From a virus (taxonomy: Duplodnaviria > Caudoviricetes): a stretch of 37,422 bases of DNA. Shown here one piece after another: positions 1 to 37,422 of this stretch (positions are counted from its first letter, which is position 1; every line of letters begins with the position of its first letter). The translations under genes and the position numbers were made by a program. The stretch covers positions 1 to 37,422 of the IMG/VR virus record IMGVR_UViG_3300006790_000048; one strand, 5' to 3'. Below the pieces are notes generated by a model. The model had not been told where the DNA came from. It was given only the letters and a program-made list of their open reading frames with translations, and did no database searches.

Positions 1-7
1 AGATCCA
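1..7 (+). repeat. Terminal direct overlap AGATCCA (identical to 37416-37422)
   Basis: Positions 1-7 equal 37416-37422; merging them restores an uninterrupted reading frame. Confidence 0.85.
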
Positions 8-239
8 TTCTGTATTTTCCTGTTACACCGCTTGGCATATCAGGGTTTATCTTTTGTCCTGATGTAGTTTTAATGTGACCAAAGTATGCAGTTCGTGTAT
101 CATTAACATCCCATACATGAATATCCCATTTATCTAACCATCCTTTTAGGTCTCTGACATATAGATGTGCTAGTGTATGATATATTGTTTGTTTGATAAA
201 TCTCTTGTTAATGTGTTCAGTGTGGAATGTTAAAGGCAT
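1..239 (-). CDS. N-terminal part of a 158-aa HExxH zinc metallopeptidase-like protein that spans the genome junction
   Basis: ATG at 239, MPLTFHTEHINKRF...GKYRMDL, open to position 1; TATA-like TTTAATAC upstream; continues in frame at 37415. Confidence 0.8.
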   Translation of the reverse strand, partial: MPLTFHTEHINKRFIKQTIYHTLAHLYVRDLKGWLDKWDIHVWDVNDTRTAYFGHIKTTSGQKINPDMPSGVTGKYRMD

Positions 240-275
240 AAAAAATAAAGAGTAGAATAGGTATTAAAGCCCTAT

Positions 276-440
276 CTAATCGTTTCGGTGTTTTAAGTAG
301 TCAGCTCCGATAACTGCTGCCACAGGTGCTAATAAAGCAATGGCTGTGTTTTGGTCAAATGCGATTTTATCGAGGGCTACGAATAATGCTACGAGTCCTG
401 TATATGCACCTAAACCATAGTATCTTAGGTTATTTGCCAT
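276..440 (-). CDS. Small two-TM membrane protein, holin-like (likely start ATG 440)
   Basis: MANNLRYYG..., two hydrophobic stretches and a charged C-terminus; TATA (GTTATATAG) 22-30 nt upstream of ATG 440. Confidence 0.6.
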   Translation of the reverse strand: MANNLRYYGLGAYTGLVALFVALDKIAFDQNTAIALLAPVAAVIGADYLKHRND

Positions 441-478
441 GAAGTCTTCACAGAGATACACTATATAACTCTTTTGTT

Positions 479-700
479 TTAGATAATGTCTAGTGAGCGT
501 AAGACTTCTACTAATCCTAATGATATACCTACTATTACTATGATGAAATCCCTACGTCTTATTTTACCATCTTGTTCCCTTTGTAAATCTTCTAAATGAG
601 ACTTATATTCAGTCTCTAATACCGTCAATCTGGTGCACAAATCCGTTAATCTATGCTCTATAGAGTCTAATTTATCGAATAAACGTTGTTCGATATCCAT
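479..700 (-). CDS. Coiled-coil protein with C-terminal TM anchor (XhlA/holin-associated architecture); likely start ATG 700
   Basis: MDIEQRLFDKLDSIEHRL... heptad pattern, then FIIVIVGISLGLVEVL; TACTTC element 30 nt upstream of ATG 700. Confidence 0.65.
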   Translation of the reverse strand: MDIEQRLFDKLDSIEHRLTDLCTRLTVLETEYKSHLEDLQREQDGKIRRRDFIIVIVGISLGLVEVLRSLDII

Positions 701-729
701 ATATAAGTAGTGCGGCAAAATGGGTATTA

Positions 730-735
730 GAAGTA
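730..735 (-). promoter_or_regulatory. TACTTC putative late-promoter element
   Basis: 30 nt upstream of ATG 700; one of ten position-conserved copies. Confidence 0.7.
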
Positions 736-765
736 TTTAAAAAAATAAAAAAAGTGGTTTTAGTT

Positions 766-2787
766 CTAAGCGTTTGGCGTAGAAACTATAATGTATGTGT
801 TTGGATCGAGTATATCTACACCAATTCTGTGAGTCCAGACAATATCCCAATATTGACCAGCAATATTCTTTTGGAATTCGATTTCCATCTTTCTTTGTGA
901 GGCTAATCCCCATGATTTGCCTTTAACACAAACAAGGTTTCTATCTGCATTGTTTTGACCTGTCTCCAGTTCATTAGTGACAATAATGTCAATACCATAG
1001 AGTCTTTCCATTTGACCTAATCTGGTTACACTAGAGTTACCGATTTGGGTATATTCGGATAGTGAGGTTGAAGAAATAAGGCTCTCAAAAGCTCTTGGGC
1101 TGATGAAGGCGATCAAGTTACCTGGAGAGGTATCTTGTCCTAATTCTTCAAGGTATCTCTTACTAAATGTAAGACCATCCTCGTCTAGTTCCCCATCTGC
1201 ATCTTCTTCTGTTGCGTTAGTTGTTGCTGCACCATCAGAACCTCCAATGTGGTAAGGTGCTGTGGTAACGCCACCAAAGTCGTGATCTGTTGCACCTAAG
1301 TCTTGGAGAATGAGTCTGTGTTCATCCCTAATGGCTTCTAATCTTGCAGTTTCTCTAATTGCGTTAAGGAAACTTGCAGGATAGTCCTCTAGTTCTGCTT
1401 TCTCGACTGTTTGTCTCCATCCTCTGATTGCACAGGTAACATCGATAGATGTTAAGGTATGGGTTGCTGCTGTGATATCTGTAGTTGGGCTTTCAGTAAT
1501 TGCACCTGCATCTGGTACAGTGATTCTGTAGAATCTTGCTGTATTTTGTCCTGTTGGAACAGCTTGGAATTGACCATACTGTCTAATAGGAATTGCAGTT
1601 TTTGCACCTAATTGAATTGAAATGTTGGATGCTTGTTTAACACCTGGAATGGTTCCTGATGTTGAAATTGCTTCTTGAACACTTCCACTACCACTTTGAT
1701 GTTGGGTGGTATGTTGTGAAATCCATCCTTCTTTTTCGAGTACCAATTTGTTATAGCCTGTTTCAAAGAGTTTATCCATGAAAGCTTTGGCTTGATCTTC
1801 AGTAAAGTCTTCCTCTACGATTGAATCGTTAGTGGATTCTGCTACTTCAGATTTTGGTGCCCATGCTTCGGAAACAGTTTGAATAACTGCTTTCAAAGTG
1901 TCGGAATTGGATTTTTCAATTCTTTCGGCTACTTTCTCAGAGACATCTTCTTTGGTTGCTTCAGGAGTTGGAGCTGGTGCTTCGACTTCTTTGGCTACTT
2001 CAGATTTTGTTTCTGCTTTGCCTACTTCTACTTCGCCATCGGTTTCGATGGTTACTTTGACTTTTTCCTCAATATTCTTTTCAGAAATTTCGTTTGTCAT
2101 GTGATCTTCACTTGAAGGATTTTGTATATTGGAAGTATTATCAGTATTAGTTGGAGCTAATTGTGGTTCAGCCTGTGGTATTGGTGTTGGTGGTTGTATT
2201 AATGCCATAAATGCTTTTTCTAAATTATTCAAAAGTTCTTGAGCCTTTCTTTCATTATCTTCTGGACTCATATCAGGGTTCTTTTTTACAATAGATGCTC
2301 TGATATCTTCTAATAGTCTACTACTATCTAGGAATCCTCCAAAACTGTTTGGTATAGGAACCTGTTCATCTTCGTATAATACTTGGAAATGCTCTACTAC
2401 TGCTAGAGTTGATTCTGGAATTCCAGGTGTTTTAACTATGCTTAATTCTAATATGTCTTTAAGAACTGGAGAGTTTAGACATTTCTCTCTTTGAGCATCA
2501 CATAATTCTCGTTGTTCTAATACTGATGCACCTATTGATACTTGATACTGTTGATTATCTAATTCCTTTTGCCATCCCTCATCTTGTACTTCTGCTTCAT
2601 ATCTTACTTGAGATTTCTCTTCATCATAAGTGAATTGTACTGTACCGATATTGGTTTCTGGGCCACCATGTTCTACTCTTAATGGTACTTGAACCCCATC
2701 GAATTTCTTTAACTCTTCAGTATCATAATATATGCCATTTCTACTCTCTCTTGGCATTAATGCTATTCCTGCAATGCGTTTAGCCAT
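766..2787 (-). CDS. Prohead protease - scaffold - HK97-fold major capsid protein fusion
   Basis: N-terminal HK97-type protease motifs (SRNG.YY, PLRVEH, VSIG, ELSIVKTPG), an acidic/Pro-rich linker, and a C-terminal MCP-like region (ISPRAFESL, ERLYGIDIIVT, RIGVDILDP). Confidence 0.88.
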   Translation of the reverse strand: MAKRIAGIALMPRESRNGIYYDTEELKKFDGVQVPLRVEHGGPETNIGTVQFTYDEEKSQVRYEAEVQDEGWQKELDNQQYQVSIGASVLEQRELCDAQREKCLNSPVLKDILELSIVKTPGIPESTLAVVEHFQVLYEDEQVPIPNSFGGFLDSSRLLEDIRASIVKKNPDMSPEDNERKAQELLNNLEKAFMALIQPPTPIPQAEPQLAPTNTDNTSNIQNPSSEDHMTNEISEKNIEEKVKVTIETDGEVEVGKAETKSEVAKEVEAPAPTPEATKEDVSEKVAERIEKSNSDTLKAVIQTVSEAWAPKSEVAESTNDSIVEEDFTEDQAKAFMDKLFETGYNKLVLEKEGWISQHTTQHQSGSGSVQEAISTSGTIPGVKQASNISIQLGAKTAIPIRQYGQFQAVPTGQNTARFYRITVPDAGAITESPTTDITAATHTLTSIDVTCAIRGWRQTVEKAELEDYPASFLNAIRETARLEAIRDEHRLILQDLGATDHDFGGVTTAPYHIGGSDGAATTNATEEDADGELDEDGLTFSKRYLEELGQDTSPGNLIAFISPRAFESLISSTSLSEYTQIGNSSVTRLGQMERLYGIDIIVTNELETGQNNADRNLVCVKGKSWGLASQRKMEIEFQKNIAGQYWDIVWTHRIGVDILDPNTYIIVSTPNA
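2132..2137 (-). promoter_or_regulatory. Intragenic TACTTC element ahead of in-frame ATG 2100 (Met230) of the capsid gene
   Basis: Minus strand reads TAATACTTCCAATATACAAAATCCTTCAAGTGAAGATCAC-ATG; spacing of 32 nt equals that at the portal gene. Confidence 0.65.
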
Positions 2788-2815
2788 GTTTATTTTGATA
2801 TATTAAGGATATAGA

Positions 2816-2821
2816 GAAGTA
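2816..2821 (-). promoter_or_regulatory. TACTTC putative late-promoter element
   Basis: 29 nt upstream of ATG 2787. Confidence 0.75.
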
Positions 2822-2830
2822 TTAACTATT

Positions 2831-3262
2831 TTATTCGTCATTCTCAAGATAATATCCTAATAATGTGATGTTTACTGTAGCATCATCTGTTTCTGCATTT
2901 AAATATACTCCTGATGTTGTCTGTACTAATATTCCTGTTATAGGTACTGTAGTATTCTTGCCGATGTTAAGAGTAAATAGGTTTTTGAGTTGTGTTGTAC
3001 TAGTTGAAGTGTTGGCTTCATATATTTCTACTACTGCACCATCTGTGGCACTTACGTTCTTGTCTGCGTTAAGTATGATACCTGTAATAATAAATCTATA
3101 TGAGTTTTTTGGTAATGCTATATTATATGCTGTTGCTGTAGATGTCATAGATGCTGTTTTAGGTACATCATAATTTCCTCTTACAGTTACTAATTCTCCT
3201 GCGTGTGATACTCTTACATCATGGCCTCTGCCTAGACCATCATGTATTTTAACTGGAATCAT
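2831..3262 (-). CDS. Putative virion (head decoration/fibre) protein
   Basis: Beta-rich, Thr/Ala-rich 143 aa between portal and MCP; N-terminus resembles that of the adjacent ORF. Confidence 0.55.
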   Translation of the reverse strand: MIPVKIHDGLGRGHDVRVSHAGELVTVRGNYDVPKTASMTSTATAYNIALPKNSYRFIITGIILNADKNVSATDGAVVEIYEANTSTSTTQLKNLFTLNIGKNTTVPITGILVQTTSGVYLNAETDDATVNITLLGYYLENDE

Positions 3263-3264
3263 TA

Positions 3265-3852
3265 TTATGTTTTAGTAAGTAAGTGACAGACAAATGCTAC
3301 ATAAACATCTGTTGAACCTGTTGACAAGTTTGGATCAACTTTTACACCGACACTGTTACCTTTTGCTAATTCTATTCCAATATTTGCATATACTCTGCTT
3401 TGTGCGTTTGCTGCTGCAATAATAAGGGTATCATCTCCATTTGTAATGGTATCTCCACTTGCTCCTGCTACATACATATCTGCTGTCAATGTATTTGAGG
3501 AACCAAAATTTCTATTAGATGTTATTGGTACTGTTGTTGGTGTTGATTCGATTAATGTTCCTGTTGATGGGTTTCTGATAACTGTGATTTTTGCAAATGA
3601 TGTAGAGTTAAATGATCCTGCTCCAATACCTACTGCTATTGCATCTATTAATAGATTTTTATCCTCATTGTTTTTAACATATAACATACCTGTCTCTGCT
3701 GCGATAGATACTACACCTGTATTGATATTATAAGCATCACCTGCATCTAATGCGTTTGTTGATTCTGGAATAGTTACTGATCTTGTGAATAATCTGTTAT
3801 CTGTTCCTACTTTGGCTTCTCTTCCATTACCTGTTCCAGATTCTATTTTCAT
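3265..3852 (-). CDS. Putative virion (head decoration/fibre) protein
   Basis: 195 aa, Gly/Thr/Asn-rich beta protein in the head module. Confidence 0.55.
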   Translation of the reverse strand: MKIESGTGNGREAKVGTDNRLFTRSVTIPESTNALDAGDAYNINTGVVSIAAETGMLYVKNNEDKNLLIDAIAVGIGAGSFNSTSFAKITVIRNPSTGTLIESTPTTVPITSNRNFGSSNTLTADMYVAGASGDTITNGDDTLIIAAANAQSRVYANIGIELAKGNSVGVKVDPNLSTGSTDVYVAFVCHLLTKT

Positions 3853-4061
3853 TCTACTTTATCTCCTGTTATTATCTCTAATTGTTGTAAGATAAGAAGT
3901 AATGTGGCATGAATCTCCTCTAACCTTGCTTCAGATCTATGTATTGAGTCAAAGGTAATATCGTCATGGACAATATTGACATCATTGGCTACTGTAATTT
4001 CTCTACGACCTGGCTTAACAGCGTTTGCTCTCGTATGTTTAATATCAGCCAAGGTTCTCAC
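3849..4061 (-). CDS. Hypothetical protein, head module
   Basis: Overlap-coupled with its neighbours; exact start uncertain. Confidence 0.55.
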   Translation of the reverse strand: MRTLADIKHTRANAVKPGRREITVANDVNIVHDDITFDSIHRSEARLEEIHATLLLILQQLEIITGDKVE

Positions 4062-4458
4062 TCACTAGTTGTTCTAATTTCTTAATAACCTGTAAATAGT
4101 CCTTTTCTCCATTTACTTTGACATTCTCATGTACGCTAAGATATGTTGCTCCAATGGTACGGTAATCTATGGTACTAGTTGGTAATGTACCTGTTCCCTC
4201 TATTAGTAGTTCTGCATCTGAGCCTATAACGCCGTTATATTCTACAGTTTCTCCTACTAGTTGAGATAATGATGATACTATTGTGATAACCTGATCTCCT
4301 TGTGGTAATCTTGTGTTTCCCCTGATTCGTAACGAACCCTGAATGTGGTTTGTCTCAGGATATGATATGAGTTTCTTACCTGGTTTCTTAACTATATCTA
4401 TTGCAAAATTAGATGCTGCGAAATTGCTAGTAGCAAAGTCTGCTTCAGCAAAGGCCAT
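4045..4458 (-). CDS. Hypothetical virion protein with N-terminal F-x4 repeats
   Basis: MAFAEADFATSNFAASNFA; TAATG coupling with the upstream gene. Confidence 0.6.
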   Translation of the reverse strand: MAFAEADFATSNFAASNFAIDIVKKPGKKLISYPETNHIQGSLRIRGNTRLPQGDQVITIVSSLSQLVGETVEYNGVIGSDAELLIEGTGTLPTSTIDYRTIGATYLSVHENVKVNGEKDYLQVIKKLEQLVSENLG

Positions 4459-4754
4459 TATCCTATGAAGATATCGCCTGAGAATTTGAATTCTGCTCTA
4501 AGAGGTTTTCTGTTTGTAATCTTTGGAGTCCAATAAACGTGAACTTCTTGAACCTCATTTGGTTTCAATGTTTCAGGTGCTTCGAATCTTAATTCAGGAT
4601 TAGCGTTCTCAATTTTAATATTATGAATTGACCATTCTGGATCAGTGTTCTTCATGTATACTGTATATTTGACAGATTCTCCTAATGATACTCTTCCTAG
4701 ATCTAAGGATTCTATGAGTTTATCTGCTTCTGGGTTTAAGTAAATCTTAAGCAT
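4458..4754 (-). CDS. Small Ig-like beta-sandwich protein
   Basis: LDLGRVSLGESVKYTVYMKN...LKPNEVQEVHVYWTP pattern, as in Ig-like domains. Confidence 0.55.
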   Translation of the reverse strand: MLKIYLNPEADKLIESLDLGRVSLGESVKYTVYMKNTDPEWSIHNIKIENANPELRFEAPETLKPNEVQEVHVYWTPKITNRKPLRAEFKFSGDIFIG

Positions 4755-6213
4755 CTTTTAACCCCTTTATAAAGTTTAGTATTTCTTCAGTGTTCTTGCG
4801 TTTCTCATGTGCTGCTAGTTCTTCTCTCATGTTAACCATATTCTTAAGATCAGTCAAAACTCTTTCAAATACTTTTTCCTCTTGATCATTATTAGAAGTA
4901 TCGTCTCCTACATTTCCTCCAAACTGTCCAGATCTGTTGTCTCTCATCTGTCCTGTTGGTGTTACACTTGTGATAGGAGGTTCATCATCCATATCTGATT
5001 CGTTTATATCGATACTAGAGTTGTTTACAAACCACTTTCTTGCTTCACTACGTCTGATAATATTATCTCTAAATGATGTTGTAACATCTCCTACTGTTGC
5101 TTCTTGTTTCTGAGGAGTCTCAAAGAAGATTTGAATATCTTTAGATTTGATGTTCTTTCCTCTTGCTTTAAGATATGGCAATACCATTTTAATCTTGATT
5201 TGGTTTGCTAATCTTGATTGAATTCTCTTTACCTTTCTGGTCAATACAGAATCGGTACTTTCTGATGCTGCTCTTGCTGTAAATCCTGCGTTGAAGAATT
5301 GTAATGGGAACTTAGAACCTGGCTCTAACAAGTCTCTTTGAATGTGTTCAATGTAACCTTCGAATTTGCTGTTTCCACTTGACTCTATAACTTTGACATC
5401 GAACTCCTTATCTGTAACTATCTTTGATCCATGTTTCATCTTCTTTAATGCATCTGCTTGAGTCTTGATGAATTGTTCTCCTGCATCTGCAAAGTGGAAC
5501 ATTACTGTTGGATCTGCATGACCTTCAAATATCTTTGGCATTGCATCTTCCATCTTTTTCATTTGGATTAATGGAGAATCATAAATCTCTCCTGTATCTG
5601 GATTAATATAACTTGATAATACACTGTGATGTAGTCCTCTGCCAAATGGCTCTCTTGATACGTTAGTTAGTTTGAATTGAGTTACCTCATTTGGTCTTAA
5701 TCTGATATCTTGATCGTTAACGTGTTGTAAATAGTATTTTACATTTCCTTTTTTGTCTCTTACAATGCTTTGAAGTGTTGTAATTGGTACTTCAACATAT
5801 TCTTTGTAAGTTGGATCATGTTCAAAGAACATATTACCACATCCAAGGTAAGAATATAATGCATCTTCTAATTGTTCATCCCAATTAATCTCTGTCCACC
5901 ATTCTTCTACCATTTCTGCTACACTTTCTTTCTTTGCAGCCACTCTGATGCCTTTTCCAAGCACCATTTGGATATATGTTTCATTTGATAAGTTTAATCT
6001 AGGATCTTGGTTAATTGCGTTGATTGTTTCAACAAATGGTCTATCTGGAGCCAATTCATCGACAAAATCACTCTGATTTACCTCACTTTTCTGATTAAAT
6101 GCCTCAATTACCCTGATTGAACCGTCATATTTCTCCTTAATCTCGGTATTTTTAGGTAAAACAGGTGTATTTGAACCAGAAATGGTCTTTCTAACGGTAA
6201 AAATGTCTGCCAT
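4747..6213 (-). CDS. Portal protein
   Basis: 488 aa between terminase and capsid genes; GCGNMFFE, YYLQ...LRPNEVTQFK...EPFGRGL, IIRRSEARKW are typical of HK97-type portals. Confidence 0.88.
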   Translation of the reverse strand: MADIFTVRKTISGSNTPVLPKNTEIKEKYDGSIRVIEAFNQKSEVNQSDFVDELAPDRPFVETINAINQDPRLNLSNETYIQMVLGKGIRVAAKKESVAEMVEEWWTEINWDEQLEDALYSYLGCGNMFFEHDPTYKEYVEVPITTLQSIVRDKKGNVKYYLQHVNDQDIRLRPNEVTQFKLTNVSREPFGRGLHHSVLSSYINPDTGEIYDSPLIQMKKMEDAMPKIFEGHADPTVMFHFADAGEQFIKTQADALKKMKHGSKIVTDKEFDVKVIESSGNSKFEGYIEHIQRDLLEPGSKFPLQFFNAGFTARAASESTDSVLTRKVKRIQSRLANQIKIKMVLPYLKARGKNIKSKDIQIFFETPQKQEATVGDVTTSFRDNIIRRSEARKWFVNNSSIDINESDMDDEPPITSVTPTGQMRDNRSGQFGGNVGDDTSNNDQEEKVFERVLTDLKNMVNMREELAAHEKRKNTEEILNFIKGLKDA

Positions 6214-6244
6214 GTGACTTTTTCTAGTAGTTTTTGTATAAAGT

Positions 6245-6250
6245 GAAGTA
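6245..6250 (-). promoter_or_regulatory. TACTTC putative late-promoter element
   Basis: 32 nt upstream of portal ATG 6213. Confidence 0.7.
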
Positions 6251-6251
6251 A

Positions 6252-6608
6252 TTAATCGTACTCAAAGTACACTTCATCGGATCCATTAACACCTACACAG
6301 GTTAATCGTGATCCAGATACCTCTAATCTTAATCTAACCTTGTATGTTCCTTGTACTGCTGGTGTAGCTCCTGTTGCAAACTTTACCAAGAATGTTCCAT
6401 CTGCATTTAATGTTAAATTCTGTGTTGTTGAGAATATTGTGTCTCCTTGTTGGTTGATTAATCTGAATGTTCCTGTAAAACTGGATATGTCTCTTGCTGT
6501 TGCAAAGGTATTCTCATCATATACGGTTCCTGATAGGTCATAAGTTGCACTATCTGTAAAATCCCCTTGTGCCCATGTCTTTTGATCCATATCTAGGTAC
6601 AAAACCAT
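6252..6608 (-). CDS. Putative virion protein, BppU-N-like Ig fold
   Basis: DISSFTGTFRL...ADGTFLVKF...GTYKVRLRL pattern; CACTTC variant element 29 nt upstream (6637-6642). Confidence 0.5.
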   Translation of the reverse strand: MVLYLDMDQKTWAQGDFTDSATYDLSGTVYDENTFATARDISSFTGTFRLINQQGDTIFSTTQNLTLNADGTFLVKFATGATPAVQGTYKVRLRLEVSGSRLTCVGVNGSDEVYFEYD

Positions 6609-6639
6609 AACCTTTATATAGTTAGTACCATAATAGGAA

Positions 6640-6987
6640 GTGTTGTTAGCCGTTCATACACCTGCTCCAGTTTATCCTATGGTTCGTAACGAACAAATAG
6701 ATGAATTGGAGCAGCAACATTGTTATGAGATAGTTACATGGCCTGCTTATTTTAGTGATGAATACTGTATGAATAGTCTACGCAAGAATACTGATCCTAA
6801 TGTTATATTATATGTTGCTCTCATGAGAGGTATTACCCCTATCGTTACTATTGGAGACCACAAGTCTTTTGTAGCAGATTTCAGCAAGCCTAAAGAATCT
6901 AAAAAACATAGTAGGAAACTACCTAGTAGAACTGACAAGATAAAAAAGAAATTAGAAGATACATTTAAGAGAAAAAGAAATGCATAA
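6640..6987 (+). CDS. Hypothetical protein with basic C-terminus, divergently transcribed
   Basis: TTTATATA box at 6613-6620; Lys/Arg-rich tail. Confidence 0.65.
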   Translation: MLLAVHTPAPVYPMVRNEQIDELEQQHCYEIVTWPAYFSDEYCMNSLRKNTDPNVILYVALMRGITPIVTIGDHKSFVADFSKPKESKKHSRKLPSRTDKIKKKLEDTFKRKRNA

Positions 6988-7135
6988 GGTTTGTCACATT
7001 TGTGGACATGGTATGCTAATGCATGGCAAAGAACATGGAGAAGGTTATTGTATGGAATATGATCACGGTTTTTGTGATTGTAAAGAAGAAGGTTTGTCTT
7101 ATGATGAAGAGATAGAAGCCTTAAAGCGTGCGTAA
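6980..7135 (+). CDS. 51-aa Cys/His zinc-binding microprotein (not in ORF track)
   Basis: MHKVCHICGHGMLMHGKEHGEGYCMEYDHGFCDCKEE...; overlaps the stop of the upstream gene. Confidence 0.7.
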   Translation: MHKVCHICGHGMLMHGKEHGEGYCMEYDHGFCDCKEEGLSYDEEIEALKRA

Positions 7136-7350
7136 AGTGTCATCGTAATTGCTATTAAAGGTATAATCTCTAACAAGTCAATTCCATATAACAGAAAGTC
7201 TGTTACAGGATGGACATGGATAAAGTAGTTGCTGTCCAGGAAGAAACACTCTCCTGCTGTTATTGTATGTGGTATCTGTAGATATAGTATTACTGCTGTT
7301 ACTAGTAATGACTCTGTTACTCTCCTGTTATACCAAGCCCAGAATCCCAT
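7099..7350 (-). CDS. Small membrane protein
   Basis: Two hydrophobic segments; TAATG-coupled to terL. Confidence 0.65.
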   Translation of the reverse strand: MGFWAWYNRRVTESLLVTAVILYLQIPHTITAGECFFLDSNYFIHVHPVTDFLLYGIDLLEIIPLIAITMTLYARFKASISSS

Positions 7351-8795
7351 TATCCTACTCCTGCCAATGTTCCTGAACCCATCTTATAATAGTACATTGC
7401 AAGCAAGAAAGCATCTCCAAGGTCGAATGTGTTTACCTTGGTTTTGTTGGTTCCGCCTTTTGCGTTATACTTGATTGTCATGAGTTGCATTTTAAGTTTC
7501 TTGAAACTTGGATGTATCTTGACTTCCTGAAAGTCTACGGCATTTGCAGCATAGTTTAGCATCTTCTCTCCGTATTGCAAGAATGATACGTTCTGTACGT
7601 TCATCATGTATTTGTCTCTAAGGTCTCTGATACCTTCAGCCCATGAGCCGTCTACAAATAGACGTTTGGTTCTATATTTTTTGCTGAGTTCGTTAATCTT
7701 GTTTACGATATCAATGTAAGATTCACGTTCAAAAGACTCTGCATAGATTACAGCCTTTTTCCCCTTGTCCTTTTGCATAATGCATATTCCAAATTCGGAG
7801 CTTCCAAAGCCAGGATCAATTCCAATAACTCTATCATTAGTATTATCATCTATCTTCCAACTATACTCCTCTTGACAGCAGGCTTCAATTCCCTCTGGAC
7901 TAAAGATATCTCCAACGTTCTTACCCCATACTCCAAGATACTCCCTTTCATAACTTCTTGCATTGCTTGCTTCCTCTAAATATTTCGGCGTAAAGATCGA
8001 TGTTTTCGTTTGAGGATCTTTTTGTAAGCCTGCCTCAACATAGTAATGAAATCTTTCGTATATTGTTTTCTCTGCTCCTGTGGTAGGTTCTCCCATAATA
8101 TCGTAGAAGAATCCTTTAGGCTCTTCTCCTGCTGTGCTAACCCAAATAACCCAACTATTAGACTTTCCAATATATCTCTCTCCAACGGTTCTAACGATGC
8201 TATCGTCTCTGAGCTTAAAGAAAGCTGCTTCGTCGCCAAAGAATACGCTAACTTTTGGTTTACCTCTAGCAGAGTGGATGTTATTCGACGGATAGCATTT
8301 AACTCTGCTTCCGTTGATGTCGAGTTCGTAGGCTCCATGATCTATATATCCCAAACCTTTCTTAGTTAAAAAACCCTTCGCTCTAAGTATCAAATCTTGT
8401 GCCAAATCAACGTTTGGGCCAGTAATAATCATGGCTTCCTTGCCACTAAACCAAGGATCTACCAATGATTTCCATACTATCCATAATAATATAAATTCTG
8501 TTAATCCCAAACCCGTTGCTTTGTAAACGCAAAAAGACTTGCAAGAGTTTGTCCTGTTTTCTTCCAATTCCTCCATTTGCATCTTGTTTAGAATCTCCTG
8601 TTCATACGCATAACAAGGATGATATACACCATCACGTTCTGGGCCACCAAGCGGATGAAATATGAAATGCCAAAAACAGCAATGCTCGTCTTCTGACAAC
8701 GAGTCATTACACCAGAACCTTTCAGGTACGATAGGTACGTCTCTGGTTGCAGCGTTACTTAGTGCTGCTAGAGTTGCCTTACTCGCTAACCCCAT
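7350..8795 (-). CDS. terL: Terminase large subunit
   Basis: Variant Walker A (YKATGLGLTE), Walker B (FFGDEAAFF), coupling motif (VSTAG), RNase H-like nuclease motifs (IGIDPGFG, DLGDA). Confidence 0.92.
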   Translation of the reverse strand: MGLASKATLAALSNAATRDVPIVPERFWCNDSLSEDEHCCFWHFIFHPLGGPERDGVYHPCYAYEQEILNKMQMEELEENRTNSCKSFCVYKATGLGLTEFILLWIVWKSLVDPWFSGKEAMIITGPNVDLAQDLILRAKGFLTKKGLGYIDHGAYELDINGSRVKCYPSNNIHSARGKPKVSVFFGDEAAFFKLRDDSIVRTVGERYIGKSNSWVIWVSTAGEEPKGFFYDIMGEPTTGAEKTIYERFHYYVEAGLQKDPQTKTSIFTPKYLEEASNARSYEREYLGVWGKNVGDIFSPEGIEACCQEEYSWKIDDNTNDRVIGIDPGFGSSEFGICIMQKDKGKKAVIYAESFERESYIDIVNKINELSKKYRTKRLFVDGSWAEGIRDLRDKYMMNVQNVSFLQYGEKMLNYAANAVDFQEVKIHPSFKKLKMQLMTIKYNAKGGTNKTKVNTFDLGDAFLLAMYYYKMGSGTLAGVG

Positions 8796-9282
8796 TGTCC
8801 TCTACCTTTGGCATTGGTCTTGCAGGTCTGAGCTTTGCACGTTCCATCTTTAGTTTCTTAACCTGTAATGGTAATGCTGAATCTTGTAACATCTTGAATG
8901 AATCCAGTTTAATCTCATGTCTTGTCCTTGCAAACTTTAAGTATAGTTCCTTGTCCATTTCATCCAGACCTTTATCCCTTTCATTCTTCATGATTTCCTC
9001 TAGTGCTGCAACGTCATTCTCAAAGCCTAAACGTGCCCTTATGAACTCTCCAATATAGGTATCCATTGCATCCTCGTTTATGCTGTTTTCCATTTCCTCC
9101 TGGATTTGTTTAACATGGTAGTGTATGCCTGCTGGACTAGTCTTTCCAAACTTGGACATTAGTTCTGTGTCCTTGTTTATTTGGTCGCTAATCTGATATG
9201 CATTTCTGCCAAAGAACATCCATTGGCTGCTTACATATTCGTGTAACTCTTTGGATTTCTCTGGGCCTCTACTTCTTGTCAT
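8779..9282 (-). CDS. terS: Probable terminase small subunit (likely start ATG 9282)
   Basis: Immediately upstream of and overlapping terL; N-terminal HTH-like segment then helical region. Start revised because 9269-9436 holds a separate ORF. Confidence 0.65.
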   Translation of the reverse strand: MTRSRGPEKSKELHEYVSSQWMFFGRNAYQISDQINKDTELMSKFGKTSPAGIHYHVKQIQEEMENSINEDAMDTYIGEFIRARLGFENDVAALEEIMKNERDKGLDEMDKELYLKFARTRHEIKLDSFKMLQDSALPLQVKKLKMERAKLRPARPMPKVEDNGVSE

Positions 9283-9436
9283 AAAATCCCCTATAAGCTT
9301 CATCCATTTCGCATTGCAAACATGAATCAAAAAAACAAGGTTTATTACATCTTCTACAAGTATTAATATCTCGTAAATAGTCCTTGCCACTAAACGACTT
9401 TTTTAATCCATTAATAAAATTAGTTAAGAAACCCAA
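9269..9436 (-). CDS. 55-aa Zn-ribbon microprotein (TTG start; not in ORF track)
   Basis: MGFLTNFINGLKKSFSGKDYLRDINTCRRCNKPCFFDSCLQCEMDEAYRGFYDKK; overlaps both neighbours. Confidence 0.65.
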   Translation of the reverse strand: MGFLTNFINGLKKSFSGKDYLRDINTCRRCNKPCFFDSCLQCEMDEAYRGFYDKK

Positions 9437-10203
9437 TCTTTCAAAAACCTCTCCACCACGTACTTAGCTCCATGTACTATTAAAAGCTTTCGGTCTAGCA
9501 GGTTTCCATCCTTATCATGGACATCCATACCCAAAGCCAAAGCCTGTAATCCTGTGCACGAAGGGTATGGTAAGGTTCTTGGCGGATCATCGTATGTGAA
9601 CTTTATGTCAACATAGTCAGTATATTGTGTAAGAAAATCAGGCATATCCTGATATCTTATGAAATTGTTATTGTTTCTCTCAAAGTATTCTATATCTGGG
9701 TATCTTTCCCTTATCCTTTTTTCTATAAACTTTCTGTCATTTTTACGGTTTATGCAAAGATATGTTCTTTTCTCTTCGGGTTCGTATTTTATGTCATAAA
9801 ATAATTCCAAGTCTACCATGTTTGGCAAGTATGTTGCGTTAGGCATTTGCTCCCACAAGTCCTGGGTAGTAATATAACATGGCCATTTACTATATTTGTC
9901 AATATCCTTTTGAGCCATGTTCCTGAGTTTGGAGCCATGAAATACGAAGATAAGTTTGCTTGGTGTAAAATGATATTTGAATTCTACAAAGTCGTGAATG
10001 ATAACATAGTCATATTCAGGTTCTAATTCTATAGCCCTTCTAATCAGGTCGTTAACATCACTGAACTTTTCTGTTACGCCATAATGTTCTGTAAAGCCAA
10101 ACGGATCCAGATTGTCTAATTGTAATACCTTGTCACCAGCACCATACTTGCACATCATTTCAGCAATTCCAGCCATTGAGAACAAGTGTAGGAATCGAGG
10201 CAT
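9424..10203 (-). CDS. Glycosyltransferase, GT-B/GT4-like (likely start ATG 10203)
   Basis: MPRFLHLFSMAG, VIIHD, FVFHGSKLR, YLPNMVDLELF, SCTGLQALALG. Confidence 0.7.
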   Translation of the reverse strand: MPRFLHLFSMAGIAEMMCKYGAGDKVLQLDNLDPFGFTEHYGVTEKFSDVNDLIRRAIELEPEYDYVIIHDFVEFKYHFTPSKLIFVFHGSKLRNMAQKDIDKYSKWPCYITTQDLWEQMPNATYLPNMVDLELFYDIKYEPEEKRTYLCINRKNDRKFIEKRIRERYPDIEYFERNNNNFIRYQDMPDFLTQYTDYVDIKFTYDDPPRTLPYPSCTGLQALALGMDVHDKDGNLLDRKLLIVHGAKYVVERFLKDWVS

Positions 10204-10240
10204 GGATAGATTTATATGTAAGTAATACCTTATAAACATT
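10204..10240. promoter_or_regulatory. Compact bidirectional TATA promoter
   Basis: TTTATATG (+) and TTTATAAG (-) within the 37 bp between divergent ATGs 10203 and 10241. Confidence 0.6.
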
Positions 10241-10573
10241 ATGCAATGTTGTAATTTTAACTGCGGTGCACACGCATGGGGTAAACGCATAAGATGTGCA
10301 AATTGCAGAAGAAAAGATATCAACTTGTGTTGTGACTGTGATGCTCCTACGACTCGCAGGGCTTTTTACTGTACAAGCTGTAGAGACAACCACAGAGAGA
10401 CAATGTTAAAGGCCTTTCATGAAGGCAGAGCAGGAGAGTTTCCTGAATGTCAAATGTGCTTTAAGACATTGCCTAAACGACACATGAAACGCTGTCTTGA
10501 CGGAGAGTGTAAAAGAATATACACTAACCTGGATCAAGTAGTTAGGCGTGGTAGAAAATATATCACAAACTAA
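10241..10573 (+). CDS. Multi-CxxC zinc-finger protein
   Basis: Several CxxC pairs in 110 aa; followed by an oligo-T terminator. Confidence 0.75.
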   Translation: MQCCNFNCGAHAWGKRIRCANCRRKDINLCCDCDAPTTRRAFYCTSCRDNHRETMLKAFHEGRAGEFPECQMCFKTLPKRHMKRCLDGECKRIYTNLDQVVRRGRKYITN

Positions 10574-10574
10574 C

Positions 10575-10597
10575 TTTTTTTTATTTTTCTAAAAAAA
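10575..10597. terminator. Bidirectional oligo-T terminator
   Basis: T8 and T5 runs on +, then A7 (T7 on -), between convergent units. Confidence 0.6.
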
Positions 10598-10693
10598 GAA
10601 CGAGGAGATAACGTCTCTACGCTTTTCTCCCATTAACTAGTCAATACACCTTAAGTGGGCTACCGTTTTAGGGTAATCCCAGACAGGCGTACC
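10591..10693 (-). ncRNA. Candidate ~100-nt structured non-coding RNA
   Basis: BRE-TATA GAAACACTTATATA at 10712-10725, T7 terminator, stems UACGCCU/AGGUGUA, UGGG/CCCA, UUACC/GGUAG; only an 11-codon ORF. Confidence 0.5.
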
Positions 10694-10724
10694 ATATATA
10701 GGAGATAGTAATATATAAGTGTTT

Positions 10725-10853
10725 CTATTTGTTACAATCGACACAGTGTCTATCATGTTGTTTATGGAACTTGCATTTTACCTTTGGTTTCTCAACCTTT
10801 TTTGGTTCCCCAAATGACGGACTTGGTTTCTTGCTTTTCTTAAAGTAAGACAT
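10725..10853 (-). CDS. 42-aa basic Zn-binding microprotein (not in ORF track)
   Basis: MSYFKKSKKPSPSFGEPKKVEKPKVKCKFHKQHDRHCVDCNK; TTTATATA box about 30 nt upstream. Confidence 0.65.
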   Translation of the reverse strand: MSYFKKSKKPSPSFGEPKKVEKPKVKCKFHKQHDRHCVDCNK

Positions 10854-10947
10854 ATCTTTCAAAGTCTAAAAATACTATATAAACAGTATTGAAGCCCGAA
10901 GGGCTTCTTACCGAGGAAGTTATAGCAATGCACGGAAGCTATATAAA

Positions 10948-11104
10948 GCTAATTAAGGATGAGAAAAACATAAGAAATGTCCTTAATTAGCAAAGACTAC
11001 TATAACGGCGTTATATTATACTATACACTATATATCTGCTATTTACAGATTATTCTATAATCTTTTGTGTCCTTAATTAGCAATATATACTGTCCTTAAT
11101 TAGC
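10948..11104. repeat. Four copies of (TG)TCCTTAATTAGC (one inverted), iteron- or operator-like
   Basis: Inverted copy at 10948-10959; direct copies at 10978-10991, 11068-11081 and 11091-11104. Confidence 0.9.
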
Positions 11105-11139
11105 GAAACGTTTATATCATCAAGCATAGATAGTATGGC

Positions 11140-11346
11140 ATGGTAAGAGAACATTGGCAACAAGCTTCTGAGAATGTCCGTTATTGGGATAAGTGTATCA
11201 AAAATTGCGGAAAAGTAATCCGCAATAAAGCACATCCTGGAACCGCCTTTTATTGGAAAAAATACAGACTTTGCAGAAAGTGTTTCTTGGCAACACATGA
11301 AGGTCAAGACTATGAGATGCGTAAAGGCAAGGTGGTTAAGAAATGA
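11140..11346 (+). CDS. Zn-ribbon protein
   Basis: CIKNC...W...CRKC; BRE-TATA CGAAACGTTTATAT at 11104-11117. Confidence 0.7.
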   Translation: MVREHWQQASENVRYWDKCIKNCGKVIRNKAHPGTAFYWKKYRLCRKCFLATHEGQDYEMRKGKVVKK

Positions 11347-11501
11347 GATGCAAACTTTGCGGAATCTGTATGCACGTCAAAGGCCGCAAGCATAGTTGGG
11401 ATGTGGCACAACACTGTCCGAACTGTCACTTTATGGGTCGCGTGCCTAGAGGAAGAAATTGGAAAGACTATGACCGCAAGGTTTATAACCCTGAGCAGTA
11501 G
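11343..11501 (+). CDS. 52-aa Zn-ribbon microprotein (not in ORF track)
   Basis: MRCKLCGICMHVKGRKHSWDVAQHCPNCHF...; ATGA overlap with the upstream gene. Confidence 0.7.
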   Translation: MRCKLCGICMHVKGRKHSWDVAQHCPNCHFMGRVPRGRNWKDYDRKVYNPEQ

Positions 11502-11510
11502 GAGATAATC

Positions 11511-11753
11511 ATGTTATCTAACCGCGAGAAAGAGTTATGCACACTTGCCTATTATCAGGGCACTTGTGACAACCAATTATTGAGTAATCCTAAAGAGAAC
11601 GAGCAAGTCGTTCGTGAAGCAGTCAAAGTAGCCACAGAGAAAGTCCTGGAAGAATTAGGCCTGCACTTGCCTGATGCTACTGAGTTTAACGCATTTATGG
11701 ATGAGTTAGACGAAATAACCAAGATTCTGTTAAAAGAAATGCCACCAGAGTAG
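11511..11753 (+). CDS. Acidic hypothetical protein
   Basis: AGGAG SD-like site upstream; in operon. Confidence 0.7.
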   Translation: MLSNREKELCTLAYYQGTCDNQLLSNPKENEQVVREAVKVATEKVLEELGLHLPDATEFNAFMDELDEITKILLKEMPPE

Positions 11754-11755
11754 TC

Positions 11756-11845
11756 ATGGCTCGTTGTCCTCGTTGCAAGCGTAGAGTCAATAATCCTTGG
11801 CAAGAGTGTGACGAATGTATTATCAATTTTTGGGCGGAAACATGA
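11756..11845 (+). CDS. 29-aa Zn-ribbon microprotein (not in ORF track)
   Basis: MARCPRCKRRVNNPWQECDECIINFWAET. Confidence 0.55.
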   Translation: MARCPRCKRRVNNPWQECDECIINFWAET

Positions 11846-11863
11846 GAGTCTTTAGACTTCGAC

Positions 11864-12172
11864 TTTGGCGGATAAGTCTTATTTTTCAATTTGGCGGATA
11901 AGTATTAGTCCAGCCTAATAACCAATTTCGGAATTTTTTTGCGGCTTTAAAAAACGGCTTTTCCCCATATATAAGTGTTTCTGTGGCGGGTGCGTTTTTT
12001 TAGGCCAACGATAGATTTATATGTAACTATCCCTAGGCATGGCCAGGGGGGGTATTTAAGTACGGTACTTTCAGGTACTTAAATAGGCCAGAGTATTTAA
12101 GTACGGTACGCTTAGGTACATTACCTTAGGCCAAAAATAGGCCAAACGGCACTTTATCTACGCATTGGCCTA
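11864..12172. repeat. Repeat cluster in the long non-coding region
   Basis: TTTGGCGGATAAGT x2 (11864, 11890); GTATTTAAGTACGGTAC x2 (12052, 12093) plus an inverted 11-mer (12075); TAGGCCA x4 plus one inverted; G7 run at 12046. Confidence 0.85.
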
Positions 12173-12324
12173 ATATAAATGTTTAATCCAGGTCATTGAG
12201 TATATAAAGCAACGAAAGGTATATATATGGCCTTAATCTATATAGTTGGATAGTGTGCCTATATAGCACACAAGGAATCTATTTAGAACGAAACGTTTAT
12301 ATAGGGAAGAGTTGCTGTCCTCTT

Positions 12325-12420
12325 GAATAAATAAGTGGAAGTAATAAAGTAACTAGGCGTGACACGCCTATGACTTTATGATAAACAGTTAGGTGTGGCT
12401 TAACCAAGTTTCCCACGTCT
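12325..12420 (+). ncRNA. Candidate structured RNA or 5' leader
   Basis: BRE-TATA at 12289-12304; stems ATAAAGT/ACTTTAT, TAGGCGT/ACGCCTA, GTTAGG/CTTAAC, GTGG/CCAC. Confidence 0.4.
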
Positions 12421-12663
12421 CACGCACCCTGATAAGGCCTACATGTGTATTATTAGTATCTCTATACTAACCTAACTATACTATCTAATACTCATGCCTA
12501 TTATAAGTCTTACTGTTATTGCTATAGGTGTTTTAATTCCTTATCTCTATTCTCTCTATCTATACCCCTGGACTTATGGGATATTGCCACATCATTAGTT
12601 ATGTGTGGGTGTGTGTAGTTAGGTGTAGCTAATATAAATAAAAAGGTGTGGACTTTAAAAAAA

Positions 12664-12834
12664 TTACAAGTCCTTTAATTCTAAGGTTGGATTTTCCATT
12701 AATGCATCGTTGATATCATGTGCATTAGTTCTTTGTTGTCCTTGTGTGATTTTAGCCTCATAAGCTTTTGCATTTTGTGCTTTTTGCTCTGTGGTTAAAT
12801 CATCACAATTCCAATTTAAGAAATCTGTTGACAT
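12664..12834 (-). CDS. 56-aa putative early microprotein (not in ORF track)
   Basis: MSTDFLNWNCDDLTTEQKAQ...LELKDL; own promoter and T-run terminator. Confidence 0.75.
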   Translation of the reverse strand: MSTDFLNWNCDDLTTEQKAQNAKAYEAKITQGQQRTNAHDINDALMENPTLELKDL

Positions 12835-12932
12835 ATCTATAGTATGTCTTATCCCTTTAATATATCTTTCTCTATGTTAAACGTTGATGTTTATCGTTGT
12901 TGACTTTGATAAAAATAAGAAAAAAGTATAGA

Positions 12933-13085
12933 TTAAAGCTCTATACCTTTGAGTTTGGCATATTGTGCCTGGTGTTTACAATGGTCTTTTTTGCCAGTAG
13001 CCACACGATATTTATAGTCGTTGCAAGTACAATGGCCTATTGTCACTGTATACCATTCTTGTTTGTTGCTAGATTGAATCTGCAT
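12933..13085 (-). CDS. 50-aa stand-alone SWIM zinc-finger protein (not in ORF track)
   Basis: WYTVTIGHCTCNDYKYR...CKHQ matches the SWIM CxC...CxH signature; own promoter. Confidence 0.8.
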   Translation of the reverse strand: MQIQSSNKQEWYTVTIGHCTCNDYKYRVATGKKDHCKHQAQYAKLKGIEL

Positions 13086-13110
13086 ACTCTAGTATATTCT
13101 ATTCCTTATA

Positions 13111-13395
13111 TTAATCTTCCTCTGTGATTGTTAACTCTCTAACATATCCGTATTTTGGTTTTTTACTACCTTTGTAAATATTACCAGATTTATAAATTTG
13201 TTCTAATTGCTCTTTACTATATTTTGGTATATCCTCAACGTGATATTGTTTACCGTTCTTAGTCCATGTAATACCTCCGTCTCTGTATACTTTATCAGAG
13301 ACCTCTTTTTTGATAGCATTGATTACTAAATCTCTGCTTTGGCCTAAATATCCTGCATTGCCAGTTTTACAGATTGTTATATCAAACTTAATCAT
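13111..13395 (-). CDS. Putative early hypothetical protein
   Basis: 94 aa; preceded by the repeated promoter. Confidence 0.75.
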   Translation of the reverse strand: MIKFDITICKTGNAGYLGQSRDLVINAIKKEVSDKVYRDGGITWTKNGKQYHVEDIPKYSKEQLEQIYKSGNIYKGSKKPKYGYVRELTITEED

Positions 13396-13434
13396 ACCTA
13401 TACTATGTATTATTCCTTATATTAATCTTTCTTT
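13396..13434 (-). promoter_or_regulatory. Repeated BRE-TATA leaderless promoter
   Basis: 35/39 identical to 13756-13794; related copies at 12835-12872 and 13086-13122. Confidence 0.85.
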
Positions 13435-13458
13435 TGTGGACTTTGATAAAAAAAGATA

Positions 13459-13581
13459 TTAGTTGTTAAAATGGCTAAAGCATTTTTTACTGTTATCCAT
13501 AAAACATCTAATACGATTGCAGTTTTTATTAGTACATTGCATTTCTTTTGGGCAATGATCATCAAACCAAATTTCATTCAT
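13459..13581 (-). CDS. 40-aa Cys-rich microprotein (not in ORF track)
   Basis: MNEIWFDDHCPKEMQCTNKNCNRIRCFMDNSKKCFSHFNN; GGAG upstream. Confidence 0.6.
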   Translation of the reverse strand: MNEIWFDDHCPKEMQCTNKNCNRIRCFMDNSKKCFSHFNN

Positions 13582-13584
13582 GAT

Positions 13585-13755
13585 TTATCTCTCCAATAAC
13601 TCCTTTTCTTCATTGGTTATCACTCTTGCATCTTCGTTTTGAATAAATGCTATTTGCTCAAGTTGTGTGAACTCATGGAGGCTTTGACCCATTCTTTCAG
13701 TTGTAAATTCATTTGCTTTGATTTCTGCTTCAATTCGTGCTTGTGATTTTGTCAT
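13585..13755 (-). CDS. 56-aa acidic putative early microprotein (not in ORF track)
   Basis: MTKSQARIEAEIKANEF...KELLER; repeated promoter upstream. Confidence 0.75.
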   Translation of the reverse strand: MTKSQARIEAEIKANEFTTERMGQSLHEFTQLEQIAFIQNEDARVITNEEKELLER

Positions 13756-13794
13756 ACCTATACTATATCTTATCCCTTATATTAACCTTTCTTT
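13756..13794 (-). promoter_or_regulatory. Repeated BRE-TATA leaderless promoter
   Basis: AAAGAAAGGTTAATATAAGGGATAAGATATAGTATAGGT-ATG. Confidence 0.85.
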
Positions 13795-13823
13795 ATGATA
13801 AAAAATAGAAAAAATGTGTTAGT

Positions 13824-14030
13824 TTAAGCTAACATCATTGTGAGTGCCATTAATGCATATAATGCAATAGATACGGCACTTAGACCAATTCCCAGGATTA
13901 GGCCAGTTCTAGCAGTATCTGGGTTGGTGTCCTTGTTGATTGCCCAAAATATCACGCCTCCAATGATACCAAAGAAAATTGGTAAAAGCCATTGGATAGG
14001 GCTTATTTTGGTCTCTTGTCTAATAGACAT
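13824..14030 (-). CDS. Small two-TM membrane protein
   Basis: WLLPIFFGIIGGVIFW...ARTGLILGIGLS; own TATA promoter. Confidence 0.75.
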   Translation of the reverse strand: MSIRQETKISPIQWLLPIFFGIIGGVIFWAINKDTNPDTARTGLILGIGLSAVSIALYALMALTMMLA

Positions 14031-14054
14031 AGTTATACATGATATTATCCTTAT

Positions 14055-14657
14055 TTATATCTTTGGGTGTATGAATAAATATTGTGCTTGGCCTAAATTA
14101 TCCCTTGCTTCAATACTGATTATGCCTGTATTATTGCCTTGAATACCTAGGGTAAAATGCTGATATTTGTCTCCTAATCCTAAGCCTATCCAACTTAATG
14201 ATATGTCTCCTACCTGGTTTAATCCTATTAACTTATTTTCTCTAAAGTCTAAGCTTATCTTATCCTTTGAGTATGGCGTTTTGTCCTCATAAGGTACGTT
14301 AAACCATAATCTTAATTCTGATATTCCATGAATTGAGAAAGTGTTAATCTCTAGTGTGTTACTATCTGTTAATGTGGTATTTGCCAAAGTCCTCCAGTTA
14401 TTATCTATGGTAGAGTTTATGCTATTAATCCTAATTCCTGTCTCTATTTCTTGCTGATATGTACGCCAATTTAATCCAAAAGTAGGCCTATCTAGATAAT
14501 CGTCATTGTCACTATTGCTCTTTTTCTTTATTATTGGCTCTTGTACTATGTCCTTTTTCTTTGGTTTTTTGTCTTTGTCTTTTTTGCCTTCTGCATAATC
14601 AATTAATGGGATAAATAATAAAGATAATACCAATGCGATTAATAAAATTCGCTTCAT
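14055..14657 (-). CDS. Secreted/surface protein
   Basis: Signal peptide (MKRILLIALVLSLLFIPLIDYAEG), Lys-rich linker, beta-rich domain starting at RPTFGLNW. Confidence 0.7.
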   Translation of the reverse strand: MKRILLIALVLSLLFIPLIDYAEGKKDKDKKPKKKDIVQEPIIKKKSNSDNDDYLDRPTFGLNWRTYQQEIETGIRINSINSTIDNNWRTLANTTLTDSNTLEINTFSIHGISELRLWFNVPYEDKTPYSKDKISLDFRENKLIGLNQVGDISLSWIGLGLGDKYQHFTLGIQGNNTGIISIEARDNLGQAQYLFIHPKI

Positions 14658-14661
14658 TGGT

Positions 14662-14769
14662 TTAATCTTCGTATTGGCTATTTATATAGTTTTTTAAGGA
14701 ATCTGCTAGGCAAGCACCTATAACTATTGCAATGCCTATGATACTACCAGCCATAAAGTATTCAAACAT
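14662..14769 (-). CDS. 35-aa single-TM microprotein
   Basis: MFEYFMAGSIIGIAIVIGACLADSLKNYINSQYED; TAATG-coupled. Confidence 0.6.
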   Translation of the reverse strand: MFEYFMAGSIIGIAIVIGACLADSLKNYINSQYED

Positions 14770-14876
14770 TAGTTCCATCCATCCCCTTGATGCCTACATG
14801 TTATATTATAAGGTACTCCACATGTTTTACTATCACAAGTGAAAATAGCCTCACAGTCTGGGCATTTATGTTCCAT
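14769..14876 (-). CDS. 35-aa Cys-rich microprotein
   Basis: MEHKCPDCEAIFTCDSKTCGVPYNITCRHQGDGWN; TAATG-coupled. Confidence 0.65.
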   Translation of the reverse strand: MEHKCPDCEAIFTCDSKTCGVPYNITCRHQGDGWN

Positions 14877-14938
14877 TATTTCAAGTCCTCCATATCATCC
14901 CAGAGTAATTCTTTAAGGAATTGTAAGACTTTATGCAT
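14876..14938 (-). CDS. 20-aa peptide
   Basis: MHKVLQFLKELLWDDMEDLK; TAATG-coupled on both sides, GGAGG upstream. Confidence 0.55.
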   Translation of the reverse strand: MHKVLQFLKELLWDDMEDLK

Positions 14939-15084
14939 TAGGCCTCATCCTCCTTGATTTGTACCAAGTCTTCCTTGTCTAACATATCACACAATAAAGA
15001 ATGGTCAAAGTCTTCACTTGTTGTATAGTATGTTCTATTCCCTTCGTCGTCCTCTTCATAAAATGATATCTTATGTAGAAACAT
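14938..15084 (-). CDS. 48-aa highly acidic microprotein
   Basis: MFLHKISFYEEDDEGNRTYY...KEDEA; TAATG-coupled. Confidence 0.65.
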   Translation of the reverse strand: MFLHKISFYEEDDEGNRTYYTTSEDFDHSLLCDMLDKEDLVQIKEDEA

Positions 15085-15263
15085 TATTTCAAGTCTCCCA
15101 ATACTTTGTCGTTGGCATCGACCATATCTTCTATTTTCTTAGTTAGCTCACTAATCATATTTTCAAGTGTTGTGCTAACTTCTTCTACTACTGCCTGGTC
15201 GTTAACGTCGTAAACAAGGCTTAATGCCTCGTTCAATGTTTGTTGTTGTTCTAACATATTCAT
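15084..15263 (-). CDS. 59-aa acidic helical microprotein
   Basis: MNMLEQQQTLNEALSLVYDV...; TTTATATA box about 30 nt upstream. Confidence 0.7.
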   Translation of the reverse strand: MNMLEQQQTLNEALSLVYDVNDQAVVEEVSTTLENMISELTKKIEDMVDANDKVLGDLK

Positions 15264-15362
15264 ACAGTATCTTAGGATAATTCCATATATAAAGCTAGTT
15301 AACGTTCTATAATCTTAGAATGAGAGATTGATTTATATCCTCCTTATTCTTATAATTCTATA

Positions 15363-15755
15363 ATGTTGAACCAAAAACAACAACAAAGACTTGAAGAATT
15401 GAAAAGTATCAATATCTTAGAGTGGACTGATAAAGATTGGCTGCTTAGAGATACACAAAGAGACTTAGAACTTTCTGAAGAGTTGAAACAAGAATTGAAA
15501 GGAAAAACCGTTTATACGATTCTTAGAAGCGTTAGTGCTTCTGGTATGAATCGTGTAATTGATATGTTTTATGTCAAAGGTGGAAGTCCTATAACAATTC
15601 ATTACTCAACCAACAAAGTCTTCAACAAAAGAGACGGAAAAAGAGAAGGTTACAAAGTAAGCGGATGTGGCATGGATATGGGTTTTAGCCTAGTATCTAA
15701 TCTAGCATCTCACTTATTTGATGATTATAAGCTCATCCGTCAAGAGTGGATTTAA
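15363..15755 (+). CDS. Conserved viral hypothetical protein
   Basis: TVYTILRSVSASGMNR...GCGMDMGF motif that I recall from phage hypothetical proteins; own TATA promoter. Confidence 0.75.
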   Translation: MLNQKQQQRLEELKSINILEWTDKDWLLRDTQRDLELSEELKQELKGKTVYTILRSVSASGMNRVIDMFYVKGGSPITIHYSTNKVFNKRDGKREGYKVSGCGMDMGFSLVSNLASHLFDDYKLIRQEWI

Positions 15756-15875
15756 CAACATAGACTAAAGGACGTCGGCTATTCGCAATAAAGAATAGAC
15801 ATCATTGGAAATCGGGACAAATCCTTAATTCCCCTTAGGCTTAGGTTAATCCTTACCTTTTTATTTTATTTTCAT

Positions 15876-16048
15876 ACTTTAGATTTAATCTAAAGTTTTT
15901 CAACAATTCCAGGAAAACATTTTGAAAATAATTACAGGACAACAATCCAGGAAAAAATAAAACCAGAATTTTTCTAAGTCCACAAAACGAAACATTAATA
16001 TTAGGCGATTTTTAGCGAAACACTTATATTACCGAAAGCCTTATATAT
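15876..16048. promoter_or_regulatory. Non-coding control region with palindrome, direct repeats and three tandem BRE-TATA-like boxes
   Basis: ACTTTAGATT-T-AATCTAAAGT (15876-15896); CAACAAT(T)CCAGGAAAA x2 (15901, 15940); CGAAA-led TATA-like boxes at 15988, 16016 and 16033. Confidence 0.65.
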
Positions 16049-16108
16049 CAGAAAAAGTGTGTGTGTTAAAAGCTATTAGAGGTGTAGAAATTTTTTCTGT
16101 GTGTGGTA

Positions 16109-16717
16109 CTACCAGGTACATTCATTTGCTTTTGTAGAATTGAGTGTTTTTGAAACACCCCCCCCTCTCTTTTTATACTTTTTTGATTCAGACATTGGTT
16201 TGATAACTAGTCCATCTTGGCCCATATATGCTACATGATTATCAGGTACATCCTTTCTTAGATATGTATTGGCTCCTACTGCTGAGTTTTTCCCTATCTT
16301 TACTCCTTGGTGTATTACTGCATTACTCCATATCTCACTGTTATCCCCTATCTCTACGCTTCCTAATATGCTTGCTCCTTGACCTATGATGCAATTTTTA
16401 CCTATTATACAGTTATGGCTTATCTGGACACCATTGTCAATTTTAGTACCGCCGTTGACCACCGTGTCTCTTACACGACCTCTATCGATAGTACAGTGAC
16501 TTCCGATATGTACGTCGTCATGTATCTGTACTCCATGTCTGTGAGGTGTAAACTTTAATGTATTGTCTTCCTGTCTTTCAAAGTGAAATCCTTCTCCTCC
16601 TATAATAGTACCTGATTTAATGAATACGTTCTTACCTATGTGTATTATATCCTTATAGTTTTTTGGAATCTCCTTGTAGAAATCCAAACAGATTCCTCCG
16701 TATTGTGGGTTAGTCAA
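16109..16717 (-). CDS. LpxD-like left-handed beta-helix acyltransferase
   Basis: GTIIGGEGF, GVQIHDDVHIGSHCTIDRG, TKIDNGVQISHNCIIG and hexapeptide repeats; lacks the LpxD N-terminal domain. Confidence 0.85.
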   Translation of the reverse strand: MTNPQYGGICLDFYKEIPKNYKDIIHIGKNVFIKSGTIIGGEGFHFERQEDNTLKFTPHRHGVQIHDDVHIGSHCTIDRGRVRDTVVNGGTKIDNGVQISHNCIIGKNCIIGQGASILGSVEIGDNSEIWSNAVIHQGVKIGKNSAVGANTYLRKDVPDNHVAYMGQDGLVIKPMSESKKYKKRGGGVSKTLNSTKANECTW

Positions 16718-16893
16718 TGCTCATCTACTCCAGGATTATGTAATACAAAGTTTCTATCGTCACGCATTATCCTTGCTAGTCTTTCAAACTGTTCCTTATA
16801 TGTTTCTATTTGTTCTCCTGTGGCCTTGCATACTTTGACATATATGCCTTCAGTACCTTTACATACGTCACATTTATGGAATTTCTTAGTCAT
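16714..16893 (-). CDS. 59-aa hypothetical protein (not in ORF track)
   Basis: MTKKFHKCDVCKGTEGIYVKVCKATGE...; fills the gap and overlaps both neighbours. Confidence 0.65.
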   Translation of the reverse strand: MTKKFHKCDVCKGTEGIYVKVCKATGEQIETYKEQFERLARIMRDDRNFVLHNPGVDEH

Positions 16894-17563
16894 TGATCTT
16901 CTCCCTGTAATGTCTTATCTCGTTTATTTCCCTTTGAATTAGTTTATCTGCATCCTTATCCAAATCCAAATCGTGTAAACATTCCTCCATCTCTAATCCT
17001 ACATGAGTGTACCATTCTGGATGTGTATTCATGTGGACATAATCACATTCGATAAATGTATCGTGTGGGTTTTCTCTCCAGTTATGTCCAGAGTCACTGA
17101 TATATTTGAATCTTGTATCATAGTTAGGACAGTATATGTCTACCTCGTCTAGTTTACTTATGAGTTCCTCATCTACCTCTACTCCCATTACAGGTTTGTG
17201 GAATGTTACTGATATGCCATTAAGTTCCCCTATGTAGCTTTCAAGTAATCTTGTCTGCATAACTATCTCAGATACCATTCTGTCATTGCCATCTTTGCAT
17301 AGTGACGGATCATAATGTAGTCCGATACCCATACCTAATTCCCTGATAGTTTTAATTCGTTGAATGTTTGTATCACTTAATGCGTTATAGAATGGAGATG
17401 TTAACAGTATATAGTATGTACTGTGAAGGTTCTTGTCTGCTTCTATCTCTGCTAACTCTACAGCCTTTTTGATTGATATGTCAACATCGTGACGTAAGAA
17501 GAACGTACAGTTCTCATCCATTCCCTCTTTGACTAAGTCCAGATATGATTGATATGTCCACAT
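16886..17563 (-). CDS. Polysaccharide deacetylase-like (CE4/NodB fold) protein
   Basis: FFLRHDVD, GIGLHYD, TFHKP, YISDSG, NTHPEWY motifs. Confidence 0.8.
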   Translation of the reverse strand: MWTYQSYLDLVKEGMDENCTFFLRHDVDISIKKAVELAEIEADKNLHSTYYILLTSPFYNALSDTNIQRIKTIRELGMGIGLHYDPSLCKDGNDRMVSEIVMQTRLLESYIGELNGISVTFHKPVMGVEVDEELISKLDEVDIYCPNYDTRFKYISDSGHNWRENPHDTFIECDYVHMNTHPEWYTHVGLEMEECLHDLDLDKDADKLIQREINEIRHYREKIND

Positions 17564-18588
17564 TATTGTAAGTCATCCAAAAACGTAGGATTCTTTTGTA
17601 AAAAGATATCACATTGCATACATTCTTCTTTATCAATGTGTGCATATATTAGTCTTTTGATTGCAGCGATTCCTAATTGTTTCTTAGTCTTTGGATTTTG
17701 TAATAACATCTTACCCATTCTACATATATCATTGTCTACTTCTACCAGGTATTTGATCCTTTTGTCTAATTCTTTTAGATCTTCATTAGTCTTAATTGCA
17801 TATTTCAAACCTTTTGTGGTCATTGGTCTGACTACTCTGTGACATTCGTGTTTACATTTCTCTGCTCTACAGTTCTCATGAATACATTCCCTGCATTTAT
17901 CCTCATCATCTTTGACTTCCCATACTGTCTTAAACTCCCATTCTCCTGAGATACTGTTCTTTAGACTTTGTGTACTGTTTGCACCTAATAGGATAGCATC
18001 ATAACTGTTTGCATCTGTAGCAAACCTAGAGTCACGTACCATCTTGACTTTCTTACTATAGTCTTTACATAGTTTATCCTCATGTTTCTCCTCATGTTCA
18101 TTCTCCATCTTGATAGCCAACATTGCCAATTCCTCTGCTACGTGGCATTTCCATGTATATTTCTCCATGTCTGGTATTCTTGCTTTAGTGATAATATCCT
18201 TTGCAGGTGTGTTCTTTCTTTCATATTCCTTAATCTTTTCTTTTAACTCATCAATATGAGATTCTATGTAATTGTCGTTTACTCTTACAGGTGCATCATA
18301 TCCCTTGTCTACTTCTGCATCCTTGTATTCTGGTTGAACGTAAGTGTATAATGCTGTCTTGCCAAATGACCAATTATATTTCTTTCTTAGTCTGTTTAGG
18401 ATTCTTGCCACATCTTTTATCTCAGGATCATTGATACCTTCTATCTTGGCCATGTTCTTTATCTCATGACTGTCTATATTATCTGCTAGGTTCTTTGCTA
18501 GTTTCTGTACCAAAGGCTTTATATCCTTCTTGACAGAATCAGAAATTTTACTAATCTTATCGATAAGATTCTGTGCTTCTTGATTCAT
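17563..18588 (-). CDS. 341-aa putative DNA-binding protein (HTH-like N-terminus, Cys/His clusters)
   Basis: IKDVARILNRL...FGKTALYTYV; CREC...C...C.HECH, CMQC; own TATA promoter. Confidence 0.6.
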   Translation of the reverse strand: MNQEAQNLIDKISKISDSVKKDIKPLVQKLAKNLADNIDSHEIKNMAKIEGINDPEIKDVARILNRLRKKYNWSFGKTALYTYVQPEYKDAEVDKGYDAPVRVNDNYIESHIDELKEKIKEYERKNTPAKDIITKARIPDMEKYTWKCHVAEELAMLAIKMENEHEEKHEDKLCKDYSKKVKMVRDSRFATDANSYDAILLGANSTQSLKNSISGEWEFKTVWEVKDDEDKCRECIHENCRAEKCKHECHRVVRPMTTKGLKYAIKTNEDLKELDKRIKYLVEVDNDICRMGKMLLQNPKTKKQLGIAAIKRLIYAHIDKEECMQCDIFLQKNPTFLDDLQ

Positions 18589-18629
18589 ATATAAAAAAAA
18601 GAAAAGGTTATAGTATATAAACTTTTACA

Positions 18630-19052
18630 CTATACGCCTTTGTATCTGCGTGTTTCATTGACTTGGTTGAATACCATACCAATGGTTGCAGGATGACCGA
18701 TTCCTGCGTTATTACACACTCTTTGAACTGCGGCAAGGATAACTAATTGCCTCTCTGTTAGTTCGGCTGCTTCCTGTGTAATAGCCGCGATCTGATCACC
18801 TGGTAGGGCTAATCCATCCAAGTTGATTTTGTCTGTTGTTGGTGCAGATGATGTGTTGCCTGTCTGTGCGGAGCCGCTCGATTCCTTACAGGCTGATTTC
18901 CCTGACTTGAAGTCGTATGAAAAATGTGCGACTTCTTTATCTTCGTATTGCCATTGAAGTTTCTTATCCCCTTTGTATTCAACTTCACGGCAAACTAGAT
19001 TTTGTTTGCAGGAAGGGCATTTATCTTCTGCACCCTCTTTCTTTGTAATCAT
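18630..19052 (-). CDS. Hypothetical Zn-binding protein, replication module
   Basis: CPSC...H...C, Ser/Thr linker, helical C-terminus; canonical promoter. Confidence 0.7.
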   Translation of the reverse strand: MITKKEGAEDKCPSCKQNLVCREVEYKGDKKLQWQYEDKEVAHFSYDFKSGKSACKESSGSAQTGNTSSAPTTDKINLDGLALPGDQIAAITQEAAELTERQLVILAAVQRVCNNAGIGHPATIGMVFNQVNETRRYKGV

Positions 19053-19066
19053 TGCATAGTATTATA

Positions 19067-19498
19067 TTATCCCTTATTTAAATCTTTTGATTTGTGATAT
19101 CTTTCTCTACGCTTGGCTAGGATAGCATCTCTGTTCTTACGATAATATTTCAAGTTCTTTGCTGTGATATATTCCTTACTTGTACTATACTTGTTGATAC
19201 GTTCTTCTCTGTGATCCAAATAATATTTTCTTTGATATTCTGAATTTTCTTCCTTGTGATTTTTATTATAATTTCTCTGTGATTGTCTCCATTTATCTGG
19301 ATTTTCTTTTCTCCATTTATTATGTGATGTTAAACATTGTTCTCTATTTTTCCAGTAATACTGTCTACCTGCTTTTCTTCTGATCTCTAAACCATGTTCC
19401 TCACACCATTTTTTATTTCCACATCCTCTATCTCCGTATGCATCCCAATGTTTTTCACATCCAGGGTATGCACAGAATTTTATCTTTCTTGCTCCCAT
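19067..19498 (-). CDS. Basic protein with (Y/W)xxxN(R/P)E repeats and N-terminal Zn finger
   Basis: YYWKNRE, WRKENPDK, YYLDHRE, YYRKNRD repeats, similar to regions that accompany HNH endonucleases. Confidence 0.7.
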   Translation of the reverse strand: MGARKIKFCAYPGCEKHWDAYGDRGCGNKKWCEEHGLEIRRKAGRQYYWKNREQCLTSHNKWRKENPDKWRQSQRNYNKNHKEENSEYQRKYYLDHREERINKYSTSKEYITAKNLKYYRKNRDAILAKRRERYHKSKDLNKG

Positions 19499-19530
19499 AA
19501 TATTATAATAAAAAAAAGGATATTTAAATG

Positions 19531-19779
19531 TTACTCATCTGTAAGGATTTTCGCACCTAAGTTGTTTTCTGCAAGTTTCTTAAAACCATTTAGGGCCATA
19601 AGAATCTCGTTTTTGTTTTCATCTTCCTCCAGGAATTGGTCTATATGTGTAGGATCTTCTGGATTAAAAGCCCATGTAATCTCTACCTTACTGCCTTTGG
19701 AGAACGGACAGAGTTTGAATTTAACTCTCTCTACTGTCTTAAGACTTGTTGTCTTGTCTATGAAATTATTCTCTCCCAT
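19531..19779 (-). CDS. Hypothetical protein
   Basis: 82 aa; CGAAACTTTTAAATAAGGG promoter. Confidence 0.7.
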   Translation of the reverse strand: MGENNFIDKTTSLKTVERVKFKLCPFSKGSKVEITWAFNPEDPTHIDQFLEEDENKNEILMALNGFKKLAENNLGAKILTDE

Positions 19780-19793
19780 GTGGAAAGATATAA

Positions 19794-20045
19794 TTAACCC
19801 TTATTTAAAAGTTTCGCTATCTTTAACTGTGTGTCTGCAATGATTTGTTGATATCCCTGTTTCTTTGCAAAGTATATCTTTACCTTTACCTTACCGCTAT
19901 TGTTTCTTTTCAGGTTATATTTTACTACAAAGTTATCATGTGACAATAGATACAATAACCACATTGCTGCTTCTTTAGGTTCTTCAGGTTTAATGACTGC
20001 TTCTACTATTCCTCCCTGTTCTCCTGTTATTCTAAATTCTGTCAT
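19794..20045 (-). CDS. Hypothetical protein
   Basis: ATGA-coupled to the upstream gene. Confidence 0.65.
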   Translation of the reverse strand: MTEFRITGEQGGIVEAVIKPEEPKEAAMWLLYLLSHDNFVVKYNLKRNNSGKVKVKIYFAKKQGYQQIIADTQLKIAKLLNKG

Positions 20046-20356
20046 GTGTATGTCATCTTCCTTGCCTTAACAAACCTCTTCCACATGGACTCGTCTTTGA
20101 TACTTGCTGCCCATTCTACTAGATGATGATGTGCTCGACATAATAATATAAATCGTTTTGGGTTATCATTAATAAACCCTTCTAATGCCTTATGATAGTC
20201 GTTGGTGTTCCTAAAGTTCTTGTAGATTGCATCCTCTTCGAGATACCATAAATGGTGGAAGGCAAAGAACTTGCCTAGTTTCTTGTGACATACAAAGCAT
20301 CTATTTTTGTAATACTTTTTTGCCAGCCTTTGTTTTATTTCCCTTGCTATCGACAT
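20042..20356 (-). CDS. HNH endonuclease-like protein
   Basis: CFVC...FAFHHLWY...FILLCRAHHHLVE. Confidence 0.7.
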   Translation of the reverse strand: MSIAREIKQRLAKKYYKNRCFVCHKKLGKFFAFHHLWYLEEDAIYKNFRNTNDYHKALEGFINDNPKRFILLCRAHHHLVEWAASIKDESMWKRFVKARKMTYT

Positions 20357-20392
20357 TTAACCAAAATATGTAACGTGCCCACTCGTAATCAT

Positions 20393-20611
20393 CTAAAAAC
20401 ATAGTCGTGGTATAATAAAATGATCCTGTTTTTCTGTGCTTTCTTTGTCATCCATGCATATATCTATTGCCTCATGTAAGGCTTCATGGACTAGAGTGTC
20501 TATTAAACCCCATTCTGTCATGTGGCCTGCTAGGTATATATCTGTAGTTCCGTCATGTGGATGAAATTCCCCATGCACTTCACTCTCTTCTATGTTTATT
20601 CTTATTGACAT
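20393..20611 (-). CDS. Minimal HExxH metallopeptidase-like protein
   Basis: HGEF...IYL...DTLVHEALHEAI. Confidence 0.7.
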   Translation of the reverse strand: MSIRINIEESEVHGEFHPHDGTTDIYLAGHMTEWGLIDTLVHEALHEAIDICMDDKESTEKQDHFIIPRLCF

Positions 20612-20721
20612 TTACATTGCTCCATTTCCTTATCGTGACACTTACCACATTTAGGTAGACCTCGTTTATCTAAAGTAATTATCTCCCCTGATGACCAGCA
20701 GCCATTACATAGTCCTATCAT
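20602..20721 (-). CDS. 39-aa Zn-ribbon microprotein (not in ORF track)
   Basis: MIGLCNGCWSSGEIITLDKRGLPKCGKCHDKEMEQCKCQ; ATGA-coupled. Confidence 0.6.
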   Translation of the reverse strand: MIGLCNGCWSSGEIITLDKRGLPKCGKCHDKEMEQCKCQ

Positions 20722-21452
20722 GCCTTAGCCCTCTGGATATTGTTGAAGAGTTCAGCCTTTCTTAGTCCTTGATAAGTCATGTTTACGTCTTTGACACAGT
20801 GGTCTATGATATATGACATTGCCTTATCCCATAGTTTATGGTCTTTAAAGTGAGTGATATACCAATATTTCAAGTCTACAAATGTCTTTTCATCCTTACC
20901 TGTAGTTTGTGTAATAAAGTTCTTCAATGTGTTCCTCTTGGCTTTCATTGTTGACTTCATCATTCTCCAGGTATCTCCATAGAACTGATACCCATAGTCA
21001 GGAATCAAGTCATATTGTTTTGTAATTAGACATCTTGATCTAAAGTATGGGTTATCAAACTTTGTAGAAAAGTGTCCAATAACATGATGTGCCTGTTTCA
21101 TATTATGTGATAGTGTCTGTAGTAATCTGTAATCAAAATCAAAACTGTGTTCGTCTACTGCTTTCTTAATGTCCTTTTTAGTTATGCTGTCCTGTACCTG
21201 TTCTATCTTTTCTGTCACAATATCCCTTAATATACCATGATAACAAATGATAAAGTTTTGGTCTGGGCTAAAGTCTGATGTCTCTATGTCATATATGAAT
21301 TGGTGTCTTATCCCTATCTCTAAATATCTGTATTGCATTTCAGTAAATGGTTTATGCTTTACCTTTTCAAACAGTTTGTCTACTTCAAATCTATGTAACT
21401 TTTGATGATTATTAAATCTTGCTTGTATCTCAGGAACAGTTAAGTTTCGCAT
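20718..21452 (-). CDS. DEDD/RNase H-like 3'-5' exonuclease
   Basis: ExoI YDIETS, ExoII GHFSTKFD, ExoIII HCVKDV. Confidence 0.85.
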   Translation of the reverse strand: MRNLTVPEIQARFNNHQKLHRFEVDKLFEKVKHKPFTEMQYRYLEIGIRHQFIYDIETSDFSPDQNFIICYHGILRDIVTEKIEQVQDSITKKDIKKAVDEHSFDFDYRLLQTLSHNMKQAHHVIGHFSTKFDNPYFRSRCLITKQYDLIPDYGYQFYGDTWRMMKSTMKAKRNTLKNFITQTTGKDEKTFVDLKYWYITHFKDHKLWDKAMSYIIDHCVKDVNMTYQGLRKAELFNNIQRAKA

Positions 21453-21747
21453 ACAACATTCTCCCTTTATTTGTTGTTAATAAACCTTGTTTATCTAATC
21501 CACATCTTTCACAAAACTCATGCCTAGGTTTTATAAAGTTACCGAATTGAATAAACTCTGGATATCTAAAACCAAACTGTTTTGCTTTAGGATCATATTT
21601 CTTGGGCCACTTGAACTCACTACCTACGTTGTCCTTCCACCATTGACTCTCTGTTATCTGTATGATTATTTCCTTAGCCTCTCTTTCTGCTGGACTATTA
21701 AAAGGACTAGTCTTGTATTCCTTTATGGCATCTGCTAACTTACCCAA
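21430..21747 (-). CDS. Hypothetical protein (likely TTG start at 21747)
   Basis: Open frame between methyltransferase and exonuclease; C-terminal CERC. Confidence 0.6.
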   Translation of the reverse strand: MGKLADAIKEYKTSPFNSPAEREAKEIIIQITESQWWKDNVGSEFKWPKKYDPKAKQFGFRYPEFIQFGNFIKPRHEFCERCGLDKQGLLTTNKGRMLYAKLNCS

Positions 21748-22192
21748 TTTTTCTCTCCACAGTACATATTGTGTCATTATGCTCTGCACCATGAGCAACT
21801 AATAATATTCTGGTTAATTCAAATCCTCTACTTTTACCCATTCCTCCAGAGTTATATGCAAATGTAATTACTTTGCCATTTGGTTTTATCACTCTAGCCA
21901 TTTCATTTTTGACTTTGGCTATCCATCCACTTGATGTATGCCATCCTGTGCAAATACCACCGTTCTTTTTGTAATGTTCTGATACCTGTCTTTTTGTATA
22001 TGGAGGATCTAACACTCCATACATAGCAGATTCATCTTGTAATGTTTTATAATAATCAAAACACTCTACTTTACCTTCAAATGGAAATGGATCAATATAC
22101 TCATCTCCTATCTCCTCTTTGATTAGTTGAGCAATAGGTTTGATTTGGAATGTTCGTTTGTTAGGCATTGCCCATACTCTTTCTATATCCAT
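21740..22192 (-). CDS. Small amino-(N6A/N4C) DNA methyltransferase
   Basis: IDPF, LDPPY catalytic motif, ARVIKPNG. Confidence 0.8.
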   Translation of the reverse strand: MDIERVWAMPNKRTFQIKPIAQLIKEEIGDEYIDPFPFEGKVECFDYYKTLQDESAMYGVLDPPYTKRQVSEHYKKNGGICTGWHTSSGWIAKVKNEMARVIKPNGKVITFAYNSGGMGKSRGFELTRILLVAHGAEHNDTICTVERKIG

Positions 22193-23850
22193 GAGTATTT
22201 ACCTCCACTGTCTAATAGGTTTCCTGTTGATCTAAGTTTGGCTATCTGTCTTAATGCTGATTCTTCTGTTGGGAACCATGTTGATTTCTCCATAAGTTTT
22301 GATATTGCCTGTGCTTCTGTTACAGGTTCTTTGAATACGTGTTGGATATATCCTGTTTTGTCAAATGAGTTTGCAATGCTTGCGTTCTTTTGACCTGGTG
22401 TATTCATACCTAGTGTGTGTAATGATGTGTTTAGCATTTCTATGGCACTCTTTGCGTGTCCTATCTCTGCTGTTTCATCTAAGTGTAATCTTGCGTATGC
22501 TTGTGTTAGTCTTATCAAATCCTCATACGTTCTGATATCTACTGCTAATCCTCCCTCTTTTTGATCTTCCTTTCTAAGATCACTCCACCATTTCAATAAG
22601 ATATCATCTACCTCTTCAGGTATTACAGGGTTTATTGTCTTTGCATATATTATGAATTTCTTTAGCATATCTGCATCTAACTCTGGTTTGAGTTCTCCTC
22701 TTCTTACCTTCATTATATGTTTTGCTATTAGTAAGTCTTCTCCTTTTTCTGGAGTATCTCTTACCAAGAATATTAATCCGAATCTTGACATGATTGATTC
22801 AGGCAATGTGACATTCTCATTGATAGATAACTCTGGGTTCCATCTGCTTTTCTTTGGGTTACCTGCTGCAATGATTGCTACCTTGACCTCCCATGTAATA
22901 TCAATGCCTATCTTTCTTAGACTAAATTTCTGTGACTCCATGACTTCGTGACAATATGTTCTGTCAGAGTCGTTCATCTTTTCTATCTCGTCTAGTGCTG
23001 CTATTCCACCATTGCATAGTGTTACGGATCCCGGCTTTCCTATACGAGTTCCGTCACTAAGATTATCTACACCGCCGAATAACCCTGCTCCACTAGCGGA
23101 TTTACCTGATACATAGTCTGACTTTGGTATAATGTTCGTTACGAACTTTAGTAATTGAGTCTTGGCTACACCTGGATCTCCTAGTAGTAATGTGTTTATG
23201 TCTCCTCTTGCTGTATCTGTCTCTACTCCACCTAGACAAGTTAGCAGTAAGGCCTCCTTGATATCTACCATATTGTAAATGTGTGGAGCAAAAGATGATA
23301 TGAGTTTGGTCTTGTCCAAATCCTTAAAGTATGCTATCTCTTCTTCTGTTGGTATGATAGGCTTGTCATCTGTCTTTGCAAATTTCATTACGTCAAAGTG
23401 TCTATGATATGTTAGATCCTTTGGGTTCTTTTTTCTTGATCTAAGTGTTCCTCTCATGTTTAGTTTTACACCTGGATTCAATTCATTAATATCATCTCCA
23501 TATAGGAACCCTGTTAGATGTGTTGGGTTTGCTACGCCTTGCTCTGTAAGTAGTACCTTTCTTAGTTGTCCTTTTGTATTCTGATGGATATACATTGGTA
23601 TGTTACAGTCCTTGCATATTGTTTTAGTTGGCATATCTCTCCAGTCATCAAAGTCTTCAAGATGTGTAAACTGTTTCTCATTGGTACAGTTACTACATTT
23701 GAATACTACAAATCTTGAATAGTGTTCTACCTCACTAGAACCTGCTACTATAGTCTGTAATAAAATATCATTCTGATTCTCATCTGTTGGTCTTAACTCA
23801 GCAAGCTTCATTAGCCTTACTGGATCGTCTCCGTTCTCTATAACTTGCAT
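22183..23850 (-). CDS. mcm: MCM replicative helicase
   Basis: C4 Zn finger, RGDINTLLLGDPGVAKTQ, AALDEIEKM, AAGNP, SRF arginine finger. Confidence 0.96.
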   Translation of the reverse strand: MQVIENGDDPVRLMKLAELRPTDENQNDILLQTIVAGSSEVEHYSRFVVFKCSNCTNEKQFTHLEDFDDWRDMPTKTICKDCNIPMYIHQNTKGQLRKVLLTEQGVANPTHLTGFLYGDDINELNPGVKLNMRGTLRSRKKNPKDLTYHRHFDVMKFAKTDDKPIIPTEEEIAYFKDLDKTKLISSFAPHIYNMVDIKEALLLTCLGGVETDTARGDINTLLLGDPGVAKTQLLKFVTNIIPKSDYVSGKSASGAGLFGGVDNLSDGTRIGKPGSVTLCNGGIAALDEIEKMNDSDRTYCHEVMESQKFSLRKIGIDITWEVKVAIIAAGNPKKSRWNPELSINENVTLPESIMSRFGLIFLVRDTPEKGEDLLIAKHIMKVRRGELKPELDADMLKKFIIYAKTINPVIPEEVDDILLKWWSDLRKEDQKEGGLAVDIRTYEDLIRLTQAYARLHLDETAEIGHAKSAIEMLNTSLHTLGMNTPGQKNASIANSFDKTGYIQHVFKEPVTEAQAISKLMEKSTWFPTEESALRQIAKLRSTGNLLDSGGKYSWI

Positions 23851-24062
23851 GATTGTATATCGTACTCCTTATTTATATATCTTTCTCTGTTACACTTGCT
23901 GTGTGGTTTTGAACGTGTGATGATTTTACAGCAAGGACATATTACTTTGTCTAATGAATAATAGACTTCACACTTTGTGCATCTTCTATGATTATTATAA
24001 ATTGGTCTTTTCACAAATTCTGATTTGTATCTGTTACAGATACCTATACATTGCTTGACCAC
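23838..24062 (-). CDS. Small Zn-finger protein resembling a thaumarchaeal family
   Basis: CIGIC.RYK...RCTKCEVY...CPCC...RSKP pattern, recalled from Nitrososphaerota proteins. Confidence 0.75.
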   Translation of the reverse strand: MVKQCIGICNRYKSEFVKRPIYNNHRRCTKCEVYYSLDKVICPCCKIITRSKPHSKCNRERYINKEYDIQSCKL

Positions 24063-24069
24063 GTTAATG

Positions 24070-24198
24070 TTATAATGTACTCTTATTTAAATGTTTAATG
24101 TTATGTTTGTAATAGTCTAATATATGTTTTTCCTTAATCTTACCTTCTGTAATTCTTCTTAGTCTGTCCTCAAAAACAAATGCCTCAATATTGTCCAA
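24070..24198 (-). CDS. Possible 42-aa protein (TTG start)
   Basis: MDNIEAFVFEDRLRRITEGKIKEKH...; fills the intergenic gap. Confidence 0.4.
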   Translation of the reverse strand: MDNIEAFVFEDRLRRITEGKIKEKHILDYYKHNIKHLNKSTL

Positions 24199-24628
24199 GT
24201 AGTTTTTTCATCTCCTGTGCTAGATGGTCTTGGATTGTTTCTCCGAATTCTTTAATGTCTGCAATGTTAAGGACAATAAGTTTGATACCTGCGTTTCGAA
24301 ACAAGACATTTCGTTCTGTAGTTTTTCGTACTTTTCTATCATGGACTGCACCGTCAAGCTCAACGATAATAACTCCGAATTGGTCAGAGACACACAGCAA
24401 GTCTGGGTTTTTCCACTTAAATCGTTCGAGCTCTTTTCTACCAACCGATTCACTAATTCTGCATAAGTTTCCATATTCTTTATCAAATCCGACATACCAT
24501 TCCCTCTTGAAATCTAATCCAAACTCCTCCTTAATAAACCTTTTCAAGCCTATCAGTATCTGTGTATCGTTCTGTCCTTTTTGTAAATTTCTTTGTCCGT
24601 ATGCAATACCTGATAATTTCTTGGCCAT
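24185..24628 (-). CDS. PD-(D/E)xK nuclease, Vsr/DUF559-like
   Basis: NPDLL...IIVELDGAVH...RNVLFRNAGIKLIVL. Confidence 0.8.
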   Translation of the reverse strand: MAKKLSGIAYGQRNLQKGQNDTQILIGLKRFIKEEFGLDFKREWYVGFDKEYGNLCRISESVGRKELERFKWKNPDLLCVSDQFGVIIVELDGAVHDRKVRKTTERNVLFRNAGIKLIVLNIADIKEFGETIQDHLAQEMKKLLGQY

Positions 24629-24653
24629 ACCGTTCGTTACGAACTAATTATAT

Positions 24654-25316
24654 TTAACCGTTTTGATGTAGTTCGTTAATTTGTGTTACGAATAAATCCC
24701 CTGCTGATAGGGTAAATGCTGTAAATGTAACTCTAGCGTGAATTGAGTTAGCGTTAGATACGTGCCAATGTACTCCTGATTCTGTGATAACTACACCTGC
24801 TGCACTAACTGTAGAGTCATCCCATACCATTCCATACTTTGCTGTTTGTGATGCTACTTTTCTTTGTCCTGCTGATGCATAAGCTAATCTAGCATAAGAT
24901 CCTCCTGTGTCTTCTGTTTCAAGATCAGTGTCAGATTCTGTTGCTGCTGTACTTCCTGTACCAATAGAGTTATGTGTCAATGTTGTAGAGACTTCTCCTG
25001 TATCTCTTTTTGCTGATTCTGTTAATCCGATTAATGTTAATACGTTATCTACGTTCTCAAAGTATGTTGGTCTTGGTGCTGTGTTCTTGTTGTTTACCAA
25101 ATCGTTTGCTATCTCTAACTGTAGTTTCTCTATTTGGTCTATGATATGGCTGCCCTTAAACTGTACTTCATTCTCTTTCCATCCTGATACTGTCCAGACA
25201 TCATGTTTGGTTGCGATATGTTCTGTACCTGGTTCGTAAGATACTGATACAGGATTTGGACTAATACCTTGTGATAGACTTATCGAGTCATAAAGTTTAT
25301 TGGCTAGGTCGTGCAT
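24654..25316 (-). CDS. Tail/baseplate-associated structural protein
   Basis: NVLTLIG...IGTGSTAATESDTDLETE...ITESG...ARVTF pattern of tail-collar-type proteins. Confidence 0.7.
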   Translation of the reverse strand: MHDLANKLYDSISLSQGISPNPVSVSYEPGTEHIATKHDVWTVSGWKENEVQFKGSHIIDQIEKLQLEIANDLVNNKNTAPRPTYFENVDNVLTLIGLTESAKRDTGEVSTTLTHNSIGTGSTAATESDTDLETEDTGGSYARLAYASAGQRKVASQTAKYGMVWDDSTVSAAGVVITESGVHWHVSNANSIHARVTFTAFTLSAGDLFVTQINELHQNG

Positions 25317-25500
25317 TGCTCTTTCCTGCCTTTTCTTTAAAATTGTTAAAGTCTATGTTTGTGAATCCTTGTACTTTAGCTTCAAATTCATCTGCATCCC
25401 ATACAGGAATATTAAATTCTTGGAATTGTCCTTTATCTGATTCTACCACGAATTTAGTAAAGAATGAATCTGCTGTATCGATTCTGTCTACTTTAAACAT
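25297..25500 (-). CDS. Hypothetical protein (likely start ATG 25500)
   Basis: MFKVDRIDTADSFF...; TACTTC at 25529-25534, 29 nt upstream. Confidence 0.65.
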   Translation of the reverse strand: MFKVDRIDTADSFFTKFVVESDKGQFQEFNIPVWDADEFEAKVQGFTNIDFNNFKEKAGKSNARPSQ

Positions 25501-25739
25501 AAGGTTTCTCCACACTGACAGGTCAAAGGAAGTATTCTCTCACTTCTATGAGATCCTGAATTTCCGCATGATTCACACTTGTAATGTTTTAGGATAATCC
25601 AGTTTGCACATTCCTGACAATATCTGTTGTCATTGTCTGGGTTGTAGTTACCCTCATATTCATACTCACTTAACTTGGCTACGTTACATCTGTCACATAG
25701 ATAATAATCCCCTTGATTCTTTCCTTCCCAATAATCCAT
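25488..25739 (-). CDS. Zn-finger protein
   Basis: CDRC, CQEC, CESC, CQC motifs. Confidence 0.65.
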   Translation of the reverse strand: MDYWEGKNQGDYYLCDRCNVAKLSEYEYEGNYNPDNDNRYCQECANWIILKHYKCESCGNSGSHRSERILPLTCQCGETLCLK

Positions 25740-25741
25740 GA

Positions 25742-26221
25742 TTAATCTGTTCCTATTACTGAAAGGTTTGAACTTGTATCAAAATCTCCTGCTCCTGCGT
25801 TAATAAAATCCACTTGTGTTATTGTATTTTCACTAGGAACGTGCTTAGATACTTGTTCTCGTCTAGATGGAGCTGTACCTGCACCTGCTGTGACAGGATT
25901 AATTTGAAATTGCATCGCTAATTTTTCCTCACCTGAAACATCAATTAGATAAGTAACAATAAAAATATCTGCCGCTGGTGAACCATTATCTGTCAATCCA
26001 GTAGTTGAAGTTTGTGTGCCATCTGCCGCTCCATCATCTGATTGTCTATTAGCGTACTCGTTTGTACTGTCATTATTAAATCTCATTTGACTATTAGTAG
26101 TTCCTGATGAAATAACATGACATAAAATTAACTCAAATTGTTTTTCTGTTAAATCAGAAATAGATAAAGTATCTCCTGCACTTCCCAATGTGTCGGGTGT
26201 TCCGTTCTTAGCCCATGCCAT
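25742..26221 (-). CDS. Tail fibre/adsorption protein, one copy of a ~160-aa domain
   Basis: TLGSAGDTLSIS...MRFNND...EKL...AGAGTAPSR...LSVIGTD. Confidence 0.7.
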   Translation of the reverse strand: MAWAKNGTPDTLGSAGDTLSISDLTEKQFELILCHVISSGTTNSQMRFNNDSTNEYANRQSDDGAADGTQTSTTGLTDNGSPAADIFIVTYLIDVSGEEKLAMQFQINPVTAGAGTAPSRREQVSKHVPSENTITQVDFINAGAGDFDTSSNLSVIGTD

Positions 26222-27270
26222 TAGTCAGAACCCCATACCTTTAGAATTGTGCCTGTATCCCAATTTCCTGTATTAGTTCTAATTTGAATTGATGTGATCT
26301 GTGCTCCTGTTTCATCATGTTTCCCGATAAACTCATCTCGTTCTGGAGCATTTGCTGCTCCTGCGGTATTTTGTGTTACTGAATGACCTAAAACTAATTT
26401 TTCATTTGAAGAATTATTAATTACAAAGAAATTAACAAACTTGTTTGTGGCTCTGGATTCATCCATTCTGATAGCAGAGTCACTTGTTCCTGTTACATCT
26501 GATCCACCATTATTTGACCTTCTCCAAGAATAAGATGTTGTATCATTGTTAAATTTGATGTAACCTACTCTTGAAGCACCTGGTGGTTTTAGATAAGCTT
26601 GACACCATAAGTATTTCTTTGCAGAAATTGTTCCACTATCTATTTCTGTATCTGCACTTCCTAACTCAACACTAGCCAATTCTTCCCAGAAATTGGTAGT
26701 GTGCGTGTCATCTGGATCCCAGCCAAGTACGACACACTCAGAACCAATGGCATAGTCTCCTGAACCAGCACCATTACGGACAGTAACAGAATTAATAGGA
26801 TTACTTGTTTGTGCGTGTTTATTTACTGATTCTTGTCTATAAGGTGCTGTTGCTGCTCCTGAAGCATATTGATTTACACAATGATTAATATGTAATTTTT
26901 CTTTAGATGAAAGATTTGCTAAATATCCCACAGAAAATACATCTGATGCTTGAACAGCAGGGTTTAATGCCATTATTGTTGCTTGTCCTGTTACATCTGA
27001 TCCACCATTGTTATTGTATCTGTAATGGTAATTTGAACCTGTATCTCCATTTAATCTCATCTCTGCATGAATAGAACCCCCTGTATCTTGTAAATCTGTT
27101 AAAACCATATAATATCTCTTATCATCTAAACTTGAAACTGTAATACTATCTCCAGCACTTCCTAATGTGGTTCTTGCTAATTCTACCCATCCGCCTACTG
27201 CTCCACCTGTTTGTGCAGTTTGTAATGAGTTTCCTAGCCCTAAAAAGGGTTGCATAAATGGTAAAGACAA
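26221..27270 (-). CDS. Tail fibre/adsorption protein, two tandem copies of the same domain
   Basis: WVELARTTLGSAGD / WEELASVELGSADT; NNGGSDVTG twice; EKL...GAA.AP.R twice. Confidence 0.75.
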   Translation of the reverse strand: MSLPFMQPFLGLGNSLQTAQTGGAVGGWVELARTTLGSAGDSITVSSLDDKRYYMVLTDLQDTGGSIHAEMRLNGDTGSNYHYRYNNNGGSDVTGQATIMALNPAVQASDVFSVGYLANLSSKEKLHINHCVNQYASGAATAPYRQESVNKHAQTSNPINSVTVRNGAGSGDYAIGSECVVLGWDPDDTHTTNFWEELASVELGSADTEIDSGTISAKKYLWCQAYLKPPGASRVGYIKFNNDTTSYSWRRSNNGGSDVTGTSDSAIRMDESRATNKFVNFFVINNSSNEKLVLGHSVTQNTAGAANAPERDEFIGKHDETGAQITSIQIRTNTGNWDTGTILKVWGSD

Positions 27271-28032
27271 CTAACTGCTGTTAGATGCATCTGTGGAATA
27301 TTCTAATAATACTCCTATAACTTCTGCATCTACCCCCAAATCGTCACTTGCTACGTCTCTTGATAATTGGAAAACAACTAACTCTCCTGCTGCTGGGGAA
27401 CCTGCTATTGTAATTGCAGAAGAAGCAGTAGAAACGTGTAAATCATTATCGGCTATCCATGTATCAGTACAATTTTGTGCTGTTCCAAATGCTGTATCTA
27501 ATGGATTATCATCGGCAAATGCTACACCTGCCAAGTCAAAGTCTACGGTTTGTGATGCTGATCCACCTGTTGTAGTCCAATATAGTTTAAATGTAACGGT
27601 TCCTGCATCCCAATTTGCAGGTGTTGCCCAATTAAATTGAACCTTTTGTGCTGTTGTAGTATCAAAGTTAAATGTTGATAACATAACATCATTGGTTGCT
27701 AATTCTCTAGTAGTATAATCTGCTCCATTTGTTGTTACTGTATACATTGCTCCTGCTGGAATATATAATTCGTGAGTTCCTACACATCCTAGATTTACAT
27801 TATTATCTGATTTTACAGAACATATAACATCTGTTGATGTGGATAAGGCATCTGCGTTAAGTCTAATACGTTTGGTAGAATCTGCTGGATCTACAATAAA
27901 GATATCATCATCATAAATTGTGGCTACTTCAGAGCCTCCACCGTTTAAGAAATTACTATATTTGTTGGTAAGTTCCCCACCTACTACTGTTGCTGTAGAT
28001 GCTACTGCTCCTGTAATAGTTTCAAAAGTCAT
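27271..28032 (-). CDS. Tail fibre-like protein
   Basis: Thr/Ala/Asp-rich beta protein in the tail module; TACTTC 29 nt upstream (28061-28066). Confidence 0.7.
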   Translation of the reverse strand: MTFETITGAVASTATVVGGELTNKYSNFLNGGGSEVATIYDDDIFIVDPADSTKRIRLNADALSTSTDVICSVKSDNNVNLGCVGTHELYIPAGAMYTVTTNGADYTTRELATNDVMLSTFNFDTTTAQKVQFNWATPANWDAGTVTFKLYWTTTGGSASQTVDFDLAGVAFADDNPLDTAFGTAQNCTDTWIADNDLHVSTASSAITIAGSPAAGELVVFQLSRDVASDDLGVDAEVIGVLLEYSTDASNSS

Positions 28033-28067
28033 ATTAATCCTAGATATTTTATGACAAAGAGAAGTAT

Positions 28068-29120
28068 TTAGAAGACATCTGCTAGCGTACTTGAAGAATC
28101 ATCCCCACAGAAATGTATGGCGTTTAGTTGGTTCGTAACGGACACCCTGTCATCATCGTGGAATGTGTCTATTTCTGCCTGTGTAAATAAATGGTTTTGA
28201 AGTTCAAATAATGCTACATATCCATGTAATTTGGAATCTATTGTTCCCCCATTATCTCTACCTCCAAAATAGGCATCTCTAGCGTTAGTCAAATTACCTG
28301 TAATAGATGCTGTTGATGTGGTTCCCTCTGATACTTTGTCTACAAATATCTCTATGGTCTGGTTTGTGGTTAAATCGAAATCTGTGGCATCGAAGTCAGT
28401 AGCATCGAAATCTGCTGATAGATTGGCTATATTTACTGTGATAGTATGAACTGAACCATCGAATAAATCTGCTGTGGTTGTCTGGGTAAAGTCTACTTCA
28501 TTTGTTCCATCTGCTATATGTACCCTTACTGCTGATGCTTGTGTGGTTGTATTGAAATCTCCAGAGTCAAAGTTCGGGCCACTTTGTTCAAAGTCTGCTA
28601 CACTGTTTCTAAGTATCTCTATATATATTCCTGCATTGGTTGATGTTGATTCGTCTTTCTTACAGTATAATCCTAATGTTCCTTGTGTTCCATCTGTTTT
28701 AAATGCTACCATAAATCCTATTGGAGAGTTTGATTCTATTGAAGCATCATCTGGTATGGTAATATATTGAGTACCATTGAATAGTCCTCCACATCCTCCT
28801 TTGATTATAGAGTCTTCTCCGAATGTGATAGTTCCTGTTGTGGTATTAGATACTGCGTATGCTGATGGTGTTGAAGTGTCAGGTACTACAGTATATGTGT
28901 TTGATAATCTGTCTCTGGTTCCTGTGGCCACAGTAGTAATATCTAATCCTGTTGATGATGTTAATGTTCTTTTCCTTACAGGACTTGCCAATATGATACG
29001 TTCACTTAATGTATCTGCTTCAGGATCAGGAAATGCTAATGGTGTAATTAATGCTTGAAGTTTGTTTATACTCTCACTGTTACTTTGTCCTCTCCTAACA
29101 AAACTGGATATATCACTCAT
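28068..29120 (-). CDS. Tail protein with ConA/LamG-like domain
   Basis: FNGTQYITIPD...FKT...DGSVHTITV...IFVDKV...FGGR...FTQAEI. Confidence 0.7.
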   Translation of the reverse strand: MSDISSFVRRGQSNSESINKLQALITPLAFPDPEADTLSERIILASPVRKRTLTSSTGLDITTVATGTRDRLSNTYTVVPDTSTPSAYAVSNTTTGTITFGEDSIIKGGCGGLFNGTQYITIPDDASIESNSPIGFMVAFKTDGTQGTLGLYCKKDESTSTNAGIYIEILRNSVADFEQSGPNFDSGDFNTTTQASAVRVHIADGTNEVDFTQTTTADLFDGSVHTITVNIANLSADFDATDFDATDFDLTTNQTIEIFVDKVSEGTTSTASITGNLTNARDAYFGGRDNGGTIDSKLHGYVALFELQNHLFTQAEIDTFHDDDRVSVTNQLNAIHFCGDDSSSTLADVF

Positions 29121-30826
29121 CTTCTATAACCATCCAATGTTAATGCAATTCTTTGAACACCTTGTTCTGCTGATGTTGCCTGTAAGTCTATACCTGTAAT
29201 GTTTGCCCTTACGTCTAATCCTGTCTTTACATCTACCAAGTTACAGTGAGTTGCTAATGGTATTCTTGCTGTTACAGGAGATATCATAACTTGTCCATAG
29301 GTTCTTCTTTGTTTACCTAATACCTCTGCTGCTGCAATTAGTGTTTCCCTCACAGTTTGTTCTTCCAAGTCTGCTCTTATAGGAAATACTCTTTCTCTAA
29401 GTTCAGGTAATAATTCTGATGCTGATGTATTTTCTACAGTTGTGGTTAATCTTCTTGACTCATATACTCTGTATGATGATTTTCCTGTTCTGCTTGTCCA
29501 CGATGTTCCGTTTGTAGAATCCCAATATGTTCCGCTTCCTGCTGTATAGTTTACTGATATGGTATTGCTTGCATCTCCGACTTTAGGGAAAACTATGTAT
29601 AGTTGCTCTCCTGGTGTTACTTGAAGTCTTGGTTTAACTGGAATCTCAAACCAATTAGCAGGTGTTGTAGTTCCTAGTTTGTTTAATGTTGTTACGTTAA
29701 GTGCCTTCTTCCATCTTACATCTGCTGAATCTGGGCCACTTCCTCCAGTATCTCCCCATATTTGTACGCTTCCTGCTACTGCTGGTGTACCTGTCTTGAT
29801 AGATCTTATTGCAATTTTAACTATGTTATCTGATGTAGGAGTAAATGGAATTGCGTGCCATTCTGAATCCAAGTTATCTGCTGCATCTGGTGTTGTAGTC
29901 TCACTTACTGAAACACCTGGTTTAAAGTGTCCGAAACCATGAACGAAATTGTATAGCATATCTGCTGATGAATCCTTCCATTCTAACGGTGCATTTAATA
30001 CATATCCTATCTTTGTTGAATCCCATGTTGTAGCTTTTGTTGATGTCAAATCATTCGTAAACAAGAATCCTGAATCTATTGTTGATGGATCTTGAACTAT
30101 TAATGTTCTATCTGAGTTAATTTGCCATGTAGTATTTGCTATTCCACATAAGTTGGATATGATTTGTGCAAATGATGCCACATTAAAGTTTACGTTTGCT
30201 ATCTTTCCGCTAGTTACAGATTCATCTATACCTTCTCCTGTGGTAGATGTCTGTGCTGTTATATTTCCTAATGTTGTCATATTGTCATCTATGTAATGGT
30301 CTTTATCATTGAATAAGTCTAACAGTAACTCTGATATCTTTGTTGAATCATCTGTGTCATCTAATGTGATTCCGTCTGATGTTTTGGCTTGGTTTCTAAC
30401 TAGTCTACTCATTCTTTCCCTTAATATGATTCCCCATCCTACACAGTTTATTGATATTGTTTGTATTCCTGTTGTTGGTCTTGATACTGCAAAGTCTTTT
30501 ATTTTTCCATAGAACCATCTTTCTTCTAATGCCAATGTTTTGCCTAAGAATAATTGAACACCCCATTCTCTACCTATTACACCTGGTCTGTCAGAATCAG
30601 TTAAATCAGTAAATGCATTATCATGATCGTGAATAACTAATTGTAAGAATCCAAAGTCATCATCTATTCCAAGATGTAAGTTCAATGCTTCTAGTTTAAA
30701 GTCCTGTGTTGGATTTGATACTAGTTGTGCTGATTCGAATTGATATGCAGCACCTCCGCTAAGGTTAGTTATCACTAGTCTAGGATGTAATGGATTCGGA
30801 TCATAGTTTGGTGTTAGAGAACTCAT
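29117..30826 (-). CDS. Tail tip/baseplate hub protein
   Basis: Directly after the tape measure gene; FYGKI...INCVGW...WQIN...ANITGI hub-like pattern with an inserted beta domain. Confidence 0.7.
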   Translation of the reverse strand: MSSLTPNYDPNPLHPRLVITNLSGGAAYQFESAQLVSNPTQDFKLEALNLHLGIDDDFGFLQLVIHDHDNAFTDLTDSDRPGVIGREWGVQLFLGKTLALEERWFYGKIKDFAVSRPTTGIQTISINCVGWGIILRERMSRLVRNQAKTSDGITLDDTDDSTKISELLLDLFNDKDHYIDDNMTTLGNITAQTSTTGEGIDESVTSGKIANVNFNVASFAQIISNLCGIANTTWQINSDRTLIVQDPSTIDSGFLFTNDLTSTKATTWDSTKIGYVLNAPLEWKDSSADMLYNFVHGFGHFKPGVSVSETTTPDAADNLDSEWHAIPFTPTSDNIVKIAIRSIKTGTPAVAGSVQIWGDTGGSGPDSADVRWKKALNVTTLNKLGTTTPANWFEIPVKPRLQVTPGEQLYIVFPKVGDASNTISVNYTAGSGTYWDSTNGTSWTSRTGKSSYRVYESRRLTTTVENTSASELLPELRERVFPIRADLEEQTVRETLIAAAEVLGKQRRTYGQVMISPVTARIPLATHCNLVDVKTGLDVRANITGIDLQATSAEQGVQRIALTLDGYRR

Positions 30827-33324
30827 AATACACTAGTTCCTGTTGACATATGGTTCAACCTATCTTTCCATAATATTCTATCGTCAATTTCTTCCCTTCC
30901 TCTTCCTGCTGTATCAATAATTTGAAATGCTTCTGTTCTATTTAAACCTATTGATCTCATTCTTTCATCTTCTGCTGCCACTCTATCTTGAAGACTTGGT
31001 AGTGACATATCAGTTCCTACAAATCCTCTTAATTGATAATCTTGTTCTAATAAGTTGATTTGTTGTGCTTTTGCATATTGATTATTGTTATATGATATAG
31101 TCTCTGCTAAATCTCTTTGAAGTTTAAGAACTCTCCATCTATCAGGTCTCCTTCCTATTCTTGTATTGATAGTTCTATATCCTAATCCTGCTAATGTTAA
31201 GGCTTCTCTGATGACGAAAGCTCTATTCTTAACTCTGGTTTGTTCAGATCTTAATGATGATCTACCTCTAATTCTTGATGAATCTATTCCTCCACCGAAG
31301 AAAGTCATCATTCTGTTTGCTTCATCTACAGCATTATAGAATATCCTCTTGCTTGCATCACTATATGCCTTTCTTGATCCATATCCACCTATTACTGCAT
31401 CTTCATCCCATATTGAAAATCCAGGTCTTAATTTTCCTCCAAATCTTAATAAGTTTGTATTACGATCTCTGATGTCTAATTGTCTACGTCTTTCTGGTCT
31501 TATTCCAAATTCAGGTATTTGCCATGCTTGTGTAGCGTTTCCACCTACTGCTGCTATTGCTAATGATGCTTTACCTCCTTTGGTATTACTGAATCCTGCC
31601 ATAGTTGTTTGTAAGTTAGCTAATCTGATACCTTCATTTACACTTACTAGATTTCCTATTAATCCTATATCTCTACCTGTTTTGTTTAATACCTGTCCTC
31701 TTGTAGACTTTGGATCAATTCCTCTTCTTGATGCTATATCGATACCGAATCTTAATTCTTGTGCTGCTGCTCCTACTGTTCTTGTTGTTGGAGCAAAACT
31801 CTTGAAACTTGATGCTGCTAATGCATCACTTGATATTCCTTTCATGCGTTGTTCCCATTGTTCTGCTGGAGATAATTGTGGTTTGTCTACATAGTTCTTT
31901 GCTGCGTTTAATAGTTTTCTTGCTTCATTCAAGTAATCTTGTGATTTTCCTATTCTTCCTGCTGCTTGTTCTCTTGCTGCCAATACGATAGCAGTATCTC
32001 TTTGTTCAATAGGGTTTAACATTTTGTATAATTCTTTTTGTAATGGAGTTCCGAATGGATCTGCTCTTTCATCATCTACTGGAGGTGCTGGAGTTGCTGC
32101 TGCTTGTGCTGGACTTGCTGAATCTCCGTATGCTGCTGGTAATAATCCTCCACCAATATCTGCTTGTGCTGTAGCTGTTGCTGTGGCTGTAGATGCTGCT
32201 ACTCCTGCTGTTGTTGGTGTAAACCCTCCTCCTACGGAGGGTAAATTAAAATCCTGCGGCCGCTTTCCTAATAGTTGTGCTTGGTATTTGGCTGCCATTC
32301 TGGCATCGCCCATGTGGATAAATGCATCTCTGTGCATTTCAAGATATTGTTTAACTTGAGGTGTTAGTTTAGCGTATGAATCTTTCAAATCATTGTTAGC
32401 TGTTGTTAATGCGTTTGCTGCATTTCTTTCCTGTTCCATTAATTTAAGATGGTCTTCTTCTACTCCAAGATATTCATCTAATGCTGTTTTAGTTCCAAGT
32501 ATGTCAGTTTCGTGAACAGCCCATGCTACTGTCATTGCTGCCATTGCTGCCATTAATAATGGATTAGATGCTACTACTGCTTTTGTTGCTGCGGCTAATC
32601 CCCACATTGCTGCTGTTAATTTTGCTGTTACTCCTATTGCTACACCTTTTGATGCTGAGTTAACTCCCTCTGCTGCGGCTTGTGAATATGCTTTTCTTGC
32701 TGCATCTAGGGATAAGAAATTACTTATTCTCTGTCCTGCATTTTTTGCTTTGGTTAATATTATTTGGTTTTTATCTAATACTGCGATTGTCTGCATTGAT
32801 GATACTGTAACGTTGGCTACGTTTGTTGCGAACAGCATATAGATATCGTTTACTGCTTCTTGCTCGATTACCATCTTTTCCTGTTTTACTGTAAGGTCTG
32901 CTTGTGCTGTTGCTATCTCTTTTGTGATATTGATGTATTTCTGTGATCCTGCTTGTCCTGCTTCTCTTAATGCGTTTTGTCTTTCTATCTTGTTTGCTAA
33001 CAAATCCTCTGCTCTTGCTACTGCGATAACGGACATCTTTGCCCTGTTGTTTGCCCTGGCTAAGTTACTGATGGAAGTATAAGTCTGAACTGCTGCTGTT
33101 GATAAGTTAAGCATACCTTGTGTTGCTGTCTGGAAGTTAATGGCTGATGCTGCTAATTGGTCTTTAGTCCTCTTTGATGCATCTGTTACTTTATCAATAC
33201 CTTTTGCAGCCTTTTGACCTCCTCTCTCTAATTTCTCTAATAATGCTACGGCCTTTTGACCTTCTACTGTCATTTGGGATAAATCTATTCTAAACCTATA
33301 AGTAACACTATCATTACTAACCAT
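30823..33324 (-). CDS. Tape measure protein
   Basis: 833 aa, Ala-rich helical N-half, NPLL-hydrophobic segment, position in the tail module; TACTTC 30 nt upstream (33354-33359). Confidence 0.82.
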   Translation of the reverse strand: MVSNDSVTYRFRIDLSQMTVEGQKAVALLEKLERGGQKAAKGIDKVTDASKRTKDQLAASAINFQTATQGMLNLSTAAVQTYTSISNLARANNRAKMSVIAVARAEDLLANKIERQNALREAGQAGSQKYINITKEIATAQADLTVKQEKMVIEQEAVNDIYMLFATNVANVTVSSMQTIAVLDKNQIILTKAKNAGQRISNFLSLDAARKAYSQAAAEGVNSASKGVAIGVTAKLTAAMWGLAAATKAVVASNPLLMAAMAAMTVAWAVHETDILGTKTALDEYLGVEEDHLKLMEQERNAANALTTANNDLKDSYAKLTPQVKQYLEMHRDAFIHMGDARMAAKYQAQLLGKRPQDFNLPSVGGGFTPTTAGVAASTATATATAQADIGGGLLPAAYGDSASPAQAAATPAPPVDDERADPFGTPLQKELYKMLNPIEQRDTAIVLAAREQAAGRIGKSQDYLNEARKLLNAAKNYVDKPQLSPAEQWEQRMKGISSDALAASSFKSFAPTTRTVGAAAQELRFGIDIASRRGIDPKSTRGQVLNKTGRDIGLIGNLVSVNEGIRLANLQTTMAGFSNTKGGKASLAIAAVGGNATQAWQIPEFGIRPERRRQLDIRDRNTNLLRFGGKLRPGFSIWDEDAVIGGYGSRKAYSDASKRIFYNAVDEANRMMTFFGGGIDSSRIRGRSSLRSEQTRVKNRAFVIREALTLAGLGYRTINTRIGRRPDRWRVLKLQRDLAETISYNNNQYAKAQQINLLEQDYQLRGFVGTDMSLPSLQDRVAAEDERMRSIGLNRTEAFQIIDTAGRGREEIDDRILWKDRLNHMSTGTSVL

Positions 33325-33359
33325 GTTAAATATACCTTATAAATACGGTAGAAGAAGTA

Positions 33360-33905
33360 TTATCCAACTTTTACCTTATGGTTTCCTTGTACTTGTGAGC
33401 CTCTTCTACGCCTAAGAGATATCCTACGTTTTAATTGTCTTCTACCTGTACCTGCTCTTATTAATGTTGCTCTACCTGCAAATGATACACCGCCTGTGAA
33501 TCCTGCTGAAGTTCTTCCTACTTGTTGATATCTTCTACCTTTTCCTAATTTCTTAAAAGCCCTCATATTTTCATGTAGTGCTTCTTTCAATCTATCCATT
33601 ACCATATTTCTAACAATATCATTGACTTTTTTAATGAATGGGTTAGGCAAGTGTCTTATAGTACCAAAGGTATGAAATGATATCAAGTCCTGTTGGTCAT
33701 TGATAATATCCACACCATTCTCACTTTGTTGTACTACCCATCCATCTCTTAATGCTCCTGTGTCTACAGGTGTATTCATTCTAAGTAACCTTAATGATTC
33801 TTCTCCTATCATCTGTAAGAATCTATATTTTACGTTTCCTCCTTTGAATTTGAACTCTTTGAATTGTTGTTTGATTTCATCTAGTCCTTCTACTTCTAAT
33901 GGCAT
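33360..33905 (-). CDS. HK97 gp10-like tail completion protein with Arg-rich extension
   Basis: EVEGLDE...TPVDTGALRDGW...FGT...PNPFI. Confidence 0.8.
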   Translation of the reverse strand: MPLEVEGLDEIKQQFKEFKFKGGNVKYRFLQMIGEESLRLLRMNTPVDTGALRDGWVVQQSENGVDIINDQQDLISFHTFGTIRHLPNPFIKKVNDIVRNMVMDRLKEALHENMRAFKKLGKGRRYQQVGRTSAGFTGGVSFAGRATLIRAGTGRRQLKRRISLRRRRGSQVQGNHKVKVG

Positions 33906-34452
33906 TATCTTCTCCTACTATCTAATTCTTCCTCTTGTTGCAATATAGATAGTATATTCTGGATTTCCATTAGTTTCTCCATTCCTAATTTCTCTTTTAA
34001 TGCGAAAACTTCTGTCCACGATCCAAACCCATTTCTAACCAGGGTTATCATTGGTATTAGTTCTTTGAGTTCTGGGTAGTCTTCGTAAGCTTGCCTTCTT
34101 TCTTTCTCGTCTCTACTTCGTACAAAGCGGACTGCTTGGCTCTTTCTATCGTTCCATAAATTGCTAAAAAAGTGTATACCTCCGCCATTAGTTCTCTGAA
34201 CTCAGGTTCGGTTACACCTGACTCTAATATGTCATCTACTGATACTCCTAATCCTACTTCACAAGTTTTCTCCCACCATTCTTCATCTGTCTGTAGTGCT
34301 TCTGCTTGTGTTAAATCTCCTGCTTGTTCTCTTGCTGCTGCTTCTTTGATTTTCTCTCTAAACCATTTCATATCTTTCATAGATACGTTCTCTGTAACAG
34401 GAATCTCTAAATCTCTAATAATCCATTTCTTCTTAGATGTATCTAAAAACAT
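33905..34452 (-). CDS. Tail assembly chaperone, predicted -1 frameshifted long form (~182 aa)
   Basis: Slippery T-TTT-TTA at 34165-34171; the -1 frame is open to the TAA at 33905-33907, which is TAATG-coupled to the next gene. Confidence 0.7.
34057..34452 (-). CDS. Tail assembly chaperone, short form
   Basis: 131-aa acidic protein just downstream of the tail tube gene. Confidence 0.75.
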   Translation of the reverse strand: MFLDTSKKKWIIRDLEIPVTENVSMKDMKWFREKIKEAAAREQAGDLTQAEALQTDEEWWEKTCEVGLGVSVDDILESGVTEPEFRELMAEVYTFLAIYGTIERAKQSALYEVETRKKEGKLTKTTQNSKN

Positions 34453-34482
34453 AATACCGATAAAGTATTATAGTATATAAAT

Positions 34483-35415
34483 CTATAGGTCAGTACAGGA
34501 TTCTGCTCTAACAGTGATAGATTCAATTAATGCATCTGCTGAGCCTGCTGCGTGAGTGTATGCATAGTCTGTGATAACACAGTTTGCGTATGTTAATGTT
34601 ACAGGTCCTGTTGAATTGAATTTGTAACTTGATGATCTTGCGTTTTTGGCTTCATAATCTGTGTATAATGTAGTTTCATTTGAATTTGTTCCACTGAATA
34701 CATCTGTTGTGTATGTAATGTTTCTGTCAGTTGCTTTGGTATAAGTGATATCAGTTTCTCCGTTTACTGCCATAACTGCCATGTTTCTGTTTACTGTTGT
34801 TGAGAATGAACGTTCTCCATAAGTTACACTGTTCCAAGTGAAAGGATCTGCTCCACCGTCACTATGTACTATTGGTGCTGATGAGGTTTCTGATGTTTGA
34901 TAAACTGGAGTTCCTCCGTTACCATCTGTTGTGTTTGGTACTGTAATATCTTTAGCAATAAATGTCATGTTTTGTTCCCACATTCCTCTTGATACAGATA
35001 ATGTTCCTGATGTTGGTCTGCATCCTCTCATGTGTTGGAAATATTCTGTTCCGTCTAAGTTAAATGAATAAGTGAAAGATAATGAACTGTCTGGGCTGTC
35101 TGCTCCGCCTCCGCTTGCGTTCCATAGATATTTCCATAATGATAAATCTATTGGATTATTTTTAATTGTAAATGCATATAATGATTGTGTCTTAACTGCT
35201 TCAATGACATCTTCTGATCCTAATACTGATACATCCATGTGTTGAACATCTGGTTGAATGTTAATCTCGGTGTTGTTTCCAACTAGTGTAAAGGATGATG
35301 AACTTGGTGTTGCTCCGTATAAAGATGGTGTTGCTACACTGTCTCCTTCTGTAACATATTGTAATTCCTTAACAATATCTCTTTTGGTTGTTACATTGTG
35401 AGCTGAAATTGCCAT
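34483..35415 (-). CDS. Major tail (tube) protein
   Basis: 310 aa, Thr/Ser-rich; LQYVTEG...YGATP N-terminus; TACTTC 29 nt upstream (35444-35449). Confidence 0.8.
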   Translation of the reverse strand: MAISAHNVTTKRDIVKELQYVTEGDSVATPSLYGATPSSSSFTLVGNNTEINIQPDVQHMDVSVLGSEDVIEAVKTQSLYAFTIKNNPIDLSLWKYLWNASGGGADSPDSSLSFTYSFNLDGTEYFQHMRGCRPTSGTLSVSRGMWEQNMTFIAKDITVPNTTDGNGGTPVYQTSETSSAPIVHSDGGADPFTWNSVTYGERSFSTTVNRNMAVMAVNGETDITYTKATDRNITYTTDVFSGTNSNETTLYTDYEAKNARSSSYKFNSTGPVTLTYANCVITDYAYTHAAGSADALIESITVRAESCTDL

Positions 35416-35449
35416 ATCACTAATCTACTAAATTTGTTATAGAGAAGTA

Positions 35450-35971
35450 TTACGCAGTCCTAATCTTGTAGTAAATCATCTTAAGTGTTGCTTGAGATGT
35501 AGGTGTCTGGTCGTCATCTGCTTCAGGTTCCAAACGTTCAAATGGTGGTTCTGAATCCTCAAAGAAAGCTACTTCACTGTCTGCTCCTCCACTCTTAGGT
35601 AATCTTGTTCCTCCATTTGGTCTATTTTGCCATAGGATTCTGTGTACTTCATCTTCTAATTCTAATAATATCTGTAATGATTCTGCTTGAATTTCTAAGA
35701 AACATTCGCATACCCATGCGTGCTTGTCATCTCCATTAACTTCAAACGTATCTGTTTCATATCTTGTTCTACTAGAATAGTTAATCCTAATCTCATTTAT
35801 TTGTGCACCATCTGCTCTTGCTAATTGATCAGGTTCTTCAGTATCACTGATAAAGTTTGGTGTGATAGTGCCTGTGATGTTTGATGCTGTCCAGTTATCT
35901 TCAAGTAATGCCCTTATTGTCTTATCTAAATTTTCTCTTGATCCAGATAAGTTAGTAAATGTTACAGCCAT
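35450..35971 (-). CDS. Probable tail terminator/completion protein
   Basis: Acidic 173 aa directly upstream of the tail tube gene. Confidence 0.6.
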   Translation of the reverse strand: MAVTFTNLSGSRENLDKTIRALLEDNWTASNITGTITPNFISDTEEPDQLARADGAQINEIRINYSSRTRYETDTFEVNGDDKHAWVCECFLEIQAESLQILLELEDEVHRILWQNRPNGGTRLPKSGGADSEVAFFEDSEPPFERLEPEADDDQTPTSQATLKMIYYKIRTA

Positions 35972-36297
35972 TAGGTGTACCAGACATTACCCCATCTGGT
36001 TTGATCTTGAGGTGCTTGATCCATATAATTCTTGAGTAAGACTGCTAATTGGTCATGTATTTGTACTGTTGACAATTCTGTCCTTCTGCCTAAGTTTCTA
36101 AGGATTTCTGAACCTGTAAGGTTAGCAATAGAGTCTATTGCTGTAGGTACAGTTGTAAAGTCACTGTTCCTGTTTAGTATAATGTTAATCATATCTGTTA
36201 CAGTATTCTGTATGGTTGTTACTGTTGCTGGTGTACTAGATTTCGTTCCTCCCCATGCTAATTTCTCCATTTCGTCTGTTGAACCGTACTTGGTCAT
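35971..36297 (-). CDS. Probable head-tail connector/adaptor (likely start ATG 36297)
   Basis: MTKYGSTDEM...helical...VPTAIDSIA, gp6-like layout; TACTTC 30 nt upstream (36327-36332). Confidence 0.6.
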   Translation of the reverse strand: MTKYGSTDEMEKLAWGGTKSSTPATVTTIQNTVTDMINIILNRNSDFTTVPTAIDSIANLTGSEILRNLGRRTELSTVQIHDQLAVLLKNYMDQAPQDQTRWGNVWYT

Positions 36298-36335
36298 AAT
36301 AATGTTTATATAGACCAATGGTAGAAGAAGTATTT

Positions 36336-36515
36336 ATGTCACAAATTCTACAGATACCACTAGGAATGATGTGGTTTAGAATGGCCAATAAATATTTAGA
36401 GAATTTGTACCTAATCAGTACCTCAAAGTACGGTACAGTTACCGTAAAGAAGAATGAACAAGATAACACATTTGAGAAAGAATTCGATTATATCATACAA
36501 AGCTTAGGGCTTTAA
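36336..36515 (+). CDS. Small divergent hypothetical protein (likely start ATG 36336)
   Basis: TTTATATA box at 36305-36312; T-run terminator after the stop. Confidence 0.6.
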   Translation: MSQILQIPLGMMWFRMANKYLENLYLISTSKYGTVTVKKNEQDNTFEKEFDYIIQSLGL

Positions 36516-36528
36516 CCCCATTTTTTAT

Positions 36529-37221
36529 TTATCTAGTAGGTGTTTCATCGTAGTAGACTCTATCTGCTATGACACGTTCCTTGCTTCTGAACTCTTTATT
36601 GTGCCACATTTCTATACCTTCTACGCCTGATTGATTGTCGCTGTTAATCTCTCTTTTTGGATGGTCTTTGAACCACATATACATTTGATTGATAATCTCA
36701 GTATCATCCTTATCGTATAGAGATCCATGTGATATGGTTTTCTCATTCTGTCTATGCCTGAATGTGAATGGTGCTTTGAATAGTCTTGGTCTGCTCATGG
36801 TTGTGATACCTTCCATGTGTTGTTTTATAGGGTAACATTTCTCAGGCCTGTCATCTATTGTTCGTAACGAACTGACAAATACGTTTGGATTGATATCAAT
36901 ATATTCATCTGAATCACATACTATCACATAGTCCATTTTATCTGCTCCTGCTAGTTTCCAGTACATATTCCTTTTGTCTATCTGTTTTGCTCCATCCATA
37001 CTTACAATATGAATCTTAGAATATATCTTTTCCAGGTCTGTTAGATAATCTGGATGGCTTTGAGGTTCATCATTTCTGCCCTCATATCTGCCATCAATTA
37101 CATAGAATTTTGTTATAAATTCATATACCTTGTCATTGGTTAATATTTTGATTAACCCTTTTGGATCATCCCAATAGTTAATTGCTACTGCGATTTGATA
37201 CTGTGTATTTTCTGATGTCAA
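36529..37221 (-). CDS. Glycosyltransferase, GT-A/GT2-like
   Basis: IAVAINYWDD...YVIDG...QIDKRN...YVIVCDSDEY (DxD)...PRLF. Confidence 0.72.
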   Translation of the reverse strand: MTSENTQYQIAVAINYWDDPKGLIKILTNDKVYEFITKFYVIDGRYEGRNDEPQSHPDYLTDLEKIYSKIHIVSMDGAKQIDKRNMYWKLAGADKMDYVIVCDSDEYIDINPNVFVSSLRTIDDRPEKCYPIKQHMEGITTMSRPRLFKAPFTFRHRQNEKTISHGSLYDKDDTEIINQMYMWFKDHPKREINSDNQSGVEGIEMWHNKEFRSKERVIADRVYYDETPTR

Positions 37222-37415
37222 TTATGGATAATTGGAATTTGGTGTATTTAAATCTATCCCAAAACCAAAAAGATACTGTAAACCTGTTGTTTATGTTGTT
37301 GTGAACTCCTGATACAAAGTCTGGTGTTCCTATTAGTATAGCGTGACATACCTCATGCATTACCCTGTCACTATTCTCTCTTGCTTTGAAAGAGTTTTGT
37401 GAGTCATGTAAGTAT
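37178..37415 (-). CDS. C-terminal part of the junction-spanning HExxH metallopeptidase-like protein
   Basis: ...DLYLHDSQNSFKARENSDRVMHEVCHAIL...; in frame with 1-239. Confidence 0.8.
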
Positions 37416-37422
37416 AGATCCA

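Follow-up and report, generated by a model that had tools for sequence, protein, structure and literature searches.

Phage T4 marks its late genes with a promoter word at -10 that is read by gp55, a sigma-family factor, together with the bacterial polymerase. Archaeal viruses have no RNA polymerase of their own with which to switch on virion genes. In the review cited here, most of the viral regulators characterised so far repress, and do so at ordinary BRE-TATA promoters (PMC5569661). In SIRV, weak viral promoters are aided by the activator Sta1, according to the cited passages (PMC1635249). The cited part of the work on halovirus HF2 proposes viral regulators and identifies none; it describes two AT-rich repeats, each 29 bp long and almost the same in sequence, which include a likely TATA box and are active in uninfected cells (PMC8707807). 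The late promoters of beta- and gamma-herpesviruses, as described in the source consulted, carry a TATT element read by the viral TBP-like protein BcRF1/ORF24 (PMC5113994). On the evidence of a 37,422-nt stretch of viral DNA (the window) and its relatives, we lean towards the view that TA[C/G/A]TTC(T) is a late core promoter of tailed viruses likely infecting ammonia-oxidising archaea, read with a virus-encoded factor.

MCM and the best matches mark the virus as archaeal. An initial annotation had paired ten minus-strand copies of TACTTC with start codons, and all ten pairs were found in the sequence; the coordinates hold, but what had been called the motif start is the low coordinate, that is, the last minus-strand base. 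The copies follow here in order of coordinate, with the distance from first motif base to ATG in brackets. TACTTC at 730-735 (35 nt) precedes ATG 700, whose 73-aa product has a hydrophobic C-terminus and for which a lysis role is a guess; of the 20 distinct regions upstream of orthologues, 19 retain this copy. The protease-major capsid fusion at 766-2787 (minus strand, 673 aa, PHROG major head match) has two copies, one within the frame at 2132-2137 (37 nt) before an internal ATG at 2100 and one at 2816-2821 (34 nt) before its own ATG at 2787, kept in 27/27 and 30/30 distinct regions, respectively. The portal gene (PF06074 match, ATG 6213) has a copy at 6245-6250 (37 nt) that is present among the relatives listed, and a CACTTC variant at 6637-6642 (34 nt) precedes ATG 6608. 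TACTTC at 25529-25534 (34 nt), inside ORF 25488-25739, stands before ATG 25500, which opens a 67-aa gene followed by the tail-related 24654-25316; the same copy is found in G004. In the distal tail region, 28061-28066 (34 nt) precedes ATG 28032, a gene without family match, and a similar gene in G001 has its copy 35 nt upstream. The remaining copies are at 33354-33359 (35 nt) before ATG 33324, a likely tape measure (kept in 7/7 distinct regions), at 35444-35449 (34 nt) before the tail tube ATG 35415 (13/13), and at 36327-36332 (35 nt) before ATG 36297, a likely head-tail adaptor (14/14). The tail tube gene matches PF18906 at E 4.5e-4, below the family cut-off.

That all these genes are structural or lytic, as first annotated, is confirmed by family matches for capsid, portal and tail tube; the rest are assigned only from position or synteny, and 25500, 6608 and 700 have no functional match. 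The motif is not on every structural unit, since unit 34452 has a canonical TATA, and the region upstream of the terminase holds neither motif nor near-miss. Three local features may be recorded: a T-run after the capsid stop precedes the 730-735 copy, the CACTTC variant overlaps head to head with the TATA promoter of ORF 6640+, and the 36327-36332 copy overlaps the first codons of the opposite-strand ORF 36318+.

Positional enrichment, which had been proposed as a check, was found by three tests. An ATG follows at +34..37 for nine of the 13 minus-strand TACTTC words (against a background of 9.3%; p 2.6e-7 in a binomial test), compared with 0 of 19 on the plus strand. No circular shift in 100,000 reached nine spaced copies, the maximum being seven. 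TACTTC was also the top word in about 209,000 6-mer x window tests on 64 gene starts (p 5e-16), a test that is less independent because its gene starts include those of the initial annotation. Among 114 unrelated viral loci, picked for one pattern match and serving as negative control, none had more than two spaced copies. The distance is locked to the ATG and not to the upstream stop, which lies 0-456 nt away or leaves the motif inside coding DNA. It runs from 33 to 38 nt with a mode of 34, the leaderless-start distance of a canonical archaeal promoter; SD-like words precede 2/10 motif genes, 0/21 TATA genes and 15/25 operon-internal genes (p 0.06).

Early and replication genes carry a canonical BRE and TTTAWATA upstream, as the initial annotation had it, and the MCM helicase gene (22183-23850, minus strand) belongs to this contrast class. 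The motif had been placed at the BRE position. It does overlap the BRE, but it covers about -34..-28, while for 18 of 23 promoters here the canonical TATA begins at -30 or -29; it also stands in the TATA register, straddling the BRE/TATA junction. Several copies do lack a good TATA. With a matrix trained on the canonical promoters of this virus, the median TATA score is 0.5 for motif promoters, 7.8 for canonical promoters and -2.7 for random DNA; three of the ten copies reach 3-6. Motif promoters exceed random DNA in TATA score (p 0.006), and their combined BRE+TATA score does not (p 0.27). They have neither a TTTAWATA-type box at about -30..-23 nor a purine-rich BRE immediately upstream of a TATA. 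Their consensus is WW-TA[C/G]TTC-T, with the information in seven positions and free flanks; an AT-rich residual tail, T-n-W-T-W-A, lies at +6..+11, and the copies of 25500, 33324 and 36297 have no TATA-like tail.

Conservation in relatives is borne out from marine to soil lineages, and the motif is not specific to this virus, contrary to the initial annotation, because soil lineages share it. Among marine relatives, six motif genes have it at ATG-locked spacing in 110 of 111 distinct regions upstream, and seven other genes in 0 of 85 (counted over rows with an in-frame ATG; the relatives do not form independent samples). It is conserved amid diverged flanks in orthologous upstream regions, and five further genome records have 10-12 spaced copies each. 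A few copies in relatives precede genes without a structural label. The soil element Nvie-Pro1 (53% GC; capsid 29% identical) has the form TA[G/A]TTCT, with 12 of 16 coding-strand copies at -33..-40 and three on the other strand; its copies are followed by T/C tracts, and one again lies inside the protease-capsid frame. Further motif-bearing lineages are L309/L310, G013, L320 and G014. The first base lies at -34/-35, and up to -38, across lineages and at -37..-42 in one large virus. Lineage L314-L319 has the family C protein discussed below, yet a single clear motif copy, at 31 nt. Complete G015 showed no motif enrichment and no ORF341, family C, Nvie gene-1 or Zn-finger protein. Our scan of genome contigs gave no provirus in a named archaeal genome, and viral contig scans with the Nvie capsid or gene-1 alignment gave no matches. 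The literature searched yielded no description of the motif, and PMC11849493 does not use the word "promoter".

The copy at 2132-2137 is likely a promoter for capsid protein without protease. A fused frame with an internal ATG at +34/+37 recurs at 34 of 44 capsid loci, and the internal copy encodes Thr-Ser in marine viruses and Ser-Ser in Nvie-Pro1; therefore the DNA, not the peptide, is conserved. The motif exposes a conserved internal start that would give capsid protein from within the protease fusion, and in excess over it. RNA contigs span the internal copy at depths of 178 and 202 (contigs cannot place starts), and in eight contig placements from five RNA runs the internal-capsid part is deep and the protease half shallow or absent. 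One exact-match RNA contig ends at 2103, the predicted start, and others end at 2085, 2092 and 2185. We do not use this coverage as evidence, because this gene served to find the runs, and contigs can neither rank genes nor place starts.

As first annotated, there is no TFB/TBP homologue by family match in the window or six relatives: PF00382 (TFB) gave no match in the window or five relatives, with four archaeal controls positive, PF00352 (TBP) gave none in five records, and no sigma-family match was seen among the 64 ORFs. Four candidate factors had been put forward, and one remains. ORFs 6640-6987, 36318-36515 and 10241-10573 were rejected as the shared factor because tblastn and profile searches place them only in G003/G004 or G004, the closest relatives, while all relatives carry the motif; proteins this short, it should be said, are difficult to trace. 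The leading candidate, ORF341 (17563-18588, minus strand, 341 aa), has a canonical TATA promoter. It is predicted to be all-helical, the N-terminal domain resembling a helix-turn-helix, and its Cys/His clusters are conserved. It forms a closed family found in 8 of 10 records searched, four of which were chosen by this protein, and in 6/6 records at least 90% complete. The only non-virion genes in all six marine genomes are MCM, TerS, ORF341, a Zn finger and an HExxH protein.

Profile comparisons give weak-to-moderate support for links between ORF341 and proteins of other motif-bearing lineages. The profile of ORF341 matches family C at 80% probability (E 1.4e-5, against 0.9% for the reversed decoy), and that of family C matches the Nvie gene-1 family at 13% (E 0.002, decoy 0.2%); the two links use different halves of the protein, and direct comparison of ORF341 with the gene-1 family was not significant (prob 1% or less). 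Fold comparison within the window covered ORF341 alone. Its helical model (pTM 0.32) gave no Foldseek match in PDB and BFVD at E 0.001 or better (sigma rows E >4) and a best VIA Z of 4.5, with residues 1-92 effectively tested; PDB sequence search and Atlas gave no matches. For the gene-1 family model (pTM 0.34), Foldseek and Atlas returned leads only, the TFIIB rows being non-significant (E 1.6, 2.8). A VIA match of gene 1 to the four-helix bundle of filamentous archaeal virus coats (Z 9.0, rmsd 3.3, 82 aligned) was discarded, as it falls below the tool's helical-bundle caution level. The runner-up, which fits nearly as well as ORF341, is the Zn-finger ORF at 23838-24062 (minus strand, 74 aa, CxxC); every motif-bearing record tested has this gene, apart from Nvie-Pro1 and the partial loci of L312 and L314-L321, and hosts have homologues too. 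If the reader is viral, we would name ORF341 as the factor with moderate confidence.

The start-codon-locked spacing, strand bias, conservation and contrast with canonical promoters strongly support a late-gene promoter element. Judged from sequence, the motif very probably functions as a promoter and, if it does, its reader is probably viral; we infer that the genes it serves are late. Host TBP and TFB would fire the canonical BRE-TATA promoters early, including that of ORF341, whose product may then bind TACTTC and recruit or replace TBP/TFB, bringing host RNA polymerase onto leaderless or near-leaderless virion messages. The polymerase is presumed to be the host's because no viral one was seen. 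A bolder form, which we put forward only tentatively and consider unlikely, is that a TATA-independent late promoter is common to these tailed viruses of ammonia-oxidising archaea in ocean and soil, and that its virus-encoded initiation factor, from a new family (ORF341/family C/Nvie gene 1), replaces TBP and/or TFB on the host polymerase; if true, the system would parallel, in archaea and with a different fold, both the sigma switching of phages and the vTBP of herpesviruses.

The same late element could instead be read by a host protein, either a TFB/TBP paralogue or a Sta1-like activator available late or under stress, which we think improbable. These hosts have several TFB paralogues, and the word is near-constant across viruses whose candidate factors hardly align. 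Nvie-Pro1 keeps a clean motif despite a gene 1 in two frames and no MCM or replication genes, which suits a host reader or recent decay; such elements may be domesticated, in the cited view (PMC6563490), and Sta1 gives precedent for a host activator of viral promoters (PMC1635249). However, 886 kb of soil host loci show a TATA peak and no motif peak: across 2,574 distinct 80-mers from upstream regions, TTTAWA has a peak of 61, against 5-34 in the other bins, and TASTTC stands at 0 and 3 (other bins 0-6), this control being soil DNA around one gene and not a marine host. Sulfolobus TFB1 and TFB2 promoters, moreover, have near-identical TATA boxes and similar BREs in the cited portion of a preprint (bioRxiv 10.64898/2026.09.06.749720).

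It is a good deal less probable that these are weak ordinary promoters, at which the basal machinery uses a degenerate TATA once template numbers rise, with TACTTC serving for repression or tuning. The AT-rich tail and the TATA scores above random would fit, as would the mostly repressive action of known archaeal viral regulators (PMC5569661) and the activity of the HF2 late repeats in uninfected cells (PMC8707807), in so far as those sources are cited. The BRE+TATA score is nevertheless no better than random, the tail is missing at three genes, T/C tracts follow the copies of Nvie-Pro1, and an asymmetric word with spacing tight within one helical turn fits a core element better than an operator. 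Very improbable, in our view, is an RNA-level signal for processing, termination or translation on polycistronic late messages. Four of the ten copies start 0-1 nt past an upstream stop codon, the stop forms the first three motif letters in 6 of 12 Nvie-Pro1 copies (hand count), followed by T-tracts, and RNA contigs bridge the internal copy. Yet the spacing is set by the downstream ATG, at the exact archaeal promoter distance, and not by stops; the copies at 6642 and 36332 have their nearest same-strand stop 456 and 196 nt away, marine copies begin with TAC, which is no stop codon, and 34 nt is far from the ribosome-binding position. That the pattern arose by chance, or merely follows from protein sequence or base composition, might be suggested by so short a word with 19 opposite-strand occurrences, but is refuted by the spacing, circular-shift and unrelated-locus results, the conservation amid diverged flanks and Nvie-Pro1.

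A late core promoter read with a viral factor supplies a sequence-defined candidate late class with a precise position and a short candidate list, and with Nvie-Pro1 a copy is available in a cultured host, Nitrososphaera viennensis. Replacement of TBP or TFB by the factor, if it occurs, would be a new way of initiating transcription in archaea and would provide an orthogonal pair of promoter and factor. The TACTTC word is also a practical marker, in viruses of a nitrifier group of global importance, for virion genes and for the start codons that are truly used.

Like the T4 late promoter, the motif is a single short word at fixed spacing that marks virion genes, but it stands at -34 and not -10, and the T4 polymerase is bacterial and its factor of the sigma family. 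As in the accounts cited for SIRV1/SIRV2, a virus-specific cis word lies near the core promoter (PMC5569661, PMC1635249); their GTC motif, in contrast, is downstream of an intact TATA and not late-specific, and Sta1 is host-coded and binds an inverted repeat. The intergenic class II repeats of HF2, as cited, are likewise conserved promoters defined by sequence, and they serve the late morphogenesis arm of a tailed archaeal virus (PMC8707807); our motif, too, is restricted to the morphogenesis module and is conserved among relatives. Here, however, a word of 6-7 nt occurs in at least ten copies, its flanks free and its TATA poor, and there is no long repeat. The distance from leaderless start codons equals that of the canonical promoter read by host TFB and TBP, as the cited review gives it (PMC5569661), whereas a pyrimidine-rich TACTTCT over the BRE/TATA junction, upstream of virion genes only, takes the place of a purine-rich BRE and TTTAWATA. 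The herpesvirus system differs in that no TBP-family match was found here, our candidate is predicted to be all-helical and the word is much further from TATA. Still, in both, late genes (late timing in our case we infer) are marked by a core word that is changed within the TATA region, for a host polymerase of the Pol II/archaeal type (PMC5113994, as cited), and by this analogy TATT and its viral TBP are likely what the motif works like.

The hexamer TACTTC holds a fixed position before a set of gene starts in the window. The initial annotation had paired ten minus-strand copies with the ATGs at 700, 2100 (internal capsid start), 2787 (protease-capsid), 6213 (portal), 6608 (where the copy reads CACTTC), 25500, 28032, 33324 (likely tape measure), 35415 (tail tube) and 36297. 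All ten pairs are present in the sequence; the coordinate it gave for each copy is that of the hexamer's last base, and the first base lies 34-37 nt upstream of the ATG. Nine of the 13 minus-strand TACTTC words have an ATG at +34..37, against a background of 9.3% (p 2.6e-7), as do 0/19 on the plus strand, and none of 100,000 circular shifts reached nine. Positional enrichment was borne out over 64 gene starts, where TACTTC ranked first among ~209,000 word-by-window tests, above TATA words. It is the distance to the ATG that is locked; the gap to the upstream stop varies from 0 to 456 nt, or the motif lies inside coding DNA. Such is the case in the protease-capsid fusion (766-2787), whose conserved in-frame internal ATG at 2100 has its own copy, a layout common to 34 loci and to Nvie-Pro1, an element in Nitrososphaera viennensis. 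Across the 34 fused loci the internal copy keeps a single frame and a distance of only 34 or 37 nt; the residues it encodes are Thr-Ser in the marine viruses, as against Ser-Ser in Nvie-Pro1.

The window encodes a terminase, portal, protease-capsid fusion, tail tube and MCM helicase in 37,422 nt. Its record is classed 'linear'; the genome is probably complete and circularly permuted, because seven bases are common to both ends (1-7 and 37416-37422) and ORF 239->3 runs on into an open frame, 37420->37178, at the opposite end. Among 50,697 phage records, the capsid and terminase had Nvie-Pro1 as their single match (29% and 33%), which points to a host probably among the marine ammonia-oxidising archaea. 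Three genes resemble surface-sugar modification enzymes (9424-10203, 16109-17563 and 36529-37221), a hexapeptide acyltransferase by Pfam and deacetylase-like and glycosyltransferase-like proteins by eye.

The motif is real and broadly conserved. Across capsid-bearing loci (n=44) it stands at -33..-38 before the orthologues, in 30/30 distinct upstream regions for the protease, 27/27 for the internal capsid start, 19/20 for ORF 700, 14/14 for 36297, 13/13 for the tail tube and 7/7 for the tape measure gene; this count excludes rows without an in-frame ATG as well as portal and 6608 totals, and 28032 and 25500 have no relatives in the set. The contrast genes (4458, 4754, terminase, 239, 35971, 34452 and 33905) have it in 0/85 regions. 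Five further records, three with ~50% tube identity, each hold 10-12 copies at this spacing, although some few are chance or internal matches. A pool of 62 copies gives the consensus WW-TA[C/G]TTC-T-n-W-T-W-A. In Nvie-Pro1 (53% GC), 12 of 16 coding-strand TA[AG]TTCT words lie at -33..-40 of a start, one of them 37 nt upstream of the internal Met of the protease-capsid fusion; by hand count, the upstream stop codon forms part of the motif in six of the 12 and not in the other six. A terminase scan for further lineages added G013 and L320 (TAATTCTCT), L309/L310 with five coding-strand copies, and the 99.7-kb virus G014 (L375-L379), which has GATAGTTC 37-42 nt upstream of ten structural-strand genes. 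In contrast, L314-L319 has a single clear copy, at 31 nt, and no motif enrichment was seen in G015 (L380-L383), a virus whose genome is complete at 63.7 kb and whose terminase is related. Of 114 unrelated viral loci, each chosen for one motif match, none held more than two copies at that spacing.

The terminase genes (7350-9390) have neither a copy nor a near-miss, and in G013 the gene preceding the large terminase has a copy. The likely tail assembly chaperone (34057-34452) has a canonical TATA promoter amid the motif-driven tail region, also in relatives, and the next ORF, 33905-34051, may be its frameshift partner. On the opposite strand, ORFs 6640+ and 36318+ begin head-to-head with motif promoters (6608-6680 and 36280-36340), and for 6640+ the TATA is an AT-rich box that lies near -13 of the late gene; mutual exclusion within these pairs is possible.

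The genes of the other promoter class do carry BRE and TATA elements, as first proposed: among 23 genes that head a unit but lack the motif, a TTTAWATA box behind a purine-rich BRE starts at -30 in 11 and at -29 in 7. TACTTC spans -34..-29 and is followed by a conserved T at -28. The motif therefore takes the place of the BRE's 3' part together with the TATA box's 5' part, and its proposed placement at the BRE covers only the former. That several copies lack a good TATA also held: with a matrix trained on the canonical promoter set itself, motif promoters score 0.5 as TATA, versus 7.8 for canonical promoters and -2.7 for random DNA, and as BRE plus TATA they score not above random DNA. Shine-Dalgarno-like words precede 2/10 motif genes, 0/21 TATA genes and 15/25 operon-internal genes, a distribution that would suit leaderless messages. 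Several early promoters (12664-14030, 18630-19779 and 22183-23850) have an extended consensus of purine-rich BRE, TATA and, immediately after it, AAGG(G/A)ATAA, which may be another virus-specific element; ATAAGG came third among the words in the gene-start enrichment (p 1e-11).

We suggest that the two promoter classes are most likely explained by a switch of factor. Host TBP/TFB would start the canonical promoters in an early phase; a viral protein would then accumulate, bind TACTTC across the BRE/TATA junction and recruit or replace TBP/TFB, and host polymerase would initiate at or just upstream of the ATG of some ten virion units. The sequences show the motif's position, its conservation and the existence of two promoter classes; we infer promoter activity and its timing, as well as the viral origin and identity of the factor. 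That the motif marks a new factor replacing TBP/TFB we hold to be less likely than not. Contigs from public RNA runs place the virus group in marine RNA libraries, with the capsid part deeply covered and some contigs spanning the internal copy; such contigs cannot place transcription starts and are not counted as evidence. In one relative clade (L001-L005), capsid-region contigs (L003 7046-8491) reach a depth of 200-900 in marine RNA runs from four studies.

The alternative is that a host protein reads the motif. Its best argument is that Nvie-Pro1 keeps a clean motif despite lacking MCM and having its gene 1 split over two frames (homologues are 274-366 aa). The boundaries of this element (L045 1253-21371) are set by its insertion site, which is empty in soil contigs L116 (3266-5839) and L117, where cobJ lies close to the genes flanking the other end. 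Host DNA speaks against the motif being a common class of host promoter, within a redundant, local and non-marine sample, 886 kb of soil DNA in 80 loci around cobJ with 2,574 distinct upstream 80-mers: TTTAWA peaks there with 61 at -34..-31 (other bins 5-34), and TASTTC shows no peak, with counts of 0 and 3 in the two bins that matter and 0-6 elsewhere.

In line with the initial annotation, no TFB or TBP family match was found in the window or six relatives. Three of the four candidates that it named for a viral reader were set aside, being confined to the closest relatives. Outside the virion genes, six marine genomes have in common MCM, the small terminase, ORF341 (17563-18588), a Zn finger of 74 aa (23838-24062) and a 72-aa HExxH protein (20393-20611), the last retained in 6/6 of these genomes and in G013. 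ORF341, whose gene has a canonical promoter, is a closed family with 42 matches among 1.84 billion proteins. Its predicted structure is all-helical, with a confident N-terminal domain and uncertain packing (pTM 0.32), and fold searches with this model matched no known fold. Other motif-bearing lineages encode proteins of ~280-380 aa upstream of the terminase, namely family C (G013, L315) and the Nvie gene-1 family (L309/L310, L312, and G014 with two such proteins). Profiles of family C match ORF341 over 79 N-terminal columns (prob 80%, E 1.4e-5; reversed decoy 0.9%); their match to the gene-1 family spans 127 C-terminal columns (prob 13%, E 0.002; reversed decoy 0.2%). Direct comparison of the ORF341 and gene-1 profiles gave no match, so that a single superfamily is plausible but unproven. 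G015, which lacks the motif, has none of these three protein types and no Zn finger. The Zn finger occurs in G001-G005, G011/12, G013, G014 and host loci and is absent from Nvie-Pro1; co-occurrence therefore cannot separate it from ORF341.

Among phages, T4 gp55 offers the late-promoter comparison. In the literature searched, largely open-access, we found no description of the motif. Archaeal viral promoters are described with clear TATA and BRE elements (2017 review, PMC5569661), Sta1 is a host activator acting on viral promoters (PMC1635249), the TFB paralogues of Sulfolobus have near-identical TATA boxes (bioRxiv 10.64898/2026.09.06.749720), and the discussion of Nvie-Pro1 (PMC6563490) does not use the word 'promoter'. 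The nearest archaeal case is the class II repeats of HF2 (PMC8707807), which, however, hold a likely TATA box and are active in uninfected cells. The motif probably acts in the manner of the herpesvirus TATT/vTBP system (PMC5113994), but the virus has no detectable TBP. It probably belongs to a known kind of element, the viral late promoter, and is a new variation on it.
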